Part shown: one piece after another, positions 1 through 64,000 of the stretch
How positions within the stretch are numbered: position 1 is the stretch's first letter
Layout of the letters: each line of letters opens with the position of its first letter
Assembly: GCA_047495785.1 (NCBI GenBank)
Contig: JBLDXI010000004.1
Span: 2,356,001 to 2,420,000, forward strand
Direction: 5' to 3'
Origin: Lepidodermella squamata
Lineage: Eukaryota > Animalia > Gastrotricha
Length of the DNA: 64,000 nt
Notes under the pieces: model-generated
What the model saw: only the letters and a program-made list of their open reading frames with translations
The model's database searches: none
Told to the model about the DNA's origin: nothing
Translations under genes and position numbers: made by a program

Positions 1-64
1 CCGCAAAGACCATTCAGAATAGTAGAATGTATCCTTATTATTGATTTTGCCGAGGGATACTGGC

Positions 65-300
65 AGCAGACTTTTCAAAGATGTGAGAAAGACATTCGCG
101 GCTGTTAGACCAATTGAGCTTATCGTCGGTACATTTTCGAGATGAGTAAACATGCCATCTTCATGAGCCTAAATTTCAGCCATTTTTCAACCTGGGTCAT
201 TTTGGCTTTGGTTGGTGTTCACATAGTCCGGCTAATTTTGATGGCTTTTCTCACCTACAAATTTCGTAAGGCTGAAGCTCAAATCGGTCTGCTTGTCAGC
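65..300 (+). pseudogene. Degenerate duplicate of the 5' region of the P450 locus at ~7300-7560
   Basis: CAGAC(T/A)TTTCAAAGATGTGAGAAA(G/A)ACATTCGCGGCTGT occurs at ~67 and ~7301. Both are followed by similar ORFs (MSKHAIF..HIVRLILMAFLTYKF vs MGKHQAM..HISRLILVGYLAWKV). Confidence 0.55.
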
Positions 301-491
301 AAAAGACCCAAGAATTTGATGCCCCTGTGTTTTCCTGCGAATTTCCGGCTTCCTGTCCTGAATTTCCCTGTTCAATACTTACCAAGTAACAGATTCAGAG
401 CATTTTCCGGAAATTTGTAGGAAACCACACGTGTGGGCATTTTCTGCCTCGAAATTATCCGACCAAAGGGTCTCCCCTGTGGCTGTTTAGG

Positions 492-700
492 GTGTTCTTG
501 CCAGGACCCAAGACCTCTCAACTCTCAGCTTTACAAGACGTGTGCGCAGCTTGGAACCGGCTGCCCACAAGTATTGTCAATAATTCTCATACAGCGTTTC
601 TGCGATGTCTTAAATCTAAACCGGATGAACTGGTATATCTTACGACCTCTGAGGTGAGGCGCCGAAAACTAACAACTAACCTACAGTACGACCTCCATTA
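492..700 (+). mobile_element. 3' remnant of a CR1/L2-like LINE ORF2
   Basis: VCAAWNRLPTSIVNNSHTAFLRCL matches the typical C-terminal V..WN.LP..V...S...F...L motif of CR1/L2 ORF2. Confidence 0.5.
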
Positions 701-2592
701 ATGCAAAGGGTCGGGAGACAAGCGTTTGCAATTACGGAGGGTTTCATTTATAGAGGGCTGTTAAAGAGCTAGCGATGAATCATAAGTGCGTCGCCAAGTT
801 TTTTTCATAGTTTCTAAGGCGACGATGATTTTAGTGGTTAGCCATTTTTTAAGAAAAGCCGGAAAGAATTCAGTAAACTGCATTGATTTCAATGGGTTGT
901 AGTATTTGTAAAAGCAAAAACTCGAAAAATCGCGTACGCACAATTTTTTTGATTCGCAATCTTGAACTTATAAAAAACAACGGTCTGTAAAGATTGAGAT
1001 GTTGGGTCATAGAGCGAAGTAGGACCGCGGAACTGATAGGGATAAGGAAAGTCGACATAAGGGTCCCCCCTTTGGTCTTTTTCTGAGCTCACCTTGCGGA
1101 CCGATGGAACTGGTAGGGATGATCCCTACCATCCCTAGCGGTACTTCGTTCTCTGTGTTGGGTGTTCGGCGAGATGCCACCGCGTGACGCCAAATTAAAA
1201 AGCTGGAAATCCGCCCACAGGGCTGGAATTTTGTTGCTATCGACGCCTGTTTTTTCACCGTAAATAAAAATTAAAGAACTATAATTTTTATTTTGATGAA
1301 AAATAATTTTCCAACAAATAAAATTAACGGGAGACAAAATTGCTTGCAAATACGGAGGTTTTCTTTTTATGGAGGTTGCATTTATAGAGGTAGCAACGCC
1401 CGCCCTAAAAACAGGGAGCGTATGCGGCTATTCAGTGAAGCGCAACGGCGTAAAACGTTCCGGCGGCTTAACCTTGGAGGGCCCTGACTAATTTCCCTCA
1501 TTTGAGTCATTGTCTTCGCAAAAATAAGAATCAGGAAATTATTCGGACAAATATTTAAAAATTCAATTATTTTTGGCCAAAAATCAAATATTTGTCCGTA
1601 ACTTTGCAAAATTACAGCTAACTCAATTTTCCATAATTTTATGAACGGGTTCGACAGCAATAAACTACATTCTTCGTCCAAATTTTCTGTTATTTTCCCG
1701 CACTGGTTATCATCAAGGGCTTTAATGAGTGTGGATCGCAAAAATCAACATATCGAAATATGCTGTTGAAAAAAGAGTTTGATGATAGAAAAAGTATTTT
1801 GATGTTGAAAAAAGTAAATTTGATGTTGAATAAAATGTGACCCAGTAAAGCGCTCCAAATCTCAGTCTTTAAATGGTTTGTTTCTAGATCTCACCCAGCG
1901 GATGAGAATGCGAAGAATGGCAAGAGTTCCGGGACAAGTTTCTCGAGATTTTGCGGCAAGGCTCATTATTAGATTGAAGATCATTTTCCTGATTATTCCA
2001 AATTGATTTAGATGTTTAAAATTAAAATCCAATGTTTTGGCTCGCTTCGCCCGCCTATATCCCTCTTTCTGATTGCTTGTTAGCTTCATGCTTCATCGAT
2101 TGTTACCAATTTGTAAGTTGGGCTGGCCGAGTTTAGCTAAGTGTTTCGCTTAAGCATACATACGCCTTTTACAAACTGTTAGAATAAACAGCGTCAGTTT
2201 TTCACGAAGCTTTTTCCTCACATCGTTATCTTATTGTTACTATTCGAGTTGACATTAGAATCGTCGCCAGGAGAAATTCGGTGCTGGTTCCTACTAAATC
2301 AACGTTCGTGAAAATTGTGTGCCCTACATTCGGTAAAATAACCCTAATTATGACGATTAACGGTGGAGCCCTAGGTGCTGTTGAAGTCCGTGACAATTTT
2401 TGCGCCTGCTATGTTCTGTTCAACGTCGTTCCAAATTAAAGTTAAACGCCGTGACAAGCGGTAATATTAATATATATGCAACTCATTATAACTTTATTTC
2501 CCATCTCAACATTCAACACAAAATAAATTGAAATTGAAACTCGTCTGCATCAATTGAAGGAGCCATATCATGTTCATCATTCGTGAAGCTCG

Positions 2593-5500
2593 TCATCCTT
2601 GAGTACGCTCGCATATTCCAATTGCATCATTATCAGCGCAAGAATGTCGTTTAAGCGAACCAGTATATAAAATCACGCCTGAAAAATTAAGTTAATTAAT
2701 TATTCTGATATATTATCTATCTATATTAACTAACAGTGCAGTTTGTCGTCTGTCGAGACGTCCGGACTGAACAGAGTGGTGTTGAAGGCATCGCCCGTAA
2801 TCCAACTATAAGATTCCAGGTTCCTTCTTTTTGCCCCAATGTACATTTGAGCACCTGACAGTAACTGCTTAGCAGCGTCGAATGTCGCTTGATCTTTTAT
2901 TACAGCCAACATTTGTCCAATGCCCGCGCAATAGGCTGCCATTTCGTCTCTGGTGCCAGTCGTCGGGGTCTTTTGCAGGCTCGTCGAACTCTGTGAAAGT
3001 TAGTCCAAACAATTTTCATTTGTTGATCATAGAACCAACCAACAAACTTCAAACCAACCGAACAATCAGAAAATTGTGGATTCACTGGTTCCACTGGTTC
3101 CAGATGATTCCAAAGTTACAGTATAATATGAACTTACATTGCCACAGATACCATACTTAGCTACCGTGCATAATGCGTCCATAAAACCGGATGACTGCAG
3201 GATCACACCTATACAAGCAGGGAGTCAATGGCGACAAATTGTGATACTTCCCTGACTATGCTGACAGTAAACCAAACGTCGGTACTGAAATTATTGCGCT
3301 TAACAACAACACATAACGACCGAATTCGATACCTATATGATATAGGTATCGAATTCGGTCGTTCGCTAGTGGGGATGCAGTTTTTTTACTGTTTTACCAT
3401 TTTATAACCCGTTTTTTTGGAGTAAAAACGGTTGATGTTGTTAAGCGCAATAATTTCAGTACCGACGTTTGGTTTACTGTCAGCATAGCCATATAAGATG
3501 AGACTGGACGATCTCGCATATTTTAATACTGCCACGATAAACAATATTGTTTTTTATTCATACGTGTTTAACAATTATCTAACATTAGTCGTTTGAATCA
3601 GTGATCGAGAACGTTCAAGCCCTAATTCGACTCGAATCCGGATTAACGATATACCGCCCACCACCAGAAGCCTGCGACTATAGACTATGAAGAGCTCGAC
3701 AATTTCCTACTCGAGAACTCTTAGGCGAATTGGCGGTGATATGAACCTGCTAGACGAAGACATCAAAGACGAGTCGGCATCATTCAGCAGCTTTAATTAT
3801 AATTCTACGATACCTACGATACCAGTTGGGTCACCGGACCCAAATCGGGAACGCTTCTCGATCACTTCTGGACTATTTTCGATTCAAGAATCCAGCATAA
3901 AGGCGCGACACTAACAATGCCGGAATGTTGCACTGCACCCAGTTCCCAGAGTGAAAATACAAACATTCCGCCTTTTCTTCTTCACTCAAGTTCGATACTA
4001 CCATATCACCTCGAATTGAAACACGGGCTTGAGGGTTCAAGTTGGTTCGAAATCATCACAAATGAACGATTAATTTCTTAACTAATCCCTGAAGATGGTT
4101 ATCGAGTATTACCGAAACGTTGGAATTTGAATAAATGCGTTACGTTTCATAAAAAAATGAACGATTCACCAACAATTATTTTATGAAATTTTTAAAATTT
4201 CGCGATTGAAATTTTAGTAGCCCGGGCTGATATATGAATAAATAGGTACTGTATTTTTAGCGAGTCTATAACTAACAAGGAAGCACACGCAAAGTTAAAG
4301 AAAGTATTGGACACGCCGCAATTTTCCTCGTTAAATACCAAACCCAAAATATCAGTTTTTATGAATTGTTTTACCATTTTATAACGAGAATTGTTGAGAA
4401 TTTATGAAAATTTACCTTGGACTTATGAAAGTATGTCATTTATGAAAGTGCGAATTCGAATTGAGCCCAACTCACATTGGCCGTTGCTTCTCGGGCTGTT
4501 GCTAGCTACCCAGAATGGTGAATCAATCGCAACGAGACTGCCATCATCCCACGTGAAATCGGCCATCAAGCCGACGAAGCCGGAAGATCCAGAGAGTTGA
4601 CTGGCAGCCGTTATATCTTCCAGAGATGAGAAGGTAGCCAAACGGGCGCCTGGAACCGATTTACAGGCGTCCAAATGCTGACGGAAATAGCCCTTAGCCA
4701 AATTGGAGAGGAAATACTTCGGAAGTGCGGGTGGTTTCAGGTCATTCAAACACGCTCCGTAATTATCAGCGAATTTCGTAGAGTTCGAAAAGATGCTCAG
4801 CTGTAGAAAATATGCTAATTCAAACAACTATGTGATGAAGATTCGAGAGCTCACCTGAGTCGCGCCATCCGGACAGGTGTTGTAACATTTCTTGCCATTT
4901 GTCGTATTGCATTGGGCAGCATACTAGGAAAAATTCAGAGATTTTGTTTGAAATACTAGACCGGAAGTTATAGCCCGATGAAAATATTTACCCATGATAG
5001 GCAACTGGCTTTGTTTCGATAAGTGCCAGTGGAGAACTCTTCGGTTTCATTGGCGATGCACCGCGATGTGCTCAATCGGCAGGCCGTGAATTCGCGAGTG
5101 ACAGCGTTGAAGCAGCGGATGTGTGGCTTTGCAGAATCAGCGACTTCACCTATGAAAGCAGACAAAAAATGCCCTATTTGAGCAACAAATTTATAAAAAT
5201 CCGTTTACTGCTGGAACTTTTCAGGCAGGCTTCCAAGTTTGAGAACCCAGTTGCATTTTTCGTCTAATTTTTACAAAATTGAAAATTATAATTAGACAAA
5301 TAGACTAAGCCAAATCGTTACGCACCCCTGTAGGGCAAGAAAATTCACTAGGCACGCAAGTGGCGAACTGCTGATCAACACATGAGTCAAACTTTCGATT
5401 CTGTAAATGGAACGATATTCATTATTTTCCGAGAAAAAATGATAAACAAGAATTTCTGACCTGGAATGAGTTCAAGTCCTTAACGCACGCCGCCAGATTT

Positions 5501-6047
5501 CCTCTGAATGGGAAAACGCCGTTGTAGGACCCACCAACCTAGGATTAAACAAAGATGAAATAACAGGAGAAGTAAACATGATTTCAGGAATTTTGTCGGA
5601 AGAAATTAAAAAAATCTCGTAAAAATATTCAGGATTTAGGTTTTTATTAAAATTGCTAACCATTATTTCGTTTGTTTTTCCGCATCCAGGTGAGCCCGGT
5701 CGGCAACTCGCAGCGTAATTAGCAAATCTGTAACACAACCTCGCAGTCTGCAAATTTCAAAAATTAAAATGAATAAAAATGTGAAAAAATCTAATACCGC
5801 ACGGAGGCACGTTGATTGATCGGCAATTTTGTCGCCAAGCTGTTTCACAAAAAATCATGAATAATCGTTCATCAACAATAAAACGCCATCTCACCTGGTA
5901 TTCGCGCAATCGATTACAGCCGCTTGGTAGTTCGCGACAATCGACGAACGTGTCATCCAACTGCGAAAAACAGCGAGCCCAGTCGCCGCATCGAACTTCA
6001 CTAAACGAAGCGAGAATTGCTACCAAAAATGGCAATGACAGTTTCAT
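2593..6047 (-). CDS. Secreted Cys-module + tandem C-type-lectin-like domain protein, paralogue 1 (12 exons)
   Basis: Signal peptide MKLSLPFLVAILASFSEVRC. GT-AG exons at approx 6047-5895, 5839-5798, 5747-5661, 5538-5462, 5400-5326, 5263-5209, 5149-4992, 4923-4855, 4800-4477, 3208-3138, 2990-2734, 2678-2593. CTLD-like motifs AC..GARLATFSS..GFVGL..FTWDDGS and YC..LAVI..YIGA..YSWITG..ICER. Same exon structure as the two paralogues. Confidence 0.9.
3256..3488. mobile_element. MITE-like foldback element in an intron
   Basis: ~50-bp perfect inverted repeats (CTATGCTGACAGTAAACCAAACGTCGGTACTGAAATTATTGCGCTTAACAACA) plus an internal palindrome AACGACCGAATTCGATACCTATA-TGA-TATAGGTATCGAATTCGGTCGTT at ~3316-3363. 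Confidence 0.75.
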
Positions 6048-7631
6048 GATTGTAAAATTCAAATAGCTTGATGCTTGGAATCAAACTTTAAATATCTATC
6101 AATATAATTTAAAAATTTAAAAAAAATTAGAAATGAATCTTATCAAAAATTATAAGCTTTAATAGTACGGTTGTACCTCAACGAAGGAAAATACTGGCTT
6201 TTCAGACCGTCTTCTTGGACCAAGTGGCATTCTCTTTGAAATCCGAAGCGAATTATTTTTCCGTCTTATTAGATAGTCTAATAGGATTGGTCTTATTAGA
6301 TAGAAGTTTGGCTGGTTTCAATCATAAGCGAGATTTTTTATCCATTGGCAGTGAATGATTTTTCAACAGCTTTTTTTGAGTGAGAAGGTGTCAAAATTGA
6401 GACTAAATAAATTTAAAAAAAATGCTTATCTGTTCATTCAAGAGCTACTCATTTTCTAAAAAATAAAACGTATTCTCCTTAATCGCGTGCGGTTTCTACC
6501 TCTCTGTATTCGGACACCATTTCAGTAAAAAAACATCATTTTTGCTGATAGAATTGAAATTTCAATTTTTCTCTCATTTCAAAAAAAAATCATTCATGAT
6601 AAATTAATCCATTCTAAAGAATTTAAAAATAAAATCTAATAGAAATATTGACCCCGTGTTCAAAAAATCTGTGAACTTTTTTTGCTATGATCGGCCTTTG
6701 GTAGAATTGACATGAAATTACCCGGGCAAACACCTTAGAATTCCAAGATCTACTCGACGCTTTTATCGTAAAAAATTATTCATATAGTATTTAATTCAGG
6801 GGGCTGCTAAGAATATATTCGTTATCACAAATGTTTTTCGCACTTTGCTTTGAAGCAAGAAAAGTACAATCAGATACAACGATTGAGGATGATTTAAAAG
6901 AATAAAAAAGATGTGAACAATTTCTACTGCGCGGGAAAAAGGACAAGCAGCACGTGGAACCGCCGATGGCCTCAGCACAGACCGGAATAGCAGGTGTTTT
7001 CCTCGTGCGCTTTTTTAGAGTGAAAAACAACCCCGTAGAGCTCGTGCCATTTTTAGCCCGGTTTTAACTTTTTCATTTCAATTGGGTCGTGAATAACCAG
7101 GAGCGTTTTGCTGTGATTATTTGTTATTATCATTTTCCTTCAATGTGTAAAAAAAAAGATTGTCCTGATGGGCCAACGAGCAGAAGATTGAATTTTAGCC
7201 GAAAGTCGCCAATATAACCAATAATAGAGAATAGAATGAATGGTAAATGTTGATTATGAATGTTGAAACGAATGAATAATCCCGAGCGATGCAGACTGCG
7301 CAGACATTTCAAAGATGTGAGAAAAACATTCGCGGCTGTCAGTCTGAGAATTTTCGATAACTTCTGACTCTCAAGGTCTCTTGAAATGGGCAAACATCAG
7401 GCTATGTCCACGAGAATAAATTCCGGCTATTTTTCATTTTTCATCCCGGGTCATGTTGGCTTTAAACTTCACATTTCCCGGCTTATTCTGGTCGGTTATC
7501 TCGCCTGGAAGGTTCATGGAAGGATTGCTGGTGAAAGCTCGAATCGATCCGCATATCGGCGATAAAAGCCATGACAATCTACAAATTTCAGGGAAATGCT
7601 CTCTCAATGCCCTTGAATTTTGAATTGGCTG

Positions 7632-9621
7632 TTCGGCTACTACGAAGGTTCAGATACTTCATTTTTCTAGAATTCCTAATTTAATTATTTGTTAATTTTA
7701 CTGTTTACTTCTGAAGGTTCCAGGCCAACTCTTGTAACGAGCGATGTCGATTTCGTGATACAAGTGTTTGTCAAGCAATTCCCAAGTTTTCCAGGCCGCA
7801 AACTGCTGCCTACCCATCCAAATCCGGATACAACGAGGTATTGCAAGATTATTTTAGTACTAAACTGAAATTTTCATTCCAACCTCAGCGAGCCAGTAAC
7901 GATGTTCACCGCCCGGTGTGAGAGATGGAAACGGTTGCGAGCAATCGCCAGCCCGACGTTTACAGCCGTCAAACTGCGAGCTCTGATGCCCCTGATGGAG
8001 AAATGCATAAATGACTTCATGGATCTGATAGACACGAAAGCCCCCCAGACCCAAGGTTTCAACATCAGTGAATGCTTCAAGCTATTAACTCTGGATTTCG
8101 TCTCCGAAACCGCGTTTGGAATCGAGTTAAATAGCGCAAGAACTCATGGAAAAGAGCGTAATGAGCTGCTGGAAATCTTGCTTAGTCTGTTCCAGAGTGC
8201 CCTGAAACCACCCCTGGCGATGAAGATCGCAATTGCTATACCCTCATTGGGGCGGTTGATGAAGAAATTGTTGCTGCTCCAGGCTAAGTTTATCCGCGAG
8301 CCGTCGATTGAAGCTCGCCAGAAGTTGCTTAGCACAGTCTTGAACATCATTGAAACGCGGCGAAGAAGCAACAAAGCCGGTGGACCAGTGCGGCAAGATT
8401 TACTGCAAATAATGCTCGATTGCGAAGAAGATCGATGCAGTGAGGAATCGGCTGCTGGAATGAAAACACTTTCCTCAGAAGAAATTGCATGGCAAAGCGT
8501 GTTGTTTATGGGGGCTGCATTCGAGGTTTGAAACTATAGCCTAAAACAATATTTTCGACTTAGGGTTAGAGTTAGAATTAAGATTAGAATTAGGGTTCGG
8601 GTTGTGGAAAGAGAAATGGAAACGGTTGGGTAAGGGTTGAGGATAATTTGAAGGTTAAGACTAAGGATAAGGTCAAGATTAAGGTTGAGGTAAGGATCAG
8701 GGTACGGGCTATGGTCATGGAAATAGTTAGGGCAAGGGTTAAGAAGAAGGTTAATGTTAAGGTTTAAGTTAGGATTAGGGTTAGGGTTAGAGTTCTGTAA
8801 ATGGAAAAGGATAGGGTAAGGCTAGGTTTAAGGTTAGAGATAGGATTAGGGATTAGGAAACGGTTAGGAAACGGATTAGGAAACGAATGGGAAACGGTTA
8901 GTGTAAGAGTTGAGAAGGTCAAGGTTAAGCGGAAGGATGAGGTTAGATGTTAGAGTTAGGATTAGGATTAGGGCTAGGTCTGTTATTAGGGAAAAGAATT
9001 TCATTGCAAATTGATTCACCACTTGAAAATTTCGAACAGAGCAGCAGCAACACGATGGCATTTGCTGCGTATTTACTAGCGAACCATCAGCCGATTCAGG
9101 AAAAACTTGCAGCCGAGATCAACCGCGCATACCCAGACCCATCGAAGAAGCCTCACTGCGACAACATCGAGGAGTTACCTTACCTGGACGCCGTCATAAA
9201 CGAAGTAATGCGATTGTACCCAGCGACACCGCAGCTGACAAGGCTTGCTATAGAGGATGCTGTAATCAACGGAATTCGAGTGCCGAAGGACATGCCAGTC
9301 TTTGCTGATATTTGGTCGATCCATCGCGACCACGAGCAGTGGGGCCCTGTTGACCCGGGTGTCTTCTACCCTGAGCGATTTCTCAAGAACTACCCGACCT
9401 ACGCGACAAGAAGTGTCGCTGCCTTCGTGCCCTTCGGCTTTGGCCCTAAAATTTGCATTGGGATGAAATTCGCCATGTTGCAGATGAAACTAACTCTGGC
9501 GAATCTTTTGCGGAAATATCGAATTGAAAAATGTGCGAATCGTAGCGAGGAGCTGAAGATTCAATCAGCGCTGACTCTTACTCCAGTGGGTGGAGTATGG
9601 GTAAAGCTGGAAAACCGGTGA
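7632..9621 (+). CDS. Cytochrome P450, CYP3-clan-like; 5' end disrupted (possible pseudogene)
   Basis: Exons ..7647, 7717-7837, 7889-8525, 9040-9621. Motifs: FGYYEG.RPTLV, WKRLR (WxxxR), I-helix GAAFESSS, EVMR (ExxR), YPERF, heme-binding PFGFGPKICIG. An in-frame TGA at 7614-7616 precedes FGYYE. Confidence 0.9.
8560..8990 (+). repeat. Degenerate (TTAGGG)-like tract in the P450 intron
   Basis: Many TTAGGG/TTAGAG/TTAGGA/TAAGGT hexamers, strongly G-skewed on the + strand. Confidence 0.85.
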
Positions 9622-10411
9622 CATCTGAAAGAAATTTGGATCATTTTGAAGACTCTGAAAGGAGCGATTATCACCTTTTTCTATGCCATGAACTCTGGTG
9701 TTATTTGTCCATATCTTCAATATTCAGATTGTAGATTAATATAAAGAATTCTTCTCTACAACTAACAACTCAACTCATACTACGTCCTATCGCTGACGTC
9801 CTAAAATGGATCTCAGTGATGTGCAATGAATGCTATAGGACTGTCGCCAAGTTGCGCTTAAATGCATATATGACGCCATTTAACAGCTGTCGTAACACAT
9901 CTACCATTCGAAGGCAATATTTGGCTAAGATACACTTTTCACTTTGCAGCTGTCAAACAATTTAAATAATAAAATAAAAATAATTAATTGAAAATAATCA
10001 ATTTATTGCATTTTTTATCGTAAGATTCGATGGTACAACCCCAGAGGTGTACGAGGAGTTGACCTGTCTCGCGAAGAAGGCCGGCCTTAAAATGGTCGAT
10101 ATCATCGCATTCAACAAAGCAAACAGAGGAGGTTGGATTCTTGATTCCACAATCCGATTCGAGAACGTAGTAGGTCGTTCTTGCTAGGCTAATTCCCATG
10201 AATGAAAATTGTTGGTGATGAATGAAAATTGTTTTCAAAAACTACAACTACACAAAATTGGTCACCTACAATTGAAATCAGTTCCGCGTGCCTGAAGAAA
10301 TAGCCACGCGATTCCTTCTCAAACATAAAAACATGTTTTTCAATAAATGCTCAGTCTAAACGTTTTGGTTTCACTTTATTCACTATTTTTGACGCTTTTT
10401 TGTGTGTGATA

Positions 10412-13400
10412 ATGAAGCCACTTGTTCTCGTCTTTTTCTTCGCAATCGATGCGGTTCTGTGTGGCGACTGGGCTCGCTGCTTCTCCCAATTCGACGATAC
10501 GTTCACGAGTTGCCGCGAATTACCAAACGGCTGTTTTAAATTGAGCGAATACCAGGTTAATAATTATGAATTCTTACCTAATTTTTAATTCAAATTTTCA
10601 TATTTTGCCAGCTTGGCGAAGGTTGGCCGGATCAATCAAAGTGCATGAAATCGGTGAGATTTTTTTTCTGATTGAGTGCTGGCTTGATTTGTAACTCGAA
10701 TTGTGTTATTTCCGCACAGACTGCTAGATTGTGCTACCGATTGACGACTAATGCGGCGACATGTAGACCGGGCAGCCCTGGCTGTGCGAAAACGGACGAA
10801 ATAATGGTTAGTTGAAATTGATATTTTGTCCACAATTCTGAATAATTGTGCAGAAGACGATCAATGATTTGCTCAAAAATTATGCGTATTAGATTTCGAG
10901 CCATTTTCCTTTATTTACCACGTATTTTAAGCTTTAATCAATTATTCAGGCCTAGGGCGTTAATCAGAATTTTGAAATGTGACCAGAGATATTTGTACGC
11001 GTTCTTTTGAACAACGCCAAATAGTATTAACTTCTCAGAATTTTCAATCGCCACCTGAGCATCCTATCGCTCTCGGACTTTTTTCTATCTATCATTTTAA
11101 TTATTCTGTAATTTCTAAAATTAGTTACAGCTGTTTCACACATTGGCTGATTTTACCTGCCAACCGGCCCTCCTCCTTTGTTTAACACTAGAATTTTTCG
11201 AATTTTCAAAAAAGTTTAGTTTCAGGTTTAATTTTGAGAAATTTGTATTTTATAAATAATTTCGGTTCTATGCTAACTGAGCAAACGAAAATTAAGCAAA
11301 GACAATAGAGCAAGGGCGTTTGGGCAACGATGTAAGAGCAAACAAATAAGAGCTAAAATTAATTATTAAATTAAATTATTAAATTATTTTCACGTGATCC
11401 CACAAAACTATAAAAATCTACGATCATAACTATATTTCAAAGGCAAAAAATTTAATCAAATTAAAATTTAATCAAAATATTAAAAAATTGTGAATTTAAA
11501 ATGATAAAATTTAAAATGAATTCAATTCAATTCAATCAAGTTCAGTGAAACATTTCCAGCATGAAAAAAGATCTGATTTTCTCGAAAATAATTTCTTGAA
11601 AATAAAGAAGTGACTACCGTATTTTTCCAATAGTTGCCCAGTCGCAAATAGCTCAGGGTTGAGTGGTAACGTCGGTTCGAAAACAAGAACAATGAACGAA
11701 CCACTGAAAATTAATTTTACGAATTTTTCAAAATTTCGAGGTTGAAATTTAAGTAGAGCAAAAAATACGGTATCCTTACCCCTTACCCAGCAATGACGGA
11801 TTGCACACCGATGGTTTTGATCACCAACTGAGGTAACCAAATTCTCCTGAAAAAATAATAAAATTGCGTGAAAGAAAGCGAATCGATTAAATTCAAAATT
11901 GCTTCTGACCTGTAAATTACAGTTCCGATGCATTTTCAGAAGTGCAGTTTTACCGCTAAGTGCATGACCTGCAATTTTGACAAAATTAATGAAATTTCAA
12001 TTAAAAATTCCTTTAAAAAGATAGTTAACTATCAAATGAAATAATGAAATACGTATTGAAAAATGAAACCTCTAACTAACACGAGCCTCCTCAGGTTAAT
12101 CCATTAATTAAATTGTTATTTTTCGCAAGAACATGAAGCTCGTGCTAGCTGGAAAAAATTATTCTGATTTTTTTCCCAAATTTATGAGAAAATTTAGTTT
12201 AAAAAAATCTCGATGGCAATTCTTCCATTAAAAAAATTATTCCATTGCTTGCGGCCTGCCGCTGCTGGAGTCGTAGCATTTTGAGAATTGAGAACTAAGT
12301 GGTGAAAATAATTAGTTTTTGCTTCTGTGAGTAGGGATGAAAAACGAATGGAATGCAGCTTTGAGTAGTAATCAGAAAGGGTCACAGCAATTGTTGTGTA
12401 ACTTTATTACGCCGCATGCTTCCATTCGCAGTCTATCGATAGTTATTTAGCTATAGCTTTTTAGCTGATAATAAGCTGAGGCATAGCCTAGATTTTTTAG
12501 CTAGCCTTGGCTGAATAGAAATAGCTAATTAGCTATAATTTTTTTCATAGTGTCACTTTGCCGCTGATGCGCGCCTCCAACTCCAGTTTCAGGCCCAGGG
12601 CCCAGTAGCGACGCCTATGACCAGTCGTGACTCCAGTTTAGGTTGCCCAGCTTTTCTTTTGCCTCATCGAGGAAACAAAACCGCGTTTCAATCGTTCTCT
12701 TCGGGTCCGTGAAAACTGTGAGTTCTGGTTGCTCGCTATTCTCCCTTTTCCACATCTTCCAGCACCGGACCTCCGATCTGTTTCACGGAGAAGCTGATGC
12801 CAGCTAGCATCAAATACAATCCATAGGGTCGGGCCGAGCACCCTGGCAGATTCTTCAGCTTCTTCAGCTCATAGGCTTGAGATTGCCCCCACAACTACGA
12901 CACGAAAACAAACGATCTTTAAGATTTGACTTCAGAAGAGCATGAACTTCCCCTCGAATGCCAACTTCTGCCAGTGGATGTCCAGCAGTTGCACCGTGTC
13001 CACCCTGTCGAATGCGCGACTGACGCCGGTCTGCTCAGGGTGAAATCTATCCTGTCGTTGAATGCCGATGTCGATGACCCCGTATCCGACGTTCCGCAGC
13101 CCGCCATGAATGCCATGTATGCCTGCACCACGATTTCCCGAATATTCCGCCAAAACAAAACAATGGCCAGCATTAGTTTAAGCGACGCAGAAAATTCATC
13201 AATAAACTAAAGCCTATATGGCCTATATGGCACCTGATAAAATTTCACGTATAATCCCATGTTTTTTTATTGCTATCATTGCAACGTTCTTCCAGGTCGG
13301 CAGCTCGTACAACGGCTTCTTTCCGCTGAAAACTAACATGTACAATTGTACCACGGATTTAAACCAATTTCTGGTAATAACTAGCAACCTTTTTTTAATG

Positions 13401-16400
13401 AATCAAAGCGAATTTGTTCAACAGAAAAAGAAATTCGACTCTTGCGTCGATTCGGCTCAGCAATTCGTCACCTGCATTCCGAGCGATTTTCCCTGCTCCA
13501 ACACTACGGTAATTTCTCTCCGGCTAGAGATGGCTGCGTAATGCCTATAATGTTTTCAGAAGAAAGCACAAACTGGATTTACCAGCTTGGAAGCCTGTCT
13601 TCAGAATTTCGGCAGTAAGTTTGATATTCCATAATTATTATTAGCGATTTTCTGAAATGACCCCAGCAGATAGATCTTAATGTTACGTGAATTTTGCGTT
13701 ACCTGCGGTCAGTTTAGGAATACAGGAGGCCGCAGAGACCATGCCAATTTCTCGAAGGGGCTTTGTCACATGTCACATCGTAACAAGTGGGGTTTTGACG
13801 CGCCGCTATATATTGCGGTTGTTTATTACAACTGCGGAGCGGTTGCATCCCAAATTGCTATCTTCGGTTCAAAGGCTATAAAATTTTCATTAGCTGTCAT
13901 TGCGATCTTGCGTTCTTGGACTCTTGAAGAGAAACAAGAAATTCAGCTTCATACAGTGTGCGAAGTAGGATTTTCAAGCTGGTGTGTTCCTAGAGCTGAA
14001 AAAGATGCTAATATCTATCCCTTTGCATCGGTGGACATTATTATCAATTTTAATCGATGGGTCGAGTGAAGCGAGAAATTTGTTGAATTTTTTTATAAAA
14101 AAAGTTCCCAAATCCTCTTAAAAATGCTCAAATTTTCTTTAGCGAAGCGAGCTTTAGCCTTTAGCAGGCGCAATTGTTGACGATTCGCCATCAGGAATGA
14201 TCTGAAAAACCTAGGAAAATTCTCCAAACCAAGAAAAATATCAAATTTACCGTTATTGGTAGCATCTCTTTTTTAATCCCAATGCCTATTAAACTTGGCA
14301 ACTGAAATTGTCTTAGTCATGGATGGCGTCAGATCCATTATCAGTGCTGGGTTAGTATATCCACTATATCTAAGGTCGATGATCGACCCTTCAATTAGCT
14401 GCCGTTGAATAATCGCCAAATTCCAACTTGAGTGAATTCAAACCTGGGTGTGAGCGCAGCGAGCTTTAGCTAGGGTGTCGCGACACCCCAGCACCCCTGT
14501 ACTTCGCACCCTCGCTTCATATGTGGAACCACTAAAAAGTTCAATCCTGACGCGTGCGCCTATTGGTCAATCGATTTCGATTGGTTAATTTCGAAAATAC
14601 TTCCCTTTTTCTCTGCAACATTTCTCAATTCGGTCGTTCTATAATCGGGCAAAAATTTGTTTACTTTCTCCTATCGGGTTGATTTTGGTGTCATTATGTA
14701 CATCTCATCAAGTGAGCGAAGCTTGATTAAGGAACGCATATGATCGCGATTGATTACAATTCGCTTCAATGGGCGATAGATTAGGCTATACACGTATTAA
14801 CGTTCAAGGCAGATACATCAAGGCAGATACAAGGCAGAATCAGGGGCTGGACAATTCTCAGGGTTTAGCCGGCCAGCTCGCTGGAGAAACAACCAATTTT
14901 GTGCTGTGGGTTCAACACGAACGATATAGTTAAACTGTAACAACAAAAACCTATGAAACTAATGAAACTAATGTCTGGAAAGACCTGCATTACAAATTAG
15001 GACAAAGTGCGAATTGAGGATTCTCAAGCTAAGATATGAAATTGTACCTGCTATCTGCATCGTTCCTCGCGCACTCACGCACTCGTGATTATTCTGAATT
15101 CATTATTTACTCATTTTTATTCAGGAGCTGATTCCGTGAAGCCCCACATTCGCTGCTTCGATGCCACCACTAACGCGTTCACTGCATGCCGACCGAACAG
15201 CACAAAATGCCTGGCAAATGAAACTGCAAAATTTTCAACTGGCGTCTACAGAAACAAAGCTGCTTGCTTATTGTGGGTTAGTATTTAGTATTCGAGGTAA
15301 AACATCAAATCTCAGTCCGCGGTTTCCGCCTTTCTCGTGGTTTGAAGTACACCTGAAATGAATTCCATTATTATTAGAATGAATATTTTGATCTATACGA
15401 TAAGTTACGATTTTTGTTCTAGTTGTTCCGAACTTTGAGCTTAAATTGAAATAGCTTTGACGGGCATCGGCCTCAATCGGCCTTAATTTAAGCTTTTTTA
15501 TTTTCTTGAAAGCGTTTCGCTGACTCAGCGCAGGACGCAGTCGTCTTTGCTCGTCTTTGCTACTGTCACTTGTCTAAGAAAAGTCATACTAAAATAGGTA
15601 GTCAATGTAACCCTGCCGGAAAATCGACGTTATTTCTGCGTTGCGAAAACTAATGACACCATGCAATACTTTACGATTTACTATACAACATTCCTAGAAA
15701 TCTAAATTGTCGTGAAGCACTCCACTGTTCATCCGCTGTTGAGGCTTATGAACTGATTTTGAAGAGGTTTGATCAGGGTGCGAAGTACAGGGGTGCTGGG
15801 GTGTCGCGACACCCGAGCTCGGTCCGGCGGGAGAAAATTTCGAAAATTAGTTGGAGTTGTAAGTTGTAAAAAGTAGTTTGCTTCCATTGTGAGGCCAATG
15901 GATGCTGCGTTTTTACGCAATTTCCGGCTATTCCTGACACTTAATCTTCAAAAATCTCGCAGCAAAAGCTCGCTGCGATCGCATTCGGGTTTAAGGTTGT
16001 ATTGGGGATTTCACAACGGTGGCTAAATCAAGGTTCGACTATCGACCCTAATAGTAATTCGTAATTGTTATAGAAACCATATGTTTTAGACCAGTGCTCC
16101 GCATTATCTCATTTATCTCATTGCCTTGCCGTTTTTATGAGATTTCAGACCCTCTTACAGGGTAAATTTTCAAGAAATTTCTCGCTCCGCTCGAATGTAT
16201 GGCCGAAATTACTGGCAATTTTGAGTAATGCAGCACTTTATTCTCAATCCTGTCAGTTCCAGCACTGCTTATTAGCATCTTGAGTTGATTGTTGATTATT
16301 GAGTTGAAATTTTATTAATTTTGTTGATTTCGAGCTTGTAAGATAGTATATAATTCCGTGGCTTGCCAGCCGCCAAAATGGCCGGCAGTAAAAACGTTTG

Positions 16401-17950
16401 CGGAGCACTGTTTCAAAAATCCAGCATTGCTAAGTTTCGAGAATTTGAGACTTGGCGTAAATAAAGGGCCCTTATTTTAGCCAAATAAGAATGTGACAAT
16501 GGGAAACGCAGCGGACGAAAATAAAAGTTAAGTCTGTAAAAATAGTCATGTTTAGGAGGGTTTGACACCCTTTTTTGCCGAAAAAATCGTAAAATTACTC
16601 GCTTCGCTCGGTTCATGGGTTAAATTTACAGCTAATTGCCCCCCATGTAGAGTGAAAGAAATCGATTTCGCGAGCGAGCGTAGCGAGCGAGCGCAATTTT
16701 TGTGGAGCTTAACATAGGAACACACCAGCTCGAAAATCCTACTTCGCACACTGGGTTTGATATGAAGTCGAACACCCCAGCGAAGGGTGTTGTCGGTAAA
16801 TACGACTACTATCCTAAAAAACGGCAACAACGTGAATTGATTTTTCCTCTGATTTTCTACAAATTTCAAATATTTCCAGAATGCCGTCCGGTGTGATAAT
16901 TCTACTAGCAAGAATTGTTACAACATTTGCCCAACTGGTTCAACCGCGGTGAGCAGATGAATTGAAATAATTTTACCAATTTTCTTGATTATTTTTCAAT
17001 TCAGGTGAAAATATATTCAAACTGGACAACATTTGCTGATAACTATGCGGCTTGCTCAAAGGACCTTGCTCCACCCAAAGCTACTAAATCCTATTTCGAA
17101 TCGTCGTTTAAAGGAGGCTTTTTCCGTCAACAATTAGAAGCTTGTAAGCAGGATGGGGGCCGCTTAGCCACTATTTTCACGGCAGACGAGTTAGCTGCCG
17201 CGTCAAATGTTACGAATTTTGGCTTTATCGGGCTGGTTGCTGATTTCACGTGGGATGACGATCAGAGCATCATCCCGATCGACACGCCGTTATGGCGAAA
17301 TGACAGTCCGTACGGTTACGGCGATTGTAAGATTGATTTTAATAGTTTTTTATCTGTGCTTGATTTCTTGACGAGAAGGGCAGGGAATATTCTTAAATCG
17401 CTTCATTCCGTAATTTCCTTCATTCAAGGTATAGTTTTAGCCAATAGCAGTTACTATGATGCGGACTGTTCTTCTCCGAAGTATGGACTATGTGGAGGCG
17501 CTGTAAGTTGTTGCTCACGACTTCTCACGGCAATCACATATGAAAGTTTTATTCAGACATTGGCAGACATGGAGATCTCAAATACATCAGGCGATAGAGA
17601 TCAAATGGCCCAATATTGCCAAGATCGCAGCAAAACGCTCGCCATTCTCAGGGATAAAGACGCATACGACGCAGCTAAAGCGATAGTTGGCCAGCTTGGT
17701 GTCGATGCCTTCATCGGGGCTAAGCGCCGCAACCGCACTGCTTTTTCATGGATAACGGGGCAGCCTCTCAGCGACTCAGCGTTCGATTACTCAATAGATG
17801 TCGACAACAAAGGGCAATGTAAGGTGAAACTGGTTTCTGACGATTTTATTTGTTCATATCAATTATTATGTAGGCACATTGCTATATTCTGGTTCAATTT
17901 TCCAAGTAACATGCGGAAGCCAATCTTCTGGCATATGCGAACGTATTTAA
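10412..17950 (+). CDS. Secreted Cys-module + tandem C-type-lectin-like domain protein, paralogue 2
   Basis: Starts MKPLVLVFFFAIDAVLCGDWARCFSQFDD. Exons approx 10412-10555, 10612-10653, 10720-10806, 13295-13372, 13425-13508, 13559-13614, 15125-15276, 16880-16948, 17005-17326, 17429-17502, 17557-17818, 17874-17950, ending GICERI*. Introns are expanded by TE insertions. Confidence 0.9.
12935..13150 (-). mobile_element. Frameshifted LINE reverse-transcriptase fragment in an intron
   Basis: Two frames give Q..AFMAGCGTSD..FNDRIDFTL and SRAFDRVDTVQLL..KLAFEG, resembling the non-LTR RT motifs QxGFRxGxST..D.I and KAFDRVD..LL..L..G. Confidence 0.5.
13954..14513 (+). mobile_element. Non-autonomous hAT-like element, copy A
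   Basis: TIRs CAGTGTGCGAAGTA / TACTTCGCACCCT(C); 8-bp TSD GCTTCATA on both sides. Confidence 0.85.
15774..16753 (-). mobile_element. Non-autonomous hAT-like element, copy B (opposite orientation)
   Basis: TIRs CAGGGTGCGAAGTA / TACTTCGCACACTG; 8-bp TSD GGTTTGAT. Both ends are reverse complements of the ends of copy A. Confidence 0.85.
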
Positions 17951-19302
17951 AATAGCTGGAACGTCTACGAATCAGCCTAACGATTTAAACTGGAATTCAC
18001 AAACATTTAATGGAACTTCCTGATTTCTATCGATCAATCTAACTTTCCTCAGCTTGAAGCTCAATATCGAACGCCGATTTATTCCGAGATGCTGCGAGAT
18101 ACATTTAAATACTTTGGATTTAGATTCATCTTTAAAACTAGTTGCGTAGTTATGATAATTTCTGTTTACGGTTCGAATAAAGACGTACGAACTTGAGTTG
18201 GCTTGTTGGTTGAAGAATGTAAAAAGGTCGTCGGTAAAATTTGCTGACGCGATGACTAAAGTGTTTGGTGACTTCGCTAAAAAAACGGACAAAACAAATC
18301 TGTCGCTCAAAATTAAGCGGCGCACACATAGTAAATAACGTCGCCCCTGTTGCGTAATCGCCGCCCTCAAAATCAAAATGTGCGCCTCAAAATATAACAG
18401 CGGTGAATGCAGGTATTATCGGCTTGGATGCTAGATCATTTTTTTCACTAAATTATGCGAATAGTTTAATGGAAGATAGCTGCCCGTGGTCGACTTTCAT
18501 TTCAGATAACTTGAAATTAGTCCTAAGGCTGAAATGGAATTTTCCGATGGGAAATCTTACAACCGATCGTTAGGGCTGATGGCTAATTGCATTCTCGAGA
18601 ACAGGAAATCGAGACCCGTCAAGCGGTCCGCCCTATCTTCACCTTCATAGTCCCTATAGAAGACAGCGGCTGACGAATAATCATGAAACACCTCGTTTCA
18701 AATGAAATTTGAAAATAAGACAGAGCCGAAAGTCCTTGCTACACAATACTTTCTCTATCGAGCTGGTGCCTATCAATAGAGGAAGGTGAGTGAGTGATTT
18801 TTTCAAAAAGGGTCGTTATATTCCTGCTTAAATAAGTACGCATTTTTTGATATTCGTACTTAAGCGGCTTTTCGCTTACGTAATATTCGAAATTTTTCGA
18901 CCATAATATTCAGCTTTCAAAACTGAGTAAGAATCATATCTCACCCAGGAAGCTGAGATAACTAGGACTTGTCAAATTTGCATCCAAAAACATGAAATTA
19001 GGGTTGGAAAGCTCAGGAAACCGAAAAGGTCCTGAACCTTAGATCCAACTTGATGAAAATAGAGAGAACTCCAGATGTTGCCAACAAATTTGACCGGAAA
19101 TGTGCTTCAAGTACGAATATCCACTCCGTTTCAAAAAAAAAATAGAAAATTCTCAAAATTGCCCATCTATTCAGAATTTTTCACTTTATTCACTTAGACG
19201 AAATTGTAATAAGCCATGTAATTATTTTCTCGATCAATAAACTTTCACATGATGATAAATAAAGATTTTGAGAAGTCCGATAACTCTTGTGGTTACAACT
19301 GT

Positions 19303-20389
19303 TCAAGGGTTCCAGCAGTTGCCAGGCGTGCTGTTGATGTGCGTCCAAAAGCGGTTGCCGCTCGCCGAGCTCTGCATAATGTTCGAGTACGCGTAGAAAT
19401 TCCACCCGCCCTGCTGCATCGGGCCCGAAAACCAGTCAGTGCCACATTCGCAGTACTTTTGCGTGCCCATGCCCATGATGTAGGTGCCGTCGTGGTGCTC
19501 CGCCATGCGGTAACCAGGGCCGTGCTCAACCTCGCACAGGAAATCGCCGTTTGCCTTCGACCCGATGTAACTGCCCTTGACTGGCACCTGAAACGCAAAA
19601 TAACCACATAAATGCGATCGTTCTCAGCAGATCAAACATTTCATATCGATTTTTCGATTATTGTTTATCGATTATTGCTGATTGATTTATGCGATTATCG
19701 ATTATCAATAATTGGTGATTGATTTTAGTGACAACTAGTCAAATGTCGATCAAACTATGAAATCTTGGTATTATCGATTATCGGATATCGATCGATAGCC
19801 AATTGATAAAGGTGAATTCCACCCGATCAGCCCAAAAATCATTTTTCAGAAAGCGAAAATTGATAGGACTAATATCGAAGACATTATCAATTTACAGACT
19901 GCTTCAACCATTCTTGAAATTAGAAAATTCAAAAATTTCAATTTAAAAAAATATCTAGATTATTTGAAATTTTTCAAAATTTCGAAAAAATGTTGCATAC
20001 AATTTTTAATTTCAATTTAGATTCAATTTCAAAATTTCAAAATTTTTTTATAACATCTCTTTCAAGCTTTCAGAACTCACCGTTAGGGCAACATGGCCAT
20101 GCGACCAGCCGCGATAGAACTCGCTCGGCATAGCGCACGTGGCACAGTATGCCGTAGCGTTGTAGCACGGACGGGGCGACTTGTCCTGCTTGAGGCACAG
20201 GATCGGCAGGAACAAATTGCAGTCCGCGTCGCCCGTGTACGCGTTGCAGCCGTTACAGCCGAGCAGATCGATGCCGAACGCGGCTTCGTGCAAAATCGCC
20301 GCCCAGGTCATGCCCTTACCGGCAGCGGCGTCGCTCGGCGCCACTAGGCACCAGGCCGCGACCAAGCAAAATAATAATTTAATCATCAT
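19303..20389 (-). CDS. Secreted Cys/Trp-rich protein (KGMTW...CNAYxGD...LPILC...RFW.HIN..P.NCW family), copy A, ~197 aa
   Basis: Exons 20389-20081 and 19587-19303 joined by a phase-0 GT-AG intron; signal peptide; GC-rich codons in AT-rich surroundings; close paralogue adjacent. Confidence 0.9.
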
Positions 20390-20977
20390 TTTTTCTAAAA
20401 ATAGAAAAAAATTGATTGAAAAATTGATCACGGACTCCAAGACTACAGAAAATAGCTTTCGAATTTTTTGAAATTTTTGAAATTTTAAAATGTATGATTT
20501 TTTGTAATTATAGTTTGAAATTCAAAAATTCATGAAATTTTTGAAATGCTTGAAATTGTAAAATTTGTGAATATTTTGAAATGTTTTGAAATTTTTGAAA
20601 TTTTCCCGAATTCAAAATGAAAATGTTGAATTGTTGAATTTTGAAATTCGAAATCCTTTTGAGATTTCGAAATTTGAATCAATCGAAAATTTGAAAAATT
20701 TAAAATTTAAATCAATTTAAAATTAATCAAATACCTCAAAATTTAATTTAATTTAATTTAAAATGATAATGCTGGAGTTCCGAGAAGGAATTTAGGTCAA
20801 ATATGGGTCACAATAAAAAAAGTCGGCCGATTAATTCCTTGCCAGAAATAATAAATATATTCGCATCATTCGCAACTAATTTTCGCATAGCACAGAAGAT
20901 TCAGAAAATTGCAATTAAATATAGCAAGCAGTAGTTCCACGTTGAATCACATCGATTGAACCCCGGCCCGTCGTTGT

Positions 20978-22060
20978 TCAAGGATCCCAACAGTTGGCCG
21001 GCTGGTCGTTGATGTAGGTCCAGAAGCGGTTCTCAGTCGCCGAGCTCTGCATGATGTTCGAGTAGGCGTAGAAATTCCACCCGCCCTTGTACTGTAAAGC
21101 CGACTGCCAGTCCGGCGAGCCGCAGTTGCAGTAGCGCTTGCTGTCCATGCCGTTGACGTAGTAGCCCATGTGGAACTCAGCGATGTAGTAATTAGGGCCG
21201 TGTTCTTTCTGGCACAGAAAATTAGCATTCGCCAGCGACTTGATGTGCGTGCCTTTGTGCGGAATCTAATAAAAAAAAATCATACAAAAAAACAATAAAT
21301 TACCGAAACGGCTTTTGATTTTGGGCGAAAGTTTTTGGCTTGTCTGAATAATTTTTCAAAGAGTTTCAATTTTGCAATAAAAAATGCAAAAGAATTTCGA
21401 AAAATTGCCCGCGAGACAATCAGTCGACTTTTAAGGTGATTCTTATATCGAAAAATAATCAAAATCGTAACTTTATCGATTATCGATCGATAAGCAATCG
21501 ATACAAATTAACCCCCTCTGATCAGCCGAGAAATTATATTTACATAAAAGCATTTGAATTTTTTTCAATTCGTTATTTGAAATGAATGAATTTTGAAAAG
21601 TTTCGAAATAAGAAAATTAACTAATTAAAAAAATAGGCCATTGAATTTGTCAAATTTCAATAACAAATTCAAAATTCAAAATGCCTTATTTATTTCACCT
21701 GTTGATTTAATTAGATAATTTAAATTGGCTTTGAAATGAGTTAAATTTCTTTTTCGAATTTTGTATTTTTTTCCTCACCGTTAGTACAGCATGGCCACGG
21801 GACCAGCCGTAGTAGAAAGGCTTCGTGGCGTTGTAGCACGGCCGCGGCGATCTGTCGACGTTGAGGCACAGAATAGGCAAAAATCGGTTGCAGTCACGAT
21901 CGCCCACGTACGGGTTACAGCCGTTACAGCCGAGCAGGTCGATGCCGAGCGTCCAATCGTGCAAAATTGCCGACCACGTCATGCCTTTACGCGCATCGAC
22001 CAAGCCGCTGCTGGCGAGGTAGCAACAGGCGAGTAAAAATAACGTAAATCCTTTAACCAT
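20978..22060 (-). CDS. Secreted Cys/Trp-rich protein, copy B, ~189 aa
   Basis: Exons 22060-21779 and 21265-20978. Same intron position as copy A. MVKGFTLFLLACCYLA..KGMTWSAIL..GGWNFYAYSNIMQ..RFWTYINDQPANCWDP*. Confidence 0.9.
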
Positions 22061-23520
22061 TTTACTAATAAAATCAATAAATAAAAAAAAATTAAATTAT
22101 ATTAATTGAATTAATTAAAAAATCCAGATTTACTTGAACGAAATAATTTGAAAAATTATTCTTCGAAGGTTCTTGAAATTATTTTTTCAGATTTATCAGA
22201 CGTACGACGAGAACAATTTGTTGATATAGTAAAAATAATTCCTGTTAATGAAAAGCAAATAAATAAATTTGTTTCGGAAAAAAAGTCGCTTATAATTCTT
22301 TGTTTTTCCACCATTTTTGCCACATAACAATGACCTGAACGTGTGGGCGAATTTGTTCGACTCGATCGCGTGCGGGCGCCACCAGGGCGGTGACGCGCGT
22401 CCTGTCTTCCGCGTTATAGTTTATTTTTTGTAAACACCGACAGCATATGGATGGATTTTGATTGATACATTCAGTGAATAAAAAAATCAACGTGGGAAGA
22501 TTATGGGAAATGTTGGAAATCCATTCAAAGCTTGGATCAATATGAATCTCGAAAATTTGAATTTGAGCCAAATTTTAAAGCCAAAATACAAATTTGCGAT
22601 TTTTAATTGCGAGGTATTGTTTGAAAAATTCGGCTGTAACCTTGAGTGAAAATTGAAAATAATTAATTTTACAAAATATTCATTATTTTCCAAAAACTCG
22701 AATTTGGTTCAATATTTCTAGCGGAGCCAATTTCAATTAGAAATTAATTAGCTCAAAATGTTCAGGAAATTTAATGAAATTACCAAAAATTGGACAAAAA
22801 TTGCAGCTCATAATAATTATTGAAAAATTAATTTTTCATTCAGAATGATAAAAAAATCCGCACATTTTTAATACTTCAGGTTTGGTGCCAGATTTGAAAT
22901 TTGGTTCTGTTATAAGGATCGGAACTTCGCCAAATAAAGTCCTACAATATTGCCTTTGTAGCATGTTCCAAGGTTCAGGTTCGCAGGTTGAAGCATTATC
23001 GAAAATCGACGTGAAGATTGATTGAAAAAATTCTAGATTTGACTCATGATGGCATAGAACCTTGCTCGGAAAATTCATCGACCAAAACTCGAAATTTCAA
23101 AAAAGATAATTATTTTGTATAGGGGATATTTTCCAGCTCGAAGCTTGAGACTCCATTTCGATCTCTGGATTCTCATTTCTTCATGCGATTTCACAATTTT
23201 CAGAAATTTAATAAATTATTAGTTCCGTTTATTATCATTAAATCTCGGTTATTGTCGTGAGTTTTTTGTCAGACAATATTTCAGTAAATGAAATCCGAAA
23301 TTCTTTGAAAATTAATCACCAATATTATGGAAACCGCCATTTCTCTCCCCGAAAATCCAGGTTCATTTAATTGAGAAAAATATTTACATCAACCTGAATA
23401 ATACATGGACAGGCACGCGTGACTAATAGTAATAAATCGCGTGCTTGTTATTATTTTTCAACTCGAAAACATTTTTCAAATTATCAATTTTATTTTTCAA
23501 ATTTTCAACTAACCTGAAAA

Positions 23521-26369
23521 ATGGTCTCTAAGGTATTAATAATTGTCGGCATCTTCTGTTATGTCGCATCCACGCAAGGTAAGTCGAACCTTGAATTTTT
23601 TAAATTTTTCAAAGTGGATTGTTAATTTTTTAGGCCAGTTGAAAAATGGAAATGCCGCGGCGACACCAACAACAACAACGTCGAAAATTCCGACTACAAC
23701 ACCATTCAGGCAGCTTTCGACCTTTGTTGATTCATCAGAGGAAGCTGGCTCGGAACCTGAAGAAGGCTACGAAGGCGAGGACGACGGCGAAGAAGGTTCA
23801 GAAGATTCAGATGTAAGCAGCTACATGAAAAATTCAAATTTCGTGATATAAAAATTTTAATATCCAAATTTTCCAATTTTTGGCGCAAAAAAAACTTATT
23901 TCCATGTTGTAGAATTTAGTATTTTAGACCTCGGCACTCGATTTTTCGAGAACATGATTTTTGTTGTTGCAAGGTAAAATTTTAATTTCGATTTCGATTT
24001 AACGAGTGTCGATTTTACAAATCAGTCATTTTTTTCATTTATCCGCTATTTACTGGCTTGGAATCCTTTAGATCGATGATTTTCCTACATACCTTAGATC
24101 ACAATCCTATAATAAAAAATCCGAGAATCGAGGCGGTCATTATTATCGATCGTTGGGGGGAAATTTGTAATCGCGAAGATTCAGAAAAATTTGATGCCAA
24201 AGCGCTAATTTTAGTCCTGGGAACCTTTTCTTAGTGTGACGAATATTCAGAACCTTTTCTCTATAATACACAAACCTATCAATAAAGAATTTCCATATAA
24301 AGCTGAAAATTGATCTCACAAAACATGAAGCTAGAACAAGTTGAACTTCGCGTTGACGAGCCGATATCGATTTCAGCAGAAATCGATTTTAAAAATCGAG
24401 GATTTTTCATATATCAGCAATAATCGGACTTCGCCATTATTACAAAACATCGAAATCTATTATAGTAAGGATGAAGGAAAAAATTTGCTAACATTTTAAA
24501 ACTTTTTAATTGGAATCCCAAATTTAGTGCCAATTGGCGTGTCAATATTACTGTACATTTTGTTCATTCTCAAAAATACCTCATAAAATTAAGAGCTTAT
24601 TTTAATGATTTTGCCTCATTAAATTGTTATTTTTATTAATTTTTACAAATTTTGAATTTTTTTTAATTTAAATTTTTTTCGAAATTTAAAATTGAGATAC
24701 TGAATCTTGAATTTTTATATATTTATTTTGTATTCAAAGGGAGAATGGCCGCCTGTCACTGAAAAAGTGTTCATGGACATTGCAATTGGCAAGCAACCAG
24801 CCGGTCGGTTGATGATCGGCCTGTTCGGCGACGTGACCCCGCGAACCGTGCGCAATTTCGTCAACCTGTGCGAGGACTACGCCGAGTGGGAAACAACGAA
24901 TACGTACTCGTACCGCGACACGCCCTTCCACCGCATTATCAAAGGCCAAGCGATTTACGGCGGTGATGTTGTCTCGCAGAATGGCAGGGGCGGCCATTCG
25001 ATTTATGGGGCGAAATTTGCGGATGAGAATTTCTTCGTCAAGTTCAAACAGCCGTACATGCTGGCGATGGCGAGCAATGGCGTTGATTCGAATGATTCCA
25101 AGTTTTTAATCACCCTGGCACCGGCGCCTCATCTCAACCATAAAAACGTTGCTTTTGGCAAGGTAAGAATCGCTATTATAGGAACAAATAAATGACCAAA
25201 AAACACAAAATCATGATAAGAAAAATCGAAATTGTTCATTTTATTTGTGACCCAGATTTCTATTCTCGGAGGATAAAACAAATGAAATTTTTGAAAATTG
25301 TAGAAATTTAAATAAAATGTGTTTTCAAATTCTTGAAAATTTAATTTAATTTATTTTAAAAAATTCGAAGAGGAATGCAATTGTAAAATTCAACTTCGAA
25401 TAAATTGGGACTAATTCAGGAAGGGGAGCCAACAAAAGAAGGTATTCCAGGTATTCTTTGAAATTTTCGTAGAAATCAAAGAAATTAACTTTGAAATTCG
25501 ATTAAATTTTCTCAAATTTAAACTGTCTCCGCTTTCCAATAACTTAAGTAAATTATTGCATAATTTAGCTCCTCGAGTTCTAGATTCCTCGAATAAAAAA
25601 TCTTTTTGAGGATTTTTTAGAATTTGGAATTTATTTCTGGTCATTTGGGTAAAGGTAATTTCTGGCGTTCCTCTTATTCCCAATTCCGTTCAAAATGAGC
25701 CATGATTTTAAGCTGGGCTCCAATATTCGAAATCGGTCAAAGCTAAAAGGTATTCTGGTTTCTGGTTTATTACAATTCAAGCTTCGGGACTTGGAAAATT
25801 AAAAAAAAAATAGGAAATCATACAAAAATTTAAAATTCCACAAGCGGCGGAAATTCGGAATCTCGCAACTTCCAAAAGGATTCAAATTCAATTTCGTATT
25901 ATTAAATTTTTAATGAAGAAATTTATGGAATTTTTGCTTAAAAATCACCCCTGAAGATCTCTTATCTTTGATGAATAAAGCCTTATTCTTTTTTGATTTA
26001 ATGTCGAATTTCAGCCAGCTTAATGACCTCATTTTCATGACCTCTCTCTCTCTCTCTCTCCCAAACTCAAACTTTAATTTGAGCAGCTTGCTAGGTCATG
26101 ACCTCATTTCTAATTACGATGAGCACTATAATATGCGTTTCTGTTCTATACTGGGTCAGGTCATCAATGGCCGGTCGCTGCTGCGACGCATCGAAGAGCT
26201 GCCTGTTGACAAGCGATATCGCCCCATGCTGCCTGTCGTCATCACAGCTTGCGGCTCGCTGCGCCTCAACGAGACCGAGCCGACTACAACGGTGCCGACC
26301 AGAGAAACAACCGTCGACTTGAGCCGGCTGCGCCACAACTTCAAACGCAGGCCGTTTTTCAGGGTGTAA
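23521..26369 (+). CDS. Secreted cyclophilin-type PPIase-like protein with Thr-rich/acidic N-terminal extension; divergent active site
   Basis: Exons 23521-23578, 23634-23812, 24740-25162, 26160-26369, with compatible phases. Signal peptide MVSKVLIIVGIFCYVAST. Cyclophilin fold motifs VTEKVFMDI..GLFGDVTPRTVRNF..FHRII..SIYGAKFADENF..FGKV. Confidence 0.92.
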
Positions 26370-27339
26370 TTAACAGAATTTACTTTCGTTTTCCAACCTA
26401 TGTTGATAAGAAACTTTGAATCCTTGAAATGATGCTTTTTCCCTTTATTTATTTCTCGAAATCAGAATTAAAATAAAATTTAACGCAATACGCAATGTTA
26501 AACAAAATAAATAATTCATCAGTTTTCGATTCACGGAAAGAACGACGAATTTACAGGAATTCCAAAAAAAGATGGAGCAACAAAACGGTACAAACTAACA
26601 ACACTAGCTTTGAAGTTGCGGAATAACCGGAACTCTACAATTTCGGGGGCCGCGTGGTTTCGGCGACTCAGAACGACTTTTGCTTCAAACTGATCGAAAA
26701 TAGATTGATTGGGTGAAGAATGATGCCGAAATTTCCGAGCCATGACTTGAGTTTGAATCAGCCCGGATACCGTGATATTGCGGCTAAAATTGCTCGGGAT
26801 AGCAGAAAATATTTCGGGCTGTTCACGCCATTTTTTCTCTATGCTCCGGGTAACGCTTATTTGGGTGTGACAAATGTCTTTTTTTATCCGACAACCAAAA
26901 ATGTGAATAAAATCATCTGACATGAAAATATAGATTTTCTCGATTTTCCCGAGTTTGATTTTTCCGTAGGGGCTTTTATGCAACCTACTTTGACCCTTGA
27001 ATCGGCAGAATTTTATGGTGAAAGATTTATGGCGATCCGAGTTGTAAACTTTTTACTGTAATTTTTTGAAAATAATATGAAAGAGCAAGTCGGATGATTT
27101 TAGTCACATTTTTTGTTGTCGGATGAAATAAGACATTGGTCGGATGAAAACAGCTTATTTTCCCCGCCTATTTTTGCATCTAATAGGCCGACGGTGATTC
27201 TATTGGAATCCTTATCCTCCCTGCGGTCGGAGAAGGAGCGCCGGGTGAAACCCAGAATTTCAAACTTAGATATTACCTACATACAAGAGTATTCTTTTAT
27301 CTAGCTATGTAGTAGTTGAAAATGACCGCATGTGCTCTA

Positions 27340-28340
27340 AGGATTCATAGTAATTTCGTAACTGGCTTTTCGTACGGTGATCATTTCATAACATACGGTT
27401 TTCATATGGAGTAAATTCATACACATACAGTTTCATATCAAAAGTGGTGATCTTTTTGTGACAAAAATTCAACTTGAATTGTAGTTCGCAAAAGGTGGTC
27501 TTTTCATAACAAGGTGTGTTAGGAATTCGAAAGTGGTGATCTTTTCGATATGTTAATTTAATGGCTCGTGTCTAGATTGCGCGAGATCTCTCGCGTTCGT
27601 CATTCGTAGTAGTAGGTGGTAGTAGTAGTGGGTTTCATCCATTAGTAGCAGTAGTGATTTATCATAAGTAGTAAAGAATGAAAGTTTCTACTATATGCAA
27701 TAAATCGTACAAAATGACCGAGGCTTGAATATTCACACGAGCAAGACTCATTCTGCTAAGAATGCAGCGCCAGTTGCCGTTGATCTTTCTAATTCAGCGT
27801 CAACTTCAATGTCTAGTGTTACCTTCGCGAATACGACCATCGGTGGATTAGGTCCCCGTGAAACTTCGACGCCTAGGTCTACTACGCCTCAGTTACTTGG
27901 TAATGCTACCGCTGATCGACCTGTGCTTCCTACAGCCACTCCATTACCCATTGCTAATGAAGCGCAGTTTTACAATTGGCAGCAGTGGCAACACAGCAGC
28001 AACAACAACAGCAGTGGTATCAATGGCAGCAGTTTCGACAGCAATTCTACCAGAATCATCCAGGGTTGCAGCGAACAGTTCCACCTTTTGTCGCCCCATT
28101 TGTTGCGCCGAATAATTTATTTCAACCTATTATGGCAATGCCTGAGCCCCGCCATCTCGGCCAGCTGCCGCGGCCGGAAATGCCGAATGTTCTTTTGATT
28201 CCTAACCGGTTTTATACTACGACCAGGAACAACAAACCTCTGTCTTCTAAGGGTTTCGCCTACTATTGGGTGGAAAATAGGAAGCATTATCGGTGCAAAG
28301 ATTGTTTCATCACGCCAGTTCGAATAAGAAGCTGAACCTC
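27340..28340 (+). mobile_element. Degenerate DNA-transposon end and ORF remnant (Mutator/MULE-like, tentative)
   Basis: Terminal-type TTTC(G/A)TAAC repeats at 27350-27510, echoed at 46680-46745 and 54055-54155. Frameshifted C2H2-like ICNKSY..RGLNIHTSKTH, a Gln-rich tract and FLYWCH-like TTTRNNKPLSSKGFAYYW..YRCKDC. Confidence 0.4.
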
Positions 28341-29528
28341 GAGCCACTCTTGATCAGATTGCTGCCATAAAAGAATAGAGATATAGGCTCCAGACATAGG
28401 CTCTGAATTATATTCAACTTGAAGAGTAGATGACGCTGACTTGGATTCAATTTACAGCAGCTATTAGACCAAATAACAAACAAATCGATTAGGCAAAGCT
28501 CTACTCAGAAAATATGTTATATTTGTCGAAAATTGATGTCATCGCATTACCTTTAATAGCTCATAGACTGCCAGTCAGATCTTTGAAAAGATATGTGTAG
28601 ATGATCTTCAACAGACCCTCTACATCTGTAAAAGCTTTCAGCCAGTTATGTCACAGAATGAGGCCACGGCAAGCCAGTATTTACAGGTAAGTTTAGGCGG
28701 GTATAAAGTATAAACGACCCATATGAAATGAATATATAAAGTAAATAAAGTTGCTGTTAGAGTCGATTCTGAGCTCTCAGATTTCTTCTATGTTACCAGG
28801 GGACTAAGACAGGGTTGCCCGTTGTCTCCTTTGCTATTCATAGCGACCTTCAACAAAATTTGCGAAAAAATATCTGCTGAAAAATTAGGCTTTCCTATTA
28901 GCGAGACCGCAAACAGCGAGACCGCTATGAGCGAGACTGATTTCCTAAATTTACTAGCGTTTGCGGACGACGGAACACTTTTAGGCATGAACCACGACGA
29001 AATTTCACGACTACTTCACATTTTCGATTTGGCTTGCACCGAATTGGGTCTGAAAATTAACGCGGCAAAAACTCAATATATGATTATTTCTAGAGACGAG
29101 TCAGCTACTCAAAATTACGAATTGGAATTGAACGGGAAAAAACTTGAAAAAGTGACCAAATTTAAATATTTAGGGAGTATTATTACTAGTGACGGCAAAA
29201 TCGATGAGGAACTAAACTACAGAATTTCTAAGGCAGGCAGTGTTTTCGGCGCCATGAACAAATTCATGTGCAACAAAAGTCAGGTTTCCATAGCCACAAA
29301 ACTTAAAGTACTGACATGTGTTATAATACCTACCATCATTTACGCCTGCGAATCGTGGAACATATCGATAGCCCAAGAAAATAGACTAAACACTATAGAA
29401 TATCGATGGCTTCGATCTATAGTAGGTGTCCACCTAATGGACTATATTCCAAATATAGACATTCGACTTGCGTTATGCGGAGGTCTCATTGAAGTGAGCC
29501 GCATTGTTGAAAAACAAAGGCTAAGATA

Positions 29529-32500
29529 TCCAGTAAAAAACCATGCTAGGACATTAATTTGTTTCATTTTGGCAGCTTTGCGCTGAGCAAAAAGGTTTAA
29601 TACGGTTCAAATCACTACCCCTTGAAATTCCCCTCCTAGCCATCTTGGAGGGGAACGTTTTTCGCCCCTCCCCAATCTTCAATGATTGCGCGGACCCAAG
29701 GGTCCAGTTGTTGACAAACTTTTCACTTTTATTTCGATGGCTTAGCCAATACGCGCTGACATTTAAATTATTTCAACGCTTAGAGCATGGTCAGCTGGTC
29801 ATTTTGAGACCAGCCTCGCCGTTGTAGCCCCCGTATTTATGGCGCTAATTATCGCTAATTAGTGCGCAGCGGCGTTCACACACTCACTGAATGTCGGGTT
29901 TTGTCAAATTTTGGACACATGCAGCAGTTCTGTGCGCATATCAAAATAACACTGGTCGACGTAGAATTTCAAGACGAATCGAACAAGCTTAAGATCATCG
30001 TCGTAGCCCTCATAGTTTTGAGCCTATAGGAGGCGCGGTCCATCCACCTTAAAATTTCGAAATTTCGTTGTTTTTCGGAATATTTTCGCGACAGTTTGAA
30101 AGAGACCCTGTGTAACATAACAACCATTTCTAGTACAACATTTGACGGGCTTTCGATCGGTGAAAACCGCATGTCGATGCCTCTCACAGTTTTTTGCCAA
30201 TAAGCCGGGCGGTAAAATGTGAGATAAAAAACACACTTGGTAAATCTCGAAATTTCGCTTCTACAATTCCGGCTCGTGTATACCTGCAGCTTCAATGACG
30301 AATTTTCATGTGATATAGTAGGTAACTTGAGACGCCCTATTAAATGGTAGACACCCTATGTTCACAGGGCACACCCATTTGACGACCCGCCCTTGACAAA
30401 GTAAAAATTTTTCCAATTGTAACTTTACACTCTCATTTCAATTATATAGCCGGTTCGCGCTGATACTTTTAAGATGCCAACACTTGGAGTATAGTCCGCT
30501 GGCCATTTTGAGACCAGGCTGGTCGTTTTAGCCCTCGTATTCATGATGCTATAATACGCGCGGTAAAACTTGGTATGGGCATATTTTGTGTGTGTGCGCA
30601 TGCAGTTAGGCTTTCTCACTTGCATTTTTGACTTTTACGCAATATTTGCGCGCAAGATTAATGGCAGCCGACCTCTTCAGTAAAATGCGACAAATCGAAC
30701 GAGACTAAGCTTGTCTTGCCAGCTATCAGGACTGTTGAGCAAATTTTGTCGTGGTACGGCCTCAAAAATCATCCGAAAATCCAAATTAATATTGTGATTT
30801 TTCGAATTATGCCTATTTTGCACATTCACCTGAAAGATAACTGGCAATATCGTTTGACCTTTTCTAGTGCAGGATTTCACGTTATTTCTTCGCAAGAAAC
30901 CACGCGGTGAATTTATTTTTATATTCAAAGTATTATATGTGCTCTAAATGCTTTAGCATCAAAAACCTGGCGAATTTCACGACAATTGTTTTCAGAATAT
31001 CAAAAAATCTGCGTTTTCCATAAACTTCGCACTGTAGCAGCGGTGGTTACGAGAAAATTACGAGAATATTGTTCTCGCTGCTTACGATATGCAAAATCAT
31101 GTCCTTGAAACCTTTAAAAATTAACAAAGAATCAGCCACTCGTTATATATACGTAATCTGTACACCATTTGATGAAGAACTTTCAGTTCTGTTTTGGAGT
31201 CCCTCCCCTGTTTGAGAAAAATTTGAAACGAAAATCATCATTGCTGAGGATTTTATTATAGGGTAATGAGGGGCCAATTGAAGTGAGGGTTTTATTGAGG
31301 GTAATTAAGGTGCGCGCGCGCCGTCGCCGTTAACCGTGTCATGACCCAGATAATTAGGAGATATATAAAATGATCACGACCTTGCCTACAGTCAAAACTT
31401 GGGATGGGCATTTTTTAAAGGTGCGTACTCTCACTATTAGATAAGTAAAATTATTAGATTAGAAGTATTAGATTGTAAAATTCGCCACTGAACTCGCATT
31501 TGAATATGACCAGCAGAACTGTAGAAGCGATATTTCGAAATTTATTGGGTTTGTTTTTTATCTCAAATTTTACCGGGAGGCATACGGGCAAAAAACGGCA
31601 GCTGATATCGGCTTGCGGTTTTCGCCCATGGATAGCCCGTGAAATGTTATATTAGAAATGGCTAATAAATTAAGCCCGGTCGCTTCCGTATCGTCGCGAA
31701 AACATTCACGAAAACATAAAAATCTCGAAATTTCAAGTTTTAAGGTGGATCAAAACTAGTTCTACCGCGCCTCTTATAGGCAAAAAACTATGAGGGCTAC
31801 GACGATAGGCATATTCTCGTTCGGTTCGTCTTGAAATTCCACCTCGGCCTGTGTAATGTGTATGTGCGCACAAAACTGCTGGTTATCAGAGTCATGACCC
31901 GGTTAACGGCGGCGGCGCACACCGTGATTACCCTCAATATAATTATATTCTGCATAATTAACGACTTGCATTTTATTACCTGGAATTAAGCTAGAACCAG
32001 GGGAATGGACTTGGGCTTATGAGTTTATTTGAACCGTGATCGAAAAATATAAAAATTGTTTTCCAATTTCAAATTTCCAGCAAAATTCTACGTCGTCACA
32101 TGAAAAGTCATTTTCAAGTCAAAAATCATTTTTTTCAATTTTTTTGTCAAAATTTGACCACTTCCAAGGTGTAGAGAGAAAGTATTTCAAGCTATCGAAT
32201 GATATACGATACATACCTATGTGAAACTTGTTTGCATGTAGAGGCGCGGCTCCGATCAAATTTTGACCTTGGCAAAGGGTGTGCTGCCCACAGGGTGCGG
32301 CCTATGAACATGAGGCGTAAACCATTCGATAGGCCGCTTCGAGTTACCTATTGGTTAACAAAATTCGTCAATACAATCCCAGACCCGGAATTGGTAAAGC
32401 AAAATTTCAAATTTTACTTGGTCTGTTTTTATCTCAAAATATACCGCGTGCCTTATTGGCAAAAAACCATGAGGGGTATTGACAAGCGGTTTTCACCATA

Positions 32501-35500
32501 AAATAGCCCGCAAAATGTTGTAGTAGACATGGCTATTATATAACGCCGAGAAGCTTCTACACCGTCGCGAAAAAATTCACAAAAACATTGAAATTTCGAA
32601 ATTCTCAAGTTTTAAGGTGGGTCGAAACAAATTCTACCGCGCCTCATGGGCAGAATACTATGAGGGCTACGACGATGGGCCTAGTGTCGTTCGATTCCTC
32701 GCATTTTTCCGCACATGATGGTTGCAACTAACTTTGCGCACAAATATTACATACAGGTCAAAAATGCAAGTGAGAAAGCCTAACTGCGTGAGTGCGCACA
32801 CTAAAAATACCAAGTATTACCGCGCAGCGAAAAACACCATAACTACGGCGGCCACAACGACCAGCTTGGTCTCAAAATTCTTAGCTGAATAAGCTCTACG
32901 CGTTAAAATTATTAATATATCAGCACAAATTCGCTGAATAAAAAAATGCGAATGCAAAGTTGATCAACAAAATTATGAAAATTTGTCTTGACAAAGGGTG
33001 TGGCGTCAAATGGGTGCGCCCTGTGAATGTGGGGCTTGGACCAGTTGAAGGGGCGCCTTGAGTTACCCATTTCTCATGAATATTTGTAATTGAAGTCGCA
33101 GTTAAAATACACCTAGAATAAAAGAATCGATATTTGAAAATTTACTCAGTTTGTTATTTATCTCATATTAGACCGCGTGGCCTATTGGCAAAAATCTGTG
33201 ATAGGTGTTGGCATGCGGATTTCACCTCTCGAAAGCCCGTCATATTCTGTAATTGACATGGTTATTTTACTAAACCGGGACTATTCCTAATTGTCGTGAA
33301 ATGATTCTCAAAAACGTCGAAATTTCGAAATTTTAAGGTGGATCGGCCGCGCCTCCTATAGACAAAAAACTATGAGGGCTACGACGATGGGCCTAGTGTC
33401 GTTCGATTCGTCTTGAAATTCTACGTCGGCCTACATAATGTCTATGTGCGCACAAAACTGCTACGCGTGTCGGAAATATGACAGAAAACGGCTCTGAGTG
33501 AGTGTGTTAGCGCCGCCGCGCACTAGAAATGAGTTGAAAAACGCGATTCTCCGGGCTTCTATTGCTCGACAACCATGAGCGCTACGATTATGCGGTTGGG
33601 CTCTAAAAATTCAGCGGAAAATTTGCTGCATTTTACGTACATTCAAATACAAGCGCTACCAGAATGAGGTGTCAAAAAAAATTAACAATAGTCGGAAAAA
33701 TTGAAAATTTTACTGCGCAATCAATAGCGCCATAAATAAAAGGGCTACAACGACCAGCCCGGACTCAAATTGGCCAGCCTGCTATGCTCTAAGCGTTAGA
33801 ATCATTAATATAACAGCGCAAATGAAGATAATGATGAACATGTGAGTGCAAAGTTGATAAATGTTAAACAAAATTTACTTTGGCTTGGGCGTGGCATCAA
33901 ATGGGTGCGTCTTGTGAGTGTGAGGCATCAACCATCAAGTAGGGCGCCTCGAATAACCTATGTCTCATGAAAATTCGTCACTGATGTCGCAGTAAAATAT
34001 GACCCGTAAATATAAAAGCGAAATTTCGAATTTTTTTGCGTTGATTTTTATCTCACATTTCACCGCGAGGCTTATATGCAAACAACCGTGATAGGTGTTG
34101 GCATGCGGTGTTCACCGTTCGAAAGCCCGTCAAACTTTGTACGGGAAATAGTTGCTTTATTACACAGGGACTCTTCCAAACTTTCGTGAAAAAAATCACA
34201 AAAACATCGAAATTGTGAAATTTTAAGGTGGATGGACCGCGCCTTCTATAGGCAAATAACTGTGAGTGCTACGGCGATGGGCGTAGTCTCGTTCGATTCG
34301 TCTTGAAATTTTACGTTGGACTGAATGATTTGTATGTGCGCACAAGACTGCTGCATGTGCTTAAAATTTGACAGAAATCAACTCACTGTGAGTGTGCGAG
34401 CGCCGCGGCACGCTAAAAATAGGTTGAAAAATGCGATTTACCGCGCCTCTTGCTGTTCAACAACCATGAGGGCTGTTTTAACGCGGCTGGTCTCTAAAAA
34501 TTCAGCGCAAAATTTGCTACATTCTACGTGCATTCAAATATGAGCGCTACCAGGTTGAGCTGCCAAACAAATTGACAAAAGTCGAAAAAATTGAAATTTT
34601 AATTTTCACTAAAAATCAATCGCGCGCTAAACGCTCTAGTCAGGGGAAATCTGGCGAATCTCGCGGCGGTTTTGGTACCAAAAAATCGGCCATCCTTTCT
34701 AGTATCTAAAAATTTGACTTTGTCACGACAAATTCCGCACCTATCTGGGTGTCATACGCGCCTTGAAAGTTTCACACACAGTTAGTGAGGGCCACTTTTT
34801 CAAGTGCGCACAACTTGTAAATTCAATACAAAATCAATCGTTGATCGTATGAAAATAAAATTTAGACTGTTCGATGCAGAATTTTTCGTAGAAAGTCACT
34901 GATGCAGCCCTCCCCCCAGGGAGGGCCGCCAAACTGGCTTTATATTGACATTTCGAAGAGGCGCATCGCAACGACCAGGCTCTCGCGTGTGATGTAATTA
35001 ACCTCGGTCATGAGGGTGCCGGTAACCGTGACCCAGACGGCGGCGTAAGCAGCTCATGAATATTAATTAGCAGTTGGGTAGTTTTTTATGAATAAAAATT
35101 CGCCACAAATTAACCGCCCGATGAAAACAGCTGGAAAGTTTTTATACAGAGGTTTAAAAAAAGATCTATCTACGACTTATTTTTCCATATTTTTATCGTG
35201 AAAATTCGTTCCCCTAGCTTCGTTTTTCGTCCAGCGCAAAACGCCTCTACCATTGTCGCCTCGACCGGCGAAGTTGAGAGAGAGGCGCTGGACCTCCGGT
35301 TCAGGCTGCGGCTCCGCCGCTAGGGGAACCCTATCGGGTTGGTTCGCGCAATCATCTAGAAAAACGGGGCACCAGCTGCCGGTTGCCGCAAAAATTTTCA
35401 AAATCGGATTATTTTTGGTGAAGTTATTGATGAAATAAGATCGGCCGGTTTTTATTTCCCCCACCCTCCAAACCGGGGTTGAATATCATGTTTTTTAAGA

Positions 35501-38500
35501 AAGATAACTGATGCCTCCCTCCCCCGGGGGAGGGAGGCAGCCGGTAATTCATAAAAATTTTTAACGGCATATAAAAAGTTTCGAGCGCCACTACCTGTTG
35601 CGCTCCTAGCGCTGCCACAGAGCGCGTGAGTTAACAATAGAGCGCCGGTGATTACGCAATAGGTGTCGTGTGCGCGCGCGACCGTCGCGCGCGCGGCGGT
35701 GGTGGCGTACGGCACCGGTGACCTAGCGCCGTTAGGTCAAGTTGTTGCGTCATCGATAAAGCGATTTTTTCGTTTTTAATTCTTTAAAAATCAGCAATTG
35801 ATGCGGAAAAAATGAAAAGTTTCTACCCGCCACTTGAAAGCCTGCCCGATTTTTCGGTATTTTTAGATTTTCTACATGTATCACAGGAATTTCCCTAGCA
35901 AGGTATTCCAAAGCGGCCATAACCCCTTCTGCATCAGCAGTCGCTGATGCGCCGTACTCTGTCGCTTATTGGGGACTTCGTCCCTGTGGGACCTTTGGTG
36001 CGCAACCATCCAGCAATATGGGACACAAGAAATTTTGGATTGATTTGTTGCTCTGGCAGCTAGGCGCTGGGCGTTATAGCTGCGCTTAGGGTAGAGGACA
36101 TCAAACACCCCTTGAAATTCCCCTCCAGGCCGTCTTGGAGGGGAACTTCAGCTCGCCCCTCCCCAAACTTTAATTTTATATTAAATTAAAATTAAAATAT
36201 TACCGAGCAAGACTGTAGGCAAGGTCGTGATCATTTTATATCTCCTAATTATCTGGGTCATGACCCGTTTAACGGCGACGGCGCGCGCGCACCTTAATTA
36301 CCCTCAATAAAACCCTCACTTCAATTGACCCCTCATTACCCTATAATAAAATCCTCAGCCATTATGATTTTCGTTTCAAATTATTCTCAAACACGGGGGA
36401 TTCATACAAAACAGAACTGAAAATCATCTATCGAATGGTATAAAAATTACGTATTTAAAACAATTCCTTGTAAATTTTTACAGTTTTCAAGTACATGATT
36501 TTGCCCATCGTAAACAGCGAAAACAAATTTCTCGTAATTTTCTCGTAACCACCGCTATCCGCTACAGTTACAAAGTTGATGGAGAACGCAGATTTTCAGA
36601 TTTTTTTGAGGCAAAAGTTGTCGTGGAATTCGCCAAATTTATGATGAAACTGTTGGCGCACATATATTTTTCATTTTTGAATATAATTGTCTTCTATGGT
36701 GTCAATATTGCTGGAACAGGGAAGTCATAAATGACTGCAGTTGAAAACAAAAATTATGTTATTAACAGTGTGAAGATTTCTAATTTAAAATCTTCTATTA
36801 ATTTCAACACTCTGTGGTCATACAAAAATCGTAATAATTTTCGATTTAATAACACATCGCCGATTTTGATTTTAGCTTAGAAAGACGGATAGAGCGTCGC
36901 CGTCTGCTAATTCTTTCAATACCAAATTCGTCAATTCTGCACCCAGCATCAGCTCGCTGCCAACTGCTTGGCAGAACCGGTTCAGTGCGTACTAGATCTT
37001 ATTTTCAATTTTTACTGACTTATTTTCAAGCAATTACTGTCAAATTGTTCGTAAAATATTGTAGTGCAGTGGATAGAAAGTTTCGACGACTTCTAAGCTT
37101 GCCTCAATAGCTATCACAGTTGCCAACATTGTTTGGCCCAAAATCGAAGCGTCAACCGCCAGCTTTTCATCTCACATTTTCCCGCGAGCTTTTACGTAAC
37201 GACTTGCGGTTTTTACAGTTGGATAGCTTGTAAACTTTTGTTCAGCCAACGTGTTTTCAAGATTGTTTCAAGGAACACTTCCAGATTGTCGCGAGAAAAT
37301 TACAAAATAAATCAAAATTTCAAAATTTTCAAGTTTTAAGGTTTATCCGCGTAACCCCTTATAGACAAAAAACTGTGAGTGAATGGCGCTTGGCGATTTG
37401 AATGGCGCTAAGCTTGCCTCAATAGCTATCACAGTTGCCGAAATAGTATGACATGAAATCAAACTAGATTTCCAGGAGTCAACCGGCCAGTTTTTTATCT
37501 CAATCTCACATTTTCCCGTGAGGCTTATTGGCTCGAAACGAAGTTAGCTACCGACTTGCGGTTTTTACCGTTGGATAGCTCGTAAAATTTTGGCCGGTCA
37601 ACGTGTTTTCAATTCAGCTGGAACACTTCCAGATTGTCACGAGAAAATTACAAAAAAAATCAAAATTTCGAATTTTTCAAGTTTTAAGGTGGATCAAAGC
37701 AAGTTGAACCGCGCCTCCTATAGACAAAAAACTATGCGTGCTATGGCCATGGGCGTAGTCTCGTTCGATTCCTCGCATTTTTCTGCATAGGGTGGTTCCA
37801 ATTAATTTTGCCCACAGTTATTGCATGCTGGTCAAAAATGCCAAAAAATGAGTCCGCACACAAAGAATATGGTCATACCTAATTTTACTGCGCGATAATT
37901 AGCGCAATAAATACGAGGGCTACAACAACGAGGCTGGTCTCAAAATGACCAGCCAACCATGCTCTAAGCGTTAGAATCGTTTAAACGTCAGCGCGTATTG
38001 GCTAAGCCATTGAAATGAGAGTGCAAAGTTGGTCAACACAATTTAAAAAAATTGACTTTGAAATGGGCGTGGCGTCAGATGGGTGCGGCCTGTGAACGTA
38101 AGGCATGTGCCATCAGGTAGGGCGCCTCGAATAACCTATGTGTCATGAAAATTCGTCACTGGAATCGCAGTTAAATATGACCCGGAATTGTAAAAGCGAA
38201 ATTGTGAAGTTCACCATGTTTGTTTTTTATCTCACATTTTACCGCGTGGCTTATTGGCAAAATACGGTCAGTCGCATGCAGTTAGCACCATTGGATAGCC
38301 CGTGAAATTCTGCATTAGCAACGGTAATCAAATAACGCTAGGACATTTCAAGAACGTCGCGAGAAAATTCACAAAGACATCGAAATTTCGAAATTTTCAA
38401 GTTTTAAGGTGGATCGAAGCGAGATTTACCGCGCCTTCAATACCTTCATAACTATGAGGGCTACGACAATGGGCCTAGTGTCGTTCGATTCGTCTTGAAA

Positions 38501-40462
38501 TTCTACGTCGACCGGTGTAACTTTGATATGCGCACAAAACTGCTGCATGTGTACAAAATTTGACAGAAATCCCCTCTCAGTGAGCGCGTGAGTGCGGCCG
38601 GCGCGCTAAAATATGCTGAGAAACGTGATTTGCCGCGCCTGTTATTGCTCCGCAACCATGAGGGCTACGTTGACGAGCTTGGTCTCTAAAGATCCAGCGG
38701 AAAATTTGCTACATTCTACGTGCAATTAAACATGAGCGCTACCCGGGTGAGGTGTCAAAAAAATTGACGAAAGTCAAAAAAATTGAAATTTTTAATTCCA
38801 CTAAAAATCAACCGCGCGCTAAACGCTATAGTCAAAGGTAATATTGCGAATCCCGTGGCGGTTTTGGTACCAAAAAATCGGCCGTCCTGGCCTCAAAATG
38901 GCCAGCGGACTATGCTCTAAGCGTTGGCATCATAAAAGTATCAGCGCGAACCGGCTATGCCATTGAAATGAGACTGCAAAGTTAGTGGACAATTTAAAGA
39001 AATTTGACTTTGTCAAAGGCGGGTCGTCAAATGTGTGTGCCCTGTGAACATGGCGCGTCTACCATTCAATAGGGCGTCTCAAGTTACCTATACCTCATGA
39101 AAATTCGTCACTCAAGCTGCAGGTAAATATGACCCGGATTTGTAGAAGCGAAATTTCGAGATTTACCAATTGTGTTTTTTATCTCATATTTTACCGCTCG
39201 GCTTATTGGCAAAAAACTGTGAGAGGTATCGACATGCGGTTCTCACCGATCGAAAGCCCGTCAAATGTTGTACTAGAATTGGTTGTTATGTTTCACCGGG
39301 TCTCTTCCAAACCGTCGCGAAAAAATCACAAAAAGAACGAAATTTCGAAATTTTAAGGTGGATCGACCGCGCCTCCTATAGGCAAAAAACTATGAGGGCT
39401 ACGACGATGATCTTAGGCTTGTTCGATTCGTCTTGAAATTCTACGTCGGCCTATGCAATGTCTTTGTGCGCACAAAACTGCTACACGTGTCGAAAATTTG
39501 ACAGAAACCGACTCTCAGTGAGTGTGTGAGCGCCGCCGCGCACTAAAAATAGGTTGAAAAACGCGAATTACCGCGCCTCTTATAGCTCAGCAACCATGAG
39601 GGCTGTGATGACGAGGTTGGTCTCTAAAAATTCCGCGCAAAATTTGCTACATTCTAGGTGCATTCAAACATGAGCGCTACCAGGGTGAGGTGTCAAGAAA
39701 ATTGACGAAAGTCGAAAAAATTGAAATTTTTAATTTCACTAAAAATCAACCGAGCGCCAAACGCTCTAGTCAAAGGAAATCTTGCGAATCTTACGGCGGT
39801 TTTGGTACCAAAAAATCGGCCGTGTTTTCTAGTATCTAAAAATCCGACTTTGTCACGACAAATTCCGTACCTATGAGGGTGTCATACGCGCCCTGAAAAT
39901 TTCACACACAGTTAGTGAGGGCCACTTTTCGGAGAGCGCGCAACTTCTAAAATCAATATAAAATCAACCGTGGGTCGTATCGAAATAAAATTTTGACTGT
40001 TCGATGTAGGATGTTTTGTAGTATGTCCCTGATGCGGCCCTCCCCCCGGGGAGGGCCGCCAAACGGGTTTGTTTTTTAAATTTCAAAAAAACGCACCGCA
40101 ATGATCTGGCTCTCGCGCGTGGCGTAATAAACCTCGGTCATGAGGGTGCCGGTAACCGTGACCCAGACGGCGGCGTAATGAGCTCATGAATATTCATCAT
40201 GAATATTGAAAAATTTATGAATAAAAAATCGCCAAAAATCAGCGGATTGGCCGAACTAGCTGGAAAATCTTTGTTGAGCATTTCGGAAAACGGGCTATTT
40301 TTCGATATTTTTGGTGTATTGGTAGAGTTAAAATTCGTTCCCCTACGAGTTAGCGCAGAAAATTCTCGACATCATACGCCAGCAGTCGGCGTGACACTGC
40401 GCAGTGTATGATTGTAGAGTTGTCGCTACCGCGACAACTGGACCCTTGGGTCCGCGCAATCA
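29529..40462. mobile_element. Large non-coding Helentron/rolling-circle-like modular element, copy 1 (composite, ~10.9 kb)
   Basis: Starts TCCAGTAAAAAACCATGCTAGGAC. Hairpin TTCCCCTCC-N10-GGAGGGGAA at 29628-29655. 29-bp perfect inverted repeat 29683-29711 / 40434-40462. Internal terminus at 35354. Arrays of ~180-bp monomers. Confidence 0.8.
31500..34900 (+). repeat. Higher-order array of diverged ~160-205 bp monomers (also ~37100-40000, 41850-44500, 48850-52600)
   Basis: ACCGCG-anchored blocks at ~32443, 32636, 32819, 33012, 33172, 33346, 33551, 33712, 33903, 34062, 34236, 34440, 34620. Recurrent core AAAAACTATGAGGGCTACGACGATGGGC.TAGT.TCGTTCGATTC. Confidence 0.9.
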
Positions 40463-40553
40463 TCTAGGTCACATAATTAGGTCACGTGACTATGACGCAG
40501 AAGGACTAATACACAAAATATATATTTGGACGCCTCCGCTTGGGTGGTTTGCA

Positions 40554-43500
40554 TCCAGTAAAAAACCATGCTAGGACGTTAATTTGGTTCATTTAGGCAG
40601 CTTTGCGCTGAGCAAAAAGGTTTAATACGGTTCAAATCACTACCCCTTGAAATTCCCCTCCTAGCCATCTTGGAGGGGAACGTTTTTCGCCCCTCCCCAA
40701 TCTTCAATGATTGCGTGAACCGGAACGGTTTTAGCGGCGGCCGCCGCTACTTAATTATCATGTCTCGCGCACGCCGCTCTCGGCGTTATCAATGAGGAAA
40801 AATTGTATGCACTTGACCGCTTCTCCAAGTTAGTTAATAGGATATCCTCGGAAAAAAATATGAAAAATACCATCGTGTAGAGCATACCCGAAAACCTTAG
40901 GTGCAAAGATTTTTCAGAAAGATCGGCCTGACGGCTGATTTGTGGTGATTTTTTATTCATATATGCAAGTGAAGATTTCATGAATATTCATAAGCCCTGA
41001 CCTTCTTTAGCTGGGTCACCGCCGCCGGAATACTCATGACCTGGGTCACTGCTTTATTACGCGTGAGCTCGAAATTTTAATTTGAAATTTGATTTCTGAC
41101 CTCATTTGGGCACATGAAAAAATTCCTCACAAAATTTTCTATCGAACAGTCCTAACCCGGTATTTATCGGATTGATCGGTTGATAACAAAACGGTTGGCG
41201 ATTATTCAAACGTCGAAATTTCACAAAATTAGACTCTCAAAAACCAGGTATAAAATGTTAGACACGCGGGTAACACCCTTTCAGCTGCGGAATTTGTCGT
41301 GTTCAAAGTTTATTTCTAGCTACTCCGAAGGACGGCCGAATTTTTGGTACTAAAACCGCCGCGAGATTCGCTAATTTTTCTTTGACCGCAGCGTTTTGCG
41401 CACGACTGATTTTTAGTGAAAATAAAAATTTCAATTTTGCTGACTTTCGTGAAATATTTGGACACCTTACTCCGATGGCGTTCCAATTGGAACACGTAAA
41501 ATGTAGTAAATTATCCGCTGAATTTTTAGAGACTAGGCACGTCATCATAGGCTTCAAGGTTGTCGAAATATAAGAGGCGCGGCAAAACGCGTTTTTCAGC
41601 CTATTTTTAGCGTGCCGGCGGCGCGCACACAGTCACTCCGAGACGATTTCTGTCAAGTTTTAAACGCTTTTACCTGTTTTGTGCGCACAAATTGAATACA
41701 CTGTTCGATGTAGAATTTCAAGAAGAATCGAACGAGACTAGTCCCATAGTCGTAGCCATCGTAGTTTTGAAGCTATAATAGGCGCGGTTGATCCACCTTA
41801 AAATTTCGAATTGACATTCGGCTTTCACCATAAGATTGCCCATGAAATGTTGTAGTAGGAATAGTTATTATATTACGACGGGATGATTCGGTATGGTCGT
41901 GAGAAGCGTGACAAAAACATCGAAATTTCGAAATTTCCAATTTTTATGGTGGATCGAAACACGTTCTACCGCGCCTCATATACCTAGGCACAAAACTATG
42001 AGTGCTACGATGATGGGCGTAGTCTCGTTCGATTCCTCGCATTGTTCTGCACAGGATGGTTGCAATTAATCTTGCGCTCAAATATTGCATTCAGGTCAAA
42101 AATGCAAGTGAGAAAGCCTGACTGTGAGTGCGCGCACTAAAAATATGCAAAACCGCGCGGTTAATATCGTCATAAATACGGCAGCCACAAAAACCAACCT
42201 GGTCTCACAATTATTAGCTGACAATGCTCTACACGTTAGAATCATTAATATACCAGCGTAAGTTCGCTGAATGAAAAAATGAGAGTGCAAAGTTTGTCAA
42301 CAAATTGAAAAAAATTTGATTCCGAGGGTGTGGCGTCAAATGGGTGCGTCCTGTAAATGTGGGGTTTATACTTTTTATGAGGGCGCCTCCAATTACCTAT
42401 TTCTCATGAATATTCGTAAATGAATTTGCTGTTTAATAATACAGAGAATTGATGGAGCGAAATTTCAAAATTGACTGGCTTTGTTTTTTATCTCAAATTA
42501 TACCGCGTGGCCTTTTGGCAAAAAACTGTGACAGGTGTTGACATGCGGTTTTCACCCCTCGAAAGCCCGTCAAATTCTGTACTTGATATAGTTATTTTAA
42601 TACACCGGGCTATTCCTAATCGTCGTTAAACAATTCTCAAAAACGTCGAAATTTTCAAATTTTAAGGTGGATCGGCCGCGCCTACTATAGACAAAAAACT
42701 ATGATGCCTACGACCATGGGCCTAGTCTCATTCGATTCGTCTTGTAATTCTACGTCGGCGTAAGCAATGTCTATTAGCACACAACACTGCTGCATGTGCA
42801 CCGAAATTGACCGAAATTGACCCTGAGTGAGTGTGTGAGCGCCGCCGGCGCGCTAAAAATAGGCTGAAAAACGCCATTTACCGCGCCTCTTATTGCTCCG
42901 TAACCATGAGGGCTACGATGATGAGTCTGGTCTCTAAAAATTCAGTGGAAAATTTTCTACATTCTAGGTGCATTCACACACGAGCGCTGTCAGAGTGAGT
43001 GTCAAACAAATTGACGAAAGTCGACAAAATTGAAGCTTTAATTTTCACTAAAAATCAATCGCGCGCCAAACGCTCTAGTCAAAGGAAATGTTGCGAATCT
43101 CGCCGCGGTTTTGATACCAAAAAATCGGCCTTGTTTTCTAGTATCTAAAAATCCGACTTGTTCACGACAAATTCCGCACCTATATCTGGGGGTTACGCCC
43201 GCCCTGAAAATTTTACACACACACTTAGTGAGGGCCGAAGCAAAAACTATGAGGGCTACGACGATGGGCCTAGGCTCGTTCGATTCGTCTTGAAATTCTA
43301 CGTCGGCCTGTATTATTGCTATGTGCGCACAAAGCTGCTGCATGAGTTTTAAATTGGACAGAAATCAACTCACTGTGAGCATGTGTGCGCGGCCGGCGCG
43401 CTGAATATAGGCCGAAAAATGCGATTTACCGTGCCTTTCTTATTGTCTAACAACCATGAGGACAAAAATGACGCGATTGGTCTCTAAAAATTCTGCGGAA

Positions 43501-45005
43501 AATTTGCTACACTCTACATGAATTCAAATACAAGCGCTACCAGAGTGAGGTGTCAACAAAATTAACAAAAGTCGAAAAAATTTAAAATTTACCCGCGCGA
43601 TAAATAGCGCCGTGAATAAAAGGGCTACAACGACCAGCCTGGTCTCAAATTGGCCAGTCTACTATGCTCTAAGCGTTAGAATCAATAATATAACAGCGCG
43701 AATGAAGAAAATGATGAACATGAGAGTGCAAAGTTGGTCAACAAAATTAAACAAATTGACTTCGGCTTGGGCGTGGCATCAGATGGGTGTGTCTTGTGAA
43801 TGTGAGGCATGTACCATCAAGTAGGGCGCCTCGAATAACCTATGTCTCATGAAAATTCGTCACTGATGTCGCAGTAAAATATGACCCGTAAATATAAAAG
43901 CGAAATTTCGAAATTTACTTGCTTTGATTTTTATCTCACATTTTACCGCGAGGCTTATAGGCAAACAACCGTGATAGGTGTTGACATGCGGTTTTCACCG
44001 TTCGAAAGCCCGTCAAACTTTGACAGAAATAAACTAAGAGTGAGTGTGTGAGTGCCGCCGGCGCGCTAAAAATAGGTTAAAAACGCGATTTACCGCGCCT
44101 CTTATAGCTCCGCAACCATGAGGGCTACAATAACGCGGCCGGTCTCTAAAAATTCAGCGGAAAATTTGCTACACTCTACGTTCATTCAAACACGAGCGCT
44201 ACCAGGATGAGGTGTTAAAAGAATTGACGAAACTCGAAAAAAATGAAATTTAAATTTTCACTAAAAATCAATCGCGCGCTAAACGATATCGTCAAAGGAA
44301 ATCTTAAGAATCTTGCGGCGGTTTTGGTACCAAAAAATCGGCGGTCCTTCCTATTATCTGAAAATCCGACTGTGTAACGACAAATTCCGCACGTATCTGG
44401 GTGTCATACGCGCCCTGAAATGTTCACACACACTTAGTGAGGGCCACTTTTTCAAGTGCGCGCAACTTGTAAATTCAAGAGAAAATCAACCGTTTATCGC
44501 CTAGCGTCCAAATTTAGACTGTTCGATGCAGAATTTTTCGTAGAATGTCACTGATGCAGCCCTCCCCCAGGGAGGGCTGCCAAACTGGTTTTAAATTGAA
44601 ATTTTGAAGAGTCACTCAGCAACGACCCGGCTCTCGCGTGTGAGCTAATTAACCTCGGTCATGAGGGTGCCGGTAACCGTGACCCAGACGGCGGCGTAAG
44701 CAGCTCATGAATATTAATTAGCAGTTGGGTAGTTTTTTATGAATAAAAAATCGCCAAAAATTAACCGCCCGATGAAAACAGCTGGAAAGTTTTTATACAG
44801 AGGTTTAAAAAAAGATCTATCTACGACTTATTTTTCCATATTTTTATCGTGAAAATTCGTTCCCCTAGCTTCGTTTTTCGTCCAGCGCAAAACGCCTCTA
44901 CCATTGTCGCCTCGACCGGCGAAGTTGAGAGAGAGGCGCTGGACCTCCGGTTCAGGCTGCGGCTCCGCCGCTAGGGGAACCCTATCGGGTTGGTTCGCGC
45001 AATCA
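40554..45005. mobile_element. Modular element, copy 2 (~4.45 kb)
   Basis: Same left end and hairpin; right end GGGAACCCTATCGGGTTGGTTCGCGCAATCA; inserted at A|TCCAG inside the LINE ORF. Confidence 0.85.
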
Positions 45006-46894
45006 TCCAGAGGTAGACCTCGAACCAGATGGATCAACGGAGTGCATAGAAGCCTTATTAAAGTAGGTCTTACTAAGGAAATTCGCCGGAAAAAGAAAAC
45101 CAATAAGGAAAATAAGGTCAAGGATAAGAAAAATAAAACCGCTAAGAAACGAGAAAATAGAAAAAATCCCGGCGAAAAGGATTTTGAGATCAAAATTATT
45201 CCCGATGTCCAACTAGCGGAATCGGTTTCTTTCGAAAAAGATGAATGGCGCATGGTTGTAAACTCGATTGAAAATTACGAATTCTATACAAAAAGCAGAA
45301 TCCTCGACTGTGGGGGTGGGTGAGGATCATTCTTCGCCTGCCTTCGCCCTCTTCAAAACCGGAAACGGTACACGACGCTCAGTCTCGAAGAGGCAAAATA
45401 AAACTATTATTATTATTATTATGAAATGAATTATCTGTAACCAATCGAAATAAGGCTTTGAGTTCAGAAGACATTTTTTCCTTCGACCATTTCTTTTGGT
45501 GATAACAAGGAAAAAAACGGCAACCCAAGGCGATGCACAGCTATGGCCAGGTAATTGCGCCAAAATTGCCCCATGGAAAAATCATATATGGGGGCGAATT
45601 GGTCATTTGGTTTAATTAGTCTATTTTATTATTACAACCTTTTTTTGAGACCTCCGCATAGAGCCAGTCCTCCGATTTTTTTTCGTGACTCAACAGTGTC
45701 TGCCACTGGGAAAAAATTGCGAAAAAGTGTACGCCAATCTGGAAATTTTTCGTTTTTTTCGCTAAGCTGCGAAGCTGTACATTGCTTCGAAGTTCGAAAA
45801 TTCGCGAAACTAGTAAATATGCGATTGAAAAATCACAGATGCTATTTTTCCTAAGCCTGATGTCTTCAGTGCTTTTCTAGGGGAGTAAGGAGTAAGGTCT
45901 CTTATATTGTCTTTCATAAAATCAGGGGAAAAATAGGAGTTGGATGCGAGCGAAGCGAGCCGATTTTTCGGCCATACGCCTCTGTAAATGCGAAAAATGG
46001 GCATCTCGAAGCTGCTTTTTTCTCTAAACAGGAACGAATTTTAGGTATATTTCCAACTTCCTTCCGGACAGAGATTCCAGATTCCAGATCATTGAAAATT
46101 GGGTCTAATGAGAATGGGAACTGTTGGCTTAAGAGAATGGAAAATAAAAGGAAAATGGATATCAGCGAGCGAAGCGAGCAAAATTTTCGATAGAAAAGCT
46201 CGAAAATTGCGAATTTGTAACTCGAGAAATCCTCAATCCTGGCTGGCTTCTTAAGGTCTTGAAAGTGTACGCCGATTAACTATACCCCTACCCATTTTCT
46301 CAACGGTTTTAATAAGGAATATTTTTTTGTGTCTGCCACTGAGCGTGGTCCAGTGGGCAAAAATCGGAACACTGCATAGAGCCAGCCTTATGTCTATGTT
46401 TGGAATGTAGTCCACCTACTATTGATCGGAGCCAACGATATTCTATAGTGTTTAATCAGTTTTCTTGGGCTACCGATATGTTCCATGATTCGCTCGCGTA
46501 AATGATGGTAGGTGGTAGGTATTAAGCTACCCAATCCGCCCCAAGCCCCAAAACACCTGCCCAATTTCCCCCATACCTGGGGCGAATTGGGATACATGAA
46601 TTTTTGCAATCAGGACCCTTGGAAACCTGTAAATATGCATTTTTTCACTGCCTAACTTGCAACTTCAAACGATTAAAGGTAATTTCGTACCCGTATTTTC
46701 GTAACACAGTCATTTCGTAACAAAGTAGTGATTTTTCATAACAATTTCAGTGACTAGCCGCTTTTACACTACACCATTCGAATGGTAAACGATGGTAAAT
46801 GATGGTAATTACTCGATTGTTATATAACAGTGATTAGCTTGCTTTTATTTGATTTTAACGTTTTTTATCGCTGCTATGAGAGAACTAAAAAGAA

Positions 46895-49800
46895 TCCAGT
46901 AAAAAACCATGCTAGGACGTTAATTTGGTTCATTTGGCAGCTTTGCGCTGAGCAAAAAAGTTTAATACGGTTCAAATCACTACCCCTTGAAATTCCCCTC
47001 CTAGCCATCTTGGAGGGGAACATTTTTCGCCCCTCCCCAATCTTCAATGATTGCGTGAACCGGAACGGTTTTAACGGCGGCTAATTATCATGTCTCGCGC
47101 ACGCCGCTCTCGGCGTTATCAATGAGGAAAAATGGTATGCACTTGACCGCTTCTCCAAGTTAGTTAATAGGATATCCTCGGAAAAAATATGAAAAATACC
47201 ATCGTGTAGAGCATACCCGAAAACCTTAAGTGCAAAGATTTTTCAGAAAGATCGGCCTGACGGCTAATTTGTGGCGATTTTTTATTCATGTATGCAAGTG
47301 AATATTTCATGAATATTCATAAGCCCTGACCTTCTTTAGCTGGGTCACCGCCGCCGGCATACTCATGACCTGGGTCACGGCTTTATTACGCGTGAGCTCG
47401 AAATTTTAATTTGAAATTTGATTAATTTAATTTAATTTCTGACCTCATTTGGGCACATGAAAAAATTCCTCACAAAATGTTCTATCGAACAGTCCAAACC
47501 CGGTATTTATCGGAGTGATCGGTTGATAACAAAACGGTTGACGATTATTCAAACGTCGAAATTTCACAAAATTAGACTCTCAAAAACCAGGTATAAAATG
47601 TTAGACACGCGGGTAACACCCTTTCAGCTGCGGAATTTGTAGTGTACAAAGTTGATTTCTTGCTACTCCGAAGGACGGCCGATTTTTGGTATTAAAACCG
47701 CCGCGAGATTCGCTAGTTTTCTTTTGACCGCAGAGTTTTGCGCACGATTGATTTTTAGTGAAAATAAAAATTTTCTAGTCCCATTGTCGTAGCCATCGTA
47801 GTTTTGAAGCTATAATAGGCGCGGTGGATCCACCTTAAAATTTCGAAATTTCGAGGTTTTTTTTACTTTTTTTACGACGATTTGGAAGAATTTCGGCTTT
47901 ATATAATACGCGTGTCTAGTGCAAAATTTGTCGGGCTTTCGAATGGTGAAAACCGCATGTCAATAACTTTTACAGCGTTCCCAGCCAGTGATCCGCGCGG
48001 TATAAACTGAGATAAAAAGCATCCAAATTATCTTTTGAAATTTCAAATAATTGATTCTGGAAGATTATTAGCTGCGACAGCAGTGACAAACATAAATGAG
48101 GAGTAGGTAACATCCTCTTTAATTTTTTAAGGTCACGCGCAAAACTTGGGATGGGCATTTTTTAAGGGTGCGTACTCTCACTATTAGCATTGTCACTTCG
48201 AATTTCGACCAATATGCCATCCTTGTGCACGAGATCGATGGCTCCAATCCTATACAGAAAAATCCTATACAGAACGACTAAGCACGACCTGCTAGCTATC
48301 ATATCGTTAGCGTCGTTGAATAACTCGGATTTTGGCTTGTTTACATCCATTTCGATTTGATAGGTGACAAGTAAAAAAGGCACCTTTTGTTTTGTCCTCT
48401 TTAAAGATAAAAAAGCCGCACTTTACTTGTCACCCGTGACCTTGAAACGGATGTAAACAAGCCTAAATCCGAGTTATTCAACGACGCTAACGATATTAGT
48501 AGCGAAGTTATTTCGGTCACAAAAGTCCGAAAAAATCGAGATTACTCAAATTTCAAAAAAATATTCCGGAATACTACAAGCGCTCTCTCTCTCATCTCAC
48601 AAGACGGTTTTTTTTTTAAATTTTCTTGAAGTTGGTCACTTTTACGAAATATCGCCATTTTAAGAGTCTTTCAGGGCGGTAAACTTATTGAGGAAAAATG
48701 TTGAAAATTTCAGGAAAATCATTTTATCCACGATCAGAATTTTCTCTATCCGGCGATATAAAACTTGTCCAATAAATATTTTTTACCGATTTTCCGATTT
48801 TTTCATCCTGGTAAAATTCTCATGTTGTTAGATCTCCTTCAACTAACATACACGTTCTACCGCGCCTCATATAGGCACAAAACTATGGGTGCTACGACGA
48901 TGGGCGTAGTCTCTTTCTATTCCTCGCATTGTTCTGCACATGATGGTTGAAATTAATCTTGCGCACAGATATTGCGTACAGGTAAAAAAAAGCAAGTGAG
49001 TGCGCGCACTGAAAATATGGCTATCCAAGTTTTACCGCGCGATGAATATCGTCATAAATACGGCGGCCACAGAGACCAGCCTGGTCTCAAAATTGTTAGC
49101 TGACAATGCTCTACGCGTTAGAATCATTCATTTACCAGCGTAAGTTCGCTGAATGAAAAAATGAGAGTGCAAAGTTTGTCAACAAAATTTAAAAAATTTG
49201 ACTTTGACAAGGGGTGCGGTGTCAAAAGGGTGCACCCTGTGAATGTGGGGCTTATACCATTTTAAAGGGCGGCTCGAGTTACCTAGTTTTCATCAAAATT
49301 CGTCGCTGATTACCCGGAATAAAAGAAACGAAATTTCAAAATTTACGTGCTCTGTTTTTTATCTAATAATATACCGCGTGGCCTATTGGCAAAGAACTAT
49401 GATAGGTGTTGACATGCGGTTCTCGCCGCTCGAAAGCCCGTCGAATTCTGTACTAGAAATGTTTGTTTTGTTAAACCGGGACTATTCCTAATCGTCGTGA
49501 AATGATTCTCAAAAACGTCGAAATTTCGAAATTTTGGATCGGCCGCGCCTCCTATAGACAAAAAACTATGAGGGCTACGACGATGGGCCTAGTGTCGTTC
49601 GATTCGTCTTGAAATTCTACGTCGGCCTATATAATGTCTATGTGCGCACAAAACTGCTACGCGTGTCGAAAATTTAACAGAAAACGGCTCTGAGTGAGTG
49701 TGTGAGCGCCGCCGCGCACTGAAAAATTGGTTGAAAACGCGATTTGCCGCGCCTTCTATTGCTCGACAACCATAAGCGCTACGATTATGCGGTTGGGCTC

Positions 49801-52800
49801 TAAAAATTCAGCGCAAAATTTGCTACATTCTAGGCGTATTCAAACATGAGCGCTACCAGGGTGAGATGTCAAAACAATTGGCGAAACTCTAAAAAATATA
49901 TAATTTGATTTTCAGTAAAAATAAATCGCGCGCAAACTGCTTTAGTCGAAGGAAATATTGCGAATCTCGCAGCGGTTTTGGTACCAACAAATCGGCCATC
50001 TTTTCTACTATCTAAAAAACCGACTTTGTCAAGACAGATTCCACACCTATCAGGGTGTCACACGCGCCCTGAAAATTTCACACACCGGGTATAACGACCA
50101 GCCTGGTCTCAAAATGGCCAGCGGACTTTGCTCTAAGCGTTGGCATCATAAATGTATTAGCTCGAACCAGCCATACCACTGAAATGAGAGTGTAAAGTAA
50201 GTTGAAAATTTAAACAAATTTGACTTTGTCAAGGGCGGTTCGTCAAATGGGTGTGCCCTGTGAACATAATATGGCGTCTACCATTCAATAGAGCGTCTCA
50301 AGTTACCTCTATCTCATGATTATTCGTCACTGAAGTTGCGGGTAAATATGACCTGGATTTGTAGAAGCGAAATTTCGAGATTTACCAATTGTGATTGAAC
50401 ACGGGCGTCACCGGCAGCACATTTGATGTCGAAAATCCGTTTTTGTTCAATTTTAGTGCCAAAATTTGAATATTTTGACAAATAACAGCTCCAGGATATA
50501 GCAAATAACTCAAGCTATCAAATAACATGAGATACATATACCGTAAATTCCGAAATACAAGCCCAGGCGGCACTCTTTGTCGGCACTTTGATGTTCTTTG
50601 TATTGCCGCCAGGGCTTGTATTTGAACATTTACGGTATTTGAAACTTGTTTGCCCGTTGGCGCGGCCCTGCTCAAAATTTGACCCTGGCAAAGGGTGTGC
50701 TGTCGAATAGGTGCGCCTCGTGAAAGTGTACCGTTCGATAGAGCGCATCGAGTTACCTATTTCTCATGAAAATTCGCAACTGAACATGCTGTTAAAAAAG
50801 ACCCAGAATCGGGCAAGCGAAATTTCAAAATATGCTTAGTTTGTTTTTATCTCAAATTTTACCGCGTGGGCTACGAGCAAAAAACGGTAGCTGATATTGA
50901 CTTGCGGTTTTCACTGTAGGATAGCCCGTTAAATGTTGCACTAGCAATGGAAATTAAATAACGCCCGGACGCTTCCGTATTGTCGCGAAAAAATTCACAA
51001 AAAATCGAAATTTCGAAATTTTCCAGTTTTAAGGTGGATCGAAGCAAGATTTACCGCGGCGCTTATACGCAAAAAAAAACATAAGGGCTACGACGATGGG
51101 CCTAGGCTCGTTCGATTCGTCTTGAACTTTTACGTCGGACTGAATGATTTGTATGTGCGCACAAAGCTGCTGCATGTGTTTTAAATTTGACAGATATCAA
51201 CTCACTGTGAGCGCGTGAGTGCGGCCGGCACGCTAAAAATAGGTTGAAAAACGCGATTTGCCGCGCCTCTTATAGTGCAACAACCATGAGGGCTACAATG
51301 ACGCGGCTGGTCTCTAAAAATTCTGCGCAAAATTTGCTACAATCTAGGTGCAATTAAACCTGAGCGCTACCCGGGTGAGGTGTCAAATAAATTGACGATA
51401 GCCGAAAAAATTGATATTTTACCGCGCGATAAATAAGTAGCTCCATAAATAAAAGGGCTAAAACGACCAGCCTGGTCTTAAATTGGCCAGCCTACTATGC
51501 TCTAAGCGTTAGAATCATTTATATGACAGCGCGAATGAAGAAAATTAGGAACATGAGAGTGCAAAGTTGGTCAACAAAATATAAAAAATTGACTTTGGCT
51601 TGGGCGTGGCATCAAATGGGTGTGTCTTATGACTGTGAGGCATGTACCGTCAAGTAGAACGCCCCGAATAACTTATGTCTCATGAAAATTCGTCAATGAA
51701 GTCGCAGTGAAATATGACCCGTAAATATAAAAGCGAAATTTCAAAATGTACTTGCTTTGATTTTTATCTCACATTTTACCGCGAGGCTTATAGGCAACCA
51801 ACCGTGATAGGTGGTGACATGCGGTTTTCACCGTTCGAAAGCCCGTCAATTTTTGTACTAGAAATGGTTGCATTATTACACAGGGACTCTTCCAAACTGT
51901 CGCGAAAAAATTCACAAAAACAACGAAATTTCGAAATTTCGGAATTTTAAGGTGGATAGACCGCGCCTTCTATAGAGAAATAACTGTGAGTGCTACGGCG
52001 ATGGGCGTGGTCTCGTTCGATTCGTCTTGAAATTTTACGTCGGACTGAATTATTTGTATGTGCGCACAAGACTACTGCACGTGCTTAATATTTGACCGAA
52101 ATCGACCCTGAGTGTGTGTGTGTGAGCGCCGCCGGCGCGCTAAAAATAGGCTGAAAACGTGATTTGCCGCGCCTCTTATAGTGCAACAACCATGAGGGCT
52201 ACAATGACGCGGCTGGTCTCTAAAAATTCTGCGCAAAATTTGCTACAATCTAGGTGCAATTAAACCTGAGCGCTACCCGGGTGAGGTGTCAAATAAATTG
52301 ACGAAACTCGAAAAAATTGAAATTTTAATTTTCACTAAAAATCAAACGCGCGCCAAACGCTATAGTCAAGGGAAATCTTGCGAATCTCGCGGCGGTTTTG
52401 GTACCAAAAATTTGGCCGTCCTTCCTAGTATCTAAAAATCCGACTTTGTCACGACAAATTATGCACCCATCTGGGTGTCACACGCGCCTTGAAAATTTCA
52501 CACACAGTGAGTGAGCGCCACTTTTTCATGTACGCGCAACTTGTAAATTCGATAGAAAATCAACCGTTTATCGCCTATCAACAAAATTTAGACTGTTCGA
52601 TGCAGAATTTTTAGCAGAATGTCGCTGATGCAGCCCTCCCCCCAGGGAGGGCCGCCAAACTGGTTTTATATTAAAATTTCGAAGAGGCGCATCGCAACGA
52701 CCCCGCGCTCGCTTGTGAGGTAATTAACCTCGGTCATGAGGGTGCCGGTAACCGTGACCCAGACGGCGGCGTAAGCAGCTCATGAATATTAATGAGCAGT

Positions 52801-53080
52801 TGGGTAATTTTTTATGAATAAAAATTCGCCAAAAATTAACCGCCCGATGAAAACAGCTGGAAAGTTTTTATACAGAGGTTTAAAAAAAGATCTATCTACG
52901 ACTTATTTTTCCGTATTTTTATCGTGAAAATTCGTTCCCCTAGCTTCGTTTTTCGTCCAGCGCAAAACGCCTCTACCATTGTCGCCTCGACCGGCGAAGT
53001 TGAGAGAGAGGCGCTGGACCTCCGGTTCAGGCTGCGGCTCCGCCGCTAGGGGAACCCTATCGGGTTGGTTCGCGCAATCA
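46895..53080. mobile_element. Modular element, copy 3 (~6.2 kb)
   Basis: First ~870 bp nearly identical to copy 2; same right end; inserted between A and T. Confidence 0.85.
48301..48496. repeat. ~195-bp foldback (MITE-like) inside copy 3
   Basis: ATATCGTTAGCGTCGTTGAATAACTCGGATTT.GGCTTGTTTACATCC..GTGACAAGTAAA and its reverse complement. Confidence 0.75.
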
Positions 53081-54332
53081 TTAAAAACATTTTGATTTTT
53101 CTGTGACTGATTTCAAAAGGTATTACTCCATGCCCATTTTCCCGTGAAACTGGATATGATTCCTGGGCTTATATTCAGCACCCAAACACAAATATCTCGC
53201 TTTTGCTTAATCGAACTAAAAATGTTTGTAAATTATTTTGATAACATTATTTTGTAAAATCCTTGCTTCATCACCGTGATCTCGAGGATTTTCGCGTCAG
53301 AAAATTGTCTGCAAGAAAACTTTTGAATATTTTTCAAGTTGTTTATTGCCGTAAAATTTGCCGTAAAATTCTCAAGAGGGTCTTACTTTTAGTCGCCTGT
53401 TGCTGAACCGAATTTGGTAAACGTTTGCATAAAAATTGATTTTTGAAACGAACCATTAATTTCGAAAAAAAATGGTCGCAAAATTCCCCGTGGTTTTTAG
53501 TATATCGCAGGGTGGGCGACAGAACGACCTGCCTAGAATAGAAACAAATGGCGTAAAACTATTTTTTGCATCTCCGCCAAGTAAAAGTAACACCAATTAA
53601 TAATTTTACAGCAATTTTGTGTGGAAAAGCTGTCAAGAAATACCTAGAAAAAAAATTAAATTACCCAAAATTGGCATCTCGACAATTTCCCAACGTGGAG
53701 AAGAAGCGAGTTCAAGGTGATGAAGCGAGGAAATTTGGTCCAACAAATTTACAGAAACGCTTCGCGGAAAATTCCTGGAATTTTCACGATAATTTTTTCA
53801 ATGGCGATTAAATTTGGTCAGGCACTGAATAAAGCTCAGGCATTCTATGCGGTTGACGGAAAATTGATCACGTCTTAAATGACTCGCAAAAATACCCACG
53901 TAAATTGGTTTCAATTCTTTTTAGTTCTCTCAAAATCACGATAAAACCGTAAAAATAAGCAAAAACAAGCTAATCCTTGTTATTCAACACACGAGTAATT
54001 ACCATCAATTACCATCATTTACCATTCGCATAGTAGTAGTGTAAAAGCGGCTACTATTTCATACCAGAAATATAATTTGTGATTATAATTTAAAAGTTAA
54101 TTTTGTGATATTTTCGTAACAATTAAAGACAAAGTAGTGACCATTTCGTACTAAGTTGTTATACGTTATACGTTCGTTCAGACGTTGATATACGCGTGGA
54201 ACTGAAGTCTTATAATTCTTCGCGTCGATTATAGCTCTTGTTTCGCGAAATATATAGGCGAAATAAGAAATAAGGGTGTTCTCTTGGCAAAAATTTCTGG
54301 AAAATACCATTCCACCTAGAGTTTGACTGTAA

Positions 54333-56075
54333 TGTTACGTCATTGTTTCGAATAGGACGGGCGTGGCTTGGTATATGGCTAAAAACTTAAAACCAGCTCT
54401 ATGTGTAGCCTCTACATAGTTAAGCAAGCTAGGCTTGATTCCCGGAGACAACAGAAGAATCTAACTGGATGAGCCTCATCAATCATTCACTCGCGTTCGG
54501 GATTGCAGTCGCTCACGCCGCTAAACAAAATTGGTACCGCTTTGCGGGTTAAGTGCTAGAATGCTGCGAAAAACCTGGCCTCGGTTCCGGCATGCATACC
54601 TTGCTATGGGTTCCAGTTTACGCCCAGGGCCTAGAAAAGGATATGACTGCACCTCAGTATGTTCGAACAGGAATTTGCTACCCCATTTCGAATAAGACGA
54701 CGAGAAGCTTTGTTCGGGTTTTCTTCAAATAGAAGCTTTATTAAAACTAAAAAAACCTAAGAAATATGCGTACGATCATCTACGATCTACGCCTCATACC
54801 GAACGTTGCAACTGCTGTCTCATCGAGATGCGACTACAACCGATCGCCGTCATCACTAGGACAAAGTGCTGCCCGCCGTTCTCTTCGCCTACCGATCTGC
54901 TGTCAACCTGTCGACCGGTTTCATCTCGGCCAAGCTGCCCGGTCACCTGATTTTCGCCGTACCGTAAACACGCGTACTTAAGGGTGGTCTTATATTCGCA
55001 TACTTTTCCGAAAAAACTGCATTTTAGTTCAAAAAAAAATTACAAGGCTAGTCTTATATTCGAATCACCCACCTTATAAACCTAATGATCGAAACCTTAT
55101 GATAATGGTATACCTAATGATCGAGCCTCCCTTAAGGACAGTGTAGAAGATGGACATTTTGCCGAAAGGGTCCCCCCTTATATCGCTCAAGTTTCAGCAG
55201 GGTTCAGGGAAAAAATCATAAGGGTCCCCCCCGTCCCCCCCGCCATCTTCGACACTGCTTAAGGACGAGTTTTTACGGTATTCATGCCTGCTCGTTGTCC
55301 GCCGGTAATCACCTGGCTCAACAACAGCGCATTCTGCAACGCCAGTGAAGCAACCCTCGCTAACCTCGACAGAGCTCGACTACGTCCTAAACACTACTTT
55401 GATCGCTACGCCAGCACTAGTCAGTTCAAGTAGGGCTATCCTGTTTGGGTTCGACTCCCACAGTCAAGCTGCACCGCGTTGTTACCAGCTGAGCAGAACG
55501 CGAACACCATCGTCGTCAATATCGACCTCAAGCCGTTTGACCAGTTTGAGGACTAGATGGCTGCTCTACCAAAAACGCTACCGCTGCACCATCGCCAGCC
55601 AACGCCCCGACTCGCGTCATGATTCGTCCCTTGAAGCTAGCGCAACGCCTCGGCTACGTCGATAACGACTTCGCTCTACGCGACCTGTTTCGAACTGTCA
55701 ACCTAACTAGCTCGTACGATTACGACTTGATTGTCTTAACATTTATCTGCTTTGCTCCCGCGGTTCTATCTACTCTCTAGCCCTGGTGAATTCCTGTAGC
55801 AGTTTCGATGCACTACTGCGACACGAGTGCGACGCTGTAACTACGGCGACTTACAGCGCGAAATAAGACTGCGCCAAGGGAATGATTCAATTAGCCATTG
55901 TGAATTGTGACCCTACCTTGGGTCAAAAGATGTTCCTAGATATACCATGATAGGTTCCACAGGTAGGGTCGGGCTAGCTCATCAGATGGTAGTCAGCAGC
56001 TAGCGTTAGCAGTTACAAAAACTAACCCGAAACGTTTGTGCTATTTTATCAATAATTTCTCGTTTCGCCGTAACA
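54333..56075. mobile_element. Possible solo LTR
   Basis: Bounded by TGTTACG...CGTAACA; non-coding and relatively GC-rich; no TSD recognised. Confidence 0.3.
54962..55278. mobile_element. Tc1/mariner-like MITE with a nested TTAA-flanked mini-element (55136-55258)
   Basis: TA-CCGTAAA..TTTACGG-TA ends; inner TIRs CAGTGT(A/C)GAAGATGG flanked by TTAA on both sides. Confidence 0.6.
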
Positions 56076-57834
56076 TTCACTCGTTACTCTTAACCCTTTC
56101 ACAGCGGGAAGGACGATTTCGGAATTTCGACTTTGAAAATTCGCAGAAAACTGAATTTGAGGAATATTCTTGAACGCCCTTTTAGGAATATTGCTTTTCG
56201 ATGTTGGCTACAAGGTTTTGAGACCAGGGCACCGTTATCATGCATGGTCAGGGCATAATAGCAATTTAAAATAGTCAACCTGAGATTGAAATTTCGATTT
56301 TTTTCAACTGAAATTTCATAGGGTTCTGGTCATTTTTTGATCCAACAAAAAATACATCCGTGTCCGCCATAGCCTCATTGACCTCTGACCTCTGTGCAAA
56401 GGCGTAAGCAGGGAATTGATTTGGTAGTTGTTGTGAATCTGAGAGTTGAAGTTTCATTTTTTCTCAGAAGAATCCTAGGTCGAATAGTGCCGATTTTCCA
56501 TAGGAAATATCGGTGCTATCGGGTTTTCGAGCGAAGCGAGAAACATTTTGGCAATTTTGCAACAAATTCTTTTACATCATAAGCAATTAGAGAGATTTTC
56601 TAGAGAAAATGGGCGGAAGAGGGGATTTTAGTTTTCATTTTGGTAGTTGTTTGAACAACCAAAACAACCAGCTGGTTACGCCACTTCAATTTTTTCGATT
56701 TGGAAATTAAAAATGGCGATGCTATTAAAATGCAATCAAACCGGCCGAATTAGTCCTATCCGTCCAGAGTTATACAGGCGGAGTGCGCGATTTTGTGCTG
56801 CAAAAACTGTAGCGAGGAAAAACTTGAAAAGCTGAATTCAGATCTGAATGCTAAGCCTCTAAAACTTGTTTAAACTGATTTTTTTCGGTGATACTTATAA
56901 GTGAGGGAGAATCTTATGGACATTCGTGGGAATAATTTATAATCCAAAATTCCAAAGCTGAAGGCACCTGACACAGAAATCAGGGTGCTCGAAAAATCGC
57001 CTGAAATCAGCTGGGCGAATAGGACGATTTCGGCCAGTTTTTGTACAGCCTTAACAGTGTACAGCCTTAAGCCCAAGCTGAACCTGTGGTATCTGAGCCA
57101 AAGTGCGGTCGTAGACGGTTAACAGTTATCGCATATCGCATCAATCTGTTGACGAAGCCGTCAGTACCCGAGGTCAAGGTCGTGGCAAACTCACCAGCTC
57201 TGTTTCGGTTGATGAAGGACACAACACGGGGCTAACTCGAAGACGCGCCGGGGAAACAGCTGTCTAATCAGGTATTCATCGGAAATCAGTATCTTAAAGT
57301 GCCCGAATATACTGATATTGAAATATATGACGTAGTCTGATAAGCAACTAGTTTTTTGCCAATTTGCTCTGAAAACTAGTTTAATATCTTCCAATAATGG
57401 ATCCTATGCCAAACATTTGGCTCAAATGTCAAACTATTCTGCGGATATGCCATTTTTTTCTATTGTAGGCAAGTCGTTCTGTCGCCCACCGATATACGCG
57501 ATATAGAGTCGTTACCGCTTACCGCCTGATTCTTGTCTATTAAGATGATAAAATGCTATCATGATGATAATAATATTATTTATTATTTAAAAAAATCTTG
57601 ATCGTGTGCGTGAAATTATTCCAAGTTCTGCCAAGGAAGCTCAATAAGTAAGTAGCACGCTAAAACTTTATAACTTATCGGATTACTGTATGTAGACTGC
57701 CTTTCTGATCCTGGAAATATCAATATTTACGAATACAAATGATGATGATAACGATGATAATGACTCCAACGATTAGCTAACAACAGTTAACTATCGCCGA
57801 TTTTATGCCGATGTTTATTATGAAAAACGGAGAA

Positions 57835-58172
57835 ATACTATGATCGCATTTCGTTGACAGTTTTTCTGCCAACATCCTTTTCGAACAAAATTTTCTGGAA
57901 TTTTGACCACAGACTAGACCTATCATTTGCTGAAAACCGCATAAAAAAATTCATCGTAGTTGTGGAGCAATCGAAAAATTTCGGGGAAATAAATAATGTG
58001 CCAGCCATCGCTATTATTTTACTTGTGCGCGCAGGGCATTTTATTGAAGGTGTGCGGGTCAAGTGCGCGCGTGCGCGGCTTCAGACGGACGGACAGACGG
58101 ACGGACGGACAGACGGACGGACAATCAATTTCGACAGTATAGTACCGGGTTTCACCCGGCATTCCCGGGTTT
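57835..58172. repeat. (GACG/GACA)n microsatellite with downstream hairpin; possible HINE/DINE-like element
   Basis: CAGACGGACGGACAGACGGACGG.. at 58082-58122, followed by the hairpin CCGGGT-TTC-ACCCGG at ~58145. Confidence 0.4.
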
Positions 58173-58477
58173 GGAATTGTTGTTCATGAGGGGAAAAGTG
58201 TCCAAGCACAGAGCCTCACGCGACTAAAGGACCTCACGCTTGAAAAAGGTCAAGAAGTAAAATGAACAGAGTGGAATCGTCTAGAGTCTAGAATCTAGAA
58301 TAAAAATTACTATTTCAAGGCGAATCGTCTAGAATGATAAACATTAAGTATTATTATTATCATAAAGCAAGTTAATTCCGAACCTTGAGACCGGCTAAAC
58401 TTTGTTTTGTAGGAAATTTATAGCCCACTCCATACTTCGCACACTGTTCAGCTATTTAGGTATTGCGATTAAAAAAA

Positions 58478-61400
58478 ATGAATCTATTATTGCTAATAAT
58501 CGTCGCAATTCTTGCCGCTTCCACCGAGGTACATTGCGGCGGTTGGGCGCGTTGTTTCTCGCAATTCGATGACGCGTTCACTGATTGCCGCGAAGCAACA
58601 ACGGGATGTTCTCGATTGCGCGAATACCAGGTGAAATTAAATGATTATTATTCGATGAAAAAATGTGAATTATTTTCTTCCGACAGCTTGGCGACACTTT
58701 GCCGAATCAGTCCACGTGCCTACGTGCGGTATCGTCATATTGTTCTCAATTTCTGAATTGTTTCCAATTAACACTTTAACTGCCTAAAATGGACTGCGAG
58801 ATCGATATTTGAATCCACATCCGAAACTCCAATTTTTCAGGTCAACGATGAGTCGTTGGGCAAAATGTAGGCCTTGATTCGGCGGTTCTTTTGACGCCGA
58901 ACTTGGGGACTGAAAGTCTGAGAAGGTCTTTGAAAATGACAGTGAAAAAAGTCGAAATTTTGGATTAGAGCCAAAAAGCAGACCCAAGAATTGGACCTAA
59001 TTATTAGACCCAGATTATGGCGCAATAATCAAAATGTCACTGTTTTTTCAAGTTTATTTCTGTGCGTTCCTCGAAGTCTTTGGCCCCGAATTTGTCAAAA
59101 GAACCGCCGGATCATGGCCTACATTTTGCCGTCAGACATTTCGTGAAGGACTTTTGACAGACCTAGGAGTTGGATCCAAATATCGATCTCGCAGTCCAGT
59201 TTTGGCAGTTGAATTAATTGTTGAGTGTTAATCTCTTGATATGCAGACAGCGCGGCTCTGTTACAAATTTGCTAATTTTGCGGCGAGTTGCCGACCTGGT
59301 CTTCCTGGTTGCGGAAAAGCGAACGAAATAATGGTTAGTAATTGCGGCAAGCTCAAAAGCTTTGAAAAACATTCATTTTTCCACAACGATTTCAAATTGT
59401 TTACTATCTAAAGGACCTTTAAGTGAAGTCTCAGGCCAAAACGACGTCAGCGTCAACATTTGAATTGAATTTGATTTCATTTGAAAATTTCCAAAAATCA
59501 CCGAAAGCCTTTGCTGAATATTCGATGATATTAGAATTTATGTTATTTTTCGATTCAAGGTTGGCTCATCCTACAACGGCGCTTTACCATTCAGAACAAA
59601 TTTGATGCCTTGTACCAACGCCTTCAACGCCTTCTCGGTAAATAACCTTATTTTGTGTCTTTGAATATTACAATTAACCGCAATTCACAGAACCGGAAAT
59701 TCGACTCATGTTTCAATCAGCAGTTCGTCACTTGTGTGCCAAGCGAACTTTCTTGTCCTCAAGGGGTTAGTAAGAGCATTTCATTTTCTCTTGTAATGTC
59801 CTGTAAAATTCCAGGCGAAAAACAGAACGGGATTTTTGAACTTGGACGCCTGTCTTCGGAGTGCCAGCTGTAAGTAAACTTTGAATCAAGCCGGCAATTT
59901 CTGCTCATTTCCCCGTTTCGTTTCATTGCTCATTGACCATTTTAATTGTGAGCGTCTTTTTCTGAAACAAAACTTTGAGCATTTTCGGTGATCGCTAACC
60001 TGGAATTATGAAATTTTGATGTCTCTTTTATAGCCGAAGTCGCCGACTCTGTGAAACCGCACATCCGATGCTTCAACGCTGTCACTCGGGAATTCACCGC
60101 CTGCCGGTTGAGCACCTCGCGTTGCATCGCCAATGAAACCGAAGAGTTCTCCACTGGCACCTATCGAAACAAAGCCAACTGTTTATCATGGGTAAGTACT
60201 CGTGGGGAATATCTATCGGCTTAGTGTTGGTTAGATCAGGGTTGAAGGCTGGGTCTTGAAATTTGGGATTTGGAATTTATTGGAATAATTTGGTAATGAT
60301 TTCACTATATCCCTCCAAAGTATGCTGCTCAGTGCGATACACCAAACGGCAAGAAATGCTACAACATCTGCCCGGAAGGTTCGACTCGGGTGAGCTTCTA
60401 ATCGTCCTAGCTCTGTGTTGTCATCCTAAGATTTAAACTACAGCTGAAAATCTATTCGAACTCGACGAAATTCGCTGATAACTACGCGGCTTGTCTGAAT
60501 GACCTGAAGCCAGCCAAGCCATCAAAATCCTTTTTCCTCTCGCCGCAGACTTCTGGCTACTTCCGTCGTCATTTAGACGCCTGCGAGACGATAGAAGGCG
60601 CCCGTTTGGCGACCATCTCAACGCTGGATGAGTTCGCGGCGGCTAAACAAATCGCAGCTACCTCTAACGTGTCTGTCTACATTGGCTTGGTGGGCGATTT
60701 CACTTGGGAGGATGGCACTCTCGTCGCGATCGATACGCCTTACTGGCGAGCAGCAGTTGCCCCGCAAAACCAAGGCGAATGTAAGTTTTAATTTATTTAG
60801 AGGTGAAAATACCTATTCTGTGTTTCATCTGTACATTTACATCTCGGATTTTCAGGTATACTAATGAAATCTACCGGCTTTATGGACTTCAACTGCATAG
60901 GATTCACACAGGGTATCTGTGGCAATGTAAGTATTATGTGACTTGTTTGTGCAACTTGTATGATCCGAACTTATTTCGTAAGCTTATTTGGTACCCAGTC
61001 GTACAAAGGTAGACCCTGGCCAGATATAAATTTGACCCTGGGAATGATAGTTCGACCCTGGGTAGTTCGTATGGTCAAATTAGGTCCCTTATAAGTACCT
61101 CATTTTTCGCAAAATTCGTACATTTTTGAGGACAGTAGAGGTCGTTTTCCCCATTCCCCCCTTCCCTCTTCCTTGTAATTTGGTCAACTAATGTTCAACC
61201 AACGCAATGTCGATTTTCTTTTGAAGAGTTCGACCAACCTCGAACTCACGTCAATTATGGGACGCATAAACGTACTGGCAGATTATTGCGCTGGCATGGG
61301 AAAAACTTTGGCCAAAATCCACGATCAAGCGACATACGACGCTGCTCAAAACCTTCTGACGGCCGGACTTCAAGTGTACATTGGTGGGCGACGGCGCGAC

Positions 61401-61624
61401 CTGGTTTCTTATTCTTGGATAACAGGCGAGCCCTTCAACAGCGCACTGTTCAATTTAACTGGCGTAGCAACCTTCAATACACACTGTTGGGAAAGAAAAC
61501 TGCGTTACATTTGACGATTCAATTGTTTCATTTTGCAGGTGCTGCTCTATCTTCTGGTTCGATTCGATTGGCACCTTGCAACAACTCCAACTTCGCCGGT
61601 TTGTGCGAGCGTATTCAAGGATGA
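58478..61624 (+). CDS. Secreted Cys-module + tandem C-type-lectin-like domain protein, paralogue 3
   Basis: Starts MNLLLLIIVAILAASTEVHCGGWARCFSQFDD. 12 exons approx 58478-58630, 58687-58728, 59247-59333, 59560-59637, 59691-59765, 59815-59869, 60034-60191, 60321-60389, 60444-60781, 60856-60926, 61227-61485, 61539-61624, ending LCERIQG*. Confidence 0.9.
58772..59227. mobile_element. TTAA-flanked (piggyBac-like) MITE in intron 2 of paralogue 3
   Basis: Inverted repeats AACTGCC.AAA.TGGACTGCGAGATCGATATTTG.ATCCA; TTAA at both flanks; absent from the equivalent introns of paralogues 1 and 2. Confidence 0.75.
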
Positions 61625-61982
61625 CGAGTCCTATGAAGTCATGAATTGAAATCAACGATTCCTTCAACAGATTTATCGATTTTGGACGATATGAAGAGTT
61701 TTGATGAAATTTGTGTCGAATCTTAATATTTCGGCGAATAAAAAGGCACTCCCACGAGTATAATAGAAAGTCGACTTTATTTCTTTCCTCCAAGTATCCG
61801 GGAATATGAGAGAGGAAATTCCAAAAGGTCGCTTTCTGACTGATTTTCCTCACTATTTTCCTCGAATTGGCAATGGGCTGTCGAATTCAAGCGAAGAACA
61901 TTTTCAAATAGATAACAAACTGGATAAAAATTCAATCGAAAACAGTTTTAAGCAGATTCTCAGCGAATTTTAGATCTCTCAA

Positions 61983-63374
61983 TTAGGCCGCCGCATTCGA
62001 AAGCCAATCAACAAGTTCTCGAGCTTGGTTTTCATTAGATTTTCTCGCCAGAGCCAACACATCTTCCCCAGCCCAGGTCAATTGATCGCGAGTTCCATTA
62101 GCAGCCGACACTAAATACTTTACAAATTCCAATTGCCCGTATTTAGCCGCGAAATGAATTGGCATCATGCCAAACTGTGCTTCCCGCGCAAACACATTAG
62201 CTCCTTTTGAAATTAACAGCCGGGCTACATTCGTTTTGCCAAAATTAGCAGCCCGATGAAGCATTGTCACGTTATTTCCTACCCTAGCAATGTTTACATC
62301 AACTCCTTTTTTGAGGAAAAAATCGACAATTTCGTCATAACCAGCCGCAGCAGCTTGATGGCAGGGCAGATTGCGTTTTGCCAAGTCCTCTGCATAGATT
62401 ATACTTGCATTCACCTGAACGAAATACTCGACAATAGGCAGAGTGGAAGTTTTGGCGTAGCAAGCTGAATGGATTGGCATGTCCTGCAAATCTTTCGTAG
62501 ATCTCGCGAAAATATCAGCCCCCCGTCCTACTAGGTACTTCACGAGGCCAGATTTCGCGAAGCTCGCAGCCCAATGAAGGGGGGTTCGTCCGAATTCTGA
62601 ATCTCGTTGGTCGATTAGGGAAGCGTCTTGGTCCAGCATAAAATCTAAAGCTTCGATGTTACCCTTGGCGCAGGCCTGGTGCACGGGGGTTGTTCCATGG
62701 CTGTCGAACATTGAAATCAAATTGCGACCCATGATCGGCCACAACAGCTGCAGGGCTTCTTGTCTTCTGTTCAGAACCGCGTAGCCGAGAGGGGAGGTCT
62801 TTTCTTCGTTGTCCAAAAGGATAGATTGCCAAGTTGATGGGCTGATTAGCACGTCCTTCGGGACCATTGCCATCAGATCTTCTATCGATCTTGTATCGCC
62901 AGATTTCGCAGCAAGTATCAAATTATTAAGCTGTGCAATGTTCGATGAAAACTTGGGCTTTTCTTCCAGTTCAAATTCAAACCTCTTCTTTGTAGGCTCC
63001 TATAGAAGGTTCAGCTATTCTTTGTCCTTCAGTTGTTTGTACGGTTGTAGGCTTCAACGTTGTAGTTGTAGTTGTAGTTGTAGTTGTGGTAGGTCTAGCT
63101 TGGTTAGACCGGGGAACGAATAATCCAATCCAATTTGAGATGTTGCCGCAAATTCGAGTTTGAGCCATGCATGAAATAGAGCTGGGTGAATATACGCCAA
63201 TTTGGATATAGCGGCCGTTGCTTTTACAAAAGATTGGGCTTCCTGGGTTTCCGGCGCAAGAACTGCTTGTACATAATTGTACCTCGGAGGAAAAATTGAT
63301 GCGGCTATCAACTGATTGGCAGGTTTGGTTCGGCAGTATAGAAATGTTCAGCTTCTTCAATACTTTTGAACTAT
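61983..63374 (-). CDS. 3' part of a gene: inactive trypsin-like domain + Thr linker + ankyrin repeats
   Basis: Exon 63374-63043: LKKLNISIL..C..QLC..SCAGNPGSPIFC..YIQIGVYS..NWI + PTTTTTTTT. Putative 43-bp intron 63042-63000. Exon 62999-61983 with about 7 ankyrin repeats (GTTPVHQAC, GRTPLHWAA, GMMPIHFAA). The ankyrin call is strong; the fusion is inferred. Confidence 0.8.
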
Positions 63375-64000
63375 CTGTAAGTGTTTAGCAACGTCATTTA
63401 CACTTTATCATCGAAGGGAAAGATATCTTGAGACCATGAGATCTTAAGTTGGGGAGTGCGCCAAATTGAAAGCTCTAGCGCTAAATGTCCCCAAAGTTCC
63501 CGATTGATAGACCCGAATTCAATATTCAATACCAAACTGTTCCTCTCATTGAGAGGAGTCTATCGATAAAAGGAATTTTAGTGCTCCAGTTTTCGCTGAG
63601 TTACGACTAGTTTAAAATAATTCAAGTTACAGCGTGCCCCATTTTTCAAGTTTGCAACTTTTTCAGGAAAATTTGCTAGCTGTTTTTAATCAGACCAACG
63701 GGAAGAATCATCAAACAGCGCAGAAAATAAATATCTATCGGAGGAAACCCGGAAAACCCCGATGGCAAATGTTTCGGTAAATTTCGGTATTATACCCGTG
63801 GTATAACCTAATTTCTCTTTCCTAATTTATGTTAACGGAAAAATCGAAAATAAAAGTTAAGAAGTTACTTATGGGACACGCTTCAATTGTCAGTCACATA
63901 CATCTGAAAATTCTTGCAATAAATTACTCTCAATGCGAGGAATACTTTTCTATATAACTCGAGCAGAAGTGAAATTCAATTTTATACGAAATGTTCAGTA

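Follow-up and report, generated by a model that had tools for sequence, protein, structure and literature searches.

The window analysed here, a 64,000-nucleotide stretch of DNA from Lepidodermella squamata, contains long non-coding elements between positions 29529 and 53080. Their insertion sites raise the question of what kind of transposon inserts so exactly at a target that resembles its own end. It is likely that they are five non-autonomous members of a Helitron-like rolling-circle lineage (group 2, Helitron2/Helentron-type), a class assignment based on layout and gene content. Helitron-like transposons are a known type. What is unusual is the target motif A/TCNAG (the slash marks the insertion point), which matches the element's own tip, and the head-to-tail stacking of copies. 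The original prediction about elements and junctions was confirmed, with the corrections given below.

Elements in the window and their ends

The five elements are listed in plus-strand coordinates of the window together with their target DNA. Their canonical 5'-to-3' direction is the minus strand.

29129-29528, plus strand: left part of a young LINE copy, target DNA; its last base is the A of the first A/T target
29529-35354, minus strand: element A, 5826 bp, non-coding; RTS at 29529, LTS at 35354; further copies located in the genome
29529-29711, minus strand: RTS module of element A, with terminal TCCAG (canonical CTGGA/), G/C hairpin and 3' subterminal inverted repeat (29683-29711)
31500-35210, no strand: internal imperfect repeats of element A, spacing ~0.55-0.95 kb, identity 60-95%
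35355-36008, minus strand: element B, the mini element, 654 bp; start TCTAGAAAAACGGGG, end GGTGCGCAACCA; stacked head-to-tail between A and C
36009-40462, minus strand: element C, 4454 bp; LTS and terminal inverted repeat at 40434-40462
40463-40553, plus strand: central 91 bp of the LINE copy; target DNA with an insertion site at either end
40554-45005, minus strand: element E2, 4452 bp, non-coding; RTS module 40554-40721, LTS 44992-45005
45006-45405, plus strand: right part of the LINE copy; first base T45006
46895-53080, minus strand: element E3, 6186 bp, non-coding; within another repeat, site agaA/TTAAA
~37270-40340, ~41800-44860 and ~49030-52940: arrays equivalent to the element A repeats

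The flanking bases originally quoted (A29528 and T40463, A40553 and T45006, A46894 and T53081) are all present. The interval 29529-40462 had been taken as one copy with an internal junction at 35354. Its outer ends stand and the junction exists, though between 35354 and 35355. A second junction lies between 36008 and 36009 and reads GGTGCGCAACCA/TCCAGCAAT, so this first copy is a stack of three elements (5826 + 654 + 4454 bp). The elements had also been called giant; single ones are 4.4-6.2 kb long, and the 10.9-kb one is the stack. Seen in gene orientation, what had been read as the start of the copies is their 3' end (RTS). In that orientation the elements run from 5' TGRTTGCGC to CTRGA 3' and the target is CTNGA/T.

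In the RTS, a subterminal repeat is followed by a conserved G/C hairpin and then by a ~100-nt tail ending in CTRGA. As first described, the tips carry no terminal inverted repeats; the matching repeat is subterminal at the other end. Positions 29683-29711 are the exact reverse complement of the final 29 nt, 40434-40462 (29/29). The subterminal repeat of E2 (40708-40721) pairs with its LTS (44992-45005) at 13 of 14 positions. The predicted G/C hairpin was found with a 9-bp stem at 29628-29655, ~100 nt from the TCCAG end, and with an alternative fold at 29648-29672. Folding of the RTS hairpin beats 200 of 200 shuffles (z -3.2), and the stem is conserved across three RTS subtypes. The third subtype is that of element C, which starts with TCCAGCAATATGGG and retains the conserved hairpin. 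The LTS hairpins of element C have a z of -5.0.

Element A has no open reading frame of at least 120 aa inside it. Its satellite-like internal repeats fall into families D1-D20, spaced 548-952 bp apart, which exceeds the period of 500 above which TRF is blind, and each repeat unit contains a G/C palindrome. The unit of mini element B forms arrays with a period of ~650 bp at other genome sites.

Insertion sites and stacking

Paralogous repeats provide three empty sites, and at all of them insertion took place between A and T with no base gained or lost. The left part of the LINE copy has >40 paralogs (85-100% identity), the middle 91 bp is identical over its full length to the closest paralog (L074, contig C55), and the three pieces of the LINE rejoin exactly. 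Uninterrupted paralogs read ctaagRtA/TCTAGG at site 1 and have CCCAG at site 2. Paralogs of the repeat flanking E3 read agaa/ttgaa and caa/ttaaa (aa/ttRaa), and the TTAAA at this third junction is a genuine non-consensus site. At site 2, position +1 is T in the window (T45006) and C in the closest paralog, as it is in 12 of the 12 paralogs examined; paralog alignments begin at query base 2. This change from C to T is not predicted by plain nicking and joining. It hints at a paired integration intermediate that may overwrite the target base beside the nick.

Flanking sequences across the genome are not random and give the logo A/TCNAG. The preceding base is A at 26 of 26 TCCAG ends in the whole genome. 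Among 20 independent, non-stacked GCGCAAYCA ends, T is the next base in 19 and TCNAG follows in 15 (TCCAG 7, TCAAG 4, TCTAG 3, TCGAG 1), while the background is 0.37% per position (P ~5e-33). GCGCAAYCA followed by TCNAG has 69 occurrences in the genome, compared with 0 for the reversed control, and the free flanks have nothing in common past position +5. The target had originally been given as A/T followed by CYAG. The A/T and the motif were correct, and the degenerate position is N instead of Y. TCCAG stands at the left junction of 25 of 26 copies, and the right motif differs from copy to copy (TCAAG, TCTAG, TCGAG, TTAAA), indicating that the right motif is target DNA and not a duplication. 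TCAAG and TCGAG were not found as the element's own tips. The match between flank logo and tip supports the proposal that the element's end and the target present the enzyme with one and the same short motif.

Elements are often found next to one another. In the fetched loci, 14 of 37 distinct LTS junctions adjoin another RTS, and ~45 of the 69 genome-wide GCGCAAYCA+TCNAG junctions adjoin the mini element. Stacked elements have a single A and T in common at the junction. The target, the left junction and the right end of the element all contain the proposed nick motif, so all junctions remain targets, which would result in stacking. In the mini-element arrays, unequal crossing-over instead of repeated insertion could be the route of growth.

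Gene-bearing copies and alternative explanations

A search for gene-bearing copies with the same ends, one of the checks originally proposed, found RepHel beside the same RTS, with the far end linked by coordinates only (the 24-25-kb intervals C60:387458-412484 and C64:715136-738811). Two such copies, L020 on contig C64 and L022 on contig C60, are 99% identical from the RTS inward for 1.65 kb and sit in unrelated flanking DNA. Their terminal 150 bp (the TCCAG end module) have 88-91% identity to the window elements. The LTS-proximal 1.5 kb are only 82% alike, compared with 99% on the RTS sides, so the LTS could belong to a stacked neighbour. In a third gene-bearing copy (contig C29), a related TCCAGAAAAACGGG-type RTS is found ~600 bp past the GIY-YIG domain and abuts the next LTS. 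The subterminal repeat is degenerate in the gene-bearing copies.

In L020 and L022 the TCCAG end lies ~260 bp downstream of a Rep-Pif1-GIY-YIG gene whose Rep has HUH and Tyr motifs. When the RepHel exons were searched separately, unjoined, GIY-YIG scored 37.6 bits and Pif1 46 bits. The Rep piece has the motifs EFQ..G..HVH and YLVKY. The Pfam domain Helitron_like_N matches exactly at the HUH motif, weakly (E 0.033, below Pfam's cut-off), and a sequence search with the Rep domain gave no match among solved structures. The C60 copy has an OTU-like piece and no Rep piece within the 8.3 kb read. From these sequences the autonomous copies of the lineage are predicted to encode a protein that combines a Rep(HUH), a Pif1 helicase and a GIY-YIG nuclease. 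Because the RTS is common to the Rep-Pif1-GIY-YIG copies, the family appears to be a non-autonomous derivative of a Helitron2-like lineage. The common 150-bp end module thus supports the earlier view of a divergent rolling-circle family with Helitron2/Helentron layout. The terminal and subterminal inverted repeats and the hairpins fit the definition of Helitron2 (PMC3627910, PMC11417382).

A tyrosine recombinase (Crypton-like) had been offered as the alternative. A circle with the junction CAATCA-TCCAG would recombine at the short core ATCNAG, which would agree with the absence of target-site duplications and with a target that looks like the joined ends. The T at +1 of site 2 would be the element's version of a mismatched core, which an overlap heteroduplex could produce. 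However, crossing-over inside the core would carry target bases to the left junction, and that junction has the element's own TCCAG in 25 of 26 copies regardless of the right motif. With a Rep-Pif1-GIY-YIG gene beside the common end, and with a terminal/subterminal repeat and hairpin in the Helitron2 layout, this explanation is extremely unlikely. A duplication of AT by a cut-and-paste or other element, with the true element being CCAG to CAATC and AT on both sides, is very improbable. As originally noted, all junctions can be parsed in this manner, and the empty sites are identical under either reading, but the true tips would then be without terminal inverted repeats, and the linked gene is RepHel, with no DDE gene tied to the ends. 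The single A and T of stacked junctions also argue against it, as does site 2, where the target is AC and both junctions are AT, which fill-in duplication would not yield.

The remaining alternative is that there is no target preference. TCNAG would be the remnant of a neighbour's tip, left behind by read-through, by truncation of stacks or by copies recombining with one another, and the arrays would have expanded as ordinary satellites do. In its favour, many junctions do lie within stacks, the mini element accounting for ~45 of the 69 with TCNAG. This explanation is nevertheless improbable, since uninterrupted LINE paralogs have TCTAG and CCCAG at the two sites beforehand, the free flanks are unlike one another past +5, and TCAAG and TCGAG are never the element's own tips. 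Insertion of a Helitron-like element at a short motif is the preferred explanation.

Proposed mechanism and comparison with known elements

In the mechanism proposed for the Helitron-like lineage, Rep would nick single-stranded DNA after CTNGA. This one motif would be available in three places: the flank provides it at the left junction, the element carries it at its right end, and the target contains it, so strand transfer would occur without gain or loss. The target would resemble the tip of the element, and a resident copy would stay a target at both of its junctions. New copies would land exactly at the ends of old copies, giving stacks (A/B/C) and the 654-bp mini-element arrays. Non-autonomous copies would be mobilised in trans, and the GIY-YIG domain may cut the second strand or branched DNA. 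A bolder model, possible but less likely than not, is that the Rep of this GIY-YIG-bearing lineage is a truly sequence-specific nickase that uses the 6-nt CTNGA/T as origin, terminator and target, with integration via a paired intermediate able to overwrite the base at the nick.

Group 2 partners encode a Rep (HUH, two Tyr) fused to a Pif1-type helicase. The family agrees with group 2 in the Rep and Pif1-type helicase of its partner, the paired 5'-tip/3'-subterminal repeat and the 3' hairpin. Group 2 elements also lack target-site duplications, and none is seen at the three empty sites, where a 2-bp AT duplication would look identical. Insertion is at A/T in CTNGA/T instead of between T and T, and a GIY-YIG domain is found instead of the C-terminal AP endonuclease of Helentrons in the narrow sense. 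The clade marker of the HLE2 RepHel protein is DUF6570. Canonical Helitrons (HLE1) have 5' TC, 3' CTRR and a hairpin ~11 nt from the 3' tip, without inverted repeats. The family is like them in inserting between A and T without duplication, and their CTRR tip resembles the CTRG(A) found here. In contrast, its ends are 5' TGRTTG and 3' CTRGA, with inverted repeats and a hairpin ~100 nt from the tip, and canonical Helitrons are not known to have a preference past AT. In the bacterial HUH elements IS91 and IS608, a short target abutting one end doubles as the cleavage site and there is no duplication; IS608 recognises its sites through an internal guide sequence that base-pairs with them. The likeness is one specificity for target choice and end recognition. 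The bacterial elements differ in being prokaryotic, without a helicase fusion, and unrelated in sequence.

A close likeness is to Helitron2/HLE2 (Bao and Jurka 2013, PMC3627910; HELIANO, PMC11417382), in which the first base at the 5' end is T, the 5' tip carries a short inverted repeat whose partner is 3'-subterminal and followed by a hairpin, hairpins lie near the 5' end, the target is not duplicated, the RepHel gene reads from LTS to RTS, and terminal sequences are common to non-autonomous copies. The differences are the target (CTNGA/T here, T/T or TTTT followed by T or C there), the distance of the 3' repeat from the tip (~155-180 nt here, 20-60 nt there), a hairpin set further back from the tip (~100 nt) than in published descriptions, a transposase ending in a GIY-YIG nuclease, and a Rep too divergent for Pfam's cut-off. 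HINE, DINE-1 and oyster Cg_HINE (PMC4067079, PMC7492417) are also gene-less, with subterminal inverted repeats, a 3' palindrome, central tandem repeats like satellite DNA, and no target duplication. Their insertions lie in T-rich DNA where the number of Ts varies, their partners have an AP endonuclease, and most are <3 kb. The present family differs in its defined 6-nt motif, its GIY-YIG partner and its element length of 4.4-6.2 kb. FoHeli1 and FoHeli2 of Fusarium (PMC5148889) also belong to group 2 and have a target motif of more than two bases, inserting between TNAT and the base that follows; occasional tandem copies were noted. Their motif is another one, it is not reported to be their own tip, and no systematic stacking is described. 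In a Paramecium Helitron-like clade (PMC13085455), integration appears to be sequence-specific and satellites lie between LTS and RTS, but the protein clade is another one and the targets are telomeric repeats at chromosome ends.

The usual annotation rules of A/T for group 1 and T/T for group 2 would miss or mis-bound a rule-breaking lineage with a tip-matching 6-nt motif. The family is a clean natural data set on nick-site choice by a eukaryotic HUH transposase, and a short defined target with base-exact, scar-free insertion is a property sought in site-directed integration enzymes. If the bolder model is true, the sequence-specific Rep would give the IS91/IS608 logic an equivalent in eukaryotes. 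The family offers a simple transposon path to head-to-tail arrays and satellite-like DNA; under the same bolder model, its elements would start and lengthen head-to-tail arrays of themselves, and a transposon could in this way turn directly into satellite DNA.

Boundaries and structure of the elements

The six junction regions show that on the + strand the elements start TCCAGTAAAAAACCATGCTAGGAC and finish ..GCGCAATCA. The ends and junctions quoted in the original prediction are present, with flank bases A29528/T40463, A40553/T45006 and A46894/T53081. The first proposed copy, 29529-40462, has the ends assigned to it but is not a single element, as a motif scan of the window resolves it into a stack of three.

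Elements in the window (all non-coding, canonical direction on the - strand)
29529-35354: element A
35355-36008: element B, a mini element of 654 bp that starts TCTAGAAAAACGGGG and ends GGTGCGCAACCA
36009-40462: element C, whose end module is a third subtype of the same module
40554-45005: element E2
46895-53080: element E3

No ORF of 120 aa or more is found in A, B, C, E2 or E3. Imperfect repeats, at spacings of about 0.55-0.95 kb, fill all five, and every unit contains a G/C palindrome; TRF gave no internal repeats because the periods exceed 500 bp. As had been proposed, the tips lack inverted repeats and a subterminal one is present: 155-180 nt inside the TCCAG end lies an inverted copy of the final 14-29 nt of the GCGCAATCA end. 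The inverted match is 29/29 between 29683-29711 and 40434-40462, and 13/14 between 40708-40721 and 44992-45005. A conserved 9-bp G/C hairpin lies between the subterminal repeat and the TCCAG tip.

Empty sites and target preference

Interrupted repeats provide empty sites for comparison. A single LINE copy is split by the insertions into three pieces.

Pieces of the split LINE copy
28822-29528: first piece
40463-40553: middle piece, 91 bp
45006-45431+: third piece

This LINE belongs to a very young family, with over 40 near-identical paralogs that range from 85 to 100% identity, many of them reaching 97-100%. At the first site uninterrupted copies read ..ggctaagRtA|TCTAGG.., and the three pieces rejoin exactly, without gain or loss of bases, which makes the TCTAG that follows stack A-B-C part of the target. 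At the second site 12/12 LINE paralogs examined read GCA|CCCAG, compared with GCA|..|TCCAG in the window. E3 sits in a different repeat. Paralogs of that repeat have ..agaa|ttgaa.. or ..caa|ttaaa.. there; since they carry ttRaa-type sequence, the non-consensus TTAAA beside E3 is also target DNA. A short unclassified repeat borders E3 at 46745-46894, with an inverted copy at 53915-54053, 0.8 kb downstream.

The insertions prefer A|T within a short motif that resembles the element's own end. The 121-Mb assembly (151 contigs) was searched with 172 bp of the TCCAG end (right end, RTS) and 141 bp of the GCGCAAYCA end (left end, LTS), giving 32 and 31 matches, 12 of the latter at 100% identity. None of the contigs resembled human DNA. 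A precedes 26/26 complete TCCAG ends, and other flank positions are not conserved. Every end of three LTS types in the fetched loci was then collected and duplicates were taken out. Among the resulting 37 distinct junctions, 14 abut another element's tip, one is an internal repeat, and 20 are independent and free. T comes first at 19/20 free junctions and TCNAG follows the element at 15/20 (TCCAG 7, TCAAG 4, TCTAG 3, TCGAG 1); the remaining five have TTAAA (twice), TTAGA, TTGAA and CTAAA. Against a background of TCNAG at 0.37% of positions in the window, or at 0.8% of AT sites, this enrichment has P about 5e-33, or 1e-28 given AT. The whole genome has 69 instances of GCGCAAYCA directly before TCNAG, about 45 of them stacked on a mini element, against 0 in a reversed control.

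These counts bear on whether the motif is a duplication. Whatever the motif on the right, the left junction invariably carries the element's TCCAG, so the right-hand motif is a target preference and not a 6-bp duplication of ATCCAG. A shifted boundary, with the element ending ..CAATCATCNAG like CTRR, is ruled out because ATCCAG would then be required in every left flank. On sequence alone, a 2-bp AT duplication looks the same as insertion between A and T.

The second site differs from its paralogs by one base. T45006 is the first flank base after E2, and each of the 12 LINE paralogs examined has C there. Among them is the closest (L074:1990-1996, contig C55), which otherwise matches the middle piece of 91 bp exactly and has about 3 differences in 890 flanking bases. 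A private substitution would land on this base by chance in about 0.3-0.4% of cases, unless a rare variant was selected by insertion. The target base beside the nick may have been rewritten at or after insertion in this one case. Later gene conversion off the stacked junctions, which share CTGG-A-TGATTG, could explain the change, as could a 1-nt paired overlap at integration repaired to the element's base, or a template switch at microhomology.

Candidate gene-bearing partner copies

The genome has at least 41 Helitron_like_N matches in several distinct RepHel (Rep plus helicase) families, many with long open frames. For a small animal genome this is an unusually large number of rolling-circle elements that look intact. 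None of the strong matches is near window-type ends. Genome scans for Pif1 and GIY-YIG found a weak Pif1 match and a GIY-YIG match directly adjoining two TCCAG ends.

Candidate partner copies
Contig C60, + strand: Pif1 at 410036, GIY-YIG at 411655, reverse complement of the TCCAG end at 412333-412484
Contig C64, 715136-717582: mirror arrangement of the C60 order

The two copies are 99% identical over 1.65 kb inward from the TCCAG end and unrelated outside it. Their terminal 150 bp are 88-91% identical to the window elements, with divergence beyond. The transposase claim rests on separately searched exon pieces; searched singly, the ORF pieces score 37.6 bits for GIY-YIG and 46 bits for Pif1. 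Upstream in the C64 copy is a 415-residue piece with the Rep signatures EFQ..G..HVH and, 190 residues on, YLVKY. Its Pfam match is sub-threshold and positioned exactly at HUH, and phmmer gave no match to solved structures. By BLASTP its similarity to the Rep of a RepHel on contig C9 is not significant, but the HUH blocks do align. In the C60 copy a Pfam search found Pif1, and the 8.3 kb preceding the helicase has no recognisable Rep; a piece at L086:4869-5564 (G000:C60:407368-408063) is OTU cysteine protease-like by eye, without a Pfam family match. The C60 copy may be Rep-deleted, with its C64 twin keeping the Rep piece. In both copies the repeat flanking E3 also lies between the helicase piece and the Rep/OTU piece (L086:6142-6237 and L087:2095-2186), probably within an intron or as a small insertion.

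An LTS-type end lies in the right orientation 25.0 and 23.7 kb from the RTS of the two candidates, 100% and 99% identical to that of the window. Beside this LTS, however, the two copies agree at only 82% over 1.5 kb, and the partner genes are linked to the LTS by coordinates only. A third gene-bearing copy, on contig C29, has a TCCAGAAAAACGGG-type tip about 600 bp past the GIY-YIG domain, abutting the next element's LTS; the mini-type end is thereby linked to the same lineage. At C4:2812803-2835527, some 393 kb past the window, a Pif1 match (2832678-2833094) has mini-element arrays (2813085-2815412) on one side and a mini unit (2835106-2835513) on the other; the unit and arrays abut a family member at 2835513-2840668.

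Other Helitron-like loci were ruled out as partners. The USP-type RepHel on C9 (L085) and the canonical Helitron loci L061-L072 have no DNA similarity to the window elements, and the C9 protein family is absent from loci with window-type ends. L085 (G000:C9:1105000-1113000, - strand, 2335-7881) is a different Helitron-like family. Its open frame spans at least 1849 aa, or 2403 aa according to the genome search, and encodes Helitron_like_N and Pif1 domains, with a ubiquitin hydrolase (UCH) domain at the C-terminus.

The Helitron2-like layout and the position of the RTS beside Rep, Pif1 and GIY-YIG pieces support the rolling-circle origin originally proposed; the tyrosine-recombinase alternative is not supported.

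Orientation, insertion and relation to known families

In the Helitron2 definition one repeat is at the very 5' tip, and its partner and the hairpin are at the 3' end (PMC3627910). This agrees with the gene direction, so in canonical orientation the element is reverse-complemented relative to the first description and reads 5' TGRTTGCGC .. CTRGA 3', with insertion at CTNGA|T. One motif would thus precede the nick three times: at the left junction (from the flank), at the right end (from the element) and in the target. In the simplest reading, a single HUH nick specificity would define origin, terminator and target, a principle known from IS91 and IS608. Since the LTS begins with T and the RTS ends CTRGA followed by T, both resident junctions and every RTS|LTS junction are again targets. 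Exact head-to-tail stacks are therefore predicted, and such stacks are observed. The mini arrays may have grown by such insertion, by unequal crossing-over or by both.

Several target preferences have been described for Helitron-like elements. Group 2 elements (HLE2; Helitron2/Helentron) are described as inserting at T|T or TTTT|T/C; for Helentrons the sites are T-rich (PMC11417382, PMC4067079, PMC7492417). FoHeli1/2 target TNAT| (PMC5148889), and a Paramecium Helitron-like clade is apparently telomere-specific (PMC13085455). A GIY-YIG domain in an HLE2 has one passing mention (PMC11417382), and a literature search for Helitron and GIY-YIG gave nothing more specific. No description of a Helitron-like element whose target equals its own tip was found in the literature. 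In this family a Helitron2-like layout goes with a GIY-YIG-bearing partner, and insertion falls between A and T inside a 6-nt motif that mimics the element itself.
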